Below the pieces are notes generated by a model, which worked only from the letters and a program-made list of their open reading frames with translations, searched no databases and had not been told where the DNA came from. From Acidobacteriota bacterium (GTDB taxonomy: Bacteria; Acidobacteriota; Vicinamibacteria; Vicinamibacterales; UBA2999): a stretch of DNA of 64,000 nt. The translations under genes were made by a program, and so were the position numbers. Below, piece after piece: positions 1-64,000 of the stretch (positions are counted from its first letter, which is position 1; every line of letters starts with the position of its first letter). Location: positions 5,243-69,242 of the forward strand of contig JBFMCA010000002.1 in the NCBI GenBank assembly GCA_040754955.1, given 5' to 3'.

Positions 1-539
1 TGATCGCCCTGGTGTACGGGCTGTTCGCCGTAACCACCTCGGGGCTGCTCGACCGAGACGCGCCTCGAGCGGGCTGGCGCGCGGCGTGGCTGATCGCCAT
101 CCTCGTGGCAGGCATGCAAATGGCCTCCGCGCGGACCACGCTGAGAGTGCCGATGCGAGCCGAGCGGTTCGGTTTCCAGTACGAGTACGGCTTCTCGGCG
201 CCGAGCCAGGGCCCCTCGGGGGAATTCCGCTGGACGGCCCGGCACGCCGTAGCCGTGGTCCCCGCGCAGGGGCGGCAACTCGAGCTGGAAATCTGGGTGA
301 TGCACCCAGACGTGGGGGCCCGCCCGGTCAAGGTTCAACTGCAGAAGGACGATGAAATCGTGATGGACCAGACCGTCAGCGCCCACGGGCCCTTCACCTA
401 CCTTCTCGCGGTGCAGCCAGGCAGGCCGTTCACCCGTTTCGAACTGGATGTCTCCCGGACATTCGGCGACGGGCGCGGCCTGCTCATCGGCGCGCGCTGG
501 CTTCCCGGCAGCCGGACCGGCAGTTCTCGCGTCCCGTAG
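1..539 (+). CDS. 5'-truncated membrane protein (C-terminal part: hydrophobic helix followed by a soluble beta-rich 'FRWT' domain)
   Basis: Frame is open from the window edge (atc gcc ctg gtg...) to TAG 537-539. It has the hydrophobic segment AAWLIAILVAGMQMA, then GF...GEFRWTARHA. Function not assignable. Confidence 0.6.
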   Translation, partial: IALVYGLFAVTTSGLLDRDAPRAGWRAAWLIAILVAGMQMASARTTLRVPMRAERFGFQYEYGFSAPSQGPSGEFRWTARHAVAVVPAQGRQLELEIWVMHPDVGARPVKVQLQKDDEIVMDQTVSAHGPFTYLLAVQPGRPFTRFELDVSRTFGDGRGLLIGARWLPGSRTGSSRVP

Positions 540-966
540 CCATGATTCGTGACATGAGTTGGAGGCCCGCGCGACAGGGTCCGCTGGGCAAGGCAGGCGG
601 TGCTGGCCCGATCACGGCTTCAGCGTGCCCGTCACTCATCGTTCGCTTCGCGCACGGACGCGGCTCATCGTAATACCCGTGCACGCGCTCATCGGTAAAC
701 CGCCCTCGCCACGTGCAGACGGTTCCCGGCGTCACGCGCACGCGCCACGCCACGACCTGACTGGTCCGCGTCCTCGGCGCTCCAGGATGATGGGGGCGCG
801 CCGCGCCGGCGCCGATCGCGATCGGTGGGTCAGCGCGTCGAGTCATCGTCCTTGGTCGTCGGTCGGAATCAACACAACCTGGCGGCGACCCATTCGCATG
901 CTACCCTCCTTGTAGCGCAGTTCGAGCGGGCGCCAGGTGTGTTACTTTCTGGCCGTTACGGGTTAG
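526..966 (-). mobile_element. IS630-family insertion sequence remnant, internally deleted (non-autonomous)
   Basis: RBS AAGGAGG precedes ATG 899. Translation gives MRMGRRQVVLIPTDDQGR*LDALTHRSRSAPARRAPIILE, then a frameshift into VRVTPGTVCTWRGRF..GYYDEPRPCAKRTMSDGHAEAVI, typical of the IS630 N-terminal HTH. This runs directly into C-terminal-like LAQRTL / QLMSRIMATG. Degenerate inverted ends: CCCGTA..GTGACA (533-554) versus TGTTAC..TACGGG (940-962). Confidence 0.75.
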
Positions 967-983
967 TCTCTCTAAGGTTAAGA

Positions 984-2276
984 TTAGAGTCGGACAACCT
1001 TCTCGCTTTCAATGCCCCTCAGGGCATTCCGTGTGTCCACGATGAGTGGGAAGCGGTCCACCATGCCCTGGTAGTCGAAGAGCGCGTGGTCGGTGATGAT
1101 GAGCGCGCAGTCCTTGCCCTCGTGGGCCCCTGCCTCGTCCTCGTGCGCGAGGCGATGTCCCGCGTGCTCGAACGACTCGAAGTACGGATCTGTGTAACTC
1201 ACCTGTGCGCCACGGCGGCGGAGCAGGTCGATGATGTCGAGCGCCGGAGACTCACGCAGGTCGTTGACATCCTTCTTGTAGGCGACGCCGAAGATATGCA
1301 CCCGCGCGCCGTTGAGCGCCTTGCGCTGGGTGTTGAGCGCGTCCATCACGAGCGACACGACGTGCTCCGGCATGCTGCTGTTCACATGCCCCGCGAGCTC
1401 GATGAAGCGGGCCTCGAAGTTGTGCTCCTTGGCCTTCCACGAGAGGTAGAACGGATCGATCGGAATGCAGTGCCCGCCGAGTCCAGGGCCGGGGTAGAAC
1501 GGCATGAACCCGAACGGCTTGGTCTTGGCGGCGTCGATGACCTCCCAGACATCGATGCCCATACGGTGGCACATCAACGCCAGCTCGTTCACGAGGCCGA
1601 TGTTCACCGCCCGGAACGTGTTCTCGAGCAGCTTGACCATCTCAGCGACCCTCGTGGAGCTCACCGGCACGACGGTCTCGAGCACCTGGCTGTAGAACGC
1701 GACAGCCGCGCGCAGACTCTCCGGATTGTGGCCACCCACGACCTTCGGGATGTTGCGGGTCTGGAACTGCGGGTTTCCGGGATCCACGCGTTCGGGTGAG
1801 AAGGCCAGGTAGAAGTCGGTTCCCGCCTTGAGCCCCCTCTTTTCGAGGGCGGTGCGCACGACCTCATCGGTGGTCCCCGGGTACGTCGTTGATTCGAGGA
1901 TGACGAGCTGCCCCTTGCGCAGCACCTGCGCGGTGGTCTCCACCGCCTTCACGACGTAGGACAGGTCCGGGTCCTTGGTCTTCCGGAGCGGCGTGGGAAC
2001 GCAGATGTCGATGATGTCGACGTCCGCGAGCTGGCCGGGATCGGTGGTGGCCACGAACCGCCCGCTGTTGACCACCTCGGCGAGATGCGCGGTGGGCACG
2101 TCGGGGATGTAGCTCACGCCCTTGTTCAGTTCGCCGACGCGAACGGTATCGACGTCGAACCCGACAACGCTGAAGCCCGCGCGCGCGAACTCCACGGCCA
2201 GCGGCAGGCCGACGTAGCCGAGCCCGATCACGCCGAGCCGCGCCTGCTTCGATTCGATCCGCTTCAGAAGCTCCAT
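984..2276 (-). CDS. Nucleotide-sugar dehydrogenase (UDP-glucose/GDP-mannose dehydrogenase family; UDP-GlcNAc/ManNAc 6-dehydrogenase-like)
   Basis: Motifs GVIGLGYVGLPLA, ICVPTP, ESTTYPGTT, FSPERVDPG, KLLENTFRAVNI and GLGGHCIPIDP. ATG at 2276. Confidence 0.95.
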   Translation of the reverse strand: MELLKRIESKQARLGVIGLGYVGLPLAVEFARAGFSVVGFDVDTVRVGELNKGVSYIPDVPTAHLAEVVNSGRFVATTDPGQLADVDIIDICVPTPLRKTKDPDLSYVVKAVETTAQVLRKGQLVILESTTYPGTTDEVVRTALEKRGLKAGTDFYLAFSPERVDPGNPQFQTRNIPKVVGGHNPESLRAAVAFYSQVLETVVPVSSTRVAEMVKLLENTFRAVNIGLVNELALMCHRMGIDVWEVIDAAKTKPFGFMPFYPGPGLGGHCIPIDPFYLSWKAKEHNFEARFIELAGHVNSSMPEHVVSLVMDALNTQRKALNGARVHIFGVAYKKDVNDLRESPALDIIDLLRRRGAQVSYTDPYFESFEHAGHRLAHEDEAGAHEGKDCALIITDHALFDYQGMVDRFPLIVDTRNALRGIESEKVVRL

Positions 2277-2284
2277 GTCTGATG

Positions 2285-3400
2285 TCACCCGCGGTAATGC
2301 GCCCGCACCGAGTCGACCACTTCGGCCTGCTGAGCCTCGGTGAGCTCCCCGTAGATTGGGAGGGCCAACGACGTGTTCGCCGCCTGTTCCGCCACAGGGA
2401 ACGCCCCCTGGCGGTACCCCAGCTGAGCAAAGCACTCTTGCATGTGGAATGCCACCGGGTAGTAGATCTCGGTGCCGATCTGGGCGCGCGTGAGCGACGC
2501 GCGGAGCGCGTCCCGATCCGGCACGCGAATCACGAACTGGTTGTAGATATGCGTGCGATCCGGCGCCGCCTCGGGCAGCCGGACAGTGTCCAGCAGCCCC
2601 GCTGCTGCAAACATCGCGCGATAGCGCGCGGCGTTGCGCTGGCGTGCGGCGGTCCAGGCGGGCAGGTGCGGCAGCTTCACCCGCAGCACGGCGGCCTGGA
2701 GCGCGTCGATGCGGAAGTTCCCGCCGACCAGGTGGTGGTAGTACTTCGGCTCCATGCCGTGGTTCCGGAGCAGGGCGAGCCGGTGCCCGAGCGCGTCGTC
2801 GTCGGTCGTGACGAGCCCGCCGTCCCCGAAGGCGCCGAGGTTCTTGCTCGGGAAGAACGAGAAGCAGCCGATGGCCCCCATGGTACCGGCCTGTCGGTTG
2901 CCGTAGGCCGCGCCGATGGCCTGCGCCGCGTCCTCGATGATCGGAATGCCACGAGCCGACGCCAGCGACAGCAGCGGGCCCATGTCGGCGCACTGGCCGA
3001 AGAGGTGCACGGGGATGATCGCCCTGGTCCGCGGCGTGATCGCCGCCTCGACCGCGGCAGGATCGATGTTGAACGTCGCGTCGTCGATGTCGGTGAGCAC
3101 CGGGGTCGCGCCGACCCGCGCGATGCACCCGGCCGTGGCGAAGAACGAGTACGTGCTCGTGATCACCTCGTCGCCGGGGCCGATGCCGAGCGCCATGAGG
3201 GCCGCCAGCAGCGCGTCCGTGCCGGAGGACACCGCCACCGCGTGGCGCGCTCCCGTGAACGCGGCAAGCTCACGCTCGAGGCCCTCGACCTCCGGCCCCA
3301 TGATGAAACGCTGGCTGTCGCAGACCCGGGTGATGGTGGCGAGGAGCTGGTCGCGAAGCGGCGCGTACTGCGCACCGAGATCTAGCAGGGGTACGGGCAC
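2285..3400 (-). CDS. DegT/DnrJ/EryC1/StrS family PLP-dependent sugar aminotransferase
   Basis: Motifs [25 protein letters not shown] and [18 protein letters not shown] start chosen at 3400 (alternative 3409). Confidence 0.95.
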
Positions 3401-3471
3401 AAACACCAATCGTACATGCCCGGCCTCGTGAGGCGCAAGGCGGCTGAGCCGCTGGCCTATAGTTGAGGCCT
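3401..3471. promoter_or_regulatory. Putative divergent promoter region with two -10-like hexamers close to the start codons
   Basis: TATAGT (3458-3463, +) lies 8 nt before ATG 3472. TACGAT (3414-3409, -) lies 8 nt before GTG 3400. Confidence 0.45.
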
Positions 3472-4572
3472 ATGGAATCGGTCGACGTGGCCGTCGTGGG
3501 CGGCGGGGTGGTCGGGCTGGCGTGCGCGGCCCGGCTGGTGGAGGCCGGCGCGTCCGTGTGCCTGCTGGAGAGCGCGCCCCGGGCGGGGCATGCGACCAGC
3601 ACGCGCAACAGCGGCGTCATTCACGCCGGGATCTACTACCCTGCCGGATCGCTCAAGGCCGACCTGTGCGTGCGCGGCCGGCACCTGCTGTACGAGTACT
3701 GCGGCCGGCACGGCGTCCCGCACGAGCGATGTGGCAAGCTGATCGTGGCGGGGGTCGCCGCGGACGTGCCCGTGCTGGAGGCGCTGCACGCGCGCGGGAC
3801 CGCGAACGGCGTGCCGCTCGAGCTGGTCGACGCGGCGTTCGTGAAGGCCAGGGAGCCGCACGTGCGCGGCGTCGCGGCGATCTGGTCGCCGGAGACCGGC
3901 ATCGTGAGCCCGGAGGCGCTCGTGCGCGCCCTCGAACACGAGTGCGCGTCGAGGGACGTCGCGGTGCTCGTCGGCACGCCGCTCGTCGGCGCCGAGACCT
4001 CGCGCAGTGGCATCGTGCTGGTGACGGCCCGCGAGCGGATCCTGGCCTCGGTGGTGGTGAATGCCGCGGGCCTGTACGCGGATCGTGTCTCGGCCACACT
4101 CGGCGCGCGGACGTTCCGAATCCATCCCTGCCGCGGCGAGTACGCCGAGCTCGCGCCGTCGCGCCGCGGATGGTTGACGGGGCTCGTGTATCCGCTGCCA
4201 CACCCGTCCGGCGCGGGTCTGGGCGTCCACCTCACGAAGACCACCTGGGGCAGCGTGATGCTGGGCCCGACGATCAAGTACCAGGACGGCCGAGAGGACT
4301 ACGAGAGCGATCGGCTCCCGCTCGACGCCTTCGTCGAGCCGGCCCGGGAGCTCCTGCCGGAGCTCACGCTGACAGACCTTCGTCCGGGTGGCTCGGGGAT
4401 CCGCGCGAAACTGCACGGACCCGAGGCCACCTTCGCGGACTTCCTGGTCGAGCAGGACCCGGTGAACGGCCGGGTGATTCAGGCGGCGGGGATCGACTCA
4501 CCAGGCCTCACGTCGTGCCTGGCGATCGGCGAGCGGGTCAGGAGGATTTGGGAAGGGATGCGCGGAAACTGA
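3472..4572 (+). CDS. FAD-dependent oxidoreductase, L-2-hydroxyglutarate oxidase (LhgO/DAO)-like
   Basis: Motifs [47 protein letters not shown] and [14 protein letters not shown]. Confidence 0.9.
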
Positions 4573-5425
4573 GATAGCGCGCCAGCGCGTCCTGCCAGCT
4601 GGGCATCACGAACGCGGCACGCGCGAGGCGCGCGTTCGACAACGCTGCGAACAGCGGGCGCGGCGCCTCGAGGTTGAGGTCGGCAGCCGACACGGGCTCG
4701 ATGTGCTCCCCCCCGCCCACGTGGCGCGCGGCTTCCCTCGCGATGTCGAGCCACGTCGCGTGGCCCGAGTTCACGACGTGGTAAAGCCCCCACGGCGCAC
4801 CGCGACCGAGCAGCGCAGCGGTGGCGGCGGCAGCGTCCAGCAGGTACGTGGGTGAGGCCACCCGGTCGTGGACGGCCTTCAGTGGGCGCCGGGCCTCGAG
4901 TGCCTCGATGATGCGGTCGAGGCTTCCCACGTGCGGGCTGCCCGGCACGTGAGTGGTGCCGAACAGGCTCTCGACGCGCAGGACGTACCACCGGCCCGCA
5001 TCCCTGGCAAACCACTCGCCCACCAGCTTGGACGCGGCGTACACGCTGCCCGGGTTTGGTTTGTCGTCTTCCGAGTACGGGGCGGTGGCTCTTCCATCGA
5101 AAACGAAGTCGGTGCTGTAGTGCACCAGCGTCGCCCCATGCCTGGCGGCCTCGCGCGCGAGCGAGCGCACCGCGATTGCGTTCACCGCGAACGCCGCCTC
5201 CGCATCGTGCTCAGCGCCGTCCACGTCGTTGAACGACGCGCAGTTGAGGACGACAGCCGGCCGCAACTGGTCGAAGGTCTCGACCACACGCCCGTGATCG
5301 CGGACGTCCAGCTCCGATCTCGTGAGGAGGACAACCGGGCCGCGGCCGTCAAACTCGGCTTTCAGGGCACCCGCGAGCTGCGCGTGTGCGCCGGTGATCA
5401 CGACGGGACGATCGCGTGGGTTCAT
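4538..5425 (-). CDS. rfbD: dTDP-4-dehydrorhamnose reductase-like protein (RmlD family)
   Basis: Motifs [36 protein letters not shown] and APRP. ATGA overlap at 5422-5425. Confidence 0.85.
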
Positions 5426-6282
5426 CGGACGGTCTGTTTGATCGTACAGCGAAGCGACAGCACCGCGCGCGCCAGAAGGCGCCCGGGATGCCAGCGCTGC
5501 GGGATGACGTGGGTCACGTAGTACCGATAGGCGCTGTCGTGGAACGCCTCGATCGCCAGCGCGCGCGCGTGGCGGCTCGACTGGCCCACGTGGTGGACGA
5601 CGGTGGCGGCAGGGACGTACCGGGTGAGCCACCCGGCGTCGCGGAGCCGGCGGCAGAGATCGGCATCCTCCCAGTACAGGAAGTATCCCTCGTCGAACCC
5701 GCCCACCGCGGCGAGCGCCTCGCGGCGCGCGAGCATCGCCGCGCCGGACACCCAGTCGACGGGGACGCTGGGCAGGCCGGCGGCAACCGCGCGTTCCGCC
5801 GCGAGGTTCCGCTTGACGATGGCGAGATCGGGAAACCAGCGCGAGAGCCGGCTCGTGCGGCCGAAGAGCCCCGTCAGCAACGTCGGGTCTCCGCGGGCGC
5901 TCTCCTGGAGCGTGCCGTCGGCGTTCAGGATCCGTGGTCCGACGATCGCGGCGTCCGCATGCGCCGCGAGCACGTCGGTCAGCGCCTTCACCGCACCCGG
6001 CACGAGACGGCAATCAGGGTTCAGGATCAGCACGAGCGGCGCGCTCGATGCGGCGATGCCGGCGTTGACCCCTCGCGCGAACCCAGCGTTGGCGCCCATC
6101 CGCCTGAGCGCGACCCGGTCACCCGCGCGCTCCGCGTGCCGCTCGCTTCCATCGTTGGACGCGTTGTCCACGACAACGGCCTCCCAGTCGAACCCCTCGA
6201 GGCCCGGCGCCAGGCTGGACAACGTCTCCTCGAGCGCCTCGCCCGCGTTGAAGTTGACGATGACGACCGCCAGCTCCTTCAT
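5422..6282 (-). CDS. Glycosyltransferase family 2
   Basis: Motifs VVIVNFN, VVDNASNDGS, NAGFARGVN, LILNPD, WVSGAAML and YFLYWEDADLC. Confidence 0.92.
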   Translation of the reverse strand: MKELAVVIVNFNAGEALEETLSSLAPGLEGFDWEAVVVDNASNDGSERHAERAGDRVALRRMGANAGFARGVNAGIAASSAPLVLILNPDCRLVPGAVKALTDVLAAHADAAIVGPRILNADGTLQESARGDPTLLTGLFGRTSRLSRWFPDLAIVKRNLAAERAVAAGLPSVPVDWVSGAAMLARREALAAVGGFDEGYFLYWEDADLCRRLRDAGWLTRYVPAATVVHHVGQSSRHARALAIEAFHDSAYRYYVTHVIPQRWHPGRLLARAVLSLRCTIKQTVR

Positions 6283-7280
6283 GGCGCCCCTGCCTCGCGG
6301 GCGTCGAACCGCTTCTCCCCCACCTTGACGCTGAGCCAGCGCGGCTCGAGCTGTCGCCAGATGTCCGCGGAGGACGCGCGCCTCACGTTTTGGATGGCCG
6401 CGCGCTTGCGCCACATCCGCCGCAGTCCCCGGGCCGCGGCGAGCTTTGCGCGCAGGAAGGTCGTGACCTTCCCCATCGCCAGGAAGTATACGGCCGCCGC
6501 CGACACGTAAACGAGATGCGCCGGCAGCGTGCGCACGAGGAGCGAGACAGGCGTGTTCTTGAGGTACACCCACTCGAGGTTGCGCTGCCCGTGGAAGATC
6601 GACAGGTCGCTCCGGTGTCCGAGCGTGGCGCTGCCCACGTGGTGCACGACGGAGTCTGGAACGTACACACACGCGTGCCCGAGCAGCCGAACGCGGTACG
6701 ACAGATCGACGTCCTCATGGCAGACGAAGAAGTCCTCGTCGAATCCCCCTGCCTCCACGAACACGTCACGCCGGATGAGGAACGAGGCGCCGCACGCGCC
6801 GAACACTTCCTTCGCGTGCAGGTACCCGTCGGCGGGCGCACCATGGCCGATCTTGAACGCGCCCCCCGCGCGGGTCATCGCGTCGCCGGCGCTGTCGAGG
6901 ACGCGCGGATCGTCCATGTAGACGATGCGGGAGGCGACCATCGCCGTGCCCGGCCTCGCGTCGAGGGCGCGCACGAGCGCGGCCAGCCATCCGGGTTGGA
7001 CGCGCGTGTCGTTGTTCAGAAACACCAGCGTCGACGCGCGCGCCGCCTCGGCGCCGCGGTTGTTCCCGCCCGCAAAGCCGAGGTTCTCCGCGAGCGCCAC
7101 GACGCGCACGCGCGGGAAGTGCGTGCGCACGAAGTCGACAGATCCGTCCGCCGAGGCGTTGTCGACCAGGATGGTCTCGAACGCGACGCCCTCCTGCGCC
7201 TCCAGCGCCTCGAAGCACCCGCGTAGGTGATGCCGGCCGTTGAAGTTGATGACGACGACGGAGACCTGGGGCTCGTTCAT
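6279..7280 (-). CDS. Glycosyltransferase family 2
   Basis: Motifs VSVVVINFNG, LVDNASADGS, NLGFAGGNN, FLNNDT and GGFDEDFFVCHEDVDL. ATG at 7280. Confidence 0.92.
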   Translation of the reverse strand: MNEPQVSVVVINFNGRHHLRGCFEALEAQEGVAFETILVDNASADGSVDFVRTHFPRVRVVALAENLGFAGGNNRGAEAARASTLVFLNNDTRVQPGWLAALVRALDARPGTAMVASRIVYMDDPRVLDSAGDAMTRAGGAFKIGHGAPADGYLHAKEVFGACGASFLIRRDVFVEAGGFDEDFFVCHEDVDLSYRVRLLGHACVYVPDSVVHHVGSATLGHRSDLSIFHGQRNLEWVYLKNTPVSLLVRTLPAHLVYVSAAAVYFLAMGKVTTFLRAKLAAARGLRRMWRKRAAIQNVRRASSADIWRQLEPRWLSVKVGEKRFDAREAGAP

Positions 7281-8377
7281 CGTGTGCTCGCGGCCTCTCG
7301 GTAGACGTCGAGCGTGAGCCGCGCGGTGCGCTCCCACGTGAACTCCGCCGCGCGTGCCAGCCCGCGCGCCGACAGCGTCGCGCGGTGACGGCCGTCCTCG
7401 AGCACCGCCCTGAGCGCGTTCGCCCAGTGAGCGCCGGTCACCGGATCGACCAGCACCGCCGCATCGCCGCCGACCTCGCCGGCCGTGGCGGCGCGTGCCG
7501 CGATGACCGGCACGCCGCAGGCCATCGCCTCGAGAATCGGGAGGCCGAAGCCCTCGTAGAGCGACGGGTACACCAGAGCCATGGCGCCGCGATACGCCGC
7601 GAGCAACGTGTCTTCGTCGACGTTCCCTAGCACGCGCAGCGCTGAGTCGTGCCCCTGCGCACGGGCGAAGTCCGCCAGCGGCGCCAGCCCACCGCGGTCG
7701 ATGCCAATCAGGTGGAGCGACAGGTCCCTGAAGCGTTCGCCCTCGCGGCGCAGGAGGATGACCGCCTCGAGCGCTACCATCAGGTTGCGCCTCGGGTGGA
7801 TGTCGCCCACGTGGAGCACGTAGCGGGCGCGGTCCTCGGGCGGCGGCACGGGAGGCGGCGTGAACCGGGGCGACACGCCGAGCGGCACCACCCGGATGCG
7901 AGACGGGGGGATGCCGTAGGCGGCCGTGATCTCCGCCTTCGAGAACGCCGAGTCCGTGATGATGAGCGTCGCCGCCCGCGCGCTGGCGCGGTAGAAGGCG
8001 CGGCGCAGCGGATCGCGGCGGTGCGGGTACCAATCCGGCCGCCGCTCGTAGCTCACGTCGTGGACCGTGAGGACGATGGGCGAGACGCCGAAGGGGGGCG
8101 CGGTGTAGGCGGGCCCGTGGTAGACGTCGAGACGCGCCCGCCGCGCCGCCCGGGCGAGACCCACGGCGGTCCAGCCGAGGTTCGTGGGCGGGTGGATGGG
8201 CTCGGGACGCCGTTCGACGGCGGCCGGCCACGGGCCGCCCCCGCCGAGCGCCACGAGCTGCAACAGTCCGTCCAGCCGCAGCAGCGCGGCGACGAGCTCG
8301 CTCGTGTAACGGCGGACGCCCGCCGCGGGCGAGATGAGCGCCCGTCCGTCGATGCCGACCCGCAGCACGCGGCTCAC
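7277..8377 (-). CDS. Glycosyltransferase family 4 (GT1/group 1)
   Basis: Motifs VGIDGRAL..GVRRY, LTVHD and YPSLYEGFGLPILEAMACGVPVI. GTGA overlap at 8374-8377. Confidence 0.92.
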   Translation of the reverse strand: MSRVLRVGIDGRALISPAAGVRRYTSELVAALLRLDGLLQLVALGGGGPWPAAVERRPEPIHPPTNLGWTAVGLARAARRARLDVYHGPAYTAPPFGVSPIVLTVHDVSYERRPDWYPHRRDPLRRAFYRASARAATLIITDSAFSKAEITAAYGIPPSRIRVVPLGVSPRFTPPPVPPPEDRARYVLHVGDIHPRRNLMVALEAVILLRREGERFRDLSLHLIGIDRGGLAPLADFARAQGHDSALRVLGNVDEDTLLAAYRGAMALVYPSLYEGFGLPILEAMACGVPVIAARAATAGEVGGDAAVLVDPVTGAHWANALRAVLEDGRHRATLSARGLARAAEFTWERTARLTLDVYREAASTR

Positions 8378-10161
8378 CGCAGTTCCAGGAACAGGCGCCT
8401 GACCTCGACCCCGTGCCCGCCGCACAGCTCGCGGATCTGCGCTTCGCGGTCGGCCGAAATGGCGTTGCTGGAGATCAGCACCTCGTCGACGGACTCGGAC
8501 GCGAGCAGCCCCTCCAACGAGCCCACGTCGCCGCGCACGGGCACGCCGAGCACCACGCGCCCGGTCAGCGCCGGGTTGTCGTCGATGAATCCCAGCGTGC
8601 GCCGCGCCCAGTCCGGATTCGCGCGCATCTCGCGCACCAGCAGCTGGCCGCCGGACCCCGCGCCGTAGACGATCACGCGCTTCACTTCCTTGCGGCGCAG
8701 GTGGACGAGATCCCCCATGGCGCGGAACGACGCGCGCGTGCCGGCCACCGCGAGGAGCAGCAGCACCGCGTCGATGACGAACACGGCCCGCGAGAACCCC
8801 TGGAAGCGGTACAGGTAGGCCGCCGAGATGATCGACAGCACCGACCCCAGCAGGACGCCTCGGACGACCGCGAACAGGTCGGCCAGCCCGAACGTGTCCC
8901 ACGAGCGCGCGTAGAGACCCGACGCGTAGAGCGCTGCCAGCTTGCACCCGATCACCACGGGCAGCGACGCGGTGAAGTACGGCAGGAAGTTGTCGAGCGC
9001 CTCTCCCTCGAACCGCGTGCGGTACGCGGCGTAGTAGCAGACCGTGATCAGCACCAGGTCGAGGAGCACCTGGCCCGCGTGCCACCGGAAGGCCAGGTCC
9101 TTCAGGAACGGCGCGAATGTGGACTTCTGCAGCGCGAGGAAATCCTCGGCGTCGTACGCCGGAACGCGCGCCAGATAGATCCCGACGAGCACGACCGCGA
9201 CGGAGAAGAGACCGACGAGCGGCAGCATCTCGCGCAACCCGGCGGTGGCAACGGCATAGGCAACCAGGCCGCCCAACAGACCCACGACGTACAGGATGCG
9301 GACGGCGCTTCGCTCGGAGAAGCCCAGGGACACCAGGCGGTGCGAGAGGTGATCGGTCCCGCCTCGCGTCGCCTTCCGGCCCGCGAGCCGCCGCAGCACC
9401 AGGACGAATCCCGTATCGAACAGCGGAACCGTGAGCACCAGCGCGACGATCGCCGCGAGATGCGGCGCCGCCGCCCCGGCCTGCGGGAACGGGAGCAGGG
9501 ACGTGGACGCCAGCGACGCCCCGAGGAAGAGGCTGCCCGAATCGCCCATGAACAGCCGGGCCCGGTGCCGGTTCCAGTAGAGGAAGCCGAGCGTCGCGCC
9601 GGCCACGGCGCCGAGGAAGATCGTGATGCCGGCGCCGAGCTGCGGGCCGAGCAGGTAGGCGAGCCAGGCCGTGGCGACGAGCGCGATGCCGGCCGCGAGG
9701 CCGTCCATGTTGTCGAGCAGGTTGGTCGCGTGGACGATGCCGCCGAACCAGAGGAGCGCGACGATCGTCGCCGGCGAGGGAAGCGCGGTGTCGGTGCCCG
9801 GCGCGATCACGAACACCACCAGCGCGCCGACGATCAGCGAGGAGACCAGCTTGGCCAGGGGGGACAGCTGCAGCCGGTCGTCGAGGAGGCCGATGATGAA
9901 CATCGCCCCCGCCGAGGCCGGGACCGCCAGCTGCGCGGGCGCTGGCGCGATGCCCGTCCAGCCCCACGTGACGGCCGACGCGATCATGGCGGCCGCCGCA
10001 AAGCCGATCCCGCCCATCGTCGGCGTCGGGTTCGAGTGCCAGCGCTCCGGGCGGGGCGGCACGACGGCGCCCCCGGCGGTCGCCGCCCGCCGCACCGCGT
10101 CGCACAGGACCAGCGACAGGGCGGCGCCCAGTCCGGCGGCGACCAGGACGGCAATGAGCAC
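8374..10161 (-). CDS. Polyprenyl-phosphate HexNAc-1-phosphate transferase (WecA/MraY family) fused to a C-terminal membrane + Rossmann-like domain
   Basis: Motifs PTPTMGG, GLLDD, NLLDNMDGL, FMGDSGS and DHLSHRL. The C-terminal part has four TM-like helices, then VIVYGAGSGG..LGFIDD. Confidence 0.88.
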   Translation of the reverse strand: MLIAVLVAAGLGAALSLVLCDAVRRAATAGGAVVPPRPERWHSNPTPTMGGIGFAAAAMIASAVTWGWTGIAPAPAQLAVPASAGAMFIIGLLDDRLQLSPLAKLVSSLIVGALVVFVIAPGTDTALPSPATIVALLWFGGIVHATNLLDNMDGLAAGIALVATAWLAYLLGPQLGAGITIFLGAVAGATLGFLYWNRHRARLFMGDSGSLFLGASLASTSLLPFPQAGAAAPHLAAIVALVLTVPLFDTGFVLVLRRLAGRKATRGGTDHLSHRLVSLGFSERSAVRILYVVGLLGGLVAYAVATAGLREMLPLVGLFSVAVVLVGIYLARVPAYDAEDFLALQKSTFAPFLKDLAFRWHAGQVLLDLVLITVCYYAAYRTRFEGEALDNFLPYFTASLPVVIGCKLAALYASGLYARSWDTFGLADLFAVVRGVLLGSVLSIISAAYLYRFQGFSRAVFVIDAVLLLLAVAGTRASFRAMGDLVHLRRKEVKRVIVYGAGSGGQLLVREMRANPDWARRTLGFIDDNPALTGRVVLGVPVRGDVGSLEGLLASESVDEVLISSNAISADREAQIRELCGGHGVEVRRLFLELR

Positions 10162-10170
10162 GCGGCGACT

Positions 10171-11850
10171 CTACCGCATGTGGAACGGGGTCCCGCGCAG
10201 GATGCCGTCGCAGATGACGTCGAGCCCCGGACTTGCCCCCGGCTTCAACTGATCGAGGTTCTCGAGCCGCAGCTGGTAGATGGGATAGCCCGCCTTCGGC
10301 TCGATGAACGGCAGCGGGATCATGCGGTTGAAGAAGAAGTGGTAGGCGTAGCGCCTGGCGCGGGCGAGGCGCTCCGGGCTGAGCCGCTCGCGGAACGGCA
10401 AGCGGTCGAGCAGCCGGAAGTACTCCTCAGGCGAGGACGCGTCCCACGTGATGCCCTTGTTCCGCACCCACGCCTCCCCTGCCACAATGACCGGCAGGCC
10501 GACGCTCGACAGCTCCACGCCCATCTTGGTCCCATAGATGATGGCCGAGTCACACAACGACATGAGCGCGTACGTGCTGAGTCCGCTCTCCGGCGGAACG
10601 ACAATGACGTTCGACGGCAGGGTGGGCACGTGGCGCGCAAGCTCGCGCAGGATCGGCTGGCGGGAAACCGGGAAGCCGCTGACCTCCGCGGGGTGGACCC
10701 GGATCAGCAGCTGCAGGTCCGGCCGCGTCTCGAAGTACCGTACCGTCTGCACCAGCCAGTCCAGCATGCTCGGGAATGCGTTCGCTGGGTAATGGAGCTG
10801 TGCGTCCCAGCTCACGTTCGTGAGACAGCCGATTACCGGCTTGTCAGGCGCGAGGCCGACCTGTCCGGCGATTTCGTTCGGCGCACGCGTGTTCGGGCGG
10901 TGGAACACGATCCAATCGAAGAGCCCCTCGCGGCGGCTCGACAGATAGGACATGAGCTCGCGTTCCTGGGCCGGCTTCAACTCCTCGTCTTCCCAATGCT
11001 CCACCGGCTCGTTCATGAGCGTGTGGTGGTAGGTGTCGTCGTGGCTGAAGATGAAGCGGCGCTTGCGGTACGCGACGTTCCATGTGGAGAGGCGGACGCC
11101 CTCGCTCCGCGCCACCTCGCCGATGATGCCCCAGGGAACGTAGATGCCGTGTGTGACCGTCGCGACCTCGATGCGCTCCGTCTTGAACAAGCGGCGGGCG
11201 GCGTACGTGGTGAGCAGCGCCGACTCGACGTAGCGCCGCAGCACGGTCTCGCCCCTCGGCTCGTGCTCGATCGAGCCCGACGCGAAGAACCGCAGGGCGC
11301 CGGCCATGGCATGTTCACCGACGGCGATCCCGTCGACCTGCAGCGCGACCAGCTCCGACACCGGCAACGTGCGGGCGAGCGACGACGCGCCTGCGCGCTC
11401 CGCTGGCGTCACCCACTGGCCGTACGTATGCATCGTGATTCCGAGCTCGGCGTACACGCGCTCGGCGGGCCAGCGGCAGTCCCGGCAGAGGTCGGCCGAC
11501 GGGCCACGCCGGCCGAAGGCGTCGAGGTCGGGGTACAATGACGCGTCGCATTCTGCGCAAGCAGGCAGATCGGAATCGCAGAGCAGCGCCTGCACTTCGG
11601 CGCCCCGCAGCGTGAGCGCCACGGCGAGCACGCTCTCGAGCGTCACGGCATGCGCGTAGGCGCCAATGCTAGTGGCGAGCAGCACCTTTGGCCCTCCCTT
11701 CGCTGCGAGCCGGGCGGCATTCCATTCGGCGAGGTTGGCTGCAATCGCTCGGGACCAGTTGGGGTACGCGTCGACGCGGGCGTGATACCACCGTCGAGCG
11801 AGCCGCGACGCTCGCCACAGCACGGGGAACCGGCGGATGCCGTGTTTCAT
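10171..11850 (-). CDS. Capsule polysaccharide biosynthesis protein (KpsS/Capsule_synth-like GT-B)
   Basis: 559 aa, with motifs NVSWDAQLHY, LLIRVHPAE, STYALM and YGTKMGVELSSVGLPVIVAGEAW. Confidence 0.7.
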   Translation of the reverse strand: MKHGIRRFPVLWRASRLARRWYHARVDAYPNWSRAIAANLAEWNAARLAAKGGPKVLLATSIGAYAHAVTLESVLAVALTLRGAEVQALLCDSDLPACAECDASLYPDLDAFGRRGPSADLCRDCRWPAERVYAELGITMHTYGQWVTPAERAGASSLARTLPVSELVALQVDGIAVGEHAMAGALRFFASGSIEHEPRGETVLRRYVESALLTTYAARRLFKTERIEVATVTHGIYVPWGIIGEVARSEGVRLSTWNVAYRKRRFIFSHDDTYHHTLMNEPVEHWEDEELKPAQERELMSYLSSRREGLFDWIVFHRPNTRAPNEIAGQVGLAPDKPVIGCLTNVSWDAQLHYPANAFPSMLDWLVQTVRYFETRPDLQLLIRVHPAEVSGFPVSRQPILRELARHVPTLPSNVIVVPPESGLSTYALMSLCDSAIIYGTKMGVELSSVGLPVIVAGEAWVRNKGITWDASSPEEYFRLLDRLPFRERLSPERLARARRYAYHFFFNRMIPLPFIEPKAGYPIYQLRLENLDQLKPGASPGLDVICDGILRGTPFHMR

Positions 11851-11859
11851 CGCGGAGGA

Positions 11860-12570
11860 CTACAGCGCGGGCGCCTGCGCTCCCGCCGGAGTGTCGACGA
11901 TGCGCTCGAAGACCGAAGGCTCAGGGAGGTGGTCGAGCGCGAGCCACGCGCCGTGGCTCCGGAGATCGGCGGCGGAGTACGCGCCCGTCGCGACGGCGAT
12001 GCAGCGCGCGCCGATGGCCCGCGCGCAGGAAATGTCGTGGGGCGTGTCGCCGACCACGAACGCGTGGCCCGGCTCGATCATCGCCTCGGGGAACTTCTCG
12101 CGGACCGCCGTGAGCGCGCGCATCGCGATGCCCGCGCGGGATCCGGTGTCGGACGAGAACGATCCGCCCTCGAAGTACTGCTGGAGGCCGTAGTGGGCCA
12201 GCTTGGCGGCCGCACCGGCCGCCGTGTTCCCGGTCAGCAGCATCGAGTGCACGTCCGGGCGGCGCTCGCGCAGGTGCTGCAGGATGGCGTGCACGCCTTC
12301 GAACACGCGCCCCCGCCTGAGCGGGAGGCGCGCGGGGAGCTGCGATTCGTAGACCGCGATGAAGCGCGACACCACCGCGTCCTCAGGCGTGACGCCGGCC
12401 TGTTCCAGGATCGCCACCGCGATCTGGTGGTCGGTCAGCCCGTCGATCTTGAGCGATGCGAAGTCGAGCCCACGCCCGGTCACCTCGCGACAGGCGTCCT
12501 CAAGCGCAAAGACGCCGGCCCGTGCCGTCGTGAGCAGCGTGCCGTCGATGTCCCAGAAGACGACGATCAT
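11860..12570 (-). CDS. HAD-superfamily hydrolase (phosphatase)
   Basis: Motif I WDIDGTLL, LLTGN and VVGDTPHDI. ATGA-type overlap with the transketolase stop. Confidence 0.9.
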   Translation of the reverse strand: MIVVFWDIDGTLLTTARAGVFALEDACREVTGRGLDFASLKIDGLTDHQIAVAILEQAGVTPEDAVVSRFIAVYESQLPARLPLRRGRVFEGVHAILQHLRERRPDVHSMLLTGNTAAGAAAKLAHYGLQQYFEGGSFSSDTGSRAGIAMRALTAVREKFPEAMIEPGHAFVVGDTPHDISCARAIGARCIAVATGAYSAADLRSHGAWLALDHLPEPSVFERIVDTPAGAQAPAL

Positions 12571-14513
12571 GCTTTGCTGACGGGCACGGCGGCCTTGATC
12601 GACGCGACGAGGCCGTCGACGTCCAGCCGGTGGTAGCGCAGCACCTCGTCGTTGGTGCCGCACTCCGGCAGCTCCTCGACGCCCAGGCGCGTCACGTGGG
12701 CCGCCGGCGACAGACCCAGCCGCGCGATGGCTGACGCGATCATGTCGCCCTGCCCGCCGTGCACGTAGTGGTTGTCGAGCGTGATGATCTGCCTCGTCGT
12801 CCCGATCGTCTCGCGCAGCCACGCTTCGTCGATCCGGTTGAGCCACGGCAGGTTCACGATGCGGAGCGCGATGCCCTCGCCCGCCAGGCGATCGGCCGCC
12901 TCGAACGCGTTCGCGAGCAGCCACGGCCCGTAGCCGAACACCACGGCATCGCTGCCCTCGCGGAGGGTGACGCCGCGTCCCGCCACCGCCGTGTACCCGG
13001 CCGGCAGGCTGAAGGGCACGGGCCAGCCGAGCGAGACCAGGCGCAGGTACGCGCTCTCGTCGGTGCCGTTCACCATGAAGTCCACCAGCGCGTGGACCTC
13101 CTGCTCGGTGCAGGGCTCGGCCAGGATCAGCTTCGGCACCGACCCGAGCGCCGAGATGTCGCGGACCGACTGGTGCGAGTGCCCGGGGCCGCCCGGCAGC
13201 AGGCCCGCGAGCGATCCGACGTAGATCACCTTGGACGACTCGCTGCACTGGTTGTAGATCTGCTCGTTCGGGCGCGCGGCCAGGAAGCACGCGAAGGAAT
13301 GGGCGATCGGCAGCACGCCACGGCGCGCCATGCCGCACGCCATCGACACCATGTCCTGCTCCGCGATCCCGCACTCGACGAACCGCTCCGGGAACTTCGC
13401 GCGGAAGTCGACCAGGCCACAGTCCTTCACGAGGTCCGCGTCGAGCACCACGATCTTCTGGTGCTTCTCGGACTGCGCGATGAGCGCCTGCGTGTAAGCA
13501 GACACCAAGCGTTCGACCTTGAGCACGGGCTTGCGCGGTGGGCGCTGGCCGGACTGCAGCTTCACCGCACCGAGGCCGGCGGTCGCGAACAGGCGGTTCG
13601 CCTCGGCGATCAGCTCTCTCGATCCGCGCGCGTACTCGTCCTCGTTCGGCGCGCCCGAATGGTAGTTGTAGAGCTCGCCGGGCTCGAGCGCAGAGCCCTC
13701 CATGAAAGACACGCCCTTGCCCTTCACCGTGTCGGCGATGACGATCTTGGGTCTGTCGGTGACCGACGCGAGCCGGCGAAAGACCGCTGCGATGGCCGCC
13801 ATGTCGTGGCCATCCACGCGCTCCACATGCCAGCCGAACGCCGTCAGTTTGGCCTCGAGGTTCCCGAGATCGTTCACCTCGTGCACCCAGGTGTCCGACT
13901 GGATCTTGTTGTGGTCGACGATGGCCGTGATCTCGTGCAGGCCCATGTTCGCCGCCGACGGGAGCGACTCCCAGACCTGGCCCTCGTGCAGCTCGCCGTC
14001 GCCGGTGAGGACGAAGACCCTGGCGTCCTTTTTCAGCAGACGGTTGGCGAGCACCATGCCCTTGGCTTTGGAAATCCCCATGCCCAGCGAGCCCGTGTTC
14101 GCCTGGACGTACGGTGTCTCCACGTGCGGGTGCCCAGGGAGGCCACGCAAACGCCGCAGTTGGTGGATCTTGTCCTCCTCCATCAGACCCATCCCGATGA
14201 GCGTGGTGTAGAGCGCCGGCGAATCGTGGCCCTTCGACGAGAAGAAGATGTCGCATTGCGTCGGCCCCTTGTCGAGGTTCCGCAGCTCACGCAGGAACAG
14301 CCAGGTCATGATCTCGACGGAGCTGAAGCTCGTGCCGATGTGGCCCGACCACGCCCGCGCGATCATGTAGAGCGTGTTCAGGCGCGATAGAGCCGCGAAG
14401 GCTTGCGCCTCCATGATCGGGTCGAGGCTGGCTGCTCGGAGCCGCTGGTACTCGCTCAGCGGGGCATAGAAGAGTTCATCGGAGGTGACGACGTCGAGTT
14501 GCTGTTCACCCAT
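12567..14513 (-). CDS. Transketolase-like TPP enzyme (N- and C-terminal halves fused)
   Basis: Motifs SGHIGTSFS, SKGH, LPGHP, TGSLGMG, GDGELHEGQVWE..DHN, ECGIAEQDM, GHSHQ and YLRL. Confidence 0.9.
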   Translation of the reverse strand: MGEQQLDVVTSDELFYAPLSEYQRLRAASLDPIMEAQAFAALSRLNTLYMIARAWSGHIGTSFSSVEIMTWLFLRELRNLDKGPTQCDIFFSSKGHDSPALYTTLIGMGLMEEDKIHQLRRLRGLPGHPHVETPYVQANTGSLGMGISKAKGMVLANRLLKKDARVFVLTGDGELHEGQVWESLPSAANMGLHEITAIVDHNKIQSDTWVHEVNDLGNLEAKLTAFGWHVERVDGHDMAAIAAVFRRLASVTDRPKIVIADTVKGKGVSFMEGSALEPGELYNYHSGAPNEDEYARGSRELIAEANRLFATAGLGAVKLQSGQRPPRKPVLKVERLVSAYTQALIAQSEKHQKIVVLDADLVKDCGLVDFRAKFPERFVECGIAEQDMVSMACGMARRGVLPIAHSFACFLAARPNEQIYNQCSESSKVIYVGSLAGLLPGGPGHSHQSVRDISALGSVPKLILAEPCTEQEVHALVDFMVNGTDESAYLRLVSLGWPVPFSLPAGYTAVAGRGVTLREGSDAVVFGYGPWLLANAFEAADRLAGEGIALRIVNLPWLNRIDEAWLRETIGTTRQIITLDNHYVHGGQGDMIASAIARLGLSPAAHVTRLGVEELPECGTNDEVLRYHRLDVDGLVASIKAAVPVSKA

Positions 14514-14551
14514 GATCGGTAGCCGGTCGCCAGTAAATCGGAAGTCAGCAG

Positions 14552-15322
14552 TCAGGAATCCGCCCGCTGCCAGGGCACCTGCGGCACGTGCGGTAGCCGC
14601 GCTGCGCCGCTCTCGAGCAAATGCTCGGCGAGGAGCCAGTCGAACTTGTCGTTGATGTCGAAGCCTTCCATCTCGTCGGTCAGGAAGGGCACGAGCGTTT
14701 CCCCAGCGATGGTACGGCCCTGGAAGACGATGCGCGACCAGGCGATCTCCAGGCTGGCGTTCTGGACGTACACGAGGGGCAGGGACTGGTACTGGCTGCT
14801 GTGCCAGGGTTGCTCTTCCGGCCCGAACGGCAGGAGCGGGAGCAGACGTTGGCCACGGATGACCCACATCTTGCCGGGATGCTGCGTGCACTTCTCCACG
14901 GCGCGCAGCGAATCGACGCCGGGGCTTCCAATGAAGGTCTGCCAGGCCCGGCGGAGCGTCTCCGGCGTGCGGAACGGGCTCGTGGGCCGAAGCAGCGAGA
15001 ACGCATCGAAGGCCCGGCCCTCGTCCCGCAGCCGGCCGAGCGTGTATTCCACCCACTCGATGTCGGGGCTCGTGTCGCCCGCCATCTCGGCCGGCCGGAG
15101 GAACGGCACCTCGGCACCGTAATGCCTGGCGATCTCGGCCACCTCGTCGGAATCGGTGGAGACGATCACCGTGTCGAAGATGCCGCTCTCGATCGCGGGT
15201 GCAATCGTGTACGCGACCATCGGGTGCCCGCCGAGCACGCGGATGTTCTTCCCGGGCACCCGCTTGGAGCCCATGCGCGCGGGGATGAGCGCCACCACCC
15301 TAGTCGTGTTGGTGTTCGACAC
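14552..15322 (-). CDS. neuA: CMP-ulosonate (acylneuraminate) cytidylyltransferase, copy 1
   Basis: Motifs IPARMGSKRVPGKN, VSTDS, LLRPTSPFR, YVQNAS and DIND. Confidence 0.9.
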   Translation of the reverse strand: MSNTNTTRVVALIPARMGSKRVPGKNIRVLGGHPMVAYTIAPAIESGIFDTVIVSTDSDEVAEIARHYGAEVPFLRPAEMAGDTSPDIEWVEYTLGRLRDEGRAFDAFSLLRPTSPFRTPETLRRAWQTFIGSPGVDSLRAVEKCTQHPGKMWVIRGQRLLPLLPFGPEEQPWHSSQYQSLPLVYVQNASLEIAWSRIVFQGRTIAGETLVPFLTDEMEGFDINDKFDWLLAEHLLESGAARLPHVPQVPWQRADS

Positions 15323-15339
15323 GATCGCGCCCGCGCCTC

Positions 15340-16812
15340 CTAGACCGCCCCCGGGTTGTGCGCGATGTACACCGTCTTCCAGTCGGAGTACACGTCGAGC
15401 GCCTCGGTGCCGGCCTCCCGCCAGCCGTTGCCCGACTGCCGCAGACCGCCGAAGGGCATGTGCGGCTCGCTGCCGTAGGTGCCGCCGTTGATGCTTGCAA
15501 CACCCGCCTTGATGCGGGTGACGAATGTCATCGCGCGATGGATGTTCCGCGTGTGGATCGCGGCGGTCAGCCCGAACGGCGAGTCGTCCGCGATTTGCAT
15601 CGCGTCTTCGAAGCCCTTGACTCGGTAAAGGCACGTAATGGGCCCGAAGAGCTCGCTCCGCGTGATCTCCGCCTCGGGCGCCGCGTTCTCCAGGATGGTT
15701 GGGGCGACGTAGTAGCCGTCCTTGTGCGCCGCATCCGTCAGGCGAGCGCCTCCGGCGAGCACGGTCACGCCCTCGGCCCTGGCCCGATCGACGGCCGCGA
15801 GCATCTGCTCGAGCTGCCCCTCGTTGATGACCGGCCCGTAGAAGTCGTCATCGCCGTTGCCGACCTTGAGCGCCTTCGCGGCTGCGACGAAGCGCGACTT
15901 GAACTCGTCGTAGACCGCGTCGAACACGAGGATGCGGCTTCCGGATGCGCAGCGCTGGCCGGCGTTGCTGAACGCGGACCCGAGCGCCCACTGCACGGCG
16001 AGGTCCAGGTCGGCGTCGTCGCAAACGATGAACGGGTTCTTGCCACCGAGCTCGAGGCAGACCTTCGCCATGCGGCGGCCGCACATGGCGGCGATCCAGC
16101 GACCGACGTCGCACGAGCCGGTGAAGCTGACAACCGCGACGTCCGGGTGCTCGACGATCGGCGCCCCCGCTTCATCGCCGAAGCCATGTACCGTGTTGTA
16201 GACGCCCGCGGGCAGGCCGGCTTCCTGCGCGAGCACGTGCCATGCCCACGCGGTGGCGGGCGTGTCCTCCGAGGCCTTCATGATGGCCGCGTTGCCGCAC
16301 AGCAGCGCGGGGAACGCCTTCCAGGCGACGTTCGCGATGGGCGTGTTCGCGGCGATGATGAGCCCCGCGATCCCGAGCGGCTGGCGGATGGTCATGGCCG
16401 TGCGGTTCGGCATCGCGCTCGTCGTCGTCCGCCCGTAGAAGCGGCGGCCTTCGCCGGCGACGAAGAAGCCCATCTCGATGGCCGCATCGGTTTCGCCGAG
16501 CGCATCCTTCTTCGACTTGCCGGTCTCGCGCGCCACAATGGCCGCCAGCTCGTCGCGGTGCTGCTGCATCAGCTGCGCTATTCTCCGCAGGACGTTGCCG
16601 CGCTCGACGACGGTCTTCGTCGCCCACGCGGGCTGCGCCGCCTTCGCGGCGGCGATGGCGGCCTCGATGTCCGCCGTGCGCGAGCGGGCGACGTCGCACA
16701 CCTTGCGGCCATTCGACGGATCGAGTTTCGGAAACGTCTCGCCGCCCGCGGCGGGGCGATCCTCGCCGTTGATCTGGTTCGGGAGTACAGCCGGAATGGT
16801 CAGGTCAGCCAT
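15340..16812 (-). CDS. NAD(P)-dependent aldehyde dehydrogenase
   Basis: Motifs FTGS, LELGGKNP, NAGQRCAS, ELFGP and PFGGLRQSGNG. Confidence 0.95.
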   Translation of the reverse strand: MADLTIPAVLPNQINGEDRPAAGGETFPKLDPSNGRKVCDVARSRTADIEAAIAAAKAAQPAWATKTVVERGNVLRRIAQLMQQHRDELAAIVARETGKSKKDALGETDAAIEMGFFVAGEGRRFYGRTTTSAMPNRTAMTIRQPLGIAGLIIAANTPIANVAWKAFPALLCGNAAIMKASEDTPATAWAWHVLAQEAGLPAGVYNTVHGFGDEAGAPIVEHPDVAVVSFTGSCDVGRWIAAMCGRRMAKVCLELGGKNPFIVCDDADLDLAVQWALGSAFSNAGQRCASGSRILVFDAVYDEFKSRFVAAAKALKVGNGDDDFYGPVINEGQLEQMLAAVDRARAEGVTVLAGGARLTDAAHKDGYYVAPTILENAAPEAEITRSELFGPITCLYRVKGFEDAMQIADDSPFGLTAAIHTRNIHRAMTFVTRIKAGVASINGGTYGSEPHMPFGGLRQSGNGWREAGTEALDVYSDWKTVYIAHNPGAV

Positions 16813-16853
16813 GAGGTCTTTGAACGTGGAACTCTCCCACTTGTCACTGGCAC

Positions 16854-16873
16854 CGCGGGGCTGAAGCCCCGCG
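16854..16873. repeat. REP-like palindrome (CGCGGGGCT-GA-AGCCCCGCG)
   Basis: Perfect 9-bp inverted repeat with a 2-nt centre, 11 nt downstream of the SDR stop in the intergenic gap. No U-tract. Confidence 0.6.
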
Positions 16874-16884
16874 ATCCGGCGCGT

Positions 16885-17697
16885 TTACCAGGCCGTGAAC
16901 CCGCCGTCCACTCGCAGCTCCTGGCCGGTGACGTAGGATGAGGCCTTCGACGCGAGGAAGACGAGCGGGCCGACGAGATCGGCGGCCTCGGCCATCCGGC
17001 CGAGCGGGACGCGCTCAGCAAACTTGCGCTTGAACTCCGGATCCTGGCCGCCCAGGACGCCGCCGGGCGACAGCGTGTTCACGCGCACGCCGTGCTTGCC
17101 CCACAGCGTGGCGAAGAACTTTGTCATCTGCACGACGGCCGCCTTCGACGCGCCGTACGACGGCACCTTCAGGAACGGCGGATCGCCGGGAAAGTGATCG
17201 TAGAAGCGCATGTCGGGGGACACCGACGCGTACAGCGAGCCGATGTTCACGATCGACCCGCGCCCCTGCCCCACCATGGCGCCGCCGAACACCTGGATGA
17301 CCTGAAACGTCCCCGTGAGGTTCACCTCCACCATCCGGCGGAAGAGGTCGACGGGCATGTTCTGCACGAGGAAACGGCCCGTGCCCTTGTCGGGAGGCTG
17401 GTCGATGCCGGCGTTGTTCACCAGCACCGTCGGCGCGCCGAGTTCGGCCGCGATGCGGTCGCGAGCACCCTCGATCGCCGCGCGATCGGTGACGTCGCAG
17501 TCGTACGAGCGAAGCCGCCCAGCGTCGCGCCGCGCCTGCACGGCAGCGAACCCGGCCGATGGTTCAGCGCCAGGCCGATCCAGCCCGGCGACGGCAGCGC
17601 CGGCGTCGAGCAGGGCCTCGATCCAGATCGGACCGAGCTTGCCCTTGGCGCCCGTGACAACGGCGACTTCGCCCGCCAGCGAGAATGGCCCGGTCAC
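16885..17697 (-). CDS. Short-chain dehydrogenase/reductase (SDR)
   Basis: Motifs VTGAKGKLG, LVNNAG, VNIGS, YGASKAA and RVNTLSPGG. Confidence 0.93.
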   Translation of the reverse strand: MTGPFSLAGEVAVVTGAKGKLGPIWIEALLDAGAAVAGLDRPGAEPSAGFAAVQARRDAGRLRSYDCDVTDRAAIEGARDRIAAELGAPTVLVNNAGIDQPPDKGTGRFLVQNMPVDLFRRMVEVNLTGTFQVIQVFGGAMVGQGRGSIVNIGSLYASVSPDMRFYDHFPGDPPFLKVPSYGASKAAVVQMTKFFATLWGKHGVRVNTLSPGGVLGGQDPEFKRKFAERVPLGRMAEAADLVGPLVFLASKASSYVTGQELRVDGGFTAW

Positions 17698-18767
17698 TTC
17701 CGGGCCAGCTCCGGCGCGGGCTTCAGGATCTGGAACGTGATCTCATCGTCCTCGTTGACGGGCTGCACGAGGCTCTGGCCGACCACGTTGTCCAACTCGT
17801 ACGGCGGCAAGCCGTCGCCCGGCGACTTGAGGGCGAGGTCGGCCACGGTGAGGATGTGGCCGGCGGGCAGCGCCCGTGCGGCCACGATCTTCTTGCCCAT
17901 CTTCAGGATCGGGCTCGCTTCGCTCGGGTAGATTTTCTTCTGTCCGTCGCCGAGCGCGACGCGCGTGCGCTCCAGATCGCGGACCATCTTGCGCATGCCG
18001 ACGGGTTCGAGCGAAAAGGCGTGGTCGGTGCCGCGCCAGGCCCGGTTCAGCGTGAAGTGCTTCTCGACGATGCGGCTGCCGAGGACGTAGGCGGCCACCG
18101 CCATGGCGATGCCGTTGTCGTGGCCCGAGAAGCCGACGACCGTTTCCGGAAACAGGTCGCGGTAGGTTGAGATCACGCGGAGGTCGAGCAGCTCGTACTC
18201 GCAGGGATACCCTGCGGTGCACTGCAGGATCGCCAGCTGCGGATTGAGCTCGCGCACCGTGTCGTGGGCGCGCCTCACGTCATCCAACGTAGCGCCACCT
18301 GTGCTGACGATCATAGGCTTGCCAAACTTCGCGACGTGTTTGAGCAGCGGCGTGTTCTTGAGGTCCCCAGACGCAATCTTGTACGCCGGCATGCCGAGGT
18401 TCTCGAGAAAGTCGGCGCTGTGGAAGTCGAAGGCCGTGGCGAAGAAGTCGACGCCCAGCTCCTTGCAGTACTGCTGGAGTTCGCGGTACTCCGTCTCGCC
18501 AAACTCGAGCGCCTCGCGGTGCGCGCCGTAGGTCGGGCCGTAGCTGTTCTCGTTCTCATACGGCTTGTCGTACGAGGCCTTGGTGTAGAGCGACTTGTTG
18601 TGACGCTTCTGCAGCTTGACGGCGTGGACGCCGGCCTCCTTGGCAGCCTTGAAGAGCTCCATGCAGGTCTTCAGGCTGCCCTGGTGGTTGTGGCCGACCT
18701 CGGCGATGACGTAGCAGCTCGAGTCGTCGCCGATGGTGTGCGAGCCGATGGTGAGTGTGCGTGCCAA
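17694..18767 (-). CDS. neuB: NeuB-family ulosonate synthase, 9-phosphate-synthase-like clade
   Basis: Motifs IAEVGHNHQG, VKLQKR, SYGPTYGAHREALEF, YKIASGD, STG, QCTAGYP and EKHFTL, plus a C-terminal SAF/AFP domain (KSPGDG). Confidence 0.92.
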   Translation of the reverse strand: MARTLTIGSHTIGDDSSCYVIAEVGHNHQGSLKTCMELFKAAKEAGVHAVKLQKRHNKSLYTKASYDKPYENENSYGPTYGAHREALEFGETEYRELQQYCKELGVDFFATAFDFHSADFLENLGMPAYKIASGDLKNTPLLKHVAKFGKPMIVSTGGATLDDVRRAHDTVRELNPQLAILQCTAGYPCEYELLDLRVISTYRDLFPETVVGFSGHDNGIAMAVAAYVLGSRIVEKHFTLNRAWRGTDHAFSLEPVGMRKMVRDLERTRVALGDGQKKIYPSEASPILKMGKKIVAARALPAGHILTVADLALKSPGDGLPPYELDNVVGQSLVQPVNEDDEITFQILKPAPELARK

Positions 18768-18777
18768 CGTGGTGCTC

Positions 18778-19701
18778 CTATGCCAGGGCGACTGGCTTGA
18801 TCTGTAGAACCAGCTGGTCCCACCCGTACCGGCTGTGCGCCACGTCGCGCGCGGCCCTCCCGATGGACACCAGCCTATCGATGTCCGGCAGCTGGTCGAG
18901 GCGATTGATGTCGAGGACGGTCTTCAGGTGCTCGTAGCCTGCGGGTGAGTATTCATCGAGGTTCGTCAGCACCGCACAGCCGCACTCCATCGCGGCGTTC
19001 ACCGTCGTGTTGTTTGCACGCAGGCCTTTCTCGAAGAAGGCCGCGAGGAAGGTCGCATCGAGCAAATGGTTGTAGACCGCCGTGTCGGACAGATACCCCA
19101 TGAAGTAGACCCGTCCGTCGAAGATCTCCGACAGCTCCTCGAACCGCACGATGAAAGACTCGTCGAAGCTCGTGCCCTCGTGAAGCGCGGTCGAGACGAA
19201 CACCTTGAAGGTCTTCCCGGTGCCTTCGAGCAGGTCCTTCAGCTTCCGGTAGTACGGCACCCGGATCTTGTGCGCCATGCCGAAGGTGAACACCTGCAGC
19301 TCGGTCTGCTGCACGCGGTGGGGCGTGAGGATCGTGCCGGGACAGAACAGCTCGACGATGTCGGGCCGGGCGTCGCGCAACGACTCGAACAGCTCGCGGT
19401 TCCCACAGAAGACGTTGGCGGCGTTCCTGATGAGACGGAGCTCCACCTCGGTCCCGTCGACGGCGTGCAGGAACAGCTCGTACTGCCCGGCACGCTCCCG
19501 GGCCCATTCGTCGAGGAAGTGGACGTGCTGGGGCTCGAACTCGGAGAGCTTCAGCGACAGCAGGGGCCGGCGGGGAGACTCTGCCGGAAGGTTCGTGATG
19601 CCGACCACCGGGAGCCCGAGATGCTTGGCGAGGATCTGGTTGAACTTGGCGATGCCGCAGGTCCACGGGTTGAGGTGATACCCGGCGATACAGTCGATCA
19701 T
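18778..19701 (-). CDS. Hypothetical protein, probable compact GT-B glycosyltransferase
   Basis: CGIAKFN near the N-terminus, FTFG, FMGYLSD and NTTVNAAMECGCAVLTN (GT4-like C-terminal motif). Confidence 0.55.
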   Translation of the reverse strand: MIDCIAGYHLNPWTCGIAKFNQILAKHLGLPVVGITNLPAESPRRPLLSLKLSEFEPQHVHFLDEWARERAGQYELFLHAVDGTEVELRLIRNAANVFCGNRELFESLRDARPDIVELFCPGTILTPHRVQQTELQVFTFGMAHKIRVPYYRKLKDLLEGTGKTFKVFVSTALHEGTSFDESFIVRFEELSEIFDGRVYFMGYLSDTAVYNHLLDATFLAAFFEKGLRANNTTVNAAMECGCAVLTNLDEYSPAGYEHLKTVLDINRLDQLPDIDRLVSIGRAARDVAHSRYGWDQLVLQIKPVALA

Positions 19702-21911
19702 TCTTTGGCCACCCTATTGTAGCCGAGAACGTCAGTGCGGCCGCCGGCGGCGCTGCGGTCTGGCCGCCATCCATGCCCCGCCAAATGGGCACTGGCGCGC
19801 GCCAGGGCGTCCGGCAGTCCTTCGAGCACCAGGTGCGAGAGAGTCGATTCCGAGACCCCCTCAACCGCGGCAAGCACTTCCGCCTCGTCCGGTCCGAGAA
19901 TCGCACGTACCACCGCCGGCGGCGGCAGCTTCCACCGCCTGATCGCCCAGCCCAGGGGCACGCTCATAACGGGCTGCAGAACCTCTGCGCCGGGCGCAGG
20001 GTCGTGGCCGCGCCACAGAGGCGTGCGCAACGGGAGCCGGTCGGCGTCAGGCGCGAAGGCCGCGTACCGGTCCATCAGCAGGCGGCTCTTGCCGCCGGCC
20101 CTGACCGGAAGCGGAACAACGAGCCCGTCGCACTGGTTCGCGAGAACGTTCTGCCAGAGCAGCCCAAGGGACGCCAGGTTCGTTTCGAACGCCATCACCG
20201 AGCAGCCCGTCCGCCGTGCCACTGCCAGCGCGAAGTGCCCATCGCGGGCTGTGAGATCGTAGACGACCGCGCCTGGCGTCACGCGCGGGACCAGCCACTC
20301 CAGCGCCGCGCGCGCGGATGGCGCGAGGCCGGACGACGTGGTCTCCACAGCCCACAGTTCGACACCGGCCTCACGCATCGGCCGAAGCCGGGCCGACGCG
20401 TGCACCTTACGCGCGCCCGGCGCTTCTGTCGACGGCAGGGGGCGGTGCGCGGGCACCAGCTCGGGCGACCGCTGCTCCTCGCGCCGATCGGCTCGCGAGC
20501 CGGCGAACCGTTCCACCGCATCCGCCAGCACCGCCGCCGCGGGAACGTCCCATCCCGCCGGGCGAACGAACGCAGCCACCCTCGACTGCCACGCCGCGGG
20601 TGCCGTCGGACGCTCAATCTCCGCGGCAAGATCCGCGACGTGCGCATCGAGGTCGCTGGCCACCCGCACGAAGCCACCATGGGGCTCGGTCAGATAGTGG
20701 AAGTGCAGCGTCGACGCCTGACCGTCGGCGTAGGCGTCATCGGTCAGAATGGTGAAGACCGGACGTCCGACGATTCCCGCCTCGATCTCAGCGCTCGTAT
20801 TCAACCCGACGACCGCAGTCGAGTGGAAGATGCTCTCGTACAGCACCTGGCTCGCCTCGTAGTCCGACGTCAGCGTCAGCGCTGCCGGATCCCCGAAGAT
20901 CGGCCGCGCGCGAAGCTCGACGCCGGACAGGCCGTCCCACGTGAACGCGCGTTCCTCGCCCGTCCAGCTGCCCTCGGCCAGGGGCAGATCGGGATGCGGC
21001 CGGATCAGCAGGCACGCGCGGCTGACCCTGGGGTGCGGCGACCGGCGGACCGCGGCAATCCACTGGCGGAGAAACCTGATCTCCTTCTCGGATACCAGCC
21101 GTGACGAGCAGAGGTAGAGCACGATCGGCACGTCGGCGCCAACGCCGAGCGACTTACGCACGGCGCCGGGTGCGACCGTGCTGCGTCGCTCGAAGAATCG
21201 GTCGAACCGAGGGGCACCCGTGACCGTCACGCGCTCCGCCGGGATGCCGTGCAGCAGGGCCGCCTCGGCCCGTTGCTGCTCGTTCCATACGAACAAGTGG
21301 TCGGGCGCACAGTGCATTGCGCCCTTCGTGCTCAGGTTGTCCCAACTGAACAGCATCATACCCACCGGGATTCCGAGCTCCCGCGCGGCCTTGACGATCT
21401 CCACCTGCAGGCCACCGAAATGGATGAGTGGGGTGACCAGTAGCACCTCTGGGGCCATGCGGCGCAGCGCCTCCAGCGCGAGCTGATCCGGCGGGGTCGC
21501 CTCTTCGAGCGCGGCCAACGCGCGGTTGATGCGGACCAGGGCCTCCTCGCCCAGGGCCAGCCACTGCTCGGCACTCCACGATCGAGCGACCTCCTTGGGA
21601 GCACCGACGGCCTTCATGAGCCGCTCGAAGACCCGCCCCCGCAGCTTACGCGCGCCGCGGTAGGGTTCCCCAAAGTACTGCAGGAGATCACGCAGGGGCC
21701 GGGCGAGATCGGCCGTGTCCGCCCAGCGGTCGCGCCGGCCGTCGGGCAACGGCACGACACGAACGCGCGGGTGCTCCACCAGCCCGCCGACTTTCGCGTC
21801 GCGCTCGTGGATCGCGACGATCACGTCGTGGCCCCGCGACGCGAGCGTGCGCACCACACCCACGAACGGCTCGACGGCCTTGCGATGCCTGAACGAGATG
21901 GCGATTCTCAC
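19698..21911 (-). CDS. Uncharacterised GT-B-like transferase (family 'SWD/RPHP') fused to a degenerate FkbM-type methyltransferase domain
   Basis: Motifs FSWDNLSTKG, LFVWNEQQ, IRPHP, VVGLNTSAEIEA and STLHFHYL. The C-terminal domain has VVYDLTARDGHF..AFETN. GTGA overlap at 21908-21911. Confidence 0.75.
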   Translation of the reverse strand: MRIAISFRHRKAVEPFVGVVRTLASRGHDVIVAIHERDAKVGGLVEHPRVRVVPLPDGRRDRWADTADLARPLRDLLQYFGEPYRGARKLRGRVFERLMKAVGAPKEVARSWSAEQWLALGEEALVRINRALAALEEATPPDQLALEALRRMAPEVLLVTPLIHFGGLQVEIVKAARELGIPVGMMLFSWDNLSTKGAMHCAPDHLFVWNEQQRAEAALLHGIPAERVTVTGAPRFDRFFERRSTVAPGAVRKSLGVGADVPIVLYLCSSRLVSEKEIRFLRQWIAAVRRSPHPRVSRACLLIRPHPDLPLAEGSWTGEERAFTWDGLSGVELRARPIFGDPAALTLTSDYEASQVLYESIFHSTAVVGLNTSAEIEAGIVGRPVFTILTDDAYADGQASTLHFHYLTEPHGGFVRVASDLDAHVADLAAEIERPTAPAAWQSRVAAFVRPAGWDVPAAAVLADAVERFAGSRADRREEQRSPELVPAHRPLPSTEAPGARKVHASARLRPMREAGVELWAVETTSSGLAPSARAALEWLVPRVTPGAVVYDLTARDGHFALAVARRTGCSVMAFETNLASLGLLWQNVLANQCDGLVVPLPVRAGGKSRLLMDRYAAFAPDADRLPLRTPLWRGHDPAPGAEVLQPVMSVPLGWAIRRWKLPPPAVVRAILGPDEAEVLAAVEGVSESTLSHLVLEGLPDALARASAHLAGHGWRPDRSAAGGRTDVLGYNRVAKE

Positions 21912-22579
21912 AGGGCGACCGGCAGCTTTTCCATCACGATGACGCGACCCTTGTTCAGCCAGTCCATACGCGCCTCCAGGTCGGGCCGCGTCCGGCAGCC
22001 CTCCAGCACGAACAGCAGCCGCAGGAAGTCCTTGTTCAGCAGCGTGACGTGCGTCGGATCCACGTCGAACTGCGTGGTGAAGTCGACAAGGCTCGCCGGC
22101 TCGGGATGGAAACGCGTCGTCACGTAGAGGTACTTCGACGTCATGCGCACCATGTTCTCGACGGTCTTCTTCACCTGGAACACGGTCAGGTGCTCCATCA
22201 CCTCGCGGCAGATCACGAGGTCGTAGGCGTTGTCGGGCTTGATGGGCTCGAAGGTGTTGCCCGTAACGATGCGATCGCGCACTTCGGGAGTGGCGAGCTG
22301 CCTGCTGCTCTCCGCGAAGTCGATGCCCTCGACGTCGACGCCGAGCTCGTGGAGCAGGTGCATCAGCGCGCCAGGCCCGCACCCGAGATCGAGCACCCTG
22401 TTTGGAGAAAAGACCTCCTTGATCAGCTGCGGATTGCGCCCCTCTATCGCGCGCCTGGTCTCGAGGTTGTAGCTGTTGCCCTCGGCACGCCACTCGCCGG
22501 TGAAGTACTCGGTGTCGTAGTGCTCGGAGGAAGTGGGCTTCTGCGCGAAGATGGCGTTCTCGAATTCGGCAATGGTCAT
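21908..22579 (-). CDS. Class I SAM-dependent methyltransferase
   Basis: Motifs VLDLGCGPG, GIDF and YDLVICREVMEHL. ATGA overlap at 22576-22579. Confidence 0.88.
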   Translation of the reverse strand: MTIAEFENAIFAQKPTSSEHYDTEYFTGEWRAEGNSYNLETRRAIEGRNPQLIKEVFSPNRVLDLGCGPGALMHLLHELGVDVEGIDFAESSRQLATPEVRDRIVTGNTFEPIKPDNAYDLVICREVMEHLTVFQVKKTVENMVRMTSKYLYVTTRFHPEPASLVDFTTQFDVDPTHVTLLNKDFLRLLFVLEGCRTRPDLEARMDWLNKGRVIVMEKLPVAL

Positions 22580-23043
22580 AAGGGTCTCTGGTGGATGCGT
22601 GTCCATTCCTCCGCGAAGCGTTCGAGGAGACGGGACGAGGAATCGAGCATGGTGTCGAGATAGACTATTTCGATACCCATCCGCCGGCAAATCTCGACCT
22701 GCCGGGGCGGCAGCCCCCGGGCCTTCCAGTCGGCGCCTTTCACGTAGTGCGACGGACGGAGTTGCTCGAGGATGGTCTCAGTGTCGTGCTGATTGACGTG
22801 GGCGTACGAGATGTACCGCACGGCGTCGACCACCACGGCACGCGCTTGCTCTGGAAGCAGGGGCGGCCGGCCCTTGGTTCGGACGTAGCGGTCGGAGGCG
22901 ACGTTGCACAGCAGCGGACGAGCCACACGCGCCGCCGCCTCCCGGAAGTACTCGATGTGTCCGGCATGCAGCGGGTCGAAGGCGCCGTCCACCATCGCCA
23001 CGCGGCCGGCATACGCCGGCAGATCAGGATACGACACGATCAT
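22576..23043 (-). CDS. Stand-alone HxGH cytidylyltransferase (TagD/RfaE-domain-II-like)
   Basis: Motifs DGAFDPLHAGH, SD..VRTKGR, YVKGADW and DSSS. Confidence 0.88.
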   Translation of the reverse strand: MIVSYPDLPAYAGRVAMVDGAFDPLHAGHIEYFREAAARVARPLLCNVASDRYVRTKGRPPLLPEQARAVVVDAVRYISYAHVNQHDTETILEQLRPSHYVKGADWKARGLPPRQVEICRRMGIEIVYLDTMLDSSSRLLERFAEEWTRIHQRPL

Positions 23044-24112
23044 CGTCGTTGGCCCTCGATCCCATCGAGATTGAGGTGGCTGCGGACGGCGGCGTCTGCA
23101 AACAGGCGGTCGAGCAGCGCGGAGACGAACCGGCGGGCGCTCGGGAGATTCATGTGCGAGCCGAGCTGTCCCTGGAGTCCTTCCGGCCAGACCTCGATAT
23201 AGGGTGTGCCCGTCCGCCGCGCCAGCTCGCGTGCCACGTGCAATGGGGCGTGGTCCGCATAGGGAACGAACGTGAACACCAGCATGCCACCGCGGCTCTC
23301 AACCTCGCGACGGAACGTCTGGAGATGTGCGATCTGGACCTCAAGGAATCGCGCCATGAATTCTCGTTGCTCTGGTGTCGGCTCGTCAGCGGGCGGCGTC
23401 GTCAGCGGCCGCCGTTGATCTTCCGAAAACACTCACCACGGGGTGCCGGTCTCGCGCGATCGATAGATCACCTGATTCCGCTGGTTCAGCCAGTACTCGC
23501 GCCAGGGCGGCACGACGAGATGGAGATGCTTACGAACCTCCCAACTCGCGACACGCTCGAAGTAGGTCCGCCAGCTCTCCCAGGCCGTCCGATTGCGGGC
23601 CGCGACGGCAGCCGCCGGGCTGATCGTTCATGAAGAACCCGTCGGCATTGGCCACGACCAGCTTCGGCCGAAGATCTCATTTCCGGATCACCGCCACTGG
23701 AAAGGCATCGGCGCTGCCCGGAAACGCCATGTTGTAGCCCCGCCCGTACGAGGCCAGCGTGGGCTCGAACGCCTCGGCCCTGAATGCGTAGAGCCCTCGG
23801 GAGTTGCCGACGAACACCCCGTCCGCCTTGCGCAGCGCCGCCGGCACACCCCACCAGCCATAAAACGCGACGTCGAACTCCAGGACCTCGGGATCCGAAC
23901 TGAGGTACCAGTCCCGCGACACGTCGGGCAGTTCGTGGCGGTACGGCACGGTGTGCCTCGACAGCGGCATCTGCAGGTCGGCCCAGTACCCTGCGGCCAC
24001 GGTCCCGGTGAACACGAGCGCGAAGACGAAGGGGCTGATGACCACCGTGGGGCGGCGCCACGGCCGGCGCCTAAGATTAAGATTAATTAAGACTGGAAGT
24101 AGATGGAATCAT
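23040..24112 (-). pseudogene. Disrupted SGNH/AlgJ-DltD-like partner of the MBOAT acyltransferase
   Basis: TM helix, then VFVGNSR ... GSHMN. The frame is broken by in-frame TGA 23677-23679 (IRK*DLRPKLVVANADGFF), a frameshift near 23625 and in-frame TGA 23433-23435. A candidate original start overlapping the MBOAT end (ATG 24112, MIPSTSSLN*) is cut by a TAATCT repeat. Confidence 0.7.
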
Positions 24113-25538
24113 TCGAGCGCCCGTAGAAGCTCAGCGTCGCGTACAACATCAAGGCCGCCCAGGCCGCACGCTTGAACGCGTGCAGCGGGCGACCTGCGAA
24201 CTGGCGCAGGGCGGCCCTTCCGTGCATCGCCGCGACCACACCGATGAGCAGCAGGGTGAACTGGGGCCAGTCGTGGCTGAAGTCGAGCGCGCCGGTGGGC
24301 CCGCCGAACAAGTTCGCGACGAACTGGTTGGCCTCGGCCAACGAGTCGCTCCGGAAATACACCCACGCCAGCGCGACGACCAGCTGCACCACCAGATAGT
24401 ACGGGATGGACCACGCCCACATCAGGGGTCCCGACGCCTGGCCGAGGCGCTGGGGGATGCCAAGAAGCCGCTCCACGGCGAGCGCGGCACCGTGGATGGC
24501 ACCCCAGACAGCGAAGGTCCAGGCGGCGCCATGCCACAACCCGCCCAGGAGCATGACGACGACGAGGTTCGCGTAGGTGCGCGCGGCTCCCGCCCGGTTG
24601 CCACCCAGAGGGATGTACAGGTAGTCGCGCAGCCAGGTCGAGAGCGAAATATGCCACCGCCGCCAGAACTCGCTGAACGACCTCGCGATGTACGGGTAGT
24701 TGAAGTTCAGCGGGAGACGGAATCCCAGCAGGTAGGCCGTCCCGCGGGCGATGTCGGAATAGCCCGCGAAGTCGCAGTAGATCTGGACCGAGAACAGTGC
24801 GAGCGCAAACCACGCCAGGTGCGCGTCCGCGCCTGGCTGTGAGGCGACGTCCCACACGGGCTGCAGCCCCGGCGGGCCGCCAAGGTACGCGCCGATGTTG
24901 TCGGCACACACCATCTTCAGGAAGAAGCCCCGCAGCACCAGTCCCAGCGCCTCCAGCGTGACGCGCAGGTGAATCTGACGCGGACGCCGGAACTGGTACA
25001 GGAACTCGCTCGCGCGTACGATGGGTCCCACTACCAGCTGCGGAAAGAACGCGACGAACAAGAGGAACCGCCAGAAGCTCCTCTCGCGCCTCAGCTCGCC
25101 GCGGTACACGTCGATGGTGTAGCTCATCGACTGGAACGTGTAGAAGGAGATGCCGATGGGCAGGACCACGTGGAACGCCGGGTGCCAGCCCACGTCGACC
25201 GACGCCACGGAGAGAAGTCCCAGGGCCGACTCGATCAGGAACGTCGCGTACTTGAAGAACGCAAGCATTCCAAGGTTGGCCGTCAGCGATATGATGAGCA
25301 CCGCGCGCCGGATCCGCTCGCGTGGGTCGCGCGCGAGCACCAGCCCCGCGACGTAGTCGATCACGCAGTTGAACAGCAGCAGGAGCAGGTAGGACGGGCG
25401 GTGCCACCCGTAGAATATCAAGCTGAGGACCAGGAGCACCAGCAGGTACGGTACGGCGTTCGACTGCATCCCGATGGTTGCCCGAGCCGCCAGCGCCGCG
25501 AACATCATCGCCGCGAACGCGAATGACACGAAGTTCAT
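24087..25538 (-). CDS. MBOAT family O-acyltransferase (AlgI/PatA/DltB-like)
   Basis: Motifs FFKY, LPIGISFYTFQSMSY, FFPQLVVGPIVR, QIYCDFAGYSDIA, NFNYPY, FWRRWHISLSTWLRDYLYIPLGG and GLWHGA. Confidence 0.93.
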   Translation of the reverse strand: MNFVSFAFAAMMFAALAARATIGMQSNAVPYLLVLLVLSLIFYGWHRPSYLLLLLFNCVIDYVAGLVLARDPRERIRRAVLIISLTANLGMLAFFKYATFLIESALGLLSVASVDVGWHPAFHVVLPIGISFYTFQSMSYTIDVYRGELRRERSFWRFLLFVAFFPQLVVGPIVRASEFLYQFRRPRQIHLRVTLEALGLVLRGFFLKMVCADNIGAYLGGPPGLQPVWDVASQPGADAHLAWFALALFSVQIYCDFAGYSDIARGTAYLLGFRLPLNFNYPYIARSFSEFWRRWHISLSTWLRDYLYIPLGGNRAGAARTYANLVVVMLLGGLWHGAAWTFAVWGAIHGAALAVERLLGIPQRLGQASGPLMWAWSIPYYLVVQLVVALAWVYFRSDSLAEANQFVANLFGGPTGALDFSHDWPQFTLLLIGVVAAMHGRAALRQFAGRPLHAFKRAAWAALMLYATLSFYGRSNDSIYFQS

Positions 25539-26551
25539 TGAACTCGCACCCGCCGTTGTCCGCCCCGCAGCGAACGCCGCGCTGGCCGCGCGTGCTCGCG
25601 GCGACCCTGTGGGCCGCGGCGGCGGCCGCAACGCTCCTCCCGCCCAGTCCCGCCGACGAAGGGCTCGTCGTCCCGGAGGTCAACATCCGCTGGACCCCTG
25701 GACTCTCGGTGGCGGAGCGCACGCGGGTCGAGCAGGAACTGCGACTCGTCGGCGCGACGCACCGCGAGGGCACGACATGGGGCTACGGCACGCTCGACGC
25801 GTCGCAGCACGGCCTCGCACGGATTGTCCGCCACCCGGCCGTCGCCGACACGCATTGGATCGACCGCACCGCCTACACCCTCGCGCCCGGCGCGCGGTCG
25901 ACGCGGGTGTTCCTGGCACAGGCAACATCCCCACTTCGCGACCGCCTCACCACCGCGGCGAGGCCGCTCGCGCCGTGGCTCCTCGGCGTCGCGTACGTCA
26001 CGACCCTGGCGGCATTCCGCGCTCGCTCCCGGATCGCTGTGGCCGTAATCGCGGCGGTGCCAGCGCTGTGGCTGACATTCGCCGCCGTCGAAGGCCCGCA
26101 GGCAGCCGTGTGGAACGCCTTTCGGTTCCATCATCTCCTCGACCGTGCGGCCGCGACGCTGACGATCGACCGCGCCTTCGGACCGCCGCCACGGGTAGCG
26201 GGATTCTGGGTCGATGCGACGGCGGGCTGCGCGCATGCCCTGTCTGGACGGATGTCGCTGGATCTGGACGACGTGGGGGGCCAGCTCACGCTGGACGGGG
26301 AACCGGCGCCGATCACGACCTACCGCGCCGAGTACGGCCGCGTCGGTTTCAGACAGTGGGGACGATCCGTCGTCAGGATACGGGCGGATCTCGAGGATGG
26401 CCGCGTCGCGTTCGTGGCGCTGCAGGGAGTGGGCCTGTCGGTTGCCGAAGTGCTGTTCGTGGAGGTGAGGAACCGCGACGGCAGCCTGACGCGGCTGGCG
26501 GCTCCCGAGGCCCTCGAGCAGTGCGGCGAGGTCAGTAGTACCGATCACTGA
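25538..26551 (+). CDS. Hypothetical membrane-associated protein, antisense to the glycan operon (start uncertain)
   Basis: Signal/TM-like N-terminus, an ~65-aa domain (VNIRWTPG..REGTTWGY..HPAVADTHWIDR), two TM-like helices and a beta-rich C-terminus. It fills the gap between two minus-strand genes. Confidence 0.55.
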   Translation: MNSHPPLSAPQRTPRWPRVLAATLWAAAAAATLLPPSPADEGLVVPEVNIRWTPGLSVAERTRVEQELRLVGATHREGTTWGYGTLDASQHGLARIVRHPAVADTHWIDRTAYTLAPGARSTRVFLAQATSPLRDRLTTAARPLAPWLLGVAYVTTLAAFRARSRIAVAVIAAVPALWLTFAAVEGPQAAVWNAFRFHHLLDRAAATLTIDRAFGPPPRVAGFWVDATAGCAHALSGRMSLDLDDVGGQLTLDGEPAPITTYRAEYGRVGFRQWGRSVVRIRADLEDGRVAFVALQGVGLSVAEVLFVEVRNRDGSLTRLAAPEALEQCGEVSSTDH

Positions 26552-27857
26552 ACCGTCGGGAAATCCGCCCGTGCCATTCGGGCCGCACGATGATCGACCA
26601 GTCGCCGTGCCACGCGCGCCAGTGCTCGCCTTGCACGACGGCGCTCATGCGCTCGTGGTAACAACGCTGGCCCTCTGACCACGGCTCGTCCCCACGCAGG
26701 ACCCCGAGCATGTCTTCAACGGCGTCGCGCAGATCCTCGGGCGAGTTGTCCACCGGGGTGTAACGTCCGGGATCCCGGCCGGTGCGCAGGAAGTCGTCCG
26801 ACAACATCTCCCTGATGGCCAGGCGCCGTCCAGTGCCTCGGTCGACCACGAGCTTGGGCACAAACCGATCGCGTGCCCCTGCCGCACCGGCGCCAAACTG
26901 CACGAGGTTCACGGCTAGGCGGGGAAACCCGAAGAGCTCTGCCCAGTAGAACGGCCCGGAGTCCGACGCGATGAAGAAGTCCGAACGCTGCAAGCACCAG
27001 AACTCCACCCAGTCGTCGCGAAACGGGCTTGTCGCCAGATCGATCATCCCCTTCCGCGCAAACGGTGTCATCGATGGATCGCCGATTCGCACGACGGTGT
27101 AGCCGCGCGAGACCAGGAGATCCACCGCCAGCGCATAGTCCTCGATCCGCGCGTTCCGGGTGTCGTCGAACGAACGTTCGCGAAAGCCGTGCGTGCTGCG
27201 ATAGCCCGACTCCCTCACGTGGAGGGTGACGATACGCGTCGACGGATCGAGCCCGAGCAGGCTGGCGGTACGCTCGGTACGCCGCTCGATGTCGGACCGG
27301 AGCCTGACGACTTCGCGACCCGGCCCGTTTCTACGGGAGGCTTTCCGCTGGCGTTTCGCGGCCTCGCGGACGAGCGCGCGCCAGTCCTCGCTCACCCGCC
27401 GTGCGTACTGCGCGCGGGTGGCGGCCGCCCTCGTCATGTGGGGCGCAAGGAGCGCCTTGGCCGCCTGGCGACGCGGCTTCGGCCAGCGCCGTGCGCGGCG
27501 CACGACTACCGAGCCGACCGCGGTCAGCAGGCAAGCCCCCTGTCTGGCAAACCACGCGGCAGGCGCGCCACGGCGAAAGGGAGCGCTCACCGCCCAGAGC
27601 ACCGTGCGGAGCGCAGCTTCAGGCCCACGGGACGGCAGCACGCGAGCCCCATCGACGTCGATGTCGAACAAGGCCTTGTTCAGGGGCGCCGAAGGCCGAA
27701 CCAGGGCCACGGTCAGGTCGAACTGGCGCGCGACGTCGAGCGTCTCGGCGACGTTTCGAATGAGGTTGCCGAAGCCGACAACCTTGCCGAACGAACTCGC
27801 CTGCGGTTGGACGAGCAGCACTTCCCGCGAACCCCACCGCAGCCGAAGGTGGTCCAT
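26532..27857 (-). CDS. Putative glycosyltransferase, TIGR04372-like, copy 1
   Basis: Motifs IVTLHVRESGY, RNARIEDY, GYTVVRIGD, FFIASDSGP and DNSPEDL. TGATG overlap at 27855-27859. Confidence 0.75.
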   Translation of the reverse strand: MDHLRLRWGSREVLLVQPQASSFGKVVGFGNLIRNVAETLDVARQFDLTVALVRPSAPLNKALFDIDVDGARVLPSRGPEAALRTVLWAVSAPFRRGAPAAWFARQGACLLTAVGSVVVRRARRWPKPRRQAAKALLAPHMTRAAATRAQYARRVSEDWRALVREAAKRQRKASRRNGPGREVVRLRSDIERRTERTASLLGLDPSTRIVTLHVRESGYRSTHGFRERSFDDTRNARIEDYALAVDLLVSRGYTVVRIGDPSMTPFARKGMIDLATSPFRDDWVEFWCLQRSDFFIASDSGPFYWAELFGFPRLAVNLVQFGAGAAGARDRFVPKLVVDRGTGRRLAIREMLSDDFLRTGRDPGRYTPVDNSPEDLRDAVEDMLGVLRGDEPWSEGQRCYHERMSAVVQGEHWRAWHGDWSIIVRPEWHGRISRRFSDRYY

Positions 27858-29005
27858 CAGGCACGAGGCGCTATGCCCGCGAGCAGGCCGTGCTGCCTGA
27901 GCTCGCCGAGAGCCTTGTCGAAGAGGTCGGCGGAGCCCTCGGGATTGCGTTTGGTCCACTCGACGAGCTCGGCAATGCCGTCTTCGAACCGCACGGCCGG
28001 CTCGAACTCAAGGGTCTGGCGCGCCCGCGTGATGTCCGCGAAGATGTGGCGTACGTCGAAGGTCCTTCCCTGGTTGAGGATCTCCGGCTCGATGTCCTTG
28101 CCGAGCACACGCGCGAGCGTCCGCGCCACCTCCAGGATGCTGATCTGCGTGCCGGACGCAAGGTTCACTGGGAGGAAGTCCGCGCCCGGCGTCTCGAGCA
28201 TCAGGATGAGGCCGGCCACGATGTCGTGGATGGACACGAAATCGCGCAGTTGCCCCCCATCCTCGAACACGACCGGCGCCTTGTCGTTCAGGAGCCGGCT
28301 GAGAAAGATGGCCGCAACACCCGCATACGGGTTGCTCAGGCTCTGGCGCGGTCCGAAGACGTTGAAGAAACGCGGCGCCACGGCCGGAATGCCGTACGTC
28401 TTGCCGATGAGCAGCACCATCTCTTCCTGGTGGTACTTGGTCATCGAGTAGATGCTGTCGCGATAGAGCGGCTTGTCCTCGGCGGTCAACGCCGGACTCA
28501 GACTCCGGCCGCAGCGGGGACAGCGCGGCTCCCAGTCCTTCCGGGCGAGCTGCGGCTCCTCGCGTAGGCGCGGGGCTTGCGGGCCGCACGTCGAGCACGT
28601 GTAGGCGCCTTCGCCGAAGACGCCGACCGACGAGGCCACGATCACTTTCTGAACGTGGTGCTTCTCGTTGACCAGGATGTCGAGCAGCAGGCCCGTTGCG
28701 CCCGTGTTGACCGAGACGTACCGGTCGATCTGATACATGCTCTGGCCGATGCTCACCGCGGCAGCGAAGTGCACGACCGCGTCGGACTGGAGCGTGAGGG
28801 CGGCCAGTTGCTCGCGGTTGCGGACATCTCCACGCACGTAGGTTGCCTTCGGGTTCACGTAGCTGGGCCACGTCCCCGACCTGTGTACCTGCGGTTCCAG
28901 GCTGTCGAGCACGGTCACGGCATACTCCCGCCGGACGAGTGCGTCGACCAGATGGGAGCCAATGTACCCAGCCCCACCCGTCACTAACACGGAACGAATC
29001 GCCAT
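27857..29005 (-). CDS. NAD-dependent epimerase/dehydratase
   Basis: Motifs VTGGAGYIGS, YSMTK, RFFNVFGPRQ and GQLRDFV, with a CxxC..CxxC insert. Confidence 0.92.
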   Translation of the reverse strand: MAIRSVLVTGGAGYIGSHLVDALVRREYAVTVLDSLEPQVHRSGTWPSYVNPKATYVRGDVRNREQLAALTLQSDAVVHFAAAVSIGQSMYQIDRYVSVNTGATGLLLDILVNEKHHVQKVIVASSVGVFGEGAYTCSTCGPQAPRLREEPQLARKDWEPRCPRCGRSLSPALTAEDKPLYRDSIYSMTKYHQEEMVLLIGKTYGIPAVAPRFFNVFGPRQSLSNPYAGVAAIFLSRLLNDKAPVVFEDGGQLRDFVSIHDIVAGLILMLETPGADFLPVNLASGTQISILEVARTLARVLGKDIEPEILNQGRTFDVRHIFADITRARQTLEFEPAVRFEDGIAELVEWTKRNPEGSADLFDKALGELRQHGLLAGIAPRA

Positions 29006-30250
29006 TTACGTTGTCCTCTCCGGCTGATTGGCTGCGGTTGCGACCAGCGCCCCCAGGTCGAGCGTCTCTAGCGCGCGGATGTCCACGGTCATGAACGGCG
29101 CGGCCGACGCGCCCCGGTATGCCTGTCGCGCGAAGTACAGGTGTGGGTGCAGGAACTTGTCATCGGACATCACCGCCACCGTGGGTGTGCCCAGAAGTGG
29201 GGCAAGCCAGGTCAGGCTGCCACACGTGGCGACAAACGCCTTTGCCCCCGCGATGACGGCAGTCTGCACCTCGAGGTTGTCGTTGGGTCGCATCAGGTGC
29301 CGGACGCTCAGGACCTGGTGTGCGGTCTCGAACCGGTAGTCCTCGTGATCGTCGAAGACCAGCCCCGTGTCCAGCAGCACGACGGGCAGAAGCCTCGAGG
29401 CAGCGGCAATTAGGGCGCGCATGGCCGCGCGAGTGCCGGGCGTGTCGGGCATCGACGCGGCTGTGTAGAACTTCACCGCGATGTACGCGGGCGGCAGGTC
29501 CCGCATCCAGTCGGGTCGTGGCGCGGCTTGTCGCGCCGCGCGCGTGTACAGCTGGACGAACGACAGCGACTGCTGCCCGAGCCAGTACCGCTTGAACAGG
29601 CGGTACATGTGCGATGGGTGAAGGACGTCGTACTCATGGACGCCGGCCTGCCGCGCGGCGTACTCGACGAGCTCGCGATCCAGGGCCGACAGTCTCAACT
29701 GCTTGCGGCTGCCCTCGCCGTTCAACCGGCGTTCCTCGTTGCGGGCGGCCAGCGCGCCGGGTTCGATGTGGTCGAAAATCTCGACGTAGGTCGCCGCGAC
29801 GTCGCGGTACCAGCTCTTCACGCCGCCGCGCGACACGGCGACCACGCGTGCGGGATCAAGGCTGCACTCCGCCGCGACCCGGCGCAGGAACGGCACCCAG
29901 TAGAGGGCTTCGAACCCGACCTCCGAGAACCAGGGGCCGACGATCAGTGTCCGTCGGGTGCGTCCCAGGCGGCGGACTTCACGCAGCACGGCGGCTTCGG
30001 CCCGGCCGGCTTCCCGAATCTCACGCTGCCGCTCCATTCGCCGCCGGAGCCGGACCAGCGGCTTGTGGACGTTCTGCAGGCGACGCCACGTCGACACGGC
30101 CAGCGTGTAGGCGCGCCGCACACCGTTGCGGCACTGTTCACGGGTGACCTTCCAGCGCCGCTGGGCCTGCTTCTCCGCGCGCCGCGCCCACTTCCGCAGC
30201 CGGTTGCCCGAGCCGCGCGCCGCCTTGCTGAGCAGACGAACTATCATCAC
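29006..30250 (-). CDS. Uncharacterised GT-B/GT9-like protein (family 'GPW/AVKFY') with a basic N-terminal extension
   Basis: Motifs VGPWFSEVGFEALYWVPF, VSRGG..WY, LHPSHMY, IAVKFY, DDH and NLEVQTAVI. Confidence 0.7.
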   Translation of the reverse strand: MMIVRLLSKAARGSGNRLRKWARRAEKQAQRRWKVTREQCRNGVRRAYTLAVSTWRRLQNVHKPLVRLRRRMERQREIREAGRAEAAVLREVRRLGRTRRTLIVGPWFSEVGFEALYWVPFLRRVAAECSLDPARVVAVSRGGVKSWYRDVAATYVEIFDHIEPGALAARNEERRLNGEGSRKQLRLSALDRELVEYAARQAGVHEYDVLHPSHMYRLFKRYWLGQQSLSFVQLYTRAARQAAPRPDWMRDLPPAYIAVKFYTAASMPDTPGTRAAMRALIAAASRLLPVVLLDTGLVFDDHEDYRFETAHQVLSVRHLMRPNDNLEVQTAVIAGAKAFVATCGSLTWLAPLLGTPTVAVMSDDKFLHPHLYFARQAYRGASAAPFMTVDIRALETLDLGALVATAANQPERTT

Positions 30251-31278
30251 GCCAGCGCCTCCGCGACCCGGTCCGGATCGACCGCATCCAGCGAGACGGC
30301 GCCGTACGTGCGGCCGCCGAGCAGCGTGCAGGCGTGCCGGGCCATCGTGAGGTGCGATTGGTCGAAGCCCGTCCCGCTGGTATACACTCCCAACGCGGGG
30401 ACGTCGAAGAACGGCGCCAGGTACGAGAACCCGCCGTACGTCCCCACGAAGGCGCGTGCGTTGCCGAGGATGGCCGTCTGGACCTCGAGGTTGGAGCGTG
30501 CCTCGGCGCGTGCCAGCACCGAGAGGACGGCGACGCCATCAGCGCCGGCGTGATCGTCCATCGACTGGGCGGTCGCGAGCGACACCACCGGGAGCCGCCG
30601 CGACAGCGCCGCGGTCAGCCGCGCAGTGCCCTGACGCGTCTCCGGAGCACTGAAGAAGCAGTCGTTGGTGTAGAACTTCACGGCAATGTAGTGGCCCGGC
30701 GCGTACGGAAACCCCTGGGGCAGGGGCGGCGGCGGCACCGCTTCGAAGCGCGAGTGCCGCGCAACCCAGTCAACTCCGGCGTGCCGCCACCAGTAGGGCG
30801 CAAACAGGCGGTACATGAGCGACGGGTGCAACACGCCGGCGTCGGCGCAGCCGAGCCGCTCGCGGAGGCTGTCGAGAATCGACTCGTCGAAGTTGGTCGA
30901 ACGTACCTGCTTCTGCTCGCCGAGCGCGTCACGCCGCGCGGCGTTGCCCGAACGAAAGGCGTCGAGACCGACGACGTCCAGAACGTCGGCGTAGCGTGCG
31001 CCGATGCCCTGGTACCAGCTTGCCGGGCCTCCGCGCGACACAATCGTCACGCGCGCCGGGTCGATGCCGACCGCATCACGCGCCCAGCGAAGGAACGGTA
31101 TCCAGTACAGGATCTCGAATCCAACCTCCCCGAGCCAGGGGCCGGCCAGGATCGGTCGTTCTGAACGCGCGACGCGCTGAAGCTCCCCGAGTACCTTTGC
31201 CCGGACGACCTCCGCTCGCAGACGGCCCCAGGCGAGGCGCGCGGAAGCCGGCGCCAAGCGGCGCAGCAGCCGGCTCAT
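30247..31278 (-). CDS. Uncharacterised GT-B/GT9-like protein (family 'GPW/AVKFY')
   Basis: Motifs AGPWLGEVGFEILYWIPF, LHPSLMY, IAVKFY, DDH, NLEVQT and FVGTYGGFSYLAP. Confidence 0.7.
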   Translation of the reverse strand: MSRLLRRLAPASARLAWGRLRAEVVRAKVLGELQRVARSERPILAGPWLGEVGFEILYWIPFLRWARDAVGIDPARVTIVSRGGPASWYQGIGARYADVLDVVGLDAFRSGNAARRDALGEQKQVRSTNFDESILDSLRERLGCADAGVLHPSLMYRLFAPYWWRHAGVDWVARHSRFEAVPPPPLPQGFPYAPGHYIAVKFYTNDCFFSAPETRQGTARLTAALSRRLPVVSLATAQSMDDHAGADGVAVLSVLARAEARSNLEVQTAILGNARAFVGTYGGFSYLAPFFDVPALGVYTSGTGFDQSHLTMARHACTLLGGRTYGAVSLDAVDPDRVAEALA

Positions 31279-31979
31279 CCCGGTTGCGCGGAGCCCAACC
31301 GTCGCTCCGCCTCACACCAGTCCTCCATCGTGTCGATGGAGAGCGACTCGGCGGCCGGGATGATCAACGGACGGCAGTCGGTGCCGTAGATGCTGCCCGC
31401 CGCGATCGTCGTCCGCCAGAACGTATAGACGGTCCCATCCCGAACGTAGGCCTCGCGCGCGTCCTGGCGCCGCGTGACGCGGTGCGCGTCCGGGAGGAAG
31501 GTCACCAGCCGGCCGTCCTCCACCCGCATCACATAGTCCGGCGACAGGTGAAGCGGAAGCCTGACGACCGACACCACCGAGTCGGCGCCGGTCTCCCGCA
31601 GGAGGCGCACCGATTCGGCGATGTGCGCGCCGCGGCGAAGTGGTGAAGTCGGCTGCAGTAACACAATGACCTCAGGCATCCAGCCGCTGCGCGCCAGCTC
31701 GGCGAGCGCGTGCTCGATAACGGGCCGCATCGGCGTCGTATCCTCGGCCAGCGCGGGGGGACGGAGAAACGGGACCTCGATGTCCAGCCGCTCGCCGAGC
31801 GCCTTGATTTCCTCGGCGTCGGTGGACAGGACGAGACGATCGATCACGGCGGAGGCGCGGGCCGCATCACGCACGTACTCGAGCAGCGGCCGGCCGGCCA
31901 GGAGCCGGACGTTCTTGCGAGGTACGCCTTTGGACCCTCCCCGTGCGGGAACCAGGCCGAGGACGCCCTTGGGGGTCAT
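31275..31979 (-). CDS. neuA: CMP-ulosonate (acylneuraminate) cytidylyltransferase, copy 2
   Basis: Motifs VPARGGSKGVPRKN, LSTD, LLQPTSPLR, RRQD and SIDT. Confidence 0.92.
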   Translation of the reverse strand: MTPKGVLGLVPARGGSKGVPRKNVRLLAGRPLLEYVRDAARASAVIDRLVLSTDAEEIKALGERLDIEVPFLRPPALAEDTTPMRPVIEHALAELARSGWMPEVIVLLQPTSPLRRGAHIAESVRLLRETGADSVVSVVRLPLHLSPDYVMRVEDGRLVTFLPDAHRVTRRQDAREAYVRDGTVYTFWRTTIAAGSIYGTDCRPLIIPAAESLSIDTMEDWCEAERRLGSAQPG

Positions 31980-32920
31980 GATCGCGGCACGTTCTGCACG
32001 TAGCGGATCTCGCCCACGAGCCTCGCGACCTCGGCTGCGGCCGGCAGCGCCTCGGGTTCGGCCTCCCCCGGTACGCACACATACCCCACGTGCAGGTGAT
32101 CGGCCGCGAAGTCGACACGCGCGATCTGGAATCCCGCCCGACGCAGGTAGGTTTCCATCGTGAATGGCGTCAGGTAGTAGGGATGGTCAATCTTCACCGC
32201 TTCTTCCACGGACCAATTCCGCAGGTACGCGGCGCGAAAATCCACGATGTCGATGAACAGGACGCCGTGATCGGCGAGCAGCGCGCGCAGCGCTGCCAGC
32301 GATCCGGTGATGTCGAGCAGGTGATCGACGGTCTGGCACATCGCGATCACCTCGAAGCGCCCCTCGCCCCGATAGTCCTCGACGAAGCCGCTCACCGTCT
32401 CCAGTCCAAGCGCCCGGGCCTCGGCGATTTCTGCCGGGGCAGGATCGATCACGGTCCCGGTGAGTCCGAAGCGGGAACAGAAAGCGTACGCCACCACACC
32501 GGTCGACCCACCGACATCCAGCAGGCGCCCGCCGCGAAGGCGTTCGACGTACGGCGCGATCAGGTCGCTGCGTTCCGCCGCGTACGCTCGCTGCTCGGCC
32601 TGCACGGTGGTGGCGTCGATGAGGCGCCCGTGGTAGGCGCTCACCAGCGGCCGGTATACGCCCGCGTAGAAGGCGCCGTACGCCTCGGCCGTCATGACCG
32701 GATTGAGGAACACCAGCCCGCAGCGGCGGCACGCATGCGCCGTTGCGGCGTACCCGTAGCGATCCCGATGGGCGAGAACGATGAACACGGAGGCGCCACA
32801 CAGGTTGCACCGGTCGACGGCGCGCTTCGGCTGACTGTCGTACGCGTAGTCCAGCCCGGCGATTCGTCCGGCGCGTTCGCGCCGCAGCGTGTCTTGGTCA
32901 GTAGGTGAGACGCTTTTCAA
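31976..32920 (-). CDS. Class I SAM-dependent methyltransferase with N-terminal CxxC..CxxC
   Basis: Motifs CNLC..CRRCGL, LLDVGGSTG and FEVIAMCQTVDHL. Start uncertain. Confidence 0.85.
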   Translation of the reverse strand: MKSVSPTDQDTLRRERAGRIAGLDYAYDSQPKRAVDRCNLCGASVFIVLAHRDRYGYAATAHACRRCGLVFLNPVMTAEAYGAFYAGVYRPLVSAYHGRLIDATTVQAEQRAYAAERSDLIAPYVERLRGGRLLDVGGSTGVVAYAFCSRFGLTGTVIDPAPAEIAEARALGLETVSGFVEDYRGEGRFEVIAMCQTVDHLLDITGSLAALRALLADHGVLFIDIVDFRAAYLRNWSVEEAVKIDHPYYLTPFTMETYLRRAGFQIARVDFAADHLHVGYVCVPGEAEPEALPAAAEVARLVGEIRYVQNVPRS

Positions 32921-34052
32921 TGGTCAACTCCGCCGTTGCGAGCAGGTCGGCGATGCGTTCTCCCGCCCTGCCGTCGCCGTAAAGGACGTCAGGCTCGCAG
33001 GCGCCGTTGGCCAGATGCGTCCGGATCGCCTCGCGTATCTGCGCGCGATCGTAGCCGACGTCGATCACGTTGCGCCCGCGCTCGCGTCCGGCCTGCCGCG
33101 TGCCGATGTTCACGGCCGGGACCCCCAGGAAGGAGCACTCACGGATCGCGACGCTCGAGTTGCCCACGATGCAGCTGCAGTTCGTCAGCAGCTTCAGGAA
33201 GTCCTCCGGGAGCATGTTCCGGAACAGATGGATGTTCGCGTCGCGGTGCTGCTCGCGGAACATCCGAATGCCCTTGGACGTACCGTCGGAGCCCGCGTCG
33301 ACGTTCGGCCAGAACCACAACGTGGGGCGACCCGCATCGTGGACCGCGTGCAGGGTCTCCTCGATCTGCCGGCGGGCCTCGTCGTACTCGGTCGTGACCG
33401 GATGCTGCATGACCACGATGAAGCCCTTGGAGAGATCCACTCGCTCACCGACACCGCCGTACCGTTCGAACGGGTCGAAGTCGAGGGCCGGGTTCGCCCG
33501 GACCTTGGCGGCGAGATCGATTGATGGACAGCCGGTCAGGTGGACGTGGCGCGGATCCTCACCCAGTCGGATCACCCGCTGGCGCGACAGCTCGGTCGAC
33601 ACGAAATGGAGATCGGCGAGCTTCGTCACAGCATGGCGGACCTTCTCGTCGATCGAGCCGGTGACCTCGCCGCCCTGCACGTGCGCCACGGGGATGTTCA
33701 TGTACGACGCGGCCACGGCCGTCGCCAGCGTTTCGTACCGGTCCGCCACGGTGACGACCACGTCGGGCTGGTGATTGTCGAACACGGTCGCGAGCTCGAC
33801 GAGCCCGAGGCCGGTCGACTTCGCGGAGGTCACGAGGTTCTCCCCTTCCAGCACCATGTAGACGCGCGACTTCACCTCGAAGCCATCGTGCTCGATGCTC
33901 CGGACGGCGTGGCCGTAGCGTTCCAGAAGCGCCGAGGCCGCCACGACGAGGACCAGCTCGAGGTCGGGGTGGTTGTCGATGGCCCGGAGGGCGGTCTTGA
34001 TCCGCGCATAGCTGGGACGGGCGGTCACGAGCACACAGATCTTCCGCTTCAC
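32898..34052 (-). CDS. neuC: UDP-N-acetylglucosamine 2-epimerase, hydrolysing type, copy 1
   Basis: Motifs TARPSY, ADRYE, AHVQGGE, GSIDEKVRHAVTKLA, QHPVTTE, VGNSS and NIGTRQ. Confidence 0.92.
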   Translation of the reverse strand: MKRKICVLVTARPSYARIKTALRAIDNHPDLELVLVVAASALLERYGHAVRSIEHDGFEVKSRVYMVLEGENLVTSAKSTGLGLVELATVFDNHQPDVVVTVADRYETLATAVAASYMNIPVAHVQGGEVTGSIDEKVRHAVTKLADLHFVSTELSRQRVIRLGEDPRHVHLTGCPSIDLAAKVRANPALDFDPFERYGGVGERVDLSKGFIVVMQHPVTTEYDEARRQIEETLHAVHDAGRPTLWFWPNVDAGSDGTSKGIRMFREQHRDANIHLFRNMLPEDFLKLLTNCSCIVGNSSVAIRECSFLGVPAVNIGTRQAGRERGRNVIDVGYDRAQIREAIRTHLANGACEPDVLYGDGRAGERIADLLATAELTIEKRLTY

Positions 34053-35095
34053 GATTGCTGGTCTCCCTCGAGATCATCCTCCCGCAACTGCTCGTCGGCG
34101 TCGAGCCGGCGCCTGAGGCGCCGCCCGATGAGGCCGGCCAGCCGCGAGGCCGGCAAACCAGTGCCGGGCTTCTTCGCCGTCAGATGCGCGGCGGTCAGCG
34201 TCGTTCCCGCCTCGATCGGGATGCGAGCCACGATGCTCTTGTTGAACACCGCCCTGAGGGGGGCCATCTCCTCGGCGAGCGCATCCTTGTCCACCGGATT
34301 CGCCCGCATACGTTCGATGAACCGGACCCCCCGGACGAGCTCGGCGAGTTCCTCGATGGTCACCGAGGCGGGAACGTCAGGACCGAACTGCCGGCGGCTG
34401 AGGGCCACGTGAACTTCGACGACATCGGCCCCCAGCGTCGCCGCCGCCAGCCCCGGGAAGATGGTCGCGGAATGATCCGAGAGCCCACACAGGCAGCCGT
34501 AGCGATCGCGGAAAGCCGTCATCAGGTTCAGCCCGACCCGCTCGGGGGGGCAGGGATACGCCGTCGTGCACTGCATCACGGCGAGCGGCACCTGCCGCGC
34601 CTGCAGGCGATGCACGACCCTGTCCAGCTCGGCCATGCTGCTCATCCCTGACGACAGCAGGATCGGCTGTCTTGTCGCGGCGATTCGGTCCAGCATCGGA
34701 TCGTTCGACACCTCTCCCGAGCCGATCTTCCACATGTCCATGCCGACGCGCTCGAGCAGCTCGACCGCCTCAATCGAGAAGGGCGAGCTGAGGAAGACCA
34801 GGCGCTTCTCGCGGGCGTGCTCGGCCAGGCCCCGCCACTGGGCCTCGGTGAACTCCATCCGCTTCCAGTACTCGTACCGGCTCGCGTCCTGCAGACTGAA
34901 CTTCACGCGGAACGGCTCCGCGGGTGTGCTCTCGGCGTGGGCGATGTGCGTCTGAAACTTCACTGCATCCGCGCCGGTGTCCGCGACGGCGTCGATGAAG
35001 GCGTGCGCGAGCCCCAGCGAACCATCGTGCGTGAGCGCAACCTCCCCGATCACGAAACAGCGGCCGCCGCCGAGGGAGGGGGCGGAGACCGTCAT
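34049..35095 (-). CDS. neuB: NeuB-family nonulosonate synthase, conventional bacterial type
   Basis: Motifs GEVALTHDG, AVKFQTH, WKIGSGE, QCTTAYP and GLSDH, plus SAF domain KKPGTG. Confidence 0.92.
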   Translation of the reverse strand: MTVSAPSLGGGRCFVIGEVALTHDGSLGLAHAFIDAVADTGADAVKFQTHIAHAESTPAEPFRVKFSLQDASRYEYWKRMEFTEAQWRGLAEHAREKRLVFLSSPFSIEAVELLERVGMDMWKIGSGEVSNDPMLDRIAATRQPILLSSGMSSMAELDRVVHRLQARQVPLAVMQCTTAYPCPPERVGLNLMTAFRDRYGCLCGLSDHSATIFPGLAAATLGADVVEVHVALSRRQFGPDVPASVTIEELAELVRGVRFIERMRANPVDKDALAEEMAPLRAVFNKSIVARIPIEAGTTLTAAHLTAKKPGTGLPASRLAGLIGRRLRRRLDADEQLREDDLEGDQQS

Positions 35096-37707
35096 GGCTG
35101 CACCGCCGGATTCACCTGGCCGAGAAGGTCGTCCAGTGTGTGGACGTCGCGCGTCGCCAGCACGACGAACGGCGGGGCCTCGAGCTCCCGGAACGTGCGA
35201 TGGGCGACCTCGAGATGATCGGCGCGGAACCCCGACGGCACGTCGTAGAAAGCCATGGTGCGGACGCCGAGCAGCGGACCGAGGTACGAAAAGCCCCCGT
35301 ATGTCGTCACCAGCGCATCGGCGCCGGCAATGACGCGCGTCTGCACGTCCAGATTGTTCGATGGGTTCATCAAATGGTCCACCCTGAAGACGCGCGGCGA
35401 GGTCTCGGGCTGATACTCGTTGTGATCGTCCATCTGCAGACCGGTATGGAGCAACACCACGTCATACCGGCTCGTCACCCGCGCCAGGACGTCGCGCACG
35501 AACCTTACCGTGTCGGGGGAGTTCGGCAGACCGAGGTTCGAATAGAACTTGACCGCCACATACCGCTGCGGAAGGCCTGGCACGATGCCCCGGGGCTCGA
35601 CCCGCAACGGGCGGGGTAACAGAAACGGCCGCACGACCTCGAAGGGCGCCTCCTGCATCCAGAAGGGCCTGAACAGATGGTACATGAAACGTGGGTGCAG
35701 CCACTCGAATTCGCCCAGCCCACGCGACGCGCCGGCCCTGCGGACCAGCCCGTCCTCGAACGCCGTGGTGGCGTATTGTTTCTGTCCGTGCTGGTCGGTC
35801 ACGCGCTCGTCGAGCGCCTGACGTAGCCCGTCGACCGAACAGTGGTCCAGGGCATCAACATAGTGCTCCGCGATGCCTCCATACCAGGCGGCGGTCCCGC
35901 CCCGCGAGACCACGGTCACGCGGGACGGCCGGATGTCGGCGTACTTGAGCGCCCAGCGGACGAACGGAATCCAGTACAGGAGCTCGAAGCCCGTCTCGCT
36001 GAGCCAGGGACCGACGATGACGGGCCGGCCGTTCCGGCGCGCGCGGTCCAGCAGTTCGACCAGCAGCTCGAAGCTTTCGCTCCGCTCGATGTCGGCAGGA
36101 CCGACCATGCCGCGTTTGGGCGTCGACGGCCGGAGCCGCCGACGTGAGCGGGAACCCGCATCGCGAAGACGCCGCCCGACCCGTGTCAGGGCCTTCCGGG
36201 CACGGTTGCGCGCCCTGCGCACCCGGCGGGCGGCGTCCTTGGCGGCGTCCCGGGATCGGCGTGGCCAACCCCGCGACGCGACCAGGCCCCGCAGGAGCGG
36301 ACCGGCAACGAGGCGCCCCGCCAATGCCCCTCGGCTGGGCGCAGGCGCCGGGCTCCTGCCCAGGGCTTCGATGGCGTCGACGAAGCGAGGCGTCGCCGGC
36401 GCATCGAGGCCGAAGGGGCGAATGAACTCCCGCACGAACGGCGCATTGTCAATCGGCAGCGTCCCGGCAATCGCGCCCGCAAGCTGCGGCAGATGCTCGT
36501 CGATGGACCGCGAGGTATGCAGCAGGCCGCCGCCGACCGTCAGGAGGTAGTGGAAGTGCAGGGTGCCTTCCTGGCTCTTCCAGTACTTCTGGGGCAGAAT
36601 CGCTAGCACGGGACGACCGACGATGCCGGCCTCCAGAAATGCGCTGGTGTTCAACCCGACCACCGCCGCGGCGTGGTACATCGCATCGAAGTAGTCGTCG
36701 CGCGACTGGGTGTCGATCGGATTCGACCCGTGAAAAGCCACGCCCAGCTGCGACACGTCGTGCCCCGCCCACTCGTCGGGGCGGCCGGGATGCGGGCGGA
36801 CGAGAATGCCTATCCCCTGGAGCCTCACGTCGCGGCTCTCCCGGACGGCGCGTATCCATTCGACGGTGAAATCCGCTTCGGGAGGGTCGCCGCGGAAGAG
36901 CGAGGAGCACACGTACAGAACGAAGGGGCGATCGGCCCGAAGGCCCATGGCCGCGCAGAACGTCTCTCGGCTGCGTGTGGGCCGCCGCCCGAACCACTGG
37001 TCGTAGCACTGGGCGCCGGTGACCGCCACCCGTGACTCCGTCACGCCGTGCATCGTCAGCGCTTCCTGTTTCTGAACCGGGTTCCAGACGGTGACCAGAT
37101 CGGTCGGCATGCGGATTCGCGCCTTGCTGGAGAGGTGGTCCCAGCTGCCGACCGCCAGGACCGTCCGGATGCCGAGCAACCGCGCGCCCTTCAGCATGTC
37201 CAGCTGGGGCGAACCCAGATCGATGAGCGGCGTGAGGATGACGACATCCGGTGCGTGTCCGCTGAGCCACTCCACATAGGGCTGGTGGGCGGGAATGCCC
37301 GCCTCCAGCAGGTCCAGCCCGGCGCGAAGCGCGGCCCGGCCGGGCCGGAACCGGAAGCCCGCCTTCTCCACCAGGGCCACCGTCAGCGATGGCGTGCGCT
37401 CCTTGGCGCGCCTCCTCAGCATCGGCGCACGGTCGAAGGCGCGCTCCAGGTATCGCAGGTAGTCCTGCGAGAGCCGGACCGCGGTGCCAATCGTGAACCA
37501 TGGATCGTCCTTCGATCGCGCTGGCGTGTACCCCCAGCTCACGGATGGGAAACGCGCCGCGAGCCGCTGTACCATCGCGAGCCCGCCGGACCCATCCTCA
37601 CGATCCGCCGCCAGGTGCAGGTGGTGTCCGCGCTCGGCGAGCTCGACGAGGGCCGATTCGAAGTTGCGCAGGTACCCGAAGTGCCTGGCGCCGACAACGA
37701 TCTTCAT
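35092..37707 (-). CDS. Two-domain fusion: 'SWD/RPHP' GT-B domain + 'GPW/AVKFY' domain
   Basis: N-half: RHFGYLRNF, GSWDHLSSK, VRPHP, QEGTLHFHYL. An Arg-rich linker follows. C-half: GPWLSETGFELLYWIPF, AVKFY, TYGGFSYL. Confidence 0.8.
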   Translation of the reverse strand: MKIVVGARHFGYLRNFESALVELAERGHHLHLAADREDGSGGLAMVQRLAARFPSVSWGYTPARSKDDPWFTIGTAVRLSQDYLRYLERAFDRAPMLRRRAKERTPSLTVALVEKAGFRFRPGRAALRAGLDLLEAGIPAHQPYVEWLSGHAPDVVILTPLIDLGSPQLDMLKGARLLGIRTVLAVGSWDHLSSKARIRMPTDLVTVWNPVQKQEALTMHGVTESRVAVTGAQCYDQWFGRRPTRSRETFCAAMGLRADRPFVLYVCSSLFRGDPPEADFTVEWIRAVRESRDVRLQGIGILVRPHPGRPDEWAGHDVSQLGVAFHGSNPIDTQSRDDYFDAMYHAAAVVGLNTSAFLEAGIVGRPVLAILPQKYWKSQEGTLHFHYLLTVGGGLLHTSRSIDEHLPQLAGAIAGTLPIDNAPFVREFIRPFGLDAPATPRFVDAIEALGRSPAPAPSRGALAGRLVAGPLLRGLVASRGWPRRSRDAAKDAARRVRRARNRARKALTRVGRRLRDAGSRSRRRLRPSTPKRGMVGPADIERSESFELLVELLDRARRNGRPVIVGPWLSETGFELLYWIPFVRWALKYADIRPSRVTVVSRGGTAAWYGGIAEHYVDALDHCSVDGLRQALDERVTDQHGQKQYATTAFEDGLVRRAGASRGLGEFEWLHPRFMYHLFRPFWMQEAPFEVVRPFLLPRPLRVEPRGIVPGLPQRYVAVKFYSNLGLPNSPDTVRFVRDVLARVTSRYDVVLLHTGLQMDDHNEYQPETSPRVFRVDHLMNPSNNLDVQTRVIAGADALVTTYGGFSYLGPLLGVRTMAFYDVPSGFRADHLEVAHRTFRELEAPPFVVLATRDVHTLDDLLGQVNPAVQP

Positions 37708-40340
37708 CGCTTCGTGGAACGCCGGTCCACCATGCCCTCGCCGAGTCCGAGCCCGACGCGCAGTACGTTCAGGTCCTGAAGGTCGAGTGGCAGGAACGAC
37801 GCTGAGTTCAGATCCGTGAAGACCCGCTTGGCAATCTCGAGGTGGTCGATGCGGAACCCTGACCCGTCGGAGTAGAAGGCCAGCGCGTTCACGCCCAGCA
37901 GAGGCGCCAGGTAGGAAAAGCCGCCGTAGGTGCCGACGAAGGCGGAGGCGCCGGCAATGACGCGTGTCTGCACGTCCAAGTTGTTGCGCGGCGTCATCAG
38001 GTGATCGAGGGTGTGAATGCGCTCGCGCGCGCCGGCCGGGAAGTCGGCGTGATCGTCGAACTTGACCCCGGTGTTGAGCAGCACCACATTGTGGCCGGCC
38101 GAGAGGTGGGCCAGGTAGGATTGGATGAAGGCGCGGTTCGACGGGATGTCTGGGAAACTGTGGTTCGTGTAGAACTTGACGGCGACATAGTCGTCCGGCA
38201 GATGTGCGGCCAGCTCGCCGAGGTCAGGCCGCTCGATGCGCCGGTGCACCGTGAACCCCTGCACCAGGCCGACGGATGCCTGGAGGCGCCAGAAGATCCG
38301 GAAGAGGCGGTACATCAGCGAAGGGTGCAGCACGTCCACCTCGCGAAGACCGGCGGCGTGCTGCACGCGATCGAGAATCTCCTGATCGTAGTCCGCGATC
38401 TCGACGTGTTTCTGCAAGCCTCCCTGCTGGAGGATGCGTTGGTCGTTGCGCGTGCGGAACTCGTCGGGCGTGTAGAAGTCGAAGACGTCGTGGTAGTTCG
38501 TGCTGAGATGGCGGTACCACGTGGCGCACCCGCCGCGGGAGACAATGAACAGCCGATCGTCACGGAAGTTGCCGTAGCGTTTCGCCCAGTTCAAGAACGG
38601 GATCCAGTAAAGCAGCTCGAACCCGGTTTCGCTCAGCCACGGCCCCACGAGGATCGGTTTGCCGGAGCGCGCCACGCGGTTCAGCGCTTCCTTCGTGTCT
38701 TCGACTTCCTCGACCGAATCGAAGAGGTTCTGCGCACGGTTCCGTATTCGTTCCGACTTCGGCAGGACCACTTGCGGCTGCTCGGTGCGCACCCGCTTAA
38801 GGATGAGGCGCTTCAGGAACTGCCGCGTACCGCGTTTGGTGTTTTGGATGGCACGCTTCAGTTCGCGCCGGCTGGTCTTCCGGAACGTCAGCCAGCGCGA
38901 ACGCAGCAGACGCAGCCAGATGAGGGGATACAGTGCCGGCCGGATCAGCCACGACCACCACGGTGTGCCCGCCCTGGCCGGCGCGGGCGCCTCCGCCATG
39001 GCGACGATCCCGGCGGTCAACACGGGAGTCGCCGGGTGGTCCAGGCCGAAGGGGCGGACGAATGCCGTGACGAACGGCTTCGTCTCCGGCGGCGCGTCGC
39101 GCAGGGCGGCGGCGAGCTGGACAAGGTGTTCCTCGATGCCGCGGCCCACGCGCAGGAGGCCGCCGGCGAGCTCGGTGAGGTACCGCCAGTGGATCGTGCC
39201 CTCCTGGTTGCGGGCGTATTCCGGCACCAGGACCGAGAGTACAGAACGGCCCACGACACCGGCCTCGATGAGTGCGGACGTGTTCAGACCGACGATGACC
39301 TGACTGTGGTACAGCGTGTCGAAATAGTCCGACTTCCCGTCGTCGTCGACCGGGTTGCCTGATCGCACCGTGACCCGGTCGTGGTCGGAGAAATCGGCGC
39401 GGCGCCACTCATCGACACGCTGGGGGTGCGGACGGATGAGGAGGTTGGCATCTCGAAGCGCGGGGTCCGAGCTCGCCCGCACGGCGGTCACCCACTGCTC
39501 CACCAGATCGGCCTCGGGTGGGCTGCCGCGGAAAAGCGAGGAGCAGACCCAGGTCACGATCGGCTTGTCCGGGTCCAAACGGCGCTTCCGGCAGAATTCC
39601 TCGCGTCCGACGCGCGGCTGCCGATCGAACCACTGATCGAAACACTGCGCGCCCGTCACCACGACGCGATCGGGTGGCACGCCGTGGAACTCGACGGCTT
39701 CGCGCTTCTGCGTCTCGTTCCAGAGGAACACGCGGTCGGGGACCGAGCGGATGAGCGACTTGCTCGAGAGGTGGTCCCAGCTGCCCACGCAGAGGGCCGT
39801 ACGGAAGCCCTCCGCGCGCGCGGCTCGCAGGTGGTCGATCTGTGGCGATCCCAGCTCCACGAGGGGCGTGAGCAGGACCAGGTCGGGCTGTTGCGCCCGC
39901 AGGTACGCGCGCAGGCTGCCGCTGAGCGGAATCGAGCGTTCGAGCAAGGACAGCAGGCCGCCCATGACCGCGCGGCCCAGGACGGTGCGGTACCCCAGCA
40001 GATTGAGCACCGCAAGCGCGATGGTCGGAATCCGCTCCTCGGCCCGCAACCGCAAATGCGCGGCAGCGTCGTAGCGAGCATCCTGGTAGCGCAGGAAATC
40101 CTGCGCCAGCCGGAGGCGCGTCGCGAGCCAGCACCAGTTGTCGGCTTGACGATCGGGCGTCCAGCCGGTCGTGATCGACGGATGCTCGCGCGCCCACCGC
40201 TCCACCATCTCGCGGCCGCCGAGCGTCTCCTCGCGATCCGCGGCGAGGTGGACCGTATGGCCACGCCCTGCGAGGTCAAGAACGACACTCTCGTAGTTGC
40301 GGAGGTAGCCGAAATGACGCGCCAGGAAAAGAATCTTCAT
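37704..40340 (-). CDS. Two-domain fusion: 'SWD/RPHP' GT-B domain + 'GPW/AVKFY' domain
   Basis: Same architecture as the adjacent gene: RHFGYLRNY, GSWDHLSSK, IRPHP, QEGTIHW; then GPWLSETGFELLYWIPF, AVKFY, GTYGGFSYLAP. Confidence 0.8.
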   Translation of the reverse strand: MKILFLARHFGYLRNYESVVLDLAGRGHTVHLAADREETLGGREMVERWAREHPSITTGWTPDRQADNWCWLATRLRLAQDFLRYQDARYDAAAHLRLRAEERIPTIALAVLNLLGYRTVLGRAVMGGLLSLLERSIPLSGSLRAYLRAQQPDLVLLTPLVELGSPQIDHLRAARAEGFRTALCVGSWDHLSSKSLIRSVPDRVFLWNETQKREAVEFHGVPPDRVVVTGAQCFDQWFDRQPRVGREEFCRKRRLDPDKPIVTWVCSSLFRGSPPEADLVEQWVTAVRASSDPALRDANLLIRPHPQRVDEWRRADFSDHDRVTVRSGNPVDDDGKSDYFDTLYHSQVIVGLNTSALIEAGVVGRSVLSVLVPEYARNQEGTIHWRYLTELAGGLLRVGRGIEEHLVQLAAALRDAPPETKPFVTAFVRPFGLDHPATPVLTAGIVAMAEAPAPARAGTPWWSWLIRPALYPLIWLRLLRSRWLTFRKTSRRELKRAIQNTKRGTRQFLKRLILKRVRTEQPQVVLPKSERIRNRAQNLFDSVEEVEDTKEALNRVARSGKPILVGPWLSETGFELLYWIPFLNWAKRYGNFRDDRLFIVSRGGCATWYRHLSTNYHDVFDFYTPDEFRTRNDQRILQQGGLQKHVEIADYDQEILDRVQHAAGLREVDVLHPSLMYRLFRIFWRLQASVGLVQGFTVHRRIERPDLGELAAHLPDDYVAVKFYTNHSFPDIPSNRAFIQSYLAHLSAGHNVVLLNTGVKFDDHADFPAGARERIHTLDHLMTPRNNLDVQTRVIAGASAFVGTYGGFSYLAPLLGVNALAFYSDGSGFRIDHLEIAKRVFTDLNSASFLPLDLQDLNVLRVGLGLGEGMVDRRSTKR

Positions 40341-41947
40341 CGTATGAGGTCACGCACGCGTTTGAGCGCCCACTGGGTCCGCATCGCCAGCTTGCGCCGG
40401 CGGTGCTGACGCCACTTCTGCCGGCGATCGCGGCGGTGTTGACCGACGAGCGCGTCGCGCGCACTCTGTTCGGCATGCTGCCTGCCGTCCTCCAGCAGGC
40501 GCCGGAGCAGCCCGTTCCGCGACGAGGCGAGGCGGAGCGCGGTCCAGCGCGCCCAGACCGGCGCCGCGGGCTTCACCGAGGTGACCGGCGTGCGGGCGAG
40601 CGCTTCCACCGCGTCGGCAAACACCGGCGTGGATGCTCGGTCGAGCCCCCGCGGGCGCACAAAGGCGCGCAGAAAACGCTGCTGACGCGCGCGTTGTCCG
40701 TCGCCGTCACGCTCGAGCGCCCGCAGCTGCTCCACGTGCTCGCCGTACGAACGGGCCACCATGAGCAGCCCTTCTTCGATCTCCAGCAGGTAGCGGAAGT
40801 GCAGCATGCCGCGCTGGTGCAGGTCGAGCTCGGGCAGTAGAATCGTCATCACCGGACACCCGGCGATTGCCGCCTCGAGAAACGCGCTCGTCACGAGGCC
40901 GACCACCGCAGAGCTGTAGGCCAGCGCATCGAAGTAGTCGGCCTTCGCGTCGCCCGTGACGGGGTTGGCGCCAGCAATGACGACGGGGCCCAGCTCGGGC
41001 CAGCGAATGCCTTCCCACTCCTTCCGACGTTCCGGGTGCGGACGGATCAGAATCGCCGCGTCTCGCACCTCCGGGTCGTCGCTGCGGCGAATCTCCTCGA
41101 TCCAGCGTCGCACCAGGCGCGACTCGCCGGGGTCGGGCGTGAGCGCCGAGCAGACCCAGAGATACAGCCGCCGACCTGGCGGCAGGCCCATGGCGATGGC
41201 AAACGCCTCGCTTGTCCGCGACGGCTGCCGATCGAACCACTGATCGTACACCTGCGCGCCGGTGACGACGATGCGATCGGGCGGCAGCCCGTGGAGTTCC
41301 ACGGCCTCGCGCTTCTGCGTGTCGTTCCAGACGAACACCCGATCGGGCGCCACCCTGATCAGCGCCTTGCTGGAGAGGTGATCCCAGCTGTAAACGCACA
41401 CGCCGGCAGGCACGCCGGCTGCCATCGCGGCGCGCACATGATCGATCTGCGGCGCGCGGGAGTTGGTGACCGACGTGAAGAGCGCCACGTCCGGGCGTTC
41501 GGCCGCGAGGAGCGCAAGCATGCCCACGTGGATCGGCATCGCACGGTCGATGGCGTCCAGTGCGCTCATGAGGGCGCGTCGCCCCCGTGGGGTGTTCACT
41601 AGCGGCACACGCAGCGCCGCGATCATTGCGCGCGGGACCCGATCCGAGGCCCGTGCGAGCAGCTTCGGAAACGGATCGAAGGCCGGATCGAGAAACCGCA
41701 GGTAGTCGATCGCCTGACGGACCTTGCGAGCCACCCGAAACCAGCCTTCCGGCTCGGGGACCGGCGCCCAGCCCCAGCGGACCGCCGGCCAGCGCGCCGC
41801 GAGCCGCTCGACCAACGCCCGCCCGCCCAGGTCTTCCGGCTCGTCGGCGAGCAGGAGCAACTCGTGACCACGGGCGGCGAGCTCGTCGACGAGAGACTCG
41901 AAGTTTCGGAAGAACCCGAAATGCAGCGCCGAGATGACGACCTTCAT
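40337..41947 (-). CDS. 'SWD/RPHP' GT-B-like transferase with basic C-terminal tail
   Basis: Motifs LHFGFFRNF, YSWDHLSSK, IRPHP and QRGMLHFRYL. Tail RRDRRQKWRQHRRRK. Confidence 0.78.
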   Translation of the reverse strand: MKVVISALHFGFFRNFESLVDELAARGHELLLLADEPEDLGGRALVERLAARWPAVRWGWAPVPEPEGWFRVARKVRQAIDYLRFLDPAFDPFPKLLARASDRVPRAMIAALRVPLVNTPRGRRALMSALDAIDRAMPIHVGMLALLAAERPDVALFTSVTNSRAPQIDHVRAAMAAGVPAGVCVYSWDHLSSKALIRVAPDRVFVWNDTQKREAVELHGLPPDRIVVTGAQVYDQWFDRQPSRTSEAFAIAMGLPPGRRLYLWVCSALTPDPGESRLVRRWIEEIRRSDDPEVRDAAILIRPHPERRKEWEGIRWPELGPVVIAGANPVTGDAKADYFDALAYSSAVVGLVTSAFLEAAIAGCPVMTILLPELDLHQRGMLHFRYLLEIEEGLLMVARSYGEHVEQLRALERDGDGQRARQQRFLRAFVRPRGLDRASTPVFADAVEALARTPVTSVKPAAPVWARWTALRLASSRNGLLRRLLEDGRQHAEQSARDALVGQHRRDRRQKWRQHRRRKLAMRTQWALKRVRDLIR

Positions 41948-42636
41948 CGATGCCGCCGCAGGAGCCAGTCGGCCACTTCCAGATCGAACGGCGTGTCGAC
42001 GTCCACCGATTCGTGGGGGTCCATCACATAGGGCCGCGAGTCGTCCCCGTACAGGCTGCCGGCGACGATGACATCCAGGCGTGTCGCGAGGACGGCTGGG
42101 CCGTTCCGCGCGTAGAGGAGGGGCTTGTCCTGGCGGCGCGTGGCCGCGGGTCCCGGCTCGTACGGCCGCAGGCGCCCGGCCTCGAGGCGCAGGGCGGCGC
42201 CGGGGACGAACTGGTGCGGGATGGGAACGACGCTGACGACAGAATCGGCGCCGGTTGCGGCAAGCAGCTCGAGGGCCTCGTCAATGTGCGATGCGCGCCG
42301 GAGCGGCGACGTGGGCTGGAGAAGGACGATGACATCCGGCTGGTAGCCTTCCCTCACGCGGAGCTCGACGGCGAGCGACTGCAGCACCGGCAGCATCGGA
42401 GTGTCGGAGGCGGCAAGGGCGGCGGGTCTGAGAAACGGCACCTCGGCTCCGAGGCGCTGGGCCAGCCGCGCGATCTCCTCGTCGTCGGTGCTGACGATGA
42501 CGCGCGACACCCGGGCGCCGCCGAGCGCACTCTCGACAGCCCACTGCAGCAGAGGCTTGCCCCCGACCTCCGCAAGGTTCTTGCGCGGAATCGCGGCGGA
42601 CCCCCCGCGCGCCGGCACGACGGCCAGTACCTGCAT
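41944..42636 (-). CDS. neuA: CMP-ulosonate (acylneuraminate) cytidylyltransferase, copy 3
   Basis: Motifs VPARGGSAAIPRKN, VSTDD, LLQPTSPLR, RRQD, RNG and DVDT. Confidence 0.92.
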   Translation of the reverse strand: MQVLAVVPARGGSAAIPRKNLAEVGGKPLLQWAVESALGGARVSRVIVSTDDEEIARLAQRLGAEVPFLRPAALAASDTPMLPVLQSLAVELRVREGYQPDVIVLLQPTSPLRRASHIDEALELLAATGADSVVSVVPIPHQFVPGAALRLEAGRLRPYEPGPAATRRQDKPLLYARNGPAVLATRLDVIVAGSLYGDDSRPYVMDPHESVDVDTPFDLEVADWLLRRHR

Positions 42637-43790
42637 TAATAGTGAATCCGCTTCTGGGAGCGGAGCGGAGTCGTGGCCAGGACGGCCGCGATTCGTTCGC
42701 CCGCCCGCCCGTCGCCGTAGATGTGCACACTCTCGAACCGGCCGTGCGCGACCTGCCGCCGTACGGCTTCGGCGATCTGCGAGCGGTCGTGCCCCACGTC
42801 GATGACGTTCGGACCGCGCTCGCGGCCCGCCTGCCGCGTGCCGATGTTCACGGCCGGCGCACCGAGGAACGCCGCCTCACGGATCGAGGCGCTGGAGTTG
42901 CCGACTAGGCAGGCGGCGCGTATCATCAGACGCACGTAGGTCTCCACCGGGAAGTTCTTGTAAAAACGGACATGGTCGGGCCGCTCGCGTTCCCTGAACT
43001 TCCGTATTCCCCGCGCGACGTCGTCCGATCCGGCGTCGACGTTGGGCCACAACATGATGGTGGGGATACCAAGCTCGGCGATCGCCGCCAGCGTCTCCGT
43101 GATCTGCCGCTCCCCCTGGCCGTACTCGGTGGTCACCGGGTGCTGGCTGACAAGCAGGAATGGTCGGGACACGTCCACGTGCCCGCCCACGCCCTCTCGG
43201 TCGAACCAATCGAGATCGAGGCCGTTGCGATCCTCCATGGCGATCTCGGCCACGAGGTCGATGCGCGGACACCCGACCACGTGTACCGATGCCGGGTCTT
43301 CGCCCATCCGCACGATACGATCCGCTGCCAGGCGGTTAGCCGGAAAGTGCAGGTGCGCGAGTTTGGTCACGGCATGACGGATGCTCTCGTCGATCGTTCC
43401 CGTGACCTCGCCGCCCATGGTGTGCGCCACGGTGAGGTTCATGTACGACGCCGCGACCGCGGTGGCCATGGTCTCAAAGCGGTCGCCGACGCTGACGACG
43501 ACGTCGGGCCTCAGCATCTCGAAAAGCGTGGGGAGCTCCAGCAGTCCCAGGCCGGTAGACTTGGCCATGGTGACGGGGGTCTCGCCCTCGATGATCATGT
43601 TGACCCGGGCGTCTGGCACGAATCCGTCGCGCTCGATTATGTCGACGACCGAGCCGAACCGATCGAGGACCGCCGAGGCGCCCACGATCACCTGCAGGTG
43701 GAGGTCGGGATGCGCCTTGATCGCCCGCATCGCAGCCTTGATGCTGCTGTAGTTCGCCCGTGAGCCGATCACCACGCAAATCTTACGCAT
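42636..43790 (-). CDS. neuC: UDP-N-acetylglucosamine 2-epimerase, hydrolysing type, copy 2
   Basis: Motifs GSRANY, GDRFE, AHTMGGE, GTIDESIRHAVTKLA, QHPVTTE, VGNSS and NIGTRQ. Confidence 0.92.
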   Translation of the reverse strand: MRKICVVIGSRANYSSIKAAMRAIKAHPDLHLQVIVGASAVLDRFGSVVDIIERDGFVPDARVNMIIEGETPVTMAKSTGLGLLELPTLFEMLRPDVVVSVGDRFETMATAVAASYMNLTVAHTMGGEVTGTIDESIRHAVTKLAHLHFPANRLAADRIVRMGEDPASVHVVGCPRIDLVAEIAMEDRNGLDLDWFDREGVGGHVDVSRPFLLVSQHPVTTEYGQGERQITETLAAIAELGIPTIMLWPNVDAGSDDVARGIRKFRERERPDHVRFYKNFPVETYVRLMIRAACLVGNSSASIREAAFLGAPAVNIGTRQAGRERGPNVIDVGHDRSQIAEAVRRQVAHGRFESVHIYGDGRAGERIAAVLATTPLRSQKRIHY

Positions 43791-44724
43791 GAAAGATGCC
43801 TGAGGTGAACGGCGGCAGGTCCCGCGTGTCGACGCGTGGAATCTCGAACGGTCCGTCGCTTACGGGATCCGCAATCCGCCGCGTCGTCGTGAACGCCATC
43901 GCGTATCCGGCCGCAAACAGCGCCGCGACCGTCGCCGCCGTGTACGTGTGCACGTGGCCGTAGGGGTAACAGAACGGAACGGACGCCTGGCCCGTCAGGG
44001 CGCGGATGCGCGCGACGCCGCGCGCGACTTCGTCGTCCAGGTCGCGCCCGGCCAGCCGCGACATGACCCGATGGCGCTCCGTGTGAAACCCAAACGTCAT
44101 GCCGCTCCGCGACATCTCGCCGACGTCCGACGCCGACAGGTACAGGCCTCTCGCCGCATCGATTTCGTCGCCCACGTGGCGCGTGAACAGCCGGGTCAGC
44201 ACCTCGTCGGCCGCCGCGTACGGCAACTCATAGTTCAGGAGGTGCTTGATCGCGGCCTCGTCCGGCGCGGTGTCGTAGCGATAGACCTCGCCGCGTCGCG
44301 GCAGCCCGCCCGCGGACGGCATCTCCTTGAGCGCCTCGCTGACGGCCTCCGCAAACCGCGCGCCTCCGAGGGCCTCGATCAGCAGATGTACCTTGTGCAC
44401 GTTGAGGAGGCGGGGCGGGTCGTCGAGCGCGCTGCCGGTGATGAAGAATACGCCGGTGCAGCCCCGTGCCACGAGACGGGACCAGACCGCATCCCGGTGG
44501 TCGAGAAAGCCGTCGTCAAAGGTCAGGAGCGAGGCGTCGCGGACGAGTGGCCGGCGGTCCGCGATCGAGGATGCGAACTCGCCGTAGTCCACCGGCGGCC
44601 ACGCTGCGGCAAGCCAGTCGAGTTGCGCGTCGAAGTCACGCAGCGAGAGGGCGTTGACGCCCCGCGTGCCAGCAGGCGTGTCCCGCACGTAGTGGTACAT
44701 GGCAACCAGGCAGCGCCCCGTCAC
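43783..44724 (-). CDS. Polysaccharide deacetylase (CE4/NodB homology)
   Basis: Motifs MYHYV, LTFDDG, FGFHTERH and FCYPYG. GTGA overlap at 44721-44724. Confidence 0.88.
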   Translation of the reverse strand: MTGRCLVAMYHYVRDTPAGTRGVNALSLRDFDAQLDWLAAAWPPVDYGEFASSIADRRPLVRDASLLTFDDGFLDHRDAVWSRLVARGCTGVFFITGSALDDPPRLLNVHKVHLLIEALGGARFAEAVSEALKEMPSAGGLPRRGEVYRYDTAPDEAAIKHLLNYELPYAAADEVLTRLFTRHVGDEIDAARGLYLSASDVGEMSRSGMTFGFHTERHRVMSRLAGRDLDDEVARGVARIRALTGQASVPFCYPYGHVHTYTAATVAALFAAGYAMAFTTTRRIADPVSDGPFEIPRVDTRDLPPFTSGIFHA

Positions 44725-45536
44725 GGCCTTTGCTGCGTGAGAAGGGGCACGGCCGCATCGCGGCGTGCCCTGTCGCTGAGGTACTCGTCGACCATGCCGG
44801 TGTCGAACTGCCGGTACATCCGGCGCACGGCGTCGGCAGAGAAGTCCTGTCGCTGGTACAGCCGGCCGCCGCCGGCCTGCGGGACTGCGCGCGCGCGGTT
44901 CTCGGCGTGCAGGCGGGCGCAATCGATCAGCGCCCGGACCCCGGCTACGATGGCCTTGTTCCCGAGATCGTGCGGTCCGTCGGCGGCGCTGATCTCGGGC
45001 CGGGCGTGCTCAAGGATGGGGCCGGTGTCGATGCCCGCGTCGAGGTAGTGCACCGTGGCGCCCACTAGCTCCGGCTCGCGGTTGACCAGCGGCCAGAAGT
45101 TGGTCCCTGCGCCGCGATAGTACGGGGAAAGGCCGAGGTGCAGGTTGATGATCCGTCCGGAAAACCGGCTGATGATGTCGCCGCGCAGCAGCCCAGTTCC
45201 GAAGACGAGCACCACGTCGGGGTCGAGCGCGGCCATGGTCTCGATCTCGGCGCGGTCGTTCACGAGGCCTGGGGCGCCGCGGCGCACAACGGCGGCGGGG
45301 TCCAGATCGAGGCGGGTGTCGCCGACGAAGAACCGATGCTCGGCCGCATCGCGCGCAGCGAAGTGCCGCGCGATCACCTCGTGGTCGCTCGCGGTCGTTG
45401 CGTACCGCTCCGGAACAAAAGACTTCTCCTCCTGCCAGACGCCGGCGACGTCGAGGTCCCGCGCGATCGTGTTGATCGCGTGTTGGTGGCGGAGGAACGT
45501 GCTCGAGAGCACGACCACGCGCGGGTTCCGGCTCAT
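44721..45536 (-). CDS. Formyltransferase (N10-formyl-THF dependent) family protein
   Basis: Motifs INLHLGLSPYYRG and GATVHYLDAGIDTGPI. Confidence 0.85.
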   Translation of the reverse strand: MSRNPRVVVLSSTFLRHQHAINTIARDLDVAGVWQEEKSFVPERYATTASDHEVIARHFAARDAAEHRFFVGDTRLDLDPAAVVRRGAPGLVNDRAEIETMAALDPDVVLVFGTGLLRGDIISRFSGRIINLHLGLSPYYRGAGTNFWPLVNREPELVGATVHYLDAGIDTGPILEHARPEISAADGPHDLGNKAIVAGVRALIDCARLHAENRARAVPQAGGGRLYQRQDFSADAVRRMYRQFDTGMVDEYLSDRARRDAAVPLLTQQRP

Positions 45537-47284
45537 TCGGGGCGGCCCCCGACCAAGCGCCAGAGGCGCTGCGCCACGAGCTCACGCACGCGGTCGCGTC
45601 GCGACCGACGCAGGAGCTCGCGCTTCTTGCGCTGGCGGGCTGCCTTGGCCGCACGTTTGGCGGCCTTGATCGCCCGCTCCTCCGCCGCGCGACGCCGGCG
45701 TCGCGCCGCCTTCTCGAACCACCGCGGCACTCGCGCGGCGAAGTCGCCCGCCAGCCGCATCAACTTCTCGCGCCGTTTCGCACGGAGATGCGCGGCCCGC
45801 CGGCGTAGCTCGTCGTGCTCCCGCGGGCTCAGTAGCAACGCGCGCACGGGCCAGCGGTCCGCGTTCGCGACGACCCACCTGGCCAGCGGCGGAGCCACGG
45901 GCCTGGCCGGTGCAGGAGGCTGGGCCGGCGCGTCGAGCGCGCCTTCGATGGCCGCCACGTACCGGTCAGTCGCGGAAACACCCCGCCCATGCGGGCGGAT
46001 GAAGTGCGCCACAAAAGACGCGCTCCGTGCCGCGGCCGCGTCCGGATTGTCCAGCACGGCCGCGAGCTGCTCGATGTGAGACGCCATGTCGCGGGCCGCG
46101 TGCAGCAGCCCGTGGTCTGCGTCGAGCAGATAGCGGAAGTGGAGCGTGCCTTCCTGGTTCTCGGCGAACTCTGGCAGCAGCAGCGTCAGCACGGGCCGGC
46201 CGACGATCGCAGACTCCAGCATTGCGCTGGTGTTCAGGCCAACGACCACCGCGCTGTAGTACATCGAATCGAAGTATTCGGTCCGGGCGGCGGGGGTCAT
46301 CGGATTGCTGCCGAACAGCACCGTGGGCCCGAGCCCGTCCAACGTGACGTCGCGCCACTCTGCCAGGCGCGAGGGATGCGGCCGGATCAGGATCGGCACG
46401 TCGCGCAGCCTGACCTCGCCGCTGCCGCGCACCTCCTCGACCCACCGGCGCACGAACCGGGCCTCGGACGGGCTCCCCCGGAACAGCGCCGAACAGACAT
46501 ACAGCACGAACGGCCGGTCATCAGGGAGACCGGCGTCGGCCGCGAACTCCCGTCGACTGCGTCCGGGCGTCCGGCCGAACCACTGGTCGAAGCACTGTGC
46601 CCCTGTCACGACGACGCGCGCGCGCGGAACACGGTGCAGTTCGACCGCCTCACGCAGCTGCGTCTCGTTCCACACCGTCACGACATCGGGCATGTCGCGC
46701 AGCATCGACTTGCTGGAGAGGTTGTCCCAGCTCCAGACGCAGAACACCGTGCGGAGGCCGATGCGACGTGCCGCCGCCAGGTACTCGACCTCAGGCGAGC
46801 CGAGGCCAATGAGCGGCGTGAAGAGCACGATGTCGGGCGCCTGCTCGCGCAGATACTCCTCGGCGCTGGTGTCCTGCGGCAGCGCGAGCTCGAGGCGGCG
46901 CAGTCCGCCCTCAATGGACCGCCGTCCTGCCGCGCCGAGGACCCGGTCGGCCCACACCACGCCGCGCGGTGCCCGGTCCGCTGCACGAGCGCGCAGCCTT
47001 GGCGTGTCGACGTATTCGGGAGCGGCGTACCTGAGGTAGTCCAGCCCGAGACGGACACGTTCGGACACATCGCGGGCAGACTGCGTGGCGACAGCGGGTG
47101 TCCACCCGACGGTAATCCCAAGATGCGCGGCCGCCAGCTGCTCGACGAGCTGAAGGCCGCCCTGTTTTTCCTGCTGCGTGGCCGCCAGGTGCACCCGGTG
47201 TCCTCGGGCCGCGAGCGCGGCAAGCGCCCCGTCGAAGTTGCGCAGGCACCCGAAATGCCACGTGATGAACAGGATCTTCGCCAA
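45533..47284 (-). CDS. 'SWD/RPHP' GT-B-like transferase with long basic C-terminal helix
   Basis: Motifs WHFGCLRNF, WSWDNLSSK, IRPHP and QEGTLHFRYL. Tail KAARRRRRAAEERAIKAAKRAAKAARQRKKR. Confidence 0.78.
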   Translation of the reverse strand: MAKILFITWHFGCLRNFDGALAALAARGHRVHLAATQQEKQGGLQLVEQLAAAHLGITVGWTPAVATQSARDVSERVRLGLDYLRYAAPEYVDTPRLRARAADRAPRGVVWADRVLGAAGRRSIEGGLRRLELALPQDTSAEEYLREQAPDIVLFTPLIGLGSPEVEYLAAARRIGLRTVFCVWSWDNLSSKSMLRDMPDVVTVWNETQLREAVELHRVPRARVVVTGAQCFDQWFGRTPGRSRREFAADAGLPDDRPFVLYVCSALFRGSPSEARFVRRWVEEVRGSGEVRLRDVPILIRPHPSRLAEWRDVTLDGLGPTVLFGSNPMTPAARTEYFDSMYYSAVVVGLNTSAMLESAIVGRPVLTLLLPEFAENQEGTLHFRYLLDADHGLLHAARDMASHIEQLAAVLDNPDAAAARSASFVAHFIRPHGRGVSATDRYVAAIEGALDAPAQPPAPARPVAPPLARWVVANADRWPVRALLLSPREHDELRRRAAHLRAKRREKLMRLAGDFAARVPRWFEKAARRRRRAAEERAIKAAKRAAKAARQRKKRELLRRSRRDRVRELVAQRLWRLVGGRPE

Positions 47285-47293
47285 CTGCCTCGA

Positions 47294-48286
47294 TCAGGCC
47301 TTCAGGACGTACTCTGTGGACATCTCGCGCAGTTGCGGGAGGTACTTGCGCCCCCACCCAACCATCTCGCGCAGCCCATCCTGGAGGGAGATCTCGGGTT
47401 CCCAACCGACGTCGTTCTTGATCGCGCTGCTGTCCAACCAGTACCGCGAGTCCTGTCCGAGGCGATCTGGCTTCTCCTCGACGAGCTGCTCGAACGAGAT
47501 GCCCAGCGCATCCGCAGTCATGCGCACCAGGTCCCGGATGGCGGTCGGCATCTTGGGGCCGGCGTTGTAGACCTTCCCGAGCGGCGCCCGCTCCGACACG
47601 AGGTGGATGGCGCGCGCGAGGTCGGCCGCGTGGATGTAGGACTTCTCGGCTCGACCGCCGCCGTGCAGGGGCAGCTTCTGGCCCAGCAGGCCCGCCAGCA
47701 CCGCTCGCGGAATCACCCGGTGCAGTTGCTGGCCAGGCGCATAGGCGTTCGAGGGCCGAATGATGTTCATTGGGAACTTCAGGAACGACGCGACCGAGAG
47801 CAGGTAGAGGTCGAAGGCCGCCTTCGACGCAGCGTACGGGCTGCTCGGCCGAATCGGAGCATCCTCCTTCGACGGCTCGGTCACTGACCCGTACAGCTCC
47901 GACGTGCCGATCTGGATGAACCGTTCCAGGTAGCTCCGTGACATCAGCTCCTCGGACATCTTCACGAGCGCCGTGGCGTTGGTGTCGAAGAAGCGCCACG
48001 ATCGCTTCCATGACACCGCACCCTCGCCCTGGGCCGCATAGCAGACAATAACTTCCGGCCTCTCCCGATCGAAGAGCTCGAACAGCCGGTCTTGCTCGTA
48101 TACGACATGGATCTGGTGGTACTCGTAGCGAGGGTCGCCCTTGCCGACGTTGAGCGTGAACGGCTCGGGCTTCTCAGGATTGCGTCCGACGCAAATCACC
48201 TTCCGCGGATTGGCGTGCTCCAGCAGGTACTTCGCCGTGTGAACGCCGAATACGCCGTTGCCGCCGAGAATCACGTAACTCTTCAT
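47294..48286 (-). CDS. NAD-dependent epimerase/dehydratase (NDP-sugar 4,6-dehydratase-like)
   Basis: Motifs LGGNGVFG, IGTSELYG, PYAASKAA and RPSNAYAPGQ. ATGA overlap at 48283-48286. Confidence 0.88.
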   Translation of the reverse strand: MKSYVILGGNGVFGVHTAKYLLEHANPRKVICVGRNPEKPEPFTLNVGKGDPRYEYHQIHVVYEQDRLFELFDRERPEVIVCYAAQGEGAVSWKRSWRFFDTNATALVKMSEELMSRSYLERFIQIGTSELYGSVTEPSKEDAPIRPSSPYAASKAAFDLYLLSVASFLKFPMNIIRPSNAYAPGQQLHRVIPRAVLAGLLGQKLPLHGGGRAEKSYIHAADLARAIHLVSERAPLGKVYNAGPKMPTAIRDLVRMTADALGISFEQLVEEKPDRLGQDSRYWLDSSAIKNDVGWEPEISLQDGLREMVGWGRKYLPQLREMSTEYVLKA

Positions 48287-50553
48287 GCATCCTCCAATGC
48301 CGTTCGATGAGCGGGCGAGCAGCCGCGGCGGAACTCCGCGTATGCCGGAGCGCCTGGCTTGTCGCGGCTGATGACGGATACCGACGAGAAACCCGCCGCC
48401 GCCAGGGTCTCGCGGACCGAGTCGCCCACCGACGCGTCGAACTCCACCAGCATCGTCTCCAGTGAGGCGTTGCGGATGACCCCCGCCGCGCCGGCAAGCA
48501 CCTCCTGCTCTGCTCCGTCCACGTCGAGCTTGATGGCGGTCGGCTGGGGCAGGCCGTACTGGCGCACGAGATCGTCCAGCTTCACGCCGAACATGGGCTG
48601 GTCGTACCGTCCGTCGGCGCACGCTCCAGACGCCGGCGCGCCGGCCCGCAGCGTGTGCCGGCTCTGGCCCGGCGCGAGGCTCCGGTACCGCATCCCGAGC
48701 AACGTCGAGTCCGACCACAGCGGCAGCGGGACGGGAATCACGTTGCGGGTACAGCCGTTCAGTACGAGATTCTCGCAGAGGTGCGCGTACGAGGCGTAGC
48801 CGGGCTCGAACGCAACGACAGTTGCGGCCGGCTGGCGGCAGGCGGCAATAAGCGTGAAGGTGCCGACGTTCGCGCCGATGTCGTAGAGCACTGACCCCTC
48901 GCGGATGTTCCGCTCGAGCCACTCGACCGTCCAAGGCTCCTTCCAGCACGAACGCGCGCGCCAGAGGCGCTCTTCGTTTGACGTGCCGCGAATGATGATG
49001 CGGACGGGCTTGTAGTCGAGCTCGACCACGGCCTCCACGCGGTTCGACTCGGCAGCCTCCTGAGCCGCCCGCGCCTCGGCCGCGGCCCTGGCCTGCTCTG
49101 CCTCGACCGCGTCAGTGGCCTTGGCCTCCTCCGCTCGCTTCTTCGCGCGCTTGTGCATCCGCTCGATCGAGCGGACAAGTACGTCGGAGGCCGGCGCGGC
49201 CAGCCCCGCGGGCCGCAGGAACGACTCCACGAAGCGCTGCATGCCTTCCCGGTCGAAATTGCCCGTCAGCGACTGCTCGAGCTGCGCGCAGTGCTGCGGG
49301 AGCGTGGTCGAGCTCTGCACGAAGCCACCGTGTTCCTTGAGCAGGTAGTGAAAGTGCAGCGTGCCTTCCTGGCCGTCCGCGTACTCTTCGGGCGCTCTGA
49401 TAGTGAGCACCGGGCGCCCGAGGATGGCGGCCTCCAGCTCCGCGCTGGTGTTCAAGCCCACGACCGCGGAGCTGTGGTACAGGCAATCGTAGAGGTACTG
49501 CGCCGCTGAGAACGGAGCGCGCGTGACGACGACCCGCTCCTGCGGGAACGGCTTGGAGAGCCTGAGCCGCACTTCCCCGTCCGCGGCGCTCCAGGCCACG
49601 CGCTGGTCGTCGCCGTCCCAGGTGCGGTGCACATCCGGGTGCGGCTTCACGATGATGTTCACGTGTGACAGTCCCGGTGTCGAGCGGACCGCCTCGATCC
49701 AGCGCTGCACGAACGGGCGCTCGTTCTCGGCAACGAACTTCGACGAGCCCAGGAACACCACGATCGGCATGGCCGGGTCGAGGCCGAGCAGCCGGCAGAA
49801 GGACTCGCGGTCGATCGAGGCCGACATCCGGAAGAAGTCGTCGAACCGCGGCGCGCCGGTGGGGACTATCAGCTTTCGCGGCACGCCGTGAAGTTCCTCG
49901 GCCTCCCTGGCCTGCAGGTCGTTCCACACGAAGACGCGATCGGGGATGGCGTGCACCAGTCCCTTGGTGGTGAGGTTGTCCCAGCTGAAGAGCACCATCG
50001 CGCACGGGATGCCCAGCTCTCGCGCGGCCTTCACGTAGTCCGCCTGGCTTGACCCGAGGTCTACGAGCGGCGTGACTAGAACGACATCCGGAGCTTCACT
50101 CTTCAGGAACCGCTGGAGCGCAGCGTCGGGCGGGATCTGGCGGAGCAGCAGCGAGAAGAAGCCCCGGAGCCGATCCTGTTCTACGGGCGTCAGGCCGAGG
50201 GCGAGATCCGCGGAGCCTGTCGGCACGACGCGGGCACCGCCGGACAACGTACTGACCAGCTTGTCGAAGGCGCGCGCGCGGAGCTTCGTGGCGCCAGCGA
50301 ACGGCGGCGTCAGATAGCGGAGGTAGTCGAGCGTGCGGCGCAGCAGGCTGATATACTCCTGCCACTCGTCGCCGCGTTTGCTCCCGCACATCAGCGTCGT
50401 CACGTTGGGCAGGCCACTCAATGACGGTGGAAGATTGTGGTCCCCGTCCTGGCTCGCCAGCCTGACGGTGTGCCCATGGGCCGACAGCGTCCGCACCACT
50501 TCCGTGAAGTGACGCACGTAACCCATCTGCTTGAGGATGAAGAGGACTTTCAT
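48283..50553 (-). CDS. 'SWD/RPHP' GT-B-like transferase fused through an Ala/Glu-rich helix to an FkbM-family methyltransferase
   Basis: Motifs FSWDNLTTKG, VKPHP and QEGTLHFHYL. Linker AEEAKATDAVEAEQARAAAEARAAQEAAE. Then KEPWTVEW, LYDIGANVG, AFEP and IKLDVDGAE. Confidence 0.82.
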   Translation of the reverse strand: MKVLFILKQMGYVRHFTEVVRTLSAHGHTVRLASQDGDHNLPPSLSGLPNVTTLMCGSKRGDEWQEYISLLRRTLDYLRYLTPPFAGATKLRARAFDKLVSTLSGGARVVPTGSADLALGLTPVEQDRLRGFFSLLLRQIPPDAALQRFLKSEAPDVVLVTPLVDLGSSQADYVKAARELGIPCAMVLFSWDNLTTKGLVHAIPDRVFVWNDLQAREAEELHGVPRKLIVPTGAPRFDDFFRMSASIDRESFCRLLGLDPAMPIVVFLGSSKFVAENERPFVQRWIEAVRSTPGLSHVNIIVKPHPDVHRTWDGDDQRVAWSAADGEVRLRLSKPFPQERVVVTRAPFSAAQYLYDCLYHSSAVVGLNTSAELEAAILGRPVLTIRAPEEYADGQEGTLHFHYLLKEHGGFVQSSTTLPQHCAQLEQSLTGNFDREGMQRFVESFLRPAGLAAPASDVLVRSIERMHKRAKKRAEEAKATDAVEAEQARAAAEARAAQEAAESNRVEAVVELDYKPVRIIIRGTSNEERLWRARSCWKEPWTVEWLERNIREGSVLYDIGANVGTFTLIAACRQPAATVVAFEPGYASYAHLCENLVLNGCTRNVIPVPLPLWSDSTLLGMRYRSLAPGQSRHTLRAGAPASGACADGRYDQPMFGVKLDDLVRQYGLPQPTAIKLDVDGAEQEVLAGAAGVIRNASLETMLVEFDASVGDSVRETLAAAGFSSVSVISRDKPGAPAYAEFRRGCSPAHRTALEDA

Positions 50554-50560
50554 GTTCTGA

Positions 50561-51580
50561 CTAGACGCGCACCCGGCGGGCGAGGAGGCGCAGGTTCTTC
50601 CCGTAGGCGCCGGCGTTGGCCAGAAACTGGAGCACGTCACCGATGCGCTCCACGGCCGACACGTCCTCGCCGTGGAGCTCGCGTCGCTGCCACACGTAGT
50701 CGGCGATGTCGAGGCCCTCGGTCTGCATCAGGGCGGTTTCGAGGCCGTGGCGCGCGACCAGATCGGAGAGCGTGGCCGGCGTGTAGTAATTGAGATGGTG
50801 CGTCGGCCAGATGAAGTGAGCGTCGGCACCCATCAGCAACCGCGATGCCGAGTCGTAGTTGGGGACGTAAAGATAGAGGACGCCGCCCGGACGCAGCAAT
50901 CCGGCCGCCTGGACGACGACTTCGGCGGGTCGCGCGAGGTGCTCGAGCACGTCGAAGAGCGAGATCGCATCGAGGCTGCCGGGCGCGACACCAGCCTCCT
51001 CGAGCGCCGCCACCCTGAGGTTCAGGCCGCGGCGCTGCCCGAACTCGATGGCCGAGGGGTTCAGATCGATGCCTTCGGCTCGCCAGCCCCGCTGCGTCGC
51101 TGCCTCGACGACGAACCCCGTGCTGCAGCCGACGTCGAGGTACCGTGGCTGCGCCACCCCCTCGAGGTGCTGCCCCATCACCTCGACCCGCTCCCTGCCG
51201 AAGCGCTCCACACGATACTCGTGGCTGGCCTCGCCGAGATCCTTCATGATCGCCTGGTAGGTCGCCGATCCGTAGACCTCCTTGTAGTGTTGCTCGTCGA
51301 AGATCGGATTGACGTAGACCAGGCCGCACTCCAGGCAGCGTACCAGCGCGAGGTGATCCTTCGTCAGCTCGTGCGTCGAGTGATCGGCTGCGCACGTCGG
51401 GCAGGGACGCCTCACGAGCAGGTCTTGCGGGACCGTGCCGAACCGGGCGATGAGCGTGTCGAGCGCGTGCGTGCGGTTCGCAATCAGCTTCCCGTAGGAG
51501 CCGTGCGGCCGCAGCTGCGCGAGGTCCACGCCGACGTACTCGGAGAAGCGGCGGTACGGAACAGTGAGCGGTTTGGTCAT
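50561..51580 (-). CDS. Class I SAM-dependent methyltransferase with CxxC..CxxC
   Basis: Motifs CPTC..CLECGL, YLDVGCSTG, LFDVLEHL, LRPGG and HLNYY. Confidence 0.88.
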   Translation of the reverse strand: MTKPLTVPYRRFSEYVGVDLAQLRPHGSYGKLIANRTHALDTLIARFGTVPQDLLVRRPCPTCAADHSTHELTKDHLALVRCLECGLVYVNPIFDEQHYKEVYGSATYQAIMKDLGEASHEYRVERFGRERVEVMGQHLEGVAQPRYLDVGCSTGFVVEAATQRGWRAEGIDLNPSAIEFGQRRGLNLRVAALEEAGVAPGSLDAISLFDVLEHLARPAEVVVQAAGLLRPGGVLYLYVPNYDSASRLLMGADAHFIWPTHHLNYYTPATLSDLVARHGLETALMQTEGLDIADYVWQRRELHGEDVSAVERIGDVLQFLANAGAYGKNLRLLARRVRV

Positions 51581-54500
51581 CCGCGGGGCGAGGTCCGCTC
51601 GGAGCCTGCCGCGCGGCACGCGCGCCGCCAGGCCTTCGACACCTGTTTGACGCCGAGCTTCCGGCGGACTTCCTTCAACACGCCCGCCAGGCGCTTGCGC
51701 CGGTGGTGCAATGCCAGCCGCCACTGCTTCCGGAGCTGCTTCATCGATCCGCCAGTCAACCGACGTGTTGCCGCCCCTGCCGTCCAAGCAGCGCCCACTG
51801 GAATCGCCAGCGCCGCACGGAGGGCGAGCGCCACGATGCCCGTCGTGTGGGGCATGGGCTCCCTCTCCGCCCCCATCACGATTGCGTCGGCCAGCAGGGG
51901 AACGGCCGGCTGCAGCCGCCCGTGAGGCCGGATGAACGCCGATACGAACCGATCGAGCACCGCGGCCGCGGCCTCGGGGTGCCGGATCGATTCGGACAGC
52001 TTGGCCACGTGCTCCTCCATCGACCGCGCTAACTGGAGGAAGCCGCCATGCTCGGGCAGCAGGTACCGGAAGTGAATCGTGCCTTGCTGCGTCTGGTCGA
52101 AATCGCCGAGCATCAGCGAATGGACGGGACGCCCGATGATCGTGGCCTCGATCATAGCGCTGGTGTTAATGCCGACGACGGCGGCCGAGTAGTAGATCGA
52201 GTCGAAGAAGGCGTCGCGGTTCTGCTCGTCGGTGGGATCGTGCCGGCCGCGCGGCCAGATCGCGACATTCGACAGGTCCGAGACGTCGGCCGCCGCCCAC
52301 TGGTCCGCGTTGTACGGATGCGGGCGAACCAGTACACCCGCATCACGAACCGCCGAATCGTCTGAACTCCGCAACGCTTCGATCCAGCGCCGTACGAACG
52401 GCGCCTCGGAGGTTTCGCCCGCGATGAAGAATGAGGATCCGGTGAACAGCACGAACGGCTTCGACGGGTCGAGGCCCACCATCGCGCAGAACTCCTCACG
52501 CGAGCGCGACGGCCGCCGCTCGAACCACCGGTCGAAGGCCTGCGCTCCGGTCACGACGATGCGGTCGGCCGAAACGCCGTGCAGATCGGACGCCTCGGCC
52601 TTCTGGAAGCCATTCCAGACGGTGACCAGATCCGGCTCGACCCGCAACAACCCCTTGTTGGTCAGGTTGTCCCAGCTCGCGATACAGGCGATCACCGGCA
52701 GCCTGACGGCCCGCGCAGCCCGTACGACGTCCACCTGCTCGGACGCCACATCCACGAGCGGAGACACCACGACCGCGTCGGCCTGAGCCTCGGCCAGGTA
52801 TCTCATGATGCGCCGGTCGACCGGGATCGCGCGCTCGATGGTGGTGAGCGCCCGCAGCAGCTCGCGCACCAGCGCCGGGGGGAGGTGATGGAACCTGTCC
52901 AGCCAGTGCAGCACCCGCGGCAGGGCCTTGCGCCTGACGCGGGCTCGCAGGGCGGGCACGTCGCCCATCCGCGGGTCCAGATACCGCACGAAGTCCATGG
53001 TGCCGCGAACGGCATGCGCGAGGCCCGCCCAGGCGTCCCGCCGTTCCGGGAAAACGCCCACGAAGCGGCCCCTCACGTCATCGGGGCGGAAGCGAGCCTG
53101 CTTTCGCTCACGAATCGCGTTCACCGTGACCGCGACGTCGTGCCCGCGGGCTCCGAGCTCGGCCAGGGTGTCGTCATAGAAGCGAAGGTACTCCGGTGAG
53201 CCCAGGACGACGAGCAGCCTCCGCCGCGCGGGCGGGCCGTCGTCCTTGTCGCGGGTGACGGTCCGGGCAGGCATCGAACGCGCGGCGGCGGCCAGGGGCG
53301 CGAGCGCCGCAGCAACCGGGCGCAGCAACACGCTGAGCGCCCTGGTGCGCGCCGGACTCGTACGACGCGACCCGACCCGCTCGATGACGTCCGCCAGCGC
53401 AGGCGCGACAGCGCGATCGAGCCCGAGTGGCCGGATGAAACTCTGGATGAAGGCGCGGTCGGTTCGCCGCGCCGCAATCGGCGTGTCCACGAGCTGTTGC
53501 AGTTGGGCCACGTGCGATGGAAGGTCGGCCGCAATGGTGAGCAGTCCGCCAGACACGTGCTGCAGGTGGCGGAAATGCAGCGTGCCCTCCTGTGTGCCGG
53601 CGAACTCGGCGGTCCGCGGCGAGTAGACGGGCCGCCCCACGATGCCCGACTCGATCAGTGCGCTCGTGTTCACGCCGACGACCGCGCTGCTGAAGTACAT
53701 CGAGTGGTAGTAATCAGCGCGCGAGTGCTCGTCCACCGGGTTCGCGCCGAGACGCGGGAATATCGCCACCGGACCCAGTTCATCCCACTGCACGTCGCGC
53801 CACTGGTCGGCGTTCTGCGGGTGCGGCCGGACCAGCACCGCGATCTCGCGCAGGCGTGGGTCCGCGCTCTCACGAATCGCCTGGAGCCATCGTTTCACGA
53901 ACCGCACCTCGCGCGGCGCGATGAACGGCGACGAGCACACGTAGAGGATGATCTCGCGGTCGGCCGGCAGGCCGATGCGGGCCGCGAACGCGTCGCGGGA
54001 GAGACTCGGTCGCGCCTCGAACCAGTGGTCGTACGCGGGTGAGCCTGTGACCGTCACGATGTCTTTGGGGATACCGTGCAACTCCGCAGCTTCGTCCCGC
54101 TGCGCTTCGTTCCACACGGTCACGGCATCAGGCACCTCGTGAACCAGTCCCTTGGTCGTCAGGTGGTCCCACGATCCGACACAGAGCACCGTCGGAATGC
54201 CCAATCGCTTCGCCGCCCGGACGTAGTCCACCTGCGGCGAACCAAAATACAACAGGGGGGTGACAACGAGAACGTCTGGACGGGTGCGTTCGAGGATGGC
54301 CGTCGCGTGCGCCGCGCCCGGGACGGCTCGCTCGAGCGCGTCCACCGCCCCATAGACGAGCCGCCGCCCCCACGGCCGGCGCATGAACGCCGAGTGCCCG
54401 ACCGTCACAGCCAGTGGCGGCACCTGAGTGGCGGCCCTCGCCCGCAGCGCCGGCGAGGCATCGTAGACCGGCTCGAGGTAGCGCCAGTAGTCCAACGTGA

Positions 54501-54735
54501 GCCGCAGGCTCGTGGCGAGCCGCGCGTAGGCGTGTCCCTTCGTGCTCGGGGCCAGCTCCGAGGTGAATGCTCCGGGCACCGCGCGCTGCAGTCCGTCGAG
54601 TGTGGTCGCGCCGCCGAGCGCCTCACGCCGGTCGGTCACCAGGTGAATCCTGTGACCGCGCCCCGCCAGCTCACGCAGTGCGTGCTCGAAGTTCCTGAGG
54701 AACCCGAGATGGGTGACTGCAAAAACGATGTTCAC
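51577..54735 (-). CDS. Tandem double 'SWD/RPHP' GT-B-like transferase
   Basis: Domain 1: GSWDHLTTKG, VRPHP, QEGTLHF. Domain 2: ASWDNLTNKG, VRPHP, QQGTIHF. Basic C-terminal tail. GTG start at 54735. Confidence 0.8.
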   Translation of the reverse strand: MNIVFAVTHLGFLRNFEHALRELAGRGHRIHLVTDRREALGGATTLDGLQRAVPGAFTSELAPSTKGHAYARLATSLRLTLDYWRYLEPVYDASPALRARAATQVPPLAVTVGHSAFMRRPWGRRLVYGAVDALERAVPGAAHATAILERTRPDVLVVTPLLYFGSPQVDYVRAAKRLGIPTVLCVGSWDHLTTKGLVHEVPDAVTVWNEAQRDEAAELHGIPKDIVTVTGSPAYDHWFEARPSLSRDAFAARIGLPADREIILYVCSSPFIAPREVRFVKRWLQAIRESADPRLREIAVLVRPHPQNADQWRDVQWDELGPVAIFPRLGANPVDEHSRADYYHSMYFSSAVVGVNTSALIESGIVGRPVYSPRTAEFAGTQEGTLHFRHLQHVSGGLLTIAADLPSHVAQLQQLVDTPIAARRTDRAFIQSFIRPLGLDRAVAPALADVIERVGSRRTSPARTRALSVLLRPVAAALAPLAAAARSMPARTVTRDKDDGPPARRRLLVVLGSPEYLRFYDDTLAELGARGHDVAVTVNAIRERKQARFRPDDVRGRFVGVFPERRDAWAGLAHAVRGTMDFVRYLDPRMGDVPALRARVRRKALPRVLHWLDRFHHLPPALVRELLRALTTIERAIPVDRRIMRYLAEAQADAVVVSPLVDVASEQVDVVRAARAVRLPVIACIASWDNLTNKGLLRVEPDLVTVWNGFQKAEASDLHGVSADRIVVTGAQAFDRWFERRPSRSREEFCAMVGLDPSKPFVLFTGSSFFIAGETSEAPFVRRWIEALRSSDDSAVRDAGVLVRPHPYNADQWAAADVSDLSNVAIWPRGRHDPTDEQNRDAFFDSIYYSAAVVGINTSAMIEATIIGRPVHSLMLGDFDQTQQGTIHFRYLLPEHGGFLQLARSMEEHVAKLSESIRHPEAAAAVLDRFVSAFIRPHGRLQPAVPLLADAIVMGAEREPMPHTTGIVALALRAALAIPVGAAWTAGAATRRLTGGSMKQLRKQWRLALHHRRKRLAGVLKEVRRKLGVKQVSKAWRRACRAAGSERTSPRG

Positions 54736-54746
54736 TCGTTCGCGGA

Positions 54747-55622
54747 CTAGAGGTTGTCGATGGCCTTGGCTTCTTCGCGCGTGAAGTACCACGCGCCGGC
54801 GACGAGCATGACGCCCGTGACGCCAAGCGCGGTCACGAGGCTGCCAATGTCGAGGGTTCCGATTCCCAGAACGCCCCACTTGAAGGTCTCGACGTACGCC
54901 GCCATGGGATTCAGCATCATCCATCCGCGGTATTCGGACGGCACCTTCGACAGCGGGTAGATGACGGGCGTGAGGTAGTTCCAGAACCGCAGCACGTAAC
55001 GCACGGTGAAGCGCACCTCGCGGACCCGCGTTTGCCAGACGCTGGTCCAGAGCCCGACCGCAACGGCCAGCGTCACGCAGCAGGCGGCGGCGAAGACCGC
55101 CGCCAACAACTGTGGGCCGATCACCAGGTACAGTCGACCGTCCGTCACGAAGTAGTAGACGAAGGCGATGGCCAGGAGCACCACGAAGATGCAGAAGTAC
55201 AACACGGCCGGTGAGGCCGACGAGAGCGGCATCACGAGCCGGGGGAAGTACACCTTCTTCACCAGACCCTTGTTCAGGTCGAGAGAGCGGGTGACCCAGA
55301 TGGTGGCCTGCTCGAAGAGCATCCAGGCCGCGGAGCCGGTGAGAAAGAAGAGGAAGTACGGGACGCCGTCAGAGCCCACGCCCAGAATACCGCCGAACAC
55401 CGCGGCCGAGATGGCGATGGGAAGGATGGGACGCAGCAGCCAGATCTTGCCCAGCAGCGTGCCCTGGTACATCTCCACCACGGTCTTGACGGCGAAAAAC
55501 CGCAGAACGCGATGATATCGGAACAGCTCGCGCAGGCGGACGCCAAGTCCCTCCCGGCGCGGCTCGATGGTCCATTCGACCGTCGCGCCCTCACCGACCG
55601 ACGAAAACAGCCGCTTAAGCAT
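54747..55622 (-). CDS. wzm: ABC-2 transporter permease for glycan export
   Basis: Motifs YQGTLLGKIW, LVKKVYFPRL, YLTPVIYP and LNPMA, with about six TM helices. Confidence 0.92.
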   Translation of the reverse strand: MLKRLFSSVGEGATVEWTIEPRREGLGVRLRELFRYHRVLRFFAVKTVVEMYQGTLLGKIWLLRPILPIAISAAVFGGILGVGSDGVPYFLFFLTGSAAWMLFEQATIWVTRSLDLNKGLVKKVYFPRLVMPLSSASPAVLYFCIFVVLLAIAFVYYFVTDGRLYLVIGPQLLAAVFAAACCVTLAVAVGLWTSVWQTRVREVRFTVRYVLRFWNYLTPVIYPLSKVPSEYRGWMMLNPMAAYVETFKWGVLGIGTLDIGSLVTALGVTGVMLVAGAWYFTREEAKAIDNL

Positions 55623-56901
55623 TGACCAGCGTCTCTTTCTTCAGCGACCACTCCAGCCGCGGCGCCAGTAGGCCGCCCTTCTGGAGCTGCTGCTTCTCGA
55701 TGCCCCGCTCGTTGTCGTACCCCATGAAGCTCACGGCGCCATAGATGATGAGCGACGATTCCTTGCCCTCGGCGTGCATGATGAGGAACGCGTTCACGCC
55801 ATAGAGGATCTCCGTGAGGAACGAGGGCGGAATCCGCCCGAGCGCCTCATAGAGGCCCGGCTCGGCGATCTCGATCCACTCCGGCGTCATCGTCCGGAAG
55901 ATGAGGCCGCCACGATGCGTCAAGTCGAAGCCGATTCGGGCCTTGAGCGGGCGCTGCACCGAGAAGCGAATCCGGACGCCGACCTCCTCGCCAATCGGCG
56001 CCGCGCCAATCTCGCGGCCGCGCTGGGAAACCAGCTTCGCCGCGATCAGCTCGGCGTTCCTGTTCGAATGGCGTCCCTTTTCGGTTCGCGCGGCCTCATT
56101 CTTGGCCCAGGCCACGTTCTGATACTCGGTGACCACCTTATCGGGATCGCCGGCCCCCTGGATCCGCCCGCCGTTGAGCCAGATCACCTCATTGCAGACC
56201 TTGAGGATGGCCTCCATATCGTGCGACACGAACAGCACGGTGAGCCCATCGTTCGCCAACTCGGACACGCGGGCGAGGCACCGCTCCTGGAACGCGATGT
56301 CGCCGACGGCCAGAATCTCGTCCGCGATCAGAATCTGTGGCCGCATGTTCACGGCTACCGAGAAGGCCAGCCGGAGGTACATGCCACTCGAGTAGAACTT
56401 CAGCGGTGTATCGACGAACTGTTCGATCTCCGCGAAGGCGATGATGTCGTCGAAGTGCTTCTCGATGTCAGTGCGCGGCACGCCGTACATGGCCGCGTTC
56501 ATGATGATGTTCTCGCGCGCGGAGACCTCGGGGTTGAACCCGGCGCCCAGCTCGAGCAGCGACACGACGCGGCCGACGCCGCGCACGCGACCTTCGGTCG
56601 GCGGCGTGACGCGTGCGATTACCTTGAGCAGCGTGGACTTGCCCGCGCCGTTCGGCCCGATGACGCCCAGCACCGTGCCGCGCTTCACCGTGAAACTGAC
56701 GTTACGGAGAGCCCAGAACTCGCGCTTTCCGCCGAACGGCTGGGTCACGCCGTGGCGCAGCCGCTCCGGCCAAAACTTCACCCGGGCCCACACGCCTTTC
56801 GGTTTCTTGGCTGATTCGGTTTCCTGAATGTAGAAACACTTGCCGAGCCCGTCGACCACGAGGCTCACGTCTGGAGGTAGTTGCTGAAACTTGCTGGACA
56901 A
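55615..56901 (-). CDS. wzt: ABC transporter ATP-binding protein with C-terminal carbohydrate-binding (Wzt_C-like) domain
   Basis: Walker A GPNGAGKST, YSSGM signature, ILIADE and FVSHD, followed by an ~150-aa beta-rich C-terminal extension. The TTG start at 56901 is approximate. Confidence 0.92.
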   Translation of the reverse strand: MSSKFQQLPPDVSLVVDGLGKCFYIQETESAKKPKGVWARVKFWPERLRHGVTQPFGGKREFWALRNVSFTVKRGTVLGVIGPNGAGKSTLLKVIARVTPPTEGRVRGVGRVVSLLELGAGFNPEVSARENIIMNAAMYGVPRTDIEKHFDDIIAFAEIEQFVDTPLKFYSSGMYLRLAFSVAVNMRPQILIADEILAVGDIAFQERCLARVSELANDGLTVLFVSHDMEAILKVCNEVIWLNGGRIQGAGDPDKVVTEYQNVAWAKNEAARTEKGRHSNRNAELIAAKLVSQRGREIGAAPIGEEVGVRIRFSVQRPLKARIGFDLTHRGGLIFRTMTPEWIEIAEPGLYEALGRIPPSFLTEILYGVNAFLIMHAEGKESSLIIYGAVSFMGYDNERGIEKQQLQKGGLLAPRLEWSLKKETLVNA

Positions 56902-56935
56902 CGTTGCTCTTCCCGAATTGACGGCCCAATCGTGC

Positions 56936-58744
56936 TCAGGTGCTGCTCGAGCCGCGGACCGCACCGAGTACATGTCGGTGGGCGCGTTGTGCCATGCGGC
57001 GGGCCCGTTTGGCGAGCTCACGCAGGTCTTTGCGTCCGCGTTTGACGGCACGCCGGGCGCCACGCGTCGTGCGGTCCACACCAAGGCGCACGGCGCGGCG
57101 CGTCGTCTTGCTCGCCTCCTGCCAGCGGCCTCGCAGCCGCTTGCGCGTGGAGCGAAGGGATCGGCGCGCCTGGCTCGACCACTCGCGGCGCCTCTCACGC
57201 AGCATCAACCGAGCGGTCAGGAGGGCGACCGCGATGGTCAGCGGCACGCGGATGAAGACCACCCACCACGGCCTCGGCTCGAACGGCCACGCTACGGTGG
57301 CGATCACGGCCAGCGGCAGGAGCAACGCACGGCGTATCCTGGTGGAACGAAGCGGTTCGGACGCCGCGGCGCGCAGCGCGCCGAGGTCCGCGATGGCGCA
57401 CGAGAGCACGCGAGCCGCGTTTACGTCGAGGCCCAGGGGGCGCACGAAGGCTCGGACGAACTTCTCGCTCCGCTCGTCCCGCGCTTCTGGCGTCGCGACG
57501 GCGCGCGCCAGCTGCGCGACATGCTCGTCCAAGTTCTTCGCAAGGTGCAGCAGGCCCGTCTCGGGGTCGGCTATGTGCTGGAAGTGCAGCGTACCTGCCT
57601 GTGAGTGCTCGAAGTCCCGCGACAATACCGTGAACACCGGCTTCCCGAGGATGCCGGACTCGATCATCCCGCTGGTGTTGACGCCGACCACCGCGGAGGA
57701 ATGGTACATAGAATCGAAGTAGTCGGCCTGGTAGGCCGGGGCGAGCCGATCCGCCCCAGGCGCCGGCCACAAGGCCACGTTGGGGAACGCCGAGTAGTCG
57801 ACACCGAGATACTGGCGGCTGTTGTTCGGATGCGGCCTGATCAGGATGCCCGCCAACGACAGCAGCGGGTCCGCTGCCGCACGAACTGCCCGGATCCACC
57901 GCTCGACGAACACCGCCTCGTTCGGTGCAATGAAGCTGGACGACCCGAGGTACAGCACGTAGGGCCGGGCGGGGTCCAGGCCGACTCTCGCGCAGAACTC
58001 GGCGCGCGTGCGGTCGCTCCGCCACGAGAACCACTTGTCGAACAGTTGCGCGCCGGTGATCACGACACGGCTCTCGGGCACACCGTGCAGGCTGACCGCT
58101 TCCTTCCGCTGAGCCGCGTTCCAGACGAAGACGCGGTCCGGCACGACGCGCATCGCGCCTTTGTTGGTGAGATTGTCCCAGCTCGCCACGCAGAAGCCGG
58201 TCGGGATTCCCAGAGCCTGCGCCGATCGCACGTAGTCGACCTGCGCGGATCCCGGATCGACGAGCGGCGTCACGAGGAGCACGTCGGGCTGCGCCCGGAT
58301 GATGAAGTCTTCGATGGCATCGCTGCGTGGGATGCCCCGCTCGACGGCGGCTAGCGCTGCCGCCAAGACAGGCTGCAGGCCGATGCGGGCGGTGGTTCTG
58401 ACCAGCGCCCGCATCGCGCGCGGCACCTGCACTTCGATACGCGCCCGGAGCGCGGTGGCGTGTTTGAATTCCGGGAGGAAGTAGCGCGCGTAGTCCTGGG
58501 TGCGGCGATTGGCCCAGGCCAAATCGGTCCACAGGCCCGGCTCGCGGTCCGGGGCGCGCTGGATGCTGACGCTCTCCGGGAACTCCTCTCTGAGCCTCTG
58601 GCCGAACACCTGCTCGATGCCGTCCTTGTTGCGGTCGCTCTGGTAGGCAAAGGTGACGGTATGCCCGGCCTCGAGCAGCCCGCGCATGGCGGTCTGATAG
58701 TGGCTCACCCAGCCAGGGGTCGACATCACGAAGAGAATCTTCAT
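56936..58744 (-). CDS. 'SWD/RPHP' GT-B-like transferase with hydrophobic hairpin and ~80-aa basic tail
   Basis: Motifs ASWDNLTNKG, IRPHP and QAGTLHF. Then LLLPLAVIATVAW..VFIRVPLTIAVALL and RERRREWSSQARRSLRSTRKRLRGRW. Confidence 0.78.
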   Translation of the reverse strand: MKILFVMSTPGWVSHYQTAMRGLLEAGHTVTFAYQSDRNKDGIEQVFGQRLREEFPESVSIQRAPDREPGLWTDLAWANRRTQDYARYFLPEFKHATALRARIEVQVPRAMRALVRTTARIGLQPVLAAALAAVERGIPRSDAIEDFIIRAQPDVLLVTPLVDPGSAQVDYVRSAQALGIPTGFCVASWDNLTNKGAMRVVPDRVFVWNAAQRKEAVSLHGVPESRVVITGAQLFDKWFSWRSDRTRAEFCARVGLDPARPYVLYLGSSSFIAPNEAVFVERWIRAVRAAADPLLSLAGILIRPHPNNSRQYLGVDYSAFPNVALWPAPGADRLAPAYQADYFDSMYHSSAVVGVNTSGMIESGILGKPVFTVLSRDFEHSQAGTLHFQHIADPETGLLHLAKNLDEHVAQLARAVATPEARDERSEKFVRAFVRPLGLDVNAARVLSCAIADLGALRAAASEPLRSTRIRRALLLPLAVIATVAWPFEPRPWWVVFIRVPLTIAVALLTARLMLRERRREWSSQARRSLRSTRKRLRGRWQEASKTTRRAVRLGVDRTTRGARRAVKRGRKDLRELAKRARRMAQRAHRHVLGAVRGSSST

Positions 58745-58746
58745 GC

Positions 58747-60084
58747 TCACACCCCTCCCTGCAACGCAGCGCTGGGCGTCCCGACCGGCGACTCGAGATA
58801 ACGGTCGGCGAACCCGGCCCCGATCCTCCCGTCCCCCATGAATCCCTCGTCGGCGCCCCATTTCCGGACGTACCCGCTGACCTGCCGGAGCGCGGCCTCC
58901 GCCTCGAGCACCGCCTCCTTGAACGCGATCTGCGCCGGCGTCAGGGGCGCTCGGCCGGCAAGCATCTCGATCATTTCCTCGACGGCCTCGACAATCTCTT
59001 CCGGCGTGTTGTCGACGTATTGGTACTTTCGTGAGTTCCGGAAACTGGTGAGGTAGTCCGGCCCGAGCAGATCCCGCAAGCTGAGCCGTCGTCCTGTCTC
59101 CCGTTCGATGACTCCCTTGACCGTATAGAGGCTGCGTTCACGGATGGGATACGCCGCCACCGGCTCGGTGCAGTTCGTGCAGACCAACGGCGTATTGGTC
59201 AGGTATGCGACCACCGATGGCCCCGAGTCGCTGCCGATCAGAAACTCGCTCTTCAGAAGACAGTACAGCTCGAGCAGCGTGGAGCGGTGCGGCGAGCTCG
59301 CCAGGTCGATGACGCCCGGGCGGTGCACCGGAGTCATCGACGGATCGCCGATACGCACTACCGTGTAGCCGCGGGCGACGAGGTAGTCCATGGCCAGGTA
59401 GTAGCTGTCGATGCGGACGTTGCGCACCGAGTCGTCACGGCCCGTTTTCGGCTTGGTGTCCTGCATCTCGGCGCCGAGCTTGTACCCTGCCTCGCGCGCG
59501 TGCAGCGTCACGATGCGGGCGTCATCGGCCAGGCCGAGCGCCTGGGCCTGGGCGCGCGCGGCGGCCAGCGCCGCCGGGCGGAGCGTGACGGGCACGGGGT
59601 ATCGAAGCTGCCGTCGACGGTAGTAGTTCTGGCGCTCCACCCGCAGCCCGCTGACCCAGTTCTCGAACCGGAACGGACGCTTGAGGCGCGATTTCAGGCG
59701 CTTGAGATCGTTGCGCACCGTGGGGTGAATCCCGGGACGGCTCATGTGGCGCCAGAGCTCGGTCCGCAGTTCGTCCTTCACCCTCTCGGCGGCCAGCAGC
59801 GCCTTCCGCTCCATTCCCTCCCGCCACTCGTCGTGGCGGATGCGCCACCGCAACCGCAGCGCGGTGACGGGATTCGGCCGCAACACCGTCACCGTCTCGG
59901 GCTCGAGCTCGAAGAGGGCGCAGATCGACAGCTTTCTGGGATACACGAAGAACACCGAGGCGTTGTGCTCCGCCGCCTCCGCGAACGACTGCAGAATCTC
60001 GAGGGCACAGTGACCGTACTGCCGCACGTTCGGCATCGAGACGAGGACGCGCTTGCCGGCCGCCCGGCCCCACAGGGTTCTCAT
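58747..60084 (-). CDS. Putative glycosyltransferase, TIGR04372-like, copy 2
   Basis: Motifs QYGH, IVTLHAREAGY, RNVRIDSY, GYTVVRIGD, FLIGSDSGP and DNTPEEI. Confidence 0.78.
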   Translation of the reverse strand: MRTLWGRAAGKRVLVSMPNVRQYGHCALEILQSFAEAAEHNASVFFVYPRKLSICALFELEPETVTVLRPNPVTALRLRWRIRHDEWREGMERKALLAAERVKDELRTELWRHMSRPGIHPTVRNDLKRLKSRLKRPFRFENWVSGLRVERQNYYRRRQLRYPVPVTLRPAALAAARAQAQALGLADDARIVTLHAREAGYKLGAEMQDTKPKTGRDDSVRNVRIDSYYLAMDYLVARGYTVVRIGDPSMTPVHRPGVIDLASSPHRSTLLELYCLLKSEFLIGSDSGPSVVAYLTNTPLVCTNCTEPVAAYPIRERSLYTVKGVIERETGRRLSLRDLLGPDYLTSFRNSRKYQYVDNTPEEIVEAVEEMIEMLAGRAPLTPAQIAFKEAVLEAEAALRQVSGYVRKWGADEGFMGDGRIGAGFADRYLESPVGTPSAALQGGV

Positions 60085-61565
60085 GGTGCCTCCGAGGGAG
60101 ACTGCTCGCCCAGGTACCGGCTGGCAAACGCCGCTCCGATCCAACCGTCGCCAAGATGCGGCATCCGTCCGCCGACCCAGCCCTTCTTGGAGGCGCTGTT
60201 CTCGACAAGAGCGAGGGCGAGGCGGCGGTACTCGCGCTGCGCGTCGGTGATCGCCACGTGGCCGCCGACGATCGCGACCATTTCCCGCACCGCGGCCAGG
60301 ATGTCCTCGGGAGCGTTGTCCTCGTGCTGGTATCGGGCAGCGTCGAACCGCGCGGCGATGTATTCGGCCGTGAGCACCTCACCCAGCGCCAGCCGCCGGC
60401 CGTTCTCGACGCTGATCACGTTCTTCGTGATGTAACGGTCGTGCGAGCGAAGCGGGTAGGCTCCCGTGGGATTCCCGACGATGTTCAGCGCCACGGAGGG
60501 CCGGTTGAAAAGCCAGGGAAGGTAGTAGGGGCCCGAGTCGCTGACGACCAGGAACTCGCTCTGTTGCACGCACCACAACTCGAGCTCCGCCTTGCGGCCC
60601 TGCGCGGTCGCCAGGTCGATCACGCCGGGACGCTCGAGCTTCGCCATCGTCGCATCGCCGAGGCGGACGACGATGTACCCCTGCGAGACGAGGTAGTCGA
60701 TCGCGGGGATGTAGGTTTCGAATGCCACGCTCCTGACGTTGTCCTTGTATCGCTCCCCGATGCCCCGCATCGCACCGAAGCCTCCGTCGCGTGCGTGGAC
60801 GCACACCAGTCGGTCACTGGATTTCAGGCCGAAGGCCTTTGCCTGGGCACGGGCGCGTCGATCGGCGCCCCGGTCGAGCCGCAGCGACAGCGCGCGGCGC
60901 GCGTATGTGTAGCGGAGATCTACCGCCCACATCTCGACGTGTCGCTCGTAGCGGGTCCGCAGGATACGAGCCTCGTTCGCGATGATCGATGGGCGCAACG
61001 ACAGCCTCTCGAAGCTGGCGAAGAGTTTGTCGCGCCGCGGAGGTTTGGTTTGCGCCATACTCCGGGTCCAGGCCAGGGCCCGATCCCGCCACGGCCCCGC
61101 ACGCAGCCCTTCCAGCCTGCGCTGGGCCCCAATCGCGGCCTCACGCCGCATCGTCAGCCACCAACAGTGCGACACGCGCCACCACCGTCCGGGCAGCGCC
61201 GCGACGACCGCAAGAATCCAGCGGGTGACGGTCGCTGCTTCATAAATCGCCCAGAAGATCCGAAGGAACTGGGCGCGCAGCCCGTGACGCCAGACCCGCA
61301 CTTCCGGGTTCGAGAGGTCGTACAACGCCGCGTTCGGCGCGTTCCTCGAGCGCACGACGTACAGCGAGGCACCCAGCTCACGCGCGAGGTAGTGTGCGGC
61401 CATGATGTCGAGCAACAGCACGCCGTAGGCGTCCACACTCGGCTTCGACAGCAGGACACGCCGGCGAGCGACATACAGGAGGATGGACCGGCCCCTGGCG
61501 TCGACACCCAGCCAACGCCGCTCCGTGGGACGAGGCCCGGCTTCAGTGCCTACCTCGCCGGCCAC
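60081..61565 (-). CDS. Putative glycosyltransferase, TIGR04372-like, copy 3
   Basis: Motifs VCVHARDGGF, GYIVVRLGD, FLVVSDSGP and DNAPEDI. Confidence 0.75.
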   Translation of the reverse strand: MAGEVGTEAGPRPTERRWLGVDARGRSILLYVARRRVLLSKPSVDAYGVLLLDIMAAHYLARELGASLYVVRSRNAPNAALYDLSNPEVRVWRHGLRAQFLRIFWAIYEAATVTRWILAVVAALPGRWWRVSHCWWLTMRREAAIGAQRRLEGLRAGPWRDRALAWTRSMAQTKPPRRDKLFASFERLSLRPSIIANEARILRTRYERHVEMWAVDLRYTYARRALSLRLDRGADRRARAQAKAFGLKSSDRLVCVHARDGGFGAMRGIGERYKDNVRSVAFETYIPAIDYLVSQGYIVVRLGDATMAKLERPGVIDLATAQGRKAELELWCVQQSEFLVVSDSGPYYLPWLFNRPSVALNIVGNPTGAYPLRSHDRYITKNVISVENGRRLALGEVLTAEYIAARFDAARYQHEDNAPEDILAAVREMVAIVGGHVAITDAQREYRRLALALVENSASKKGWVGGRMPHLGDGWIGAAFASRYLGEQSPSEAP

Positions 61566-62101
61566 CGGTCGATCAGGTCCACCAGGCTGCGCTGGTACTC
61601 GCGCACGTCGCTCACACGGTCACACGGTGCCCACGGCGCGGCCTCCGTCTGCTCCCGTACCCAGGGCCCGCCGGTGGTTTCGTGCAGGACCACGAACGGC
61701 GTACGGAAGACAAGCGTGTGGTACTGGGCTGAGTTCATTCGGCAGTAGGACGCCCGTCCGCTCGCGAGGGGGCCCATGCGCACGACGTCGGCCGCGGTGC
61801 CGCCCTCGTCGAAGAACACGACGTCGACCAGACCTTCGAGCACCATGAAGGACTCCGCCTTGTCGTGGTGCCGATGCGCGCGCACGTACACGTCCTGGGT
61901 GTTGACGATGAGCATCTCGTGCAGGCGATCCGACGTGCTCCGGTGGGTGCAGAGGCGCGACCGCCGCCGGGGCGCGGCCAACGCGAGTCGCTTCAGCAGG
62001 TCCAGTTCCGCGGCACCGACCCGGATGCGGTCGTTCGCCGCGTAGAACACCTCGTCGGACTCTCGGGTCCAGTCGGGCGGGAGCGCGAGGTCCGCCCTCA
62101 T
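61550..62101 (-). CDS. WbuC-family cupin-fold metalloprotein
   Basis: Motifs RRRSRLCTH, LHEMLIV, YVRAHRHHDKAESF, YHT and ETTGGP. Confidence 0.82.
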   Translation of the reverse strand: MRADLALPPDWTRESDEVFYAANDRIRVGAAELDLLKRLALAAPRRRSRLCTHRSTSDRLHEMLIVNTQDVYVRAHRHHDKAESFMVLEGLVDVVFFDEGGTAADVVRMGPLASGRASYCRMNSAQYHTLVFRTPFVVLHETTGGPWVREQTEAAPWAPCDRVSDVREYQRSLVDLIDRWPAR

Positions 62102-63216
62102 CGCGCATCCGCCTTCCCCGCGGTCGACGCGAACTCCTCGATCCGGTCGGCGACATACTCGACATCCGTGTTGGACAGCTTCTCGTGAGCCGGGATGCAT
62201 AGGATCCGGCTGATCATGCGGCGCGCGTTGGTGCACTCCGCCTTGACGCCCTCGCGGTAAGCCGGCTGATCAGGCATGGCGATCGGATGCTGGATCTTCA
62301 CCTCGACCCCACTGGCCTCGAGGTGCGCCTTGAGCGCGTCCCGCTCGGCACTGCGAATCTGGTACGTGTAGTAGATGTCGCGCTCGCCCGGTCGCTCGAC
62401 GGGAACGTCGACGATGCCGGCCAGACGTCTGCTGTACCAGGCCGCGATCTCACGTCGCCGTTCGATGATCGCCGGTACCCGGTCCATCCGCACGAGGAGG
62501 ATCGCCGCCTGCAGGGTGTCGAGGCGCCCGTTGATGCTCGGCTGCACGCACACTTCGCGATTGATCGTGCCGTTGTAACGAAGCGCCACCAGACGGTCCT
62601 TCAGCTCGTCGCTGTCGGTGAGCACCATTCCCGCGTCGCCGAGGCCAGCCAGCACTTTCATGGCGTTCATGCTGAAGCACGCCAGGTCGCCGAAGGCACC
62701 CGCCACCCGGCCGTCCAGCATCGCCCCGTACGCCTGGGCTGCATCCTCGATCAGCAGGAGGCCGTAGCGCTCGCACAGGGCCCGGATCTCCGGCACGCGG
62801 CAGATCTTGCCGGTGTAATGCACCGGCAGGATCGCTTTGGTCCGCGGGCCGATGAGCCGTTCGACACTCGCAGGATCGATGTTCAGGTCGTCTGCGATAT
62901 CAGCGAAGACCGGCGTCGCGCCCGAGAGCGCAATCGCGTTGGCCGTGGCAATCCAGGACAGCGACGTGGTGACAACCTCGTCGCCAGGCCCGATGCCGGC
63001 GGCCAGAAGCGCGAGCAGCACGGCATCCGACCCGGACCCGACCCCCACCGCGTGGCGGCGGCCGCAGTACTCGGCGAATCGCCGCTCGAACGTGTCGACC
63101 TCCGGTCCCATGACGATGCGGCCGTGGCGGAAGACGGCGCTGACCGCGTCGATCAACGCGGCGAACTCGCCATCGTCTGTGATGCGCAGGTCGAGAAAGG
63201 GCACACTGCGAGTCAT
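62098..63216 (-). CDS. DegT/DnrJ/EryC1/StrS family sugar aminotransferase
   Basis: Motifs VPFLDL, GSGSDA, ILPVHYTG, IEDAAQAYG and FSMNAMKVLAGLGDAG. Confidence 0.93.
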   Translation of the reverse strand: MTRSVPFLDLRITDDGEFAALIDAVSAVFRHGRIVMGPEVDTFERRFAEYCGRRHAVGVGSGSDAVLLALLAAGIGPGDEVVTTSLSWIATANAIALSGATPVFADIADDLNIDPASVERLIGPRTKAILPVHYTGKICRVPEIRALCERYGLLLIEDAAQAYGAMLDGRVAGAFGDLACFSMNAMKVLAGLGDAGMVLTDSDELKDRLVALRYNGTINREVCVQPSINGRLDTLQAAILLVRMDRVPAIIERRREIAAWYSRRLAGIVDVPVERPGERDIYYTYQIRSAERDALKAHLEASGVEVKIQHPIAMPDQPAYREGVKAECTNARRMISRILCIPAHEKLSNTDVEYVADRIEEFASTAGKADAR

Positions 63217-63244
63217 GAACACTCCATGCAATGTCCGGCCGCGC

Positions 63245-64000
63245 TCACGGCAAGAGCGCGCGCGCATCTCGTGGCGAGATCGACTTCGCCGTGAAGAATG
63301 CGGCAACCTCCGGGATGCGCCGCGCCAAACCCAGCCAGGCGTCCACGAGACCTGGCTCCGCGATGAGAAAGAAGCCCTCCACGACCGGCACCGGAACGTC
63401 GGCCGAGTATTCGCCGGGCGCTCGCGGCGCCTTCGTGCCGAACAAGTGGTACAACGGACGGTCGAGGTGGTTGAGCAGCTCCTGGAGGGAGAGATACGTG
63501 AACGCCCGGCCGACCATCGGGCAGACGAAAGTCTCGCCTGTCGAGACGAACAAGTTCAACAGCACGGCACGGAACCGGTTGAAGAACGCCGCCGCCTCCG
63601 GGGCCGTCTCGAACGCGGCGCCAGCGACGATGCGATCGTACAGCACGTCCCAGCTGCCGCTGACGCGCGTGACATCCCCGAAAACCGTGAGGTCGGCGCA
63701 CGGGTGCAGCGCCAGGCTGGCCGCGGCGCACAGCGGCGATAACTCGACGCCCCCGTACGCCAGGCGTGCCGGATCTGGGCCCGGCGCCCCTGCGGGCGAA
63801 CGCCTGAAATACTCGTGGACGAGCTCGAGGCCGTCGACTATTTCGAAGAGCGAACTTCCCAGCTCCATCACGCGCCTCAACCCGGAGTGCGCGGCGAGCA
63901 GCAGGTACAGGAGGAGGTGCTTCTCGGGCCGCAGCAGCTGCGCGAACGTCAGCGTCGGGTCCTGCCGGAGATTCCGGGCGGTCAGCACCTCGTTCAGGTA
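63245..64000 (-). CDS. 5'-truncated hypothetical protein, possibly methyltransferase-fold
   Basis: Frame is open to the window edge. VMELGSSL..YGGVELS..WDVLYDR loosely resembles class I MTase strands. Confidence 0.5.
   Translation of the reverse strand, partial: YLNEVLTARNLRQDPTLTFAQLLRPEKHLLLYLLLAAHSGLRRVMELGSSLFEIVDGLELVHEYFRRSPAGAPGPDPARLAYGGVELSPLCAAASLALHPCADLTVFGDVTRVSGSWDVLYDRIVAGAAFETAPEAAAFFNRFRAVLLNLFVSTGETFVCPMVGRAFTYLSLQELLNHLDRPLYHLFGTKAPRAPGEYSADVPVPVVEGFFLIAEPGLVDAWLGLARRIPEVAAFFTAKSISPRDARALLP

What the first reader, a model, noticed from the sequence alone, without database searches (positions are those of the whole stretch)
10171..18767. Candidate undescribed ulosonic/ulosaric-acid pathway: synthase - SDR - ALDH - CMP-synthetase - transketolase - HAD phosphatase - KpsS-like transferase
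Seen: seven contiguous co-directional genes in this order, with no sugar epimerase or aminotransferase inside the block. Established: NeuB enzymes condense PEP with an aldose(-phosphate). HAD phosphatases remove the terminal phosphate in KDN/Neu5Ac-9-P routes. NeuA activates with CTP, and KpsS-type GT-B enzymes transfer CMP-ulosonates. Transketolase, SDR and ALDH are not part of the Neu/Leg/Pse/KDN pathways I know. Inference: the dedicated transketolase supplies a non-standard aldose phosphate. After condensation and dephosphorylation, SDR + ALDH oxidise the terminal CH2OH to COOH, giving a dicarboxylic 3-deoxy-ulosaric acid (Dha-like). Alternatively the product is a chain-extended or branched ulosonate.
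Basis: partly seen in the sequence, partly recalled or inferred. Interest (0 to 1): 0.85.

Follow-up and report, generated by a model that had tools for sequence, protein, structure and literature searches.

The report
Sugar-acid cassette with a dedicated transketolase
A soil acidobacterium carries a tightly packed gene set, shared with bacteria of many phyla, that most likely makes an undescribed acidic surface sugar using a specialised transketolase that may clip the sugar's tail.

Summary
Seven intact, co-directional, almost gapless genes lie at 10171-18767 on the minus strand: NeuB-type synthase, SDR, ALDH, CMP-transferase, transketolase-like, HAD and a KpsS/KpsC-like GT-B. They sit inside a longer glycan operon.

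All seven genes keep this order in 16 of 22 relatives' loci. The core NeuB-SDR-ALDH-NeuA-TKT recurs in 21 of 36 well-flanked loci from about nine phyla.

The transketolase belongs to a separate clade (support 0.997). It keeps the cofactor and donor-side residues. It has replaced the positions that are Ser/His/Asp/Arg in all 22 canonical transketolases aligned, and the genome has a canonical copy elsewhere. In other phyla a KdsC-type ulosonate-phosphate phosphatase takes the place of the window's HAD.

My reading, which is inferred: the ulosonate phosphate is dephosphorylated, the SDR oxidises the penultimate hydroxyl, the transketolase removes the terminal two carbons, and the ALDH makes a carboxylate. 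The product would be a CMP-activated ulosaric acid two carbons shorter than the synthase product.

Its role for the transketolase, as a supplier of aldose phosphate, is not supported. I found no publication on this cassette. No biochemistry exists.

The parts
17694..18767 (-). NeuB-type PEP:aldose(-phosphate) condensing synthase (357 aa, NeuB + SAF domains)
   Evidence: Pfam PF03102 266.8 bits and PF08666. NCBIfam NeuB_NnaB 298.2 bits, below its cut-off of 399.65. Closest solved chains are SpsE 1vli and N. meningitidis NeuB. 55-81% identical orthologues sit next to the cassette transketolase in other phyla.
16885..17697 (-). Classical SDR, probably NAD-dependent; proposed oxidase of the penultimate hydroxyl
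   Evidence: Pfam adh_short_C2 139 bits. Best named NCBIfam hits are D-mannonate oxidoreductase, glucose 1-dehydrogenase, gluconate 5-dehydrogenase and KduD, all below their cut-offs. Catalytic Tyr181 is kept in 51 of 51 orthologues. An acidic residue at the end of strand 2 is kept in 50 of 51.
15340..16812 (-). Aldehyde dehydrogenase (490 aa)
   Evidence: Pfam PF00171 508.8 bits. Best NCBIfam hits are alpha-ketoglutaric semialdehyde dehydrogenase (427.8 bits) and 2,5-dioxovalerate dehydrogenase, both below their cut-offs. Catalytic Glu254 and Cys288 are kept in 53 of 53 orthologues.
14552..15322 (-). CMP-ulosonate synthetase (NeuA/PseF/KdsB type)
   Evidence: Pfam CTP_transf_3 79.9 bits. NCBIfam PseF 137.4 bits, below its cut-off of 205.7. 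GTG start at 15322 behind AGGAGG.
12567..14513 (-). Transketolase-like ThDP enzyme of a separate, cassette-linked clade (648 aa)
   Evidence: Three transketolase domains. NCBIfam PRK05899.2-5 406.8 bits, below its cut-off of 488. Closest solved chain is human transketolase 4kxu. Signature at positions 360/431/439/490 against canonical Ser/His/Asp/Arg. Monophyletic clade, support 0.997.
11860..12570 (-). HAD-superfamily phosphatase (generic HAD/HAD_2 matches; 236 aa)
   Evidence: Pfam Hydrolase, HAD_2 and Hydrolase_like. Only weak phosphoglycolate-phosphatase-like NCBIfam hits. Replaced by a KdsC/YrbI-type phosphatase in 16 other loci, never together with it. Its start overlaps the transketolase stop by 4 nt.
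10171..11850 (-). KpsS/KpsC-like GT-B transferase (559 aa)
   Evidence: Pfam Capsule_synth 20.5 bits against a cut-off of 20. No PDB match by sequence. AlphaFold2 model with mean pLDDT 87.8. Best Foldseek hit is KpsC beta-Kdo transferase 6mgb (E 1.2e-7, TM 0.59 on the target); 6mgc, 6mgd, 8fuw and WbbB 5fa1 are also listed. His386-Pro387 is invariant in 18 orthologues.
18778..19701 (-). orf307, a conserved protein of no known family directly upstream of NeuB
   Evidence: No Pfam or NCBIfam family. 64-79% identical and syntenic in the closer relatives' loci; 37-41% identical copies lie near the cassette in Actinomycetota and Verrucomicrobiota loci.
19698..22493 (-). orf931, founder of a paralogous GT-B family (8 copies in the window)
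   Evidence: No Pfam family. Weak NCBIfam hit to BFO_1060-family glycosyltransferase, E 4.9e-6. Paralogues found. Core model pLDDT 84.2. Generic GT-B fold matches. Invariant His-Pro pair. Homologues lie near the cassette in 18 of 36 loci.
8374..10161 (-). Polyprenyl-phosphate sugar-phosphate transferase (Glycos_transf_4) joined to a CoA_binding_3 domain
   Evidence: Pfam. NCBIfam WecA/MraY and EPS_sugtrans partial hits. Syntenic in relatives.
7277..8380 (-). GT4-family glycosyltransferase
   Evidence: Pfam Glycos_transf_1 and Glyco_transf_4. Syntenic in relatives.

Best explanation
The block is one biosynthetic and transfer operon for a CMP-activated, modified 3-deoxy-2-ulosonic acid that ends up in a lipid-linked surface glycan. 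Every catalytic step below is inferred; none was assayed. (1) The NeuB-type synthase condenses PEP with a phosphorylated aldose from central metabolism, most simply a hexose 6-phosphate such as mannose 6-phosphate. The product is an ulosonate with a terminal phosphate. (2) The HAD phosphatase removes that phosphate and frees the terminal CH2OH. (3) The NAD-type SDR oxidises the penultimate hydroxyl, creating a HOCH2-C(=O)-CHOH- end, which is the motif of a transketolase donor. (4) The transketolase-like enzyme removes the terminal two-carbon unit and leaves an aldehyde. Its cofactor and donor half-site are intact and its distal pocket is rebuilt. (5) The ALDH oxidises the aldehyde to a carboxylate, giving a 3-deoxy-2-ulosaric acid two carbons shorter than the synthase product. 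A C9 precursor would give a heptulosaric acid with the constitution of Dha; the stereochemistry is unknown. (6) The NeuA-type enzyme activates it with CTP. (7) The KpsS/KpsC-like GT-B, and perhaps the orf931-family GT-B, transfers it to a glycan started by the WecA-like enzyme.
For: One pathway. All seven genes keep the same order in 16 of 22 relatives' loci. The transketolase orthologue is present in 21 of 24 genera of the family. NeuB, SDR, ALDH and NeuA all lie within 10 kb of the cassette transketolase in 17 of 19 relatives' loci and in 21 of 36 loci from other genomes. Those other genomes are titled Acidobacteriota, Alpha-, Gamma- and 'Delta'-proteobacteria, Verrucomicrobiota, Melainabacteria, Actinomycetota, Phycisphaerales, Gemmatimonadales and Elusimicrobia. 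An unsupervised clustering of neighbouring ORFs found no further recurrent core enzyme, only general glycan genes. That fits a substrate taken from central metabolism.

Phosphorylated intermediate. In 16 loci a protein of about 180 aa lies in the cassette, mostly between NeuB and SDR. It matches KdsC (106-118 bits) and Kdn-9-phosphate phosphatase (84-96 bits), both below their cut-offs. One of these loci is from a relative that lacks the window-type HAD. No locus has both types.

Transketolase. His54, His92, Arg116, His124, Asp168, Asn198, His281, Glu381, His443 and Arg487 are kept in every row in which the position is aligned, and Lys260 in all 78 cassette-type rows. Position 360 is Asp in 76 of 78 cassette-type sequences and Ser (20) or Ala (2) in the 22 canonical ones. 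Position 431 is Leu, Tyr or Phe in 75 of 78 (never His) against His in 22 of 22. Position 439 is Pro in 78 of 78 against Asp in 22 of 22. Position 490 is Ser, Ile, Asn or Thr (never Arg) against Arg in 22 of 22. These map to Ser345, His416, Asp424 and Arg474 of human transketolase, which are listed among the residues around the xylulose-5-phosphate-ThDP adduct (PMC8016368 passages). The clade is monophyletic with support 0.997 and a stem of 0.92 substitutions per site. G000 has its own canonical transketolase. Five other carriers each have a canonical long transketolase.

SDR and ALDH. The best named SDR relatives are mannonate oxidoreductase, gluconate 5-dehydrogenase and KduD. From my knowledge of these enzymes, they oxidise the hydroxyl next to the terminal CH2OH of sugar acids. 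The best ALDH relatives oxidise the terminal aldehyde of a 2-oxo-3-deoxy acid. Catalytic residues are conserved. In a second cassette type the three genes lie in the order SDR-TKT-ALDH.

Precedent. The sequence dehydrogenase, 5-keto-D-gluconate, transketolase cleavage, tartaric semialdehyde, semialdehyde dehydrogenase has been proposed for tartrate (PMC7970118 passages; PMC12016104 abstract start).

Transfer. The KpsC-like fold and the invariant His-Pro pair.
Against: No enzyme of the cassette has been assayed, and no glycan of a carrier is known to me. Genome data do not fix the order of steps. All equivalog-level NCBIfam cut-offs are missed, so substrate names taken from the best hits are weak. 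Similarity among SDRs and among ALDHs is a poor guide to substrate.

The cassette is not invariant. 15 of 36 well-flanked loci lack at least one of the four partners within 10 kb by my thresholds. L079 has no ALDH, L070 no SDR, and L063 and L084 have only NeuB next to the transketolase. Five loci (L042, L064, L065, L068, L075) show the transketolase alone. The second cassette type (L031, L032, L054) has no NeuB within 10 kb; in two of these draft genomes the NeuB homologues lie on other contigs. In 22 of 36 loci neither phosphatase type was found.

A transketolase needs an acceptor for the two-carbon unit. The rebuilt pocket may bind the usual phosphorylated acceptors poorly, and I cannot say what takes the unit. 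The phosphate-binding role of the four replaced residues is recalled from the transketolase literature; the paper I read only lists them as adduct-surrounding residues. The alignment around human His258 and Arg318 is ambiguous.
Confidence: 0.42

Rival explanations
1. The transketolase makes an unusual aldose phosphate for the synthase. After condensation and dephosphorylation, SDR and ALDH oxidise the terminal CH2OH directly to COOH. The product is an ulosaric acid of unchanged chain length.
For: It uses all seven genes. The phosphatase evidence fits it equally well. The ALDH is intact. From recall, a terminal oxidation of Kdo is known in the Kdo8N pathway of Shewanella.
Against: An aldose phosphate product would occupy the canonical phosphate site. 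That site is replaced at the Ser, His and Arg positions in nearly all cassette-type sequences. A canonical transketolase exists in the same genome. The SDR's best named relatives act on secondary hydroxyls (their reactions are recalled).
Confidence: 0.13
2. SDR and transketolase act before the synthase on an unphosphorylated sugar acid or ketose. An example is gluconate to 5-keto-gluconate to tartaric semialdehyde. The synthase then condenses that aldehyde with PEP, which also gives a heptulosaric acid. The ALDH removes glycolaldehyde or serves a side step.
For: NeuB and the transketolase are the tightest pair in some loci: L063 and L084 have NeuB-TKT, L050 and L087 have NeuB, SDR and TKT without ALDH. 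In Micromonospora rosaria, NeuB-SDR-TKT sits with an aminotransferase and a Zn-ADH inside an NRPS cluster, with no NeuA or ALDH. The tartrate precedent applies directly. Loss of the phosphate site also fits an unphosphorylated substrate.
Against: The KdsC/YrbI-type phosphatase next to NeuB points to a phosphorylated synthase product. The ALDH, present in 27 of 36 loci, would compete for the synthase's substrate or be reduced to a detoxifying role.
Confidence: 0.17
3. The synthase, phosphatase and CMP-transferase make an ordinary Kdn-like acid. SDR, ALDH and transketolase build a separate substituent, for example a glycolyl or glyceroyl group, or serve unrelated metabolism and are merely linked.
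For: NeuB, phosphatase and NeuA alone form a complete Kdn-type pathway (recalled for Bacteroides thetaiotaomicron; a model named for its Kdn-9-phosphate phosphatase appears). FkbM-type methyltransferases recur nearby, so decoration does happen. From recall, transketolase-family enzymes supply glycolyl units in some natural-product pathways.
Against: No acyl- or glycolyl-transferase, carrier protein or ligase is conserved in the cassette. The five genes stay contiguous across about nine phyla, which is hard to square with unrelated functions.
Confidence: 0.1
4. The transketolase-like enzyme works as a carboligase, like DXS or an acyloin-forming enzyme. It adds a two-carbon unit to an aldehyde made by the SDR, giving a chain-extended or branched ulosonate.
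For: The enzyme scores weakly against DXS models (TIGR00204, 166.6 bits). The rebuilt pocket would also allow a new acceptor.
Against: The ALDH would have no substrate. The enzyme is much closer to transketolase than to DXS (406.8 against 166.6 bits). The usual two-carbon donors are phosphorylated and would need the lost site.
Confidence: 0.06

Closest known systems
Kdn pathway of Bacteroides thetaiotaomicron: Kdn-9-phosphate synthase, Kdn-9-phosphate phosphatase, CMP-Kdn synthetase (recalled; a model for the phosphatase appears)
   Same: A NeuB-type synthase, a phosphatase and a CTP_transf_3 cytidylyltransferase, with no epimerase or aminotransferase needed.
   Different: The cassette adds SDR, ALDH and a dedicated transketolase, none of which belongs to the Kdn route. 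The window's phosphatase is not of the KdsC/YrbI type. NeuB and NeuA miss all equivalog cut-offs.
Proposed tartrate route: dehydrogenase, 5-keto-D-gluconate, transketolase cleavage, tartaric semialdehyde, semialdehyde dehydrogenase (PMC7970118 passages)
   Same: The same three-step logic: oxidise the hydroxyl next to the terminal CH2OH of a sugar acid, remove two carbons with a transketolase, oxidise the new aldehyde to a carboxylate.
   Different: In that route the transketolase is thought to be a housekeeping enzyme working promiscuously, and the route is unproven in plants. Here a dedicated, remodelled transketolase is linked to an ulosonate synthase and a CMP-transferase.
Canonical transketolase (EC 2.2.1.1), short human or split type
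   Same: Three domains, the ThDP and metal motif, the cofactor-activating Glu and the donor-side His, Arg and Lys residues.
   Different: The Ser, His, Asp and Arg positions of the distal pocket are replaced. The clade is separate and co-exists with a canonical copy.
KpsC/KpsS/WbbB beta-Kdo transferases
   Same: GT-B fold with KpsC as the best structural match, a borderline Capsule_synth hit and an invariant His-Pro pair.
   Different: 12-14% identity, TM 0.59 on the target only, and about 200 extra residues. No sequence-level PDB match. Donor and linkage are unknown.
Kdo8N pathway of Shewanella (KdnB oxidises C8 of Kdo, KdnA transaminates; recalled, not checked in a call)
   Same: Tailoring of the tail end of an ulosonic acid by oxidation.
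   Different: Different enzyme families, no chain shortening, an amine rather than an acid as the result.
Sulfoquinovose transketolase pathway (recalled, not checked in a call)
   Same: A specialised transketolase that clips two carbons from an unphosphorylated, anionic ketose.
   Different: It is catabolic and not linked to NeuB or NeuA. I did not compare sequences.

Membership tests
NeuB family (PEP-condensing ulosonate synthases) | NeuB TIM-barrel domain followed by a SAF/antifreeze-like domain | tested here: met
   PF03102 266.8 bits, covering 3-241 of 241 profile positions; PF08666 34.1 bits.
N-acetylneuraminate synthase or pseudaminate synthase (equivalogs) | Score above the curated NCBIfam cut-off | tested here: not met
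   TIGR03569 298.2 against 399.65; TIGR03586 226.1 against 340.25.
CMP-ulosonate synthetases (CTP_transf_3) | CTP_transf_3 domain | tested here: met
   PF02348 79.9 bits. The PseF equivalog is not met: 137.4 against 205.7.
Transketolase EC 2.2.1.1 | Three domains, the GDG...N ThDP/metal motif and the cofactor-activating Glu | tested here: met
   Asp168, Asn198 and Glu381 are kept in all 100 aligned sequences.
Transketolase EC 2.2.1.1 | Donor-side catalytic residues (human His37, His77, Arg100/101, His110, Lys244, His258) | tested here: met
   His54, His92, Arg116, His124, Lys260 and His281 are kept in all cassette-type sequences. The pairwise alignment at His258 is ambiguous, but His281 is invariant.
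Transketolase EC 2.2.1.1 | Distal-pocket residues around the sugar phosphate (human Ser345, His416, Asp424, Arg474) | tested here: not met
   Asp360, Leu431, Pro439 and Ser490 in the window. No cassette-type sequence has His, Asp or Arg at the last three positions, against 22 of 22 canonical ones. Residue list from PMC8016368.
Transketolase EC 2.2.1.1 | Score above the curated NCBIfam cut-off of any transketolase model | tested here: not met
   Best is NF004559, 406.8 against 488.
KdsC/YrbI ulosonate-phosphate phosphatases | Small HAD-IIIA protein of about 180 aa matching KdsC models | tested here: not met
   The window's HAD (236 aa) gives only weak phosphoglycolate-phosphatase-type hits. The KdsC type is found in 16 other loci instead. 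The role is inferred from this replacement, not from membership.
KpsS/KpsC (Capsule_synth) beta-Kdo transferases | Capsule_synth domain above threshold | tested here: inconclusive
   20.5 bits against a cut-off of 20, E 3.8e-4, covering only residues 357-473.
KpsS/KpsC (Capsule_synth) beta-Kdo transferases | GT-B fold resembling KpsC or WbbB, with a His-Pro motif | tested here: met
   Foldseek rank 1 is 6mgb, with 6mgc, 6mgd, 8fuw and 5fa1 also listed. His386-Pro387 is invariant. That the His-Pro motif is a family hallmark is recalled.
KpsS/KpsC (Capsule_synth) beta-Kdo transferases | Transfer of a CMP-activated ulosonate | not testable with these tools
   Needs an enzyme assay.
Dha (3-deoxy-D-lyxo-hept-2-ulosaric acid) biosynthesis | A known enzyme set or a demonstrated product | not testable with these tools
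   No enzymes are known. Reviews list the Dha pathway and its activated form as unidentified (PMC3355719 and PMC12168206 passages).

The most novel reading that the evidence does not exclude
This is the first genetic handle on ulosaric-acid biosynthesis. A widespread bacterial cassette builds a sialic-acid-like C9 acid. A remodelled transketolase then cuts off its last two carbons and the stump is oxidised, giving a CMP-activated heptulosaric acid of the Dha type. Side-chain clipping by a transketolase would be a new kind of sugar tailoring. It would also give plant and algal biologists a concrete chemical route to test for Dha.
Probability: 0.35. Interest if true: 0.85.

Novelty: new variant of a known kind. 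Interest (0 to 1): 0.72.

Why it matters
CMP-ulosonate pathways (Kdo, Kdn, Neu, Pse, Leg) are well mapped. None of them, as far as I know or could find, contains a transketolase.

Here a dedicated transketolase clade with a rebuilt substrate pocket is welded to a NeuB/NeuA pair together with an SDR and an ALDH. The combination occurs in about nine phyla, most of them uncultured soil and water bacteria. More than 100 protein clusters at 67% identity or above exist for the transketolase alone. A common acidic surface sugar of environmental bacteria is therefore probably still undescribed.

If the product is an ulosaric acid, the cassette offers a testable route for a sugar class whose biosynthesis is listed as unknown in plant cell-wall reviews from 2012 and 2025. 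The enzyme would also be of interest as a biocatalyst that cleaves unphosphorylated, acidic ketoses.

Tried and rejected
Literature. Nine full-text searches bore on the cassette or its product class. None gave a paper on a NeuB-transketolase cassette. One search was swamped by surnames beginning 'Neub'. The two candidates mention transketolase only as a pentose-phosphate enzyme. One search, meant to confirm the E. coli phosphate-site residues, found nothing, so that role rests on recall. Subscription journals and supplements were not searchable.

Expression. No RNA holder was listed for the stretch, so no reads were laid.

ESM Atlas. orf931 gave only sub-threshold leads, namely Acidobacteriota hypotheticals, some with an FkbM domain. 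The transketolase gave only generic bacterial transketolase clusters.

Database names for the transketolase are all generic.

PDB sequence searches for the ALDH and the SDR gave no substrate-informative relatives. The KpsS-like protein has no PDB match by sequence. BLASTP between it and orf931 is not significant (E 0.057).

GC3-based gene calling did not separate sense from antisense frames in this 68% GC DNA. I used ORFs together with domain hits instead.

Considered and rejected:
- The cassette transketolase as the housekeeping enzyme. Canonical copies co-exist with it.
- A chance gene neighbourhood. The synteny rules this out.
- The HAD as an unrelated gene. The two phosphatase types replace each other.

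Full report
WHAT IS THERE

The window has 64-72% GC per 2-kb stretch. By the titles of its closest public relatives it belongs to the Vicinamibacterales, Acidobacteriota. On the minus strand a chain of genes runs from 22493 down to 7277 with overlaps or gaps of at most 72 nt:
- orf931 (19698-22493)
- orf307 (18778-19701)
- NeuB-type synthase (17694-18767)
- SDR (16885-17697)
- ALDH (15340-16812)
- CTP_transf_3 cytidylyltransferase (14552-15322)
- transketolase-like protein (12567-14513)
- HAD hydrolase (11860-12570)
- a 559-aa protein with a borderline Capsule_synth hit (10171-11850)
- a Glycos_transf_4 phosphotransferase joined to a CoA_binding_3 domain (8374-10161)
- a GT4 glycosyltransferase (7277-8380)

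Pfam and NCBIfam support these names. Where I checked, they keep their catalytic motifs.

One qualification applies. 'No epimerase or aminotransferase' is true of the block but not of the surroundings. The same window holds a second module of NeuB, Epimerase_2, methyltransferase and NeuA (31275-35095). It also holds a third set of formyltransferase, deacetylase, Epimerase_2 and NeuA (41944-45536).

IS IT ONE UNIT?

I searched 40 related genomes with the transketolase. A full-length orthologue (51-70% identity, E of 1e-214 or lower) is present in 21 of 24 genera of the same family, and in 1 of 16 other families of the order. I fetched about 20 kb around these 22 places and laid the window's proteins on them.
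- 16 of 22 loci have all seven genes in the window's order, mostly with orf307, the WecA-like gene and the GT4 gene as well, at 48-74% amino-acid identity.
- Two loci are cut by contig ends.
- One lacks NeuB at that place.
- One has a different phosphatase.
- Two carry a second cassette type, described below.

A scan of one genome per species, using a profile of six orthologues, returned 80 loci. Of these, 57 (L033-L089) carry a transketolase of 38% identity or more, and 23 (L090-L112) carry ordinary short transketolases of 29-35% identity.

Among the 36 loci of the first group with at least 8 kb on both sides:
- 21 have NeuB, SDR, ALDH and NeuA homologues within the flanks, nearly always in the order NeuB-SDR-ALDH-NeuA-TKT.
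- Singly, NeuA is present in 28, ALDH in 27, SDR in 26 and NeuB in 25 (at 45% identity or above).
- orf931 homologues occur in 18, the KpsS-like gene in 6, and the window-type HAD in 3.

The 21 complete loci bear titles from Acidobacteriota, Alpha-, Gamma- and 'Delta'-proteobacteria, Verrucomicrobiota, Melainabacteria, Actinomycetota, Phycisphaerales, Gemmatimonadales and Elusimicrobia.

The conserved core is five genes. HAD and the KpsS-like gene are lineage-specific additions.

THE PHOSPHATASE

In Melainabacteria and Methylobacter loci, a gene of about 180 aa lies between NeuB and SDR. It matches KdsC (106-118 bits), the YrbI family, and Kdn-9-phosphate phosphatase (84-96 bits). These scores are below the curated cut-offs but have E-values of 1e-23 to 1e-34.

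tblastn finds this gene in 16 loci. One of them is L030, from a relative that lacks the window-type HAD. No locus has both types.

The solved members of this small-HAD family that I know of act on terminally phosphorylated ulosonates. I therefore read the two HADs as alternative solutions for one step, the dephosphorylation of the synthase product. It also implies that the synthase takes an aldose phosphate.

An unsupervised clustering of all other ORFs in the 57 loci found no further recurrent core enzyme. It found only epimerase/dehydratases, GT2 and GT4 transferases, ABC-2 transporters, FkbM methyltransferases and DegT aminotransferases, each in 18 loci or fewer. The aldose phosphate therefore probably comes from central metabolism.

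THE TRANSKETOLASE

Its closest solved relative is human transketolase (217 bits over the full length). A quantum-chemical study lists the residues around the xylulose-5-phosphate-ThDP adduct as His37, Arg100, His110, Lys244, His258, Arg318, Ser345, Glu366, His416, Asp424, Gln428 and Arg474 (PMC8016368, passages only).

I aligned 100 sequences: the window, 98 loci and the genome's own paralogue.
- The cofactor motif and the donor-side positions (window His54, His92, Arg116, His124, Asp168, Asn198, His281, Glu381, His443, Arg487) are the same in every row in which they are aligned. Lys260 is kept in all 78 cassette-type rows.
- Four distal positions split the set cleanly, as follows.

Window position | Human residue | 22 canonical sequences | 78 cassette-type sequences
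360 | Ser345 | Ser in 20, Ala in 2 | Asp in 76
431 | His416 | His in 22 | Leu, Tyr or Phe in 75; never His
439 | Asp424 | Asp in 22 | Pro in 78
490 | Arg474 | Arg in 22 | Ser, Ile, Asn or Thr; never Arg

The usual G-E-D-G motif reads G/A-G-P-G-H/K in the cassette-type sequences.

The 78 form one clade with support 0.997 on a stem of 0.92 substitutions per site (FastTree). The genome has a canonical paralogue on contig C129 and a split transketolase just outside the window. Five other carriers each have a canonical long transketolase as well.

From recall, the Ser, His and two Arg residues bind the substrate's phosphate, and the Asp binds the hydroxyl two carbons from the keto group. I could not confirm this in an open paper.

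The plain reading is that the enzyme still handles a HOCH2-C(=O)-CHOH- donor end, but that the rest of its substrate is not an ordinary sugar phosphate.

A MECHANISM THAT USES EVERY GENE

The SDR has an acidic residue at the end of strand 2 in 50 of 51 orthologues. From recall of the SDR classification, this marks NAD preference and hence an oxidative role.

Its best named relatives are D-mannonate oxidoreductase, gluconate 5-dehydrogenase and KduD. As far as I know, these oxidise the hydroxyl next to the terminal CH2OH of sugar acids, and KduD does so on a 3-deoxy-2-ulosonic acid. That oxidation creates exactly the end group a transketolase cleaves.

Cleavage leaves an aldehyde. The ALDH's best relatives, alpha-ketoglutaric semialdehyde and 2,5-dioxovalerate dehydrogenases, oxidise the terminal aldehyde of a 2-oxo-3-deoxy acid. 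All these best-hit scores are below the curated cut-offs, so they are hints only.

The same three-step logic has been proposed for tartrate: 5-keto-D-gluconate, transketolase cleavage, tartaric semialdehyde, semialdehyde dehydrogenase (PMC7970118, passages). An engineered transketolase is reported to make tartaric semialdehyde (PMC12016104, abstract start in the listing).

The phosphatase step then has a second reason: a transketolase donor needs a free terminal hydroxymethyl group.

In the second cassette type (L031, L032, L054) the three genes lie in the order SDR-TKT-ALDH. They sit beside a 2-hydroxyacid dehydrogenase, an Epimerase_2 and a CTP_transf_3 gene.

By my own reading of textbook configurations, an 8-keto derivative of Kdn would have the D-threo arrangement that transketolase donors need. 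The carbon that normally offers a hydroxyl to the lost Asp would carry the ring oxygen. This is inference only.

The predicted product from a C9 precursor is a 3-deoxy-hept-2-ulosaric acid. That is the constitution of Dha; the stereochemistry cannot be told.

WHAT SPEAKS AGAINST IT

Nothing has been assayed. Genome data do not give the order of steps.

The cassette varies:
- 15 of the 36 well-flanked loci lack at least one partner by my thresholds.
- L079 has no ALDH and L070 has no SDR.
- L063 and L084 have only NeuB beside the transketolase.
- L042, L064, L065, L068 and L075 show the transketolase alone. In L064 (Melioribacteraceae) the neighbours I checked have no link to glycan synthesis.
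- In 22 of the 36 loci neither phosphatase type was found.

In Micromonospora rosaria, NeuB-SDR-TKT lies with an RraA-like protein, a class IV aminotransferase and a Zn-ADH inside an NRPS cluster, without NeuA or ALDH. This shows that the trio can feed other chemistry. It fits the rival in which SDR and transketolase act before the synthase equally well.

In the second cassette type no NeuB lies within 10 kb. In two of these draft genomes the NeuB homologues are on other contigs.

I also cannot name the acceptor of the two-carbon unit.

THE TRANSFERASES

The 559-aa protein has only a threshold-level Capsule_synth match and no PDB match by sequence. An AlphaFold2 model from 18 orthologues (pLDDT 87.8) has KpsC beta-Kdo transferase as its best Foldseek hit: 6mgb, E 1.2e-7, TM 0.59 on the target, 292 columns. 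Other KpsC entries and WbbB are also listed, among many generic GT-B enzymes with poorer superposition. His386-Pro387 is invariant. 'KpsS/KpsC-like GT-B' is a fair description; membership is not shown.

orf931 has seven paralogues in the window. Its conserved core folds as a generic GT-B with an invariant His-Pro pair. Its homologues accompany the cassette more often than the KpsS-like gene does (18 against 6 of 36 loci). It may be the more general partner transferase.

IS IT KNOWN?

Sources name the transketolase only 'transketolase' or 'transketolase C-terminal domain-containing protein'. Searches for papers combining ulosonic or nonulosonic acid, NeuB or sialic acid synthase with transketolase gave nothing relevant.

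Two reviews of rhamnogalacturonan II, from 2012 and 2025, list the pathway and the activated form of Dha as unidentified (PMC3355719 and PMC12168206, passages).

Only open-access text was searched. Supplements were closed, so a description elsewhere cannot be excluded.

VERDICT

- As a class it is a new variant of the known CMP-ulosonate pathways.
- I give about 0.85 to 'one pathway for a modified CMP-ulosonate'.
- I give about 0.4 to the specific tail-clipping mechanism.
- I give about 0.35 to the boldest reading, that this is the first route to a Dha-type ulosaric acid.

Noticed in passing
window 31275-35095 (minus strand): A second ulosonate module: NeuB paralogue (34049-35095, 30% identical to the first), Epimerase_2/NeuC-like (32898-34052), methyltransferase (31976-32920) and a second CTP_transf_3 gene (31275-32078).
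   Followed up: partly
window 41944-45536 (minus strand): A third set: formyltransferase-like (44721-45536), polysaccharide deacetylase (43783-44922), Epimerase_2 (42636-43790) and a third CTP_transf_3 gene (41944-42636). The window may therefore encode three different activated acidic sugars.
   Followed up: no
window 19698-22493, 35092-37707, 37704-40340, 40337-41947, 48283-50640, 51577-54924 (two copies) and about 57195-58862: Eight paralogues of a large protein family with no Pfam domain (33-40% identical over a core of about 460 aa). The core has a generic GT-B fold and an invariant His-Pro pair. It is probably a family of transferases for the activated acids.
   Followed up: partly
window 22576-29005: Further glycan genes upstream: a small CTP_transf_like cytidylyltransferase (22576-23043), an MBOAT O-acyltransferase (24087-25631) and an NAD-dependent epimerase/dehydratase (27857-29005). 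Several ORFs between them have no family.
   Followed up: no
L011:5513-6640, and the same gap in some other relatives: Some relatives have an extra ORF of about 375 aa, with no Pfam or NCBIfam family, between SDR and ALDH. The window has only 72 nt there. It may be an accessory tailoring enzyme.
   Followed up: partly
L087:1-21872 (Micromonospora rosaria DSM 803): NeuB, SDR and a cassette-type transketolase lie with an RraA-like protein, a class IV aminotransferase and a Zn-ADH inside an NRPS cluster, together with a LuxR regulator, an A-PCP-C protein and a 2397-aa ORF. This suggests the trio also builds an unusual amino-acid precursor.
   Followed up: partly
L031, L032, L054: A second cassette type: 2-hydroxyacid dehydrogenase, epimerase/dehydratase, SDR, transketolase, ALDH, Epimerase_2, CTP_transf_3. 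No NeuB lies within 10 kb.
   Followed up: partly
G000 contig C2:76261-77942 (just beyond the window's end) and C129:8810-10606: The genome also has a split transketolase (N and C parts as separate ORFs) and a canonical single-chain short transketolase with a human-like G-E-D-G-P-S-Q motif.
   Followed up: partly
window 8374-10161: An unusual fusion: a WecA/MraY-type Glycos_transf_4 domain followed by the CoA_binding_3 domain, which is typical of the N-terminal part of WbaP/EPS sugar transferases.
   Followed up: no
L047:12469-15330: In a Melainabacteria locus, a 953-aa protein with an animal haem peroxidase domain lies directly after the cassette transketolase.
   Followed up: no

Follow-up and report, generated by a model that had tools for sequence, protein, structure and literature searches.

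In Tannerella forsythia, the putative pseudaminic/legionaminic-acid (Pse/Leg) derivative transferases Tanf_01245/TFUB4_00887, for which the accessible part of the source lists BFO_1060 as a homologue, carry a TagB-type domain, and the Tannerella glycan needs them to receive its terminal Pse/Leg derivative, the support given in that part being genetic. Bacillus subtilis SpsB is also a TagB-domain protein with HP motifs and lies beside legionaminic-acid genes (sps operon), but it is dispensable for Leg transfer, and motif and context are therefore not proof. For TarL, the accessible part of the source describes W299-H300 as the base and H433 as acting on the leaving group, with both mutants inactive. 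In its accessible part, a 2026 JBC paper describes a (K/R)XHP motif that is conserved in sialyl- and Kdo-transferases and contacts cytosine, and KrkA is described as having an Asp nucleophile.

The window studied here (i.e., the whole 64,000-nucleotide stretch of DNA that was analysed) contains eight minus-strand genes that carry nine copies of a ~450-aa domain, hereafter X, as recognised from open reading frames and BLASTP with the g40337 domain. Taking the evidence together, we lean, with modest confidence, towards the explanation that X is a TagB/TagF-like, CMP-releasing GT-B branch whose nine modules extend a lipid-linked glycan for ABC export. The genes are listed below, with X limits taken from a nine-row alignment of the window's copies (A1).

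19698-21911, minus strand: g19698, X (20493-21911; 34-35% identical to g40337) and a C-terminal FkbM-like methyltransferase domain
35092-37707, minus strand: g35092, X (36340-37707), linker and GPW domain (35095-36078); from BLASTP, alignment and GPW fold
37704-40340, minus strand: g37704, X (38943-40340), hydrophobic, basic linker and GPW domain (37707-38780)
40337-41947, minus strand: g40337, single X (40538-41947) and an 81-aa basic tail (28% R+K); from alignment
45533-47284, minus strand: g45533, single X (45929-47284) and a 131-aa basic tail; from BLASTP and alignment
48283-50553, minus strand: g48283, X (49141-50553) and an FkbM methyltransferase domain; from PF05050 and TIGR01444
51577-54735, minus strand: g51577, tandem X-X (51871-53223 and 53371-54735) and a hydrophobic, basic tail; from BLASTP and alignment
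56936-58744, minus strand: g56936, single X (57371-58744) and a tail, basic at its end, that carries two hydrophobic segments; from BLASTP and alignment

The longest open reading frames of four genes overrun their likely starts, and we set the limits at 19698-21911, 48283-50553, 51577-54735 and 56936-58744 judging by the start of the alignment and the stops of the upstream genes; the likely GTG start of g19698 at 21911, for instance, lies directly next to the stop codon of the methyltransferase gene upstream. The copies were 34-45% identical to the BLASTP query (E 2e-59 to 1e-133), with two hits within g51577, and 34-51% identical in all-against-all comparison. A1 has 48 invariant columns, which cluster at the interdomain cleft and include S187-W188-D189-x-L191-x-x-K194, W207-N208-x-x-Q211-x-x-E214-A215, T229-G230-x4-D235-x-x-F238, P303-H304-P305 (preceded by R or K), V349-G350-x-x-T353-S354 and Q378...H383. 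The nine copies in eight genes reported by the initial annotation were thus recovered along with every motif that it listed, as were its four architectures, namely X alone (g40337, g45533, g56936), in tandem (g51577), fused to GPW (g35092, g37704) or fused to FkbM (g19698, g48283). The FkbM domain of g48283 scored over both cut-offs (TIGR01444, 75.2 bits vs 37.7; PF05050, 35.5 vs 22.7), and the C-terminus of g19698 was 34% identical to it (BLASTP, E 1.8e-19), with a weak TRM5/TYW2 methyltransferase match besides (17.9 bits). Six of the eight proteins have 24-32% R+K in the 110 residues C-terminal to X (32% in the first 110 residues of the g45533 tail), and the linker of g35092, whose gene abuts NeuB, is hydrophobic and Arg/Lys-rich. 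The genome, 4.78 Mb in 228 contigs, was searched throughout; this gave exactly nine X matches, all within the window, and found no tenth copy anywhere on these contigs. Named homologues among the matches listed were all "hypothetical protein". The nearest counterpart of each paralogue in another genome was 44-73% identical, compared with 40-51% in its own genome, and the nine copies would be old, functionally differentiated paralogues.

The GPW partner also occurs in two stand-alone, GT9-like genes identified by tblastn.

29006-30250, minus strand: stand-alone GPW-type gene
30247-31278, minus strand: stand-alone GPW-type gene

Both are 41-42% identical to the GPW domain of g37704 (E 4e-69 and 8e-67), while the C-terminal domains of g35092 and g37704 are 46% identical to each other (BLASTP, E 2e-92); counting two stand-alone and two fused, there are four GPW modules in the window. 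Pfam gave nothing in the GPW region of g35092 and g37704, nor did Pfam or NCBIfam match the stand-alone genes. A model of the g37704 GPW domain (pLDDT 90.3) was nearest to GT9 heptosyltransferases (3tov, Z 13.5; 1psw, Z 12.7; 2h1f, Z 11.8); each structural match to these proteins (WaaC/WaaF, TibC) spans most of the domain, at a sequence identity of only 10-15%.

For X itself, the g40337 sequence was modelled with AlphaFold2 (pLDDT 94.1, pTM 0.92), and the model, with alternating strand and helix elements in two halves, is a GT-B fold. The 50 VIA matches listed (Z 16-24) all look GT-B, as judged from entry titles, and Foldseek matches at E <= 0.001 numbered 500 or more, led by MshA and NeuC. 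NeuC was also the best VIA match (Z 24.1, rmsd 4.0 over 336 residues), and other UDP-dependent matches included 2-epimerases (22.8), GT4-type proteins (~21), HepE (21.7), PglA (21.0), PimA (21.0) and MurG (20.7). Z values were 20.7 for TarL, 18.6 for TagF, 19.8 for the GT30 Kdo transferase WaaA and 16.9 for the CMP-bound capsule multienzyme 8a0c. Pfam assigned no family to X, either in the eight window proteins or in an alignment of 68 family members (A2), and a sequence search of the PDB found no solved relative; together with the model, these results agree with the initial description of an uncharacterised GT-B domain and answer its proposed search against Pfam. In its proposed structural comparison with GT38/52/80/99/107, no chain of these families was among the 50 VIA matches listed (lowest listed Z 16.1).

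Such a global resemblance to UDP-dependent proteins, with MshA and NeuC as top Foldseek matches, would be expected if X copies were ordinary UDP/GDP/ADP-sugar GT-B glycosyltransferases for hexoses or amino sugars, with nonulosonates handled by KpsS-like, TIGR04372 or GPW proteins, an explanation that we consider rather unlikely. Weak Glyco_transf_4 matches in 31 of the 68 A2 members point the same way, although they are confined to the generic N-terminal Rossmann start (e.g., residues 18-79), and no A2 member matches Glycos_transf_1 at E <= 0.05. The NeuC match, together with weak Epimerase_2 matches (PF02350; 16.5 bits in g56936, below the cut-off of 30.6, and four of 68 A2 members at E <= 0.05), would also suit a NeuC/WecB-type GT-B sugar-nucleotide epimerase or hydrolase, or a non-catalytic scaffold, rather than a transferase. 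This seems very improbable to us: two bona fide NeuC-type genes (248 and 231 bits) are already present in the window, profile comparison of X with NeuC by hhalign reached just 14%, the invariant columns at the cleft argue for catalysis, and nine paralogues, with tandems and with fusions to a GT-B module or a methyltransferase, better suit assembly enzymes.

Profile searches drew X towards two families. NF046086 (BFO_1060 family) was the only curated family matched consistently, by seven of the eight window proteins (E 2.4e-15 to 8.5e-4) and 65 of the 68 A2 members (E <= 0.01, best 2.6e-10). Its cut-off of 200 bits was missed by all of these window proteins, including the best (tandem g51577, 56.6 bits in two stretches; single domains, 18.5-34.2), and the window's copies cover only profile positions 41-189 of 365; as far as sequence goes, these matches show a homologous region and not family membership. 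That the sole consistent match is to a Pse/Leg-transferase family argues against ordinary NDP-sugar donors. The second family is PF04464 (TagF-like), which matched none of the eight window proteins at E <= 0.01, reached 16.7 and 16.2 bits in two of the X copies in the whole-genome search (cut-off 22.1), and matched four of 68 A2 members at E <= 0.05. By hhalign, A2 aligned with true PF04464 proteins at Prob 50.6 (E 1.6e-4, 241 columns), pairing VWN with FIN, TGxxxxD with VGxPKxD, RPHP with K(P/L)H, and NTSAxxE with DHSSxGFE. The controls gave 14.0 (NeuC), 1.5 (TIGR04372), 0.7 (epimerase) and 0.1 (NeuB), and the window's own KpsS-like (Capsule_synth) protein gave 7.1; X in the window proteins and in A2 had no match to PF05159 Capsule_synth. 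The excess over the NeuC control again speaks against NDP-sugar chemistry. Furthermore, an intermediate relative (L087), found with the X profile at E 9e-34, passes PF04464 (23.0 bits vs 22.1, profile positions 126-366), and 26 of 30 named ESM Atlas matches fall in the PF04464 set. As part of the explanation that we favour, X would be an unnamed and strongly expanded branch that has diverged within the TagB/TagF-like superfamily. The initial annotation had proposed a structural comparison with TagF, and TarL and TagF are among the matches, as above; in sequence, the hhalign probability is only 50.6, and the window's copies miss the PF04464 cut-off.

The relation to TagF could be taken further, with X as true TagF-type phosphotransferases that use CDP-activated donors to make a teichoic-acid-like phosphodiester polymer of alditol- or sugar-phosphates. 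TagF-like proteins are the nearest to X by profile comparison among the families tested, the ESM features and the intermediate relative point to PF04464, TarL is structurally close, and the basic membrane-binding segments of X proteins resemble the TarL amphipathic helices described in the accessible part of that source. However, the window's copies stay below the PF04464 cut-off, matches to the BFO_1060 family are much more frequent (65 vs 4 of 68), and the catalytic His of the TagF-family N-domain was found in none of the nine copies, which have S-W-D there instead; we judge true phosphotransferases to be improbable.

The motifs bear on the same question. A (K/R)XHP motif is present in the C-terminal domain as R/K302-P303-H304-P305, after strand 298-302; across the 68 sequences of A2, P303 and H304 are invariant, and conservation reaches 90% or more at R302 and P305. 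The HP motif pointed out initially is therefore of the form described for sialyl- and Kdo-transferases in the accessible part of the literature, and its fit to a cytidine-binding motif is a further argument against UDP-, GDP- or ADP-sugars. H304 was aligned by hhalign to the TagF-like K-x-H. In the N-terminal domain, the invariant W188-D189 would sit at the TagF catalytic Trp-His site, an equivalence read from the motif and not from the alignment, since hhalign pairs W188 with a different Trp, located six positions past the His of the TagF-like proteins. Asp serves as the base in GT80 and GT52. The bacterial sialyltransferase D/E-D/E-G motif was absent from the invariant and near-invariant columns of A1 and A2.

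The rest of the gene cluster in the window supplies candidate donors, competing transferases and an export system.

8374-10161, minus strand: polyprenyl-phosphate sugar-phosphate transferase (Glycos_transf_4 and CoA_binding_3), likely the initiating enzyme
10171-11850, minus strand: KpsS/KpsC-type gene (Capsule_synth; PF05159, 20.5 bits vs cut-off 20) that carries an R-V-H-P motif, a candidate rival ulosonate transferase from its sequence
11860-18767, minus strand: third nonulosonate set, with HAD hydrolase, transketolase-like gene, NeuA-like gene in ORF 14552-15634, aldehyde dehydrogenase, SDR and second NeuB (17694-18767)
22576-23043, minus strand: small cytidylyltransferase (CTP_transf_like; PF01467, 44.2 bits), two genes upstream of g19698
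26532-27959: third TIGR04372 gene
31275-35095, minus strand: first nonulosonate set, with NeuA-like gene (31275-32078), methyltransferase (31976-32920), NeuC-like gene (32898-34052) and NeuB (34049-35095)
41944-45536, minus strand: second nonulosonate set, with NeuA-like gene (41944-42636), NeuC-like gene (42636-43790), polysaccharide deacetylase (43783-44922) and formyltransferase (44721-45536)
54747-57198, minus strand: ABC-2 permease (54747-55622; PF01061, 31.3 bits) and ABC ATPase in ORF 55615-57198 (PF00005, 77.4 bits)
58747-60144 and 60081-61565, minus strand: two TIGR04372 glycosyltransferase genes

In total, the window has three NeuA genes and two each of NeuB and NeuC, alongside an ABC transporter. 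All three NeuA genes counted initially are present, the one within ORF 14552-15634 with 79 bits to PF02348 and a tblastn match. The accompanying statement that the window has no recognisable sialyltransferase needs qualifying in view of the KpsS/KpsC-type gene with its R-V-H-P motif, the four GPW modules and the three TIGR04372 genes (155.5, 127.4 and 144.2 bits vs cut-off 45); these further transferase candidates, and the precedent of SpsB, in which motif and context mislead, would also suit NDP-sugar donors for X. The small cytidylyltransferase may supply a CDP-activated donor, as phosphodiester synthesis would demand, but it is single, and the precursor genes are mostly NeuA/NeuB/NeuC sets. 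The ABC-2 permease and ABC ATPase genes indicate an ABC-transporter-dependent export route.

When co-occurrence with Neu genes was checked, as proposed initially, the association with nonulosonate genes extended well beyond this genome. X is expanded in Vicinamibacterales, with up to 27 copies per genome, and 18 of 19 multi-copy relatives have NeuB no more than 6 kb away from an X copy. A Neu gene lies within 10 kb in 33 of 40 X loci with full flanks, the other seven having none. Among 13 Acidobacteriota outside Vicinamibacterales with X matches at E <= 1e-20, six have NeuB within 13 kb of X, while in seven without nearby NeuB the gene is 41-84 kb away (two genomes) or on another contig (five). 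X copies far outnumber NeuB genes (9 vs 3 here and, in the three genomes richest in X, 27 vs 2, 23 vs 3 and 20 vs 2), so that nine nonulosonate transferases are unlikely as stated, and this excess over nonulosonate pathways is one more point in favour of ordinary NDP-sugar transfer. The CMP-nonulosonate transferase family that was first proposed is partly supported, by the motif, the NF046086 signal and the NeuB/NeuA/NeuC association, whereas its donor claim is overstated in view of the UDP-like global fold, the hhalign probability and the surplus of copies over NeuB.

We hypothesize that X, a putative and likely CMP-releasing transferase, probably helps to build a complex surface polymer with nine-carbon acidic sugars in this soil acidobacterium. 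X proteins would sit at the cytoplasmic membrane face, anchored through their hydrophobic and Arg/Lys-rich tails or linkers, and their modules would extend a lipid-linked glycan that a Wzm/Wzt-type ABC transporter then exports. Each module would most likely take in a cytidine-nucleotide-activated donor and release CMP, with the (R/K)-P-H-P motif holding cytosine and stabilising the leaving phosphate. The invariant Trp-Asp, predicted to follow N-domain strand 5 at the TagF/TarL Trp-His site, would accord with a shift in chemistry from phosphoryl to glycosyl transfer. Nonulosonates are plausible donors for some copies, the likeliest being CMP-nonulosonates from the cluster's three NeuA/NeuB sets, and other copies may use CMP-Kdo or a CDP-linked donor made via the small cytidylyltransferase. 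The fusions would bring in a second transferase (the GT9-like GPW), another X or an FkbM methyltransferase, and the resulting two-step modules may resemble those of other ABC-dependent polysaccharide systems. A bolder version, which we regard as distinctly improbable, holds that all X are CMP-ulosonate transferases, a new family derived from TagF-like phosphotransferases by a His-to-Asp switch, with one linkage each, assembling a heteropolymer largely of three nonulosonic acids; if true, soil bacteria would have in this polymer a counterpart of polysialic acid, one that is conserved across Vicinamibacterales.

Compared with known systems, X shares with TagF/TarL/TagB (PF04464, CDP-alditol phosphotransferases) the GT-B fold and the same order of motifs over 241 columns, and with TarL, as described in the accessible part of the source, a leaving-group His (H304 vs H433) and basic membrane-binding segments; it differs in having the invariant Trp-Asp in place of the catalytic Trp-His, on the motif reading, and in its CMP-nonulosonate-rich context. 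X resembles SpsB in its TagB-type domain, HP motifs and adjoining nonulosonate genes. With the CMP-dependent ulosonate transferases (GT38/52/80, GT99/GT107/GT140 and the Pse transferase KpsS1, GT118), it has no detectable sequence relation in Pfam or the PDB, none of these families is among the 50 VIA matches listed, and D/E-D/E-G is not conserved in X; however, (K/R)XHP is common to both, and a carboxylate is the key catalytic residue of these enzymes, to which X may be likened. A further likeness is the use of multi-module proteins for the ABC-dependent synthesis of capsule and O-antigen. X differs from the Tannerella enzymes in its greater size, with a helical insert of ~85 residues, in its multiple copies and fusions, and in belonging to an ABC-transporter cluster rather than a protein O-glycosylation system, but it is alike, as far as the accessible part of the source describes them, in its HP motifs, its TagB-like GT-B character and its adjoining nonulosonate biosynthesis genes.

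The initial annotation had described nine copies of the GT-B domain (here X) in eight genes, and this count was confirmed, all eight genes being on the minus strand. With the first 470 residues of g40337 as the BLASTP query (genes are named by their window coordinate), the nine copies were 34–45% identical (E 2e-59 to 1e-133), they were 34–51% identical in an all-against-all comparison, and the X profile had exactly nine matches in the whole genome (4.78 Mb, 228 contigs), all within the window. Every motif of the initial annotation was found among the 48 invariant columns of the nine-copy alignment, and the four architectures it named are all real, as follows.

X genes of the window and their architectures
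40337, 45533, 56936, minus strand: X alone (BLASTP and alignment)
51577, minus strand: X-X tandem (BLASTP and alignment)
35092, 37704, minus strand: X followed by a GT9-like domain (GPW); C-terminal domains mutually 46% identical
48283, minus strand: X followed by an FkbM methyltransferase domain, above both curated cut-offs (Pfam and NCBIfam)
19698, minus strand: X followed by an FkbM-like domain; C-terminus 34% identical to the FkbM domain of g48283

The likely genes are 19698–21911, 48283–50553, 51577–54735, and 56936–58744 where the longest ORFs extend past likely start codons. Among the nine copies, conservation was highest in the SWD/WN/TG cleft (52%) and the C-domain (44%) and lowest at the N-terminal Rossmann start (31%) and in the helical insert (29%), a pattern that fits shared donor chemistry with differing acceptors. 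The 110 residues following X contain 24–32% Arg+Lys in six of the eight X proteins, with hydrophobic stretches visible by eye, and these segments recall the basic amphipathic helices reported for TarL.

The window (G+C 64–72%) carries a single long minus-strand polysaccharide cluster from ~8.4 kb to its right end, and its proteins have close homologues in metagenome-assembled genomes that carry the label Vicinamibacterales or Acidobacteriota. Pfam and NCBIfam scans, together with tblastn within the window, identified the following neighbours.

Other genes of the window
6279–8231: GT2 gene (family scans)
8374–10161, minus strand: polyprenyl-phosphate sugar-phosphate transferase (family scans)
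10171–11850, minus strand: borderline Capsule_synth (KpsS/KpsC-type) gene with its own R-V-H-P motif (family scan, sequence)
11860–18767, minus strand: HAD hydrolase, transketolase-like gene, third NeuA, aldehyde dehydrogenase, and SDR, beside the second NeuB
31275–32078, 41944–42636, and within ORF 14552–15634, minus strand: three NeuA-type cytidylyltransferases (family scans, tblastn)
34049–35095, 17694–18767, minus strand: two NeuB (family scans)
32898–34052, 42636–43790, minus strand: two NeuC-type 2-epimerases (family scans)
22576–23043, minus strand: small cytidylyltransferase (PF01467)
24087–25631, minus strand: MBOAT membrane O-acyltransferase (105 bits)
26532–27959, 58747–60144, 60081–61565, minus strand: three paralogous TIGR04372-family glycosyltransferase genes (127–156 bits against a cut-off of 45)
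29006–30250, 30247–31278, minus strand: two stand-alone GPW genes, 41–42% identical to the g37704 GPW
43783–45536, minus strand: polysaccharide deacetylase and formyltransferase, directly after NeuC2/NeuA2
54747–57198, minus strand: Wzm/Wzt-type ABC transporter (family scans)

The initial annotation was right about the three NeuA genes, but its statement that the window holds no recognisable sialyltransferase needs qualifying, given the borderline KpsS/KpsC-type gene with its R-V-H-P motif and the GPW and TIGR04372 genes. GPW occurs four times, twice fused to X and twice alone; the three TIGR04372 genes had no Pfam match, and a homologue of them was present in 17 of 73 related loci. The deacetylase and formyltransferase beside NeuC2/NeuA2 suggest that the nonulosonate is N-formylated or re-acylated, and the MBOAT product probably O-acylates the polymer. 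The enzyme set at 11860–18767 is unusual in a nonulosonate pathway, and its product may have an altered side chain or N-acyl substituent. Family scans also found two SAM methyltransferases, two epimerase/dehydratases, and a DegT aminotransferase in the cluster. The ABC ATPase (ORF 55615–57198, minus strand) extends ~230 residues beyond its ABC_tran domain; the extra stretch might serve as a Wzt-type domain recognising glycan ends, which would fit the FkbM fusions as chain cappers. Two small ORFs near the MBOAT gene (23486–24061 and 25535–26548) matched no family, and three minus-strand ORFs with coding-type GC3 (18778–19701, 50637–51395, and 63245–64000) had no Pfam match, the first two having no NCBIfam match either.

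In none of the eight proteins did the X region have a Pfam match above threshold. X also lacks a solved relative detectable by sequence: the X profile gave two chance matches only against the sequences of all PDB chains (ferritin, E 0.27; chalcone synthase, E 0.7). The AlphaFold2 model, computed from a 68-sequence alignment of the wider X family (pLDDT 94.1, pTM 0.92), has two Rossmann-like halves with a helical insert at about residues 66–150, and Foldseek and an exhaustive VIA-align search of this model established the GT-B fold that the initial annotation had assigned. The VIA-align Z scores were 24.1 for NeuC, 22.8 for UDP-GlcNAc 2-epimerases, ~21 for GT4-type enzymes, 20.7 for both MurG and TarL, 19.8 for WaaA, 18.6 for TagF, and 16.9 for the CMP-bound capsule multienzyme 8a0c; with GT4, GT28, 2-epimerases, TagF/TarL, and WaaA all at Z 18–24, the structural ranking of the model does not separate donor classes. 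No GT38, GT52, GT80, GT99, or GT107 chain was among the 50 structural matches listed, which is no evidence against a relation. The GPW model (pLDDT 90.3) also has a GT-B fold and is closest to GT9 heptosyltransferases (3tov, Z 13.5; 1psw, Z 12.7; WaaC, Z 11.8), and because of this likeness the X-GPW proteins are predicted to combine two transferases in one module, an arrangement shared with other ABC-dependent polysaccharide systems.

The sole consistent NCBIfam signal for X is NF046086, the BFO_1060 family glycosyltransferase, which was matched by seven of the eight window X proteins (E 2.4e-15 to 8.5e-4; 18.5–56.6 bits, far below the 200-bit cut-off) and by 65 of the 68 members of the wider alignment, 11 of which also matched TIGR04396 (“surface carbohydrate biosynthesis protein”). 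BFO_1060 is listed as the homologue, in strain 92A2, of the Tannerella forsythia proteins Tanf_01245 and TFUB4_00887, which are reported to be needed to add a terminal pseudaminic or legionaminic acid derivative and are described by the authors as GT-B, TagB-like proteins with HP motifs. In the ESM Atlas, 26 of 30 named neighbour clusters were in the set carrying PF04464 (Pfam Glyphos_transf, TagB/TagF), although only 12% of the listed cluster's members carry PF04464. When X was aligned by hhalign with genuine PF04464 members collected from related genomes, together with homologues of these, the match covered 241 columns (Prob 50.6, E 1.6e-4) and paired VWN with FIN, TG-x4-D with VG-x-PK-x-D, LYVCSS with LYAPTW, RPHP with K(P/L)H, and NTSA-x-x-E with DHSS-x-GFE. 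The controls scored far lower (Prob 14.0 for NeuC, 1.5 for TIGR04372, 0.7 for epimerase, 0.1 for NeuB, and 7.1 for the window's KpsS-like protein), and on these controls X was rejected both as an epimerase and as a KpsS-family member. An intermediate relative (L087; X profile E 9e-34) retains SWDNF-x-x-K, VWN, TGAPQFD, and R-L-H-P and matched PF04464 at 23.0 bits, just over the cut-off of 22.1 (profile positions 126–366). Taken together, these sequence comparisons place X as a putative divergent branch of the TagB/TagF-like group that lies nearer the Tannerella-type family than the teichoic-acid enzymes proper and formally belongs to neither.

According to a 2026 JBC paper, sialyltransferases (GT29/38/42/52/80) and retaining Kdo transferases (GT99/107) share a conserved (K/R)XHP, in which the Lys/Arg usually bonds cytosine and the Pro packs against its ring. 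The counterpart in X, R/K302-P303-H304-P305 (columns of the nine-copy alignment), immediately follows a C-domain strand; its P303 and H304 do not vary in any of the 68 X sequences, and hhalign aligned H304 to the second TagF-like histidine. The proposed catalytic base of TarL is H300, which W299 stabilises; a second histidine, H433, acts on the leaving group, and mutants of either histidine are reported to be essentially inactive. X has no conserved histidine after N-domain strand 5, where an invariant S187-W188-D189 is found instead. We read W188-D189 as occupying the place of the TagF-family catalytic Trp-His, by motif in a segment that hhalign does not resolve: its alignment begins at W188, whose partner is a Trp that follows the TagF-like His by six residues. 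The catalytic residue of X appears to be swapped relative to TagF enzymes. By analogy, an Asp at this place would suit glycosyl transfer; the catalytic base of GT80 and GT52 sialyltransferases is an Asp. KrkA is reported to use an Asp nucleophile. X does not conserve the D/E-D/E-G motif of sialyltransferases. An X-like protein elsewhere (L088, G022:C1:1044500-1049500, ORF 1791–3530, minus strand) keeps SWDNL and the TS motif and has R-P-A-P in place of R-P-H-P; this copy, being without the leaving-group histidine, may be inactive or re-purposed.

The proposed association with ulosonate pathways was borne out by physical proximity. NeuB abuts g35092 in the window, and in 18 of the 19 relatives with six or more copies no more than 6 kb separates a NeuB gene from a listed X copy, the exception (G003) having NeuB and X on different contigs. 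Across public genomes, a NeuA, NeuB, or NeuC homologue flanked X at 55 of 73 loci, and at loci with full 10-kb flanks one was present in 33/40 and absent in 7/40. Because these genomes are kin and share synteny, such counts amount to little more than one observation. In a more independent sample of 13 Acidobacteriota outside the order (X match E <= 1e-20), NeuB was within 13 kb of X in six genomes from five families (G077, G119, G251, G082, G055, and G183), 41–84 kb away in two, and on another contig in five; three further genomes (G035, E 1e-6; G038, E 3e-5; G056, E 7e-9) were excluded from these counts as possible generic GT-B matches, the G035 protein scoring best with GT4-type Glycos_transf_1 (25.8 bits). 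Among three same-family genomes with only distant X-like copies, NeuB was within 12 kb in G012 and G022 but not in G005. On a rough estimate, chance would give such proximity in about 1% of cases, given one or two NeuB genes per 5-Mb genome. Co-occurrence at the genome level is uninformative, because NeuB is common (35/41 relatives, including 10/16 without X), and proximity alone was used. X and NeuB are truly associated, though not in every genome: seven of the 13 distant ones have no nearby NeuB.

X is widespread and has expanded within its lineage. The profile matched 7990 clusters (50% identity) at E <= 0.001 and 2152 at E <= 1e-30; the 120 listed close homologues were always called “hypothetical protein” where named, and none had a precomputed Pfam family but one PF13439 entry. 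X was matched in 25 of 41 genomes (40 related and the window's own), including 21/24 of the same family vs 3/16 from other families of the order, and in 21 of 251 genomes of an even Acidobacteriota sample (E <= 1e-5; at most six candidates scored per genome). Matching genomes among the 41 carry 1–27 copies, clustered; the 27, 23, and 20 matches of G006, G019, and G016 are on single contigs, and therefore clusters mostly of X span at least 20 kb. The closest counterparts of window paralogues in other genomes are 44–73% identical, vs 40–51% for the best own-genome paralogue, and three neighbouring genes have counterparts on one foreign contig in conserved order, so the duplications are old and the copies were kept. 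Among the best 150 representatives, architectures were X alone (61), X with an unexplained tail (34), X-GPW (24), X-X (16), X-X with a tail (6), a head with X (5), and X-X-X, X-GPW-X, X-FkbM, and X-GPW with a tail (1 each). Where an unexplained head or tail exceeded 150 aa (46 representatives), Pfam searches found Glycos_transf_2 in two, polysaccharide deacetylase in one, and weak Glyco_transf_4 in three, and local HMM matches identified several tails as divergent GPW-like domains. Copies 46–51% identical were also seen on contigs L029, L035, L049, L068, L076, and L078, whose MAG labels include Bifidobacteriaceae, Acidimicrobiia, Gammaproteobacteria, and Dehalococcoidia; as X is otherwise acidobacterial, these contigs look more like mis-binning than transfer.

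X is almost certainly a GT-B transferase working in glycan assembly, and its leaving group is probably CMP. The initial annotation went further and suggested that X may be an undescribed CMP-nonulosonate transferase family, for which the (K/R)XHP motif, the BFO_1060-type similarity, and the proximity to NeuB all argue. However, X copies greatly outnumber the pathways (9 vs 3 NeuB genes in this genome, 27 vs 2 in G006, 23 vs 3 in G019, and 20 vs 2 in G016), and Bacillus subtilis SpsB, which combines a TagB domain with HP motifs, adjoins legionaminic-acid genes, and was expected to be the Leg transferase, was shown to be dispensable for Leg transfer. Eight other modules of the window look like transferases (four GPW, three TIGR04372, and one KpsS-like) and could be alternative takers of the nonulosonates. 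On balance, we slightly favour nonulosonate transfer by at least some X copies, while transfer by all nine seems improbable; the genomic tie to nonulosonate synthesis is real but imperfect.

We propose that a lipid-linked primer is begun by a WecA-like enzyme and would be extended in the cytoplasm by membrane-associated X, GPW, TIGR04372, and KpsS-like modules, with X modules taking cytidine-activated donors and releasing CMP, and the cluster's CMP-nonulosonates serving as donors for at least some of them. The product would be methylated by the fused FkbM domains, which on one guess caps the chain, and the polymer then exported by Wzm/Wzt. Methyl caps end chains in other ABC-dependent systems.

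Vicinamibacterales are a common soil group, and one literature search on nonulosonic acids in Vicinamibacter found no paper. If CMP-ulosonate use is true, these bacteria would probably bear a complex acidic surface polymer, and X would give glyco-engineering a large set of natural enzymes that differ in linkage specificity and would be a record of a phosphotransferase scaffold turned glycosyltransferase. Transferases of bacterial nonulosonic acids (pseudaminic, legionaminic, and related) are described in the Tannerella paper as poorly known, and families GT118 and GT140 are reported to have been defined as late as 2024–2026. If the donors are ordinary, X is still a large unannotated GT-B family deserving a Pfam/CAZy entry. 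Overall, X is best regarded not as a categorically new system but as a large GT-B family, unnamed and lineage-expanded, which is both TagF-like and BFO_1060-like and carries a cytidine-type motif.
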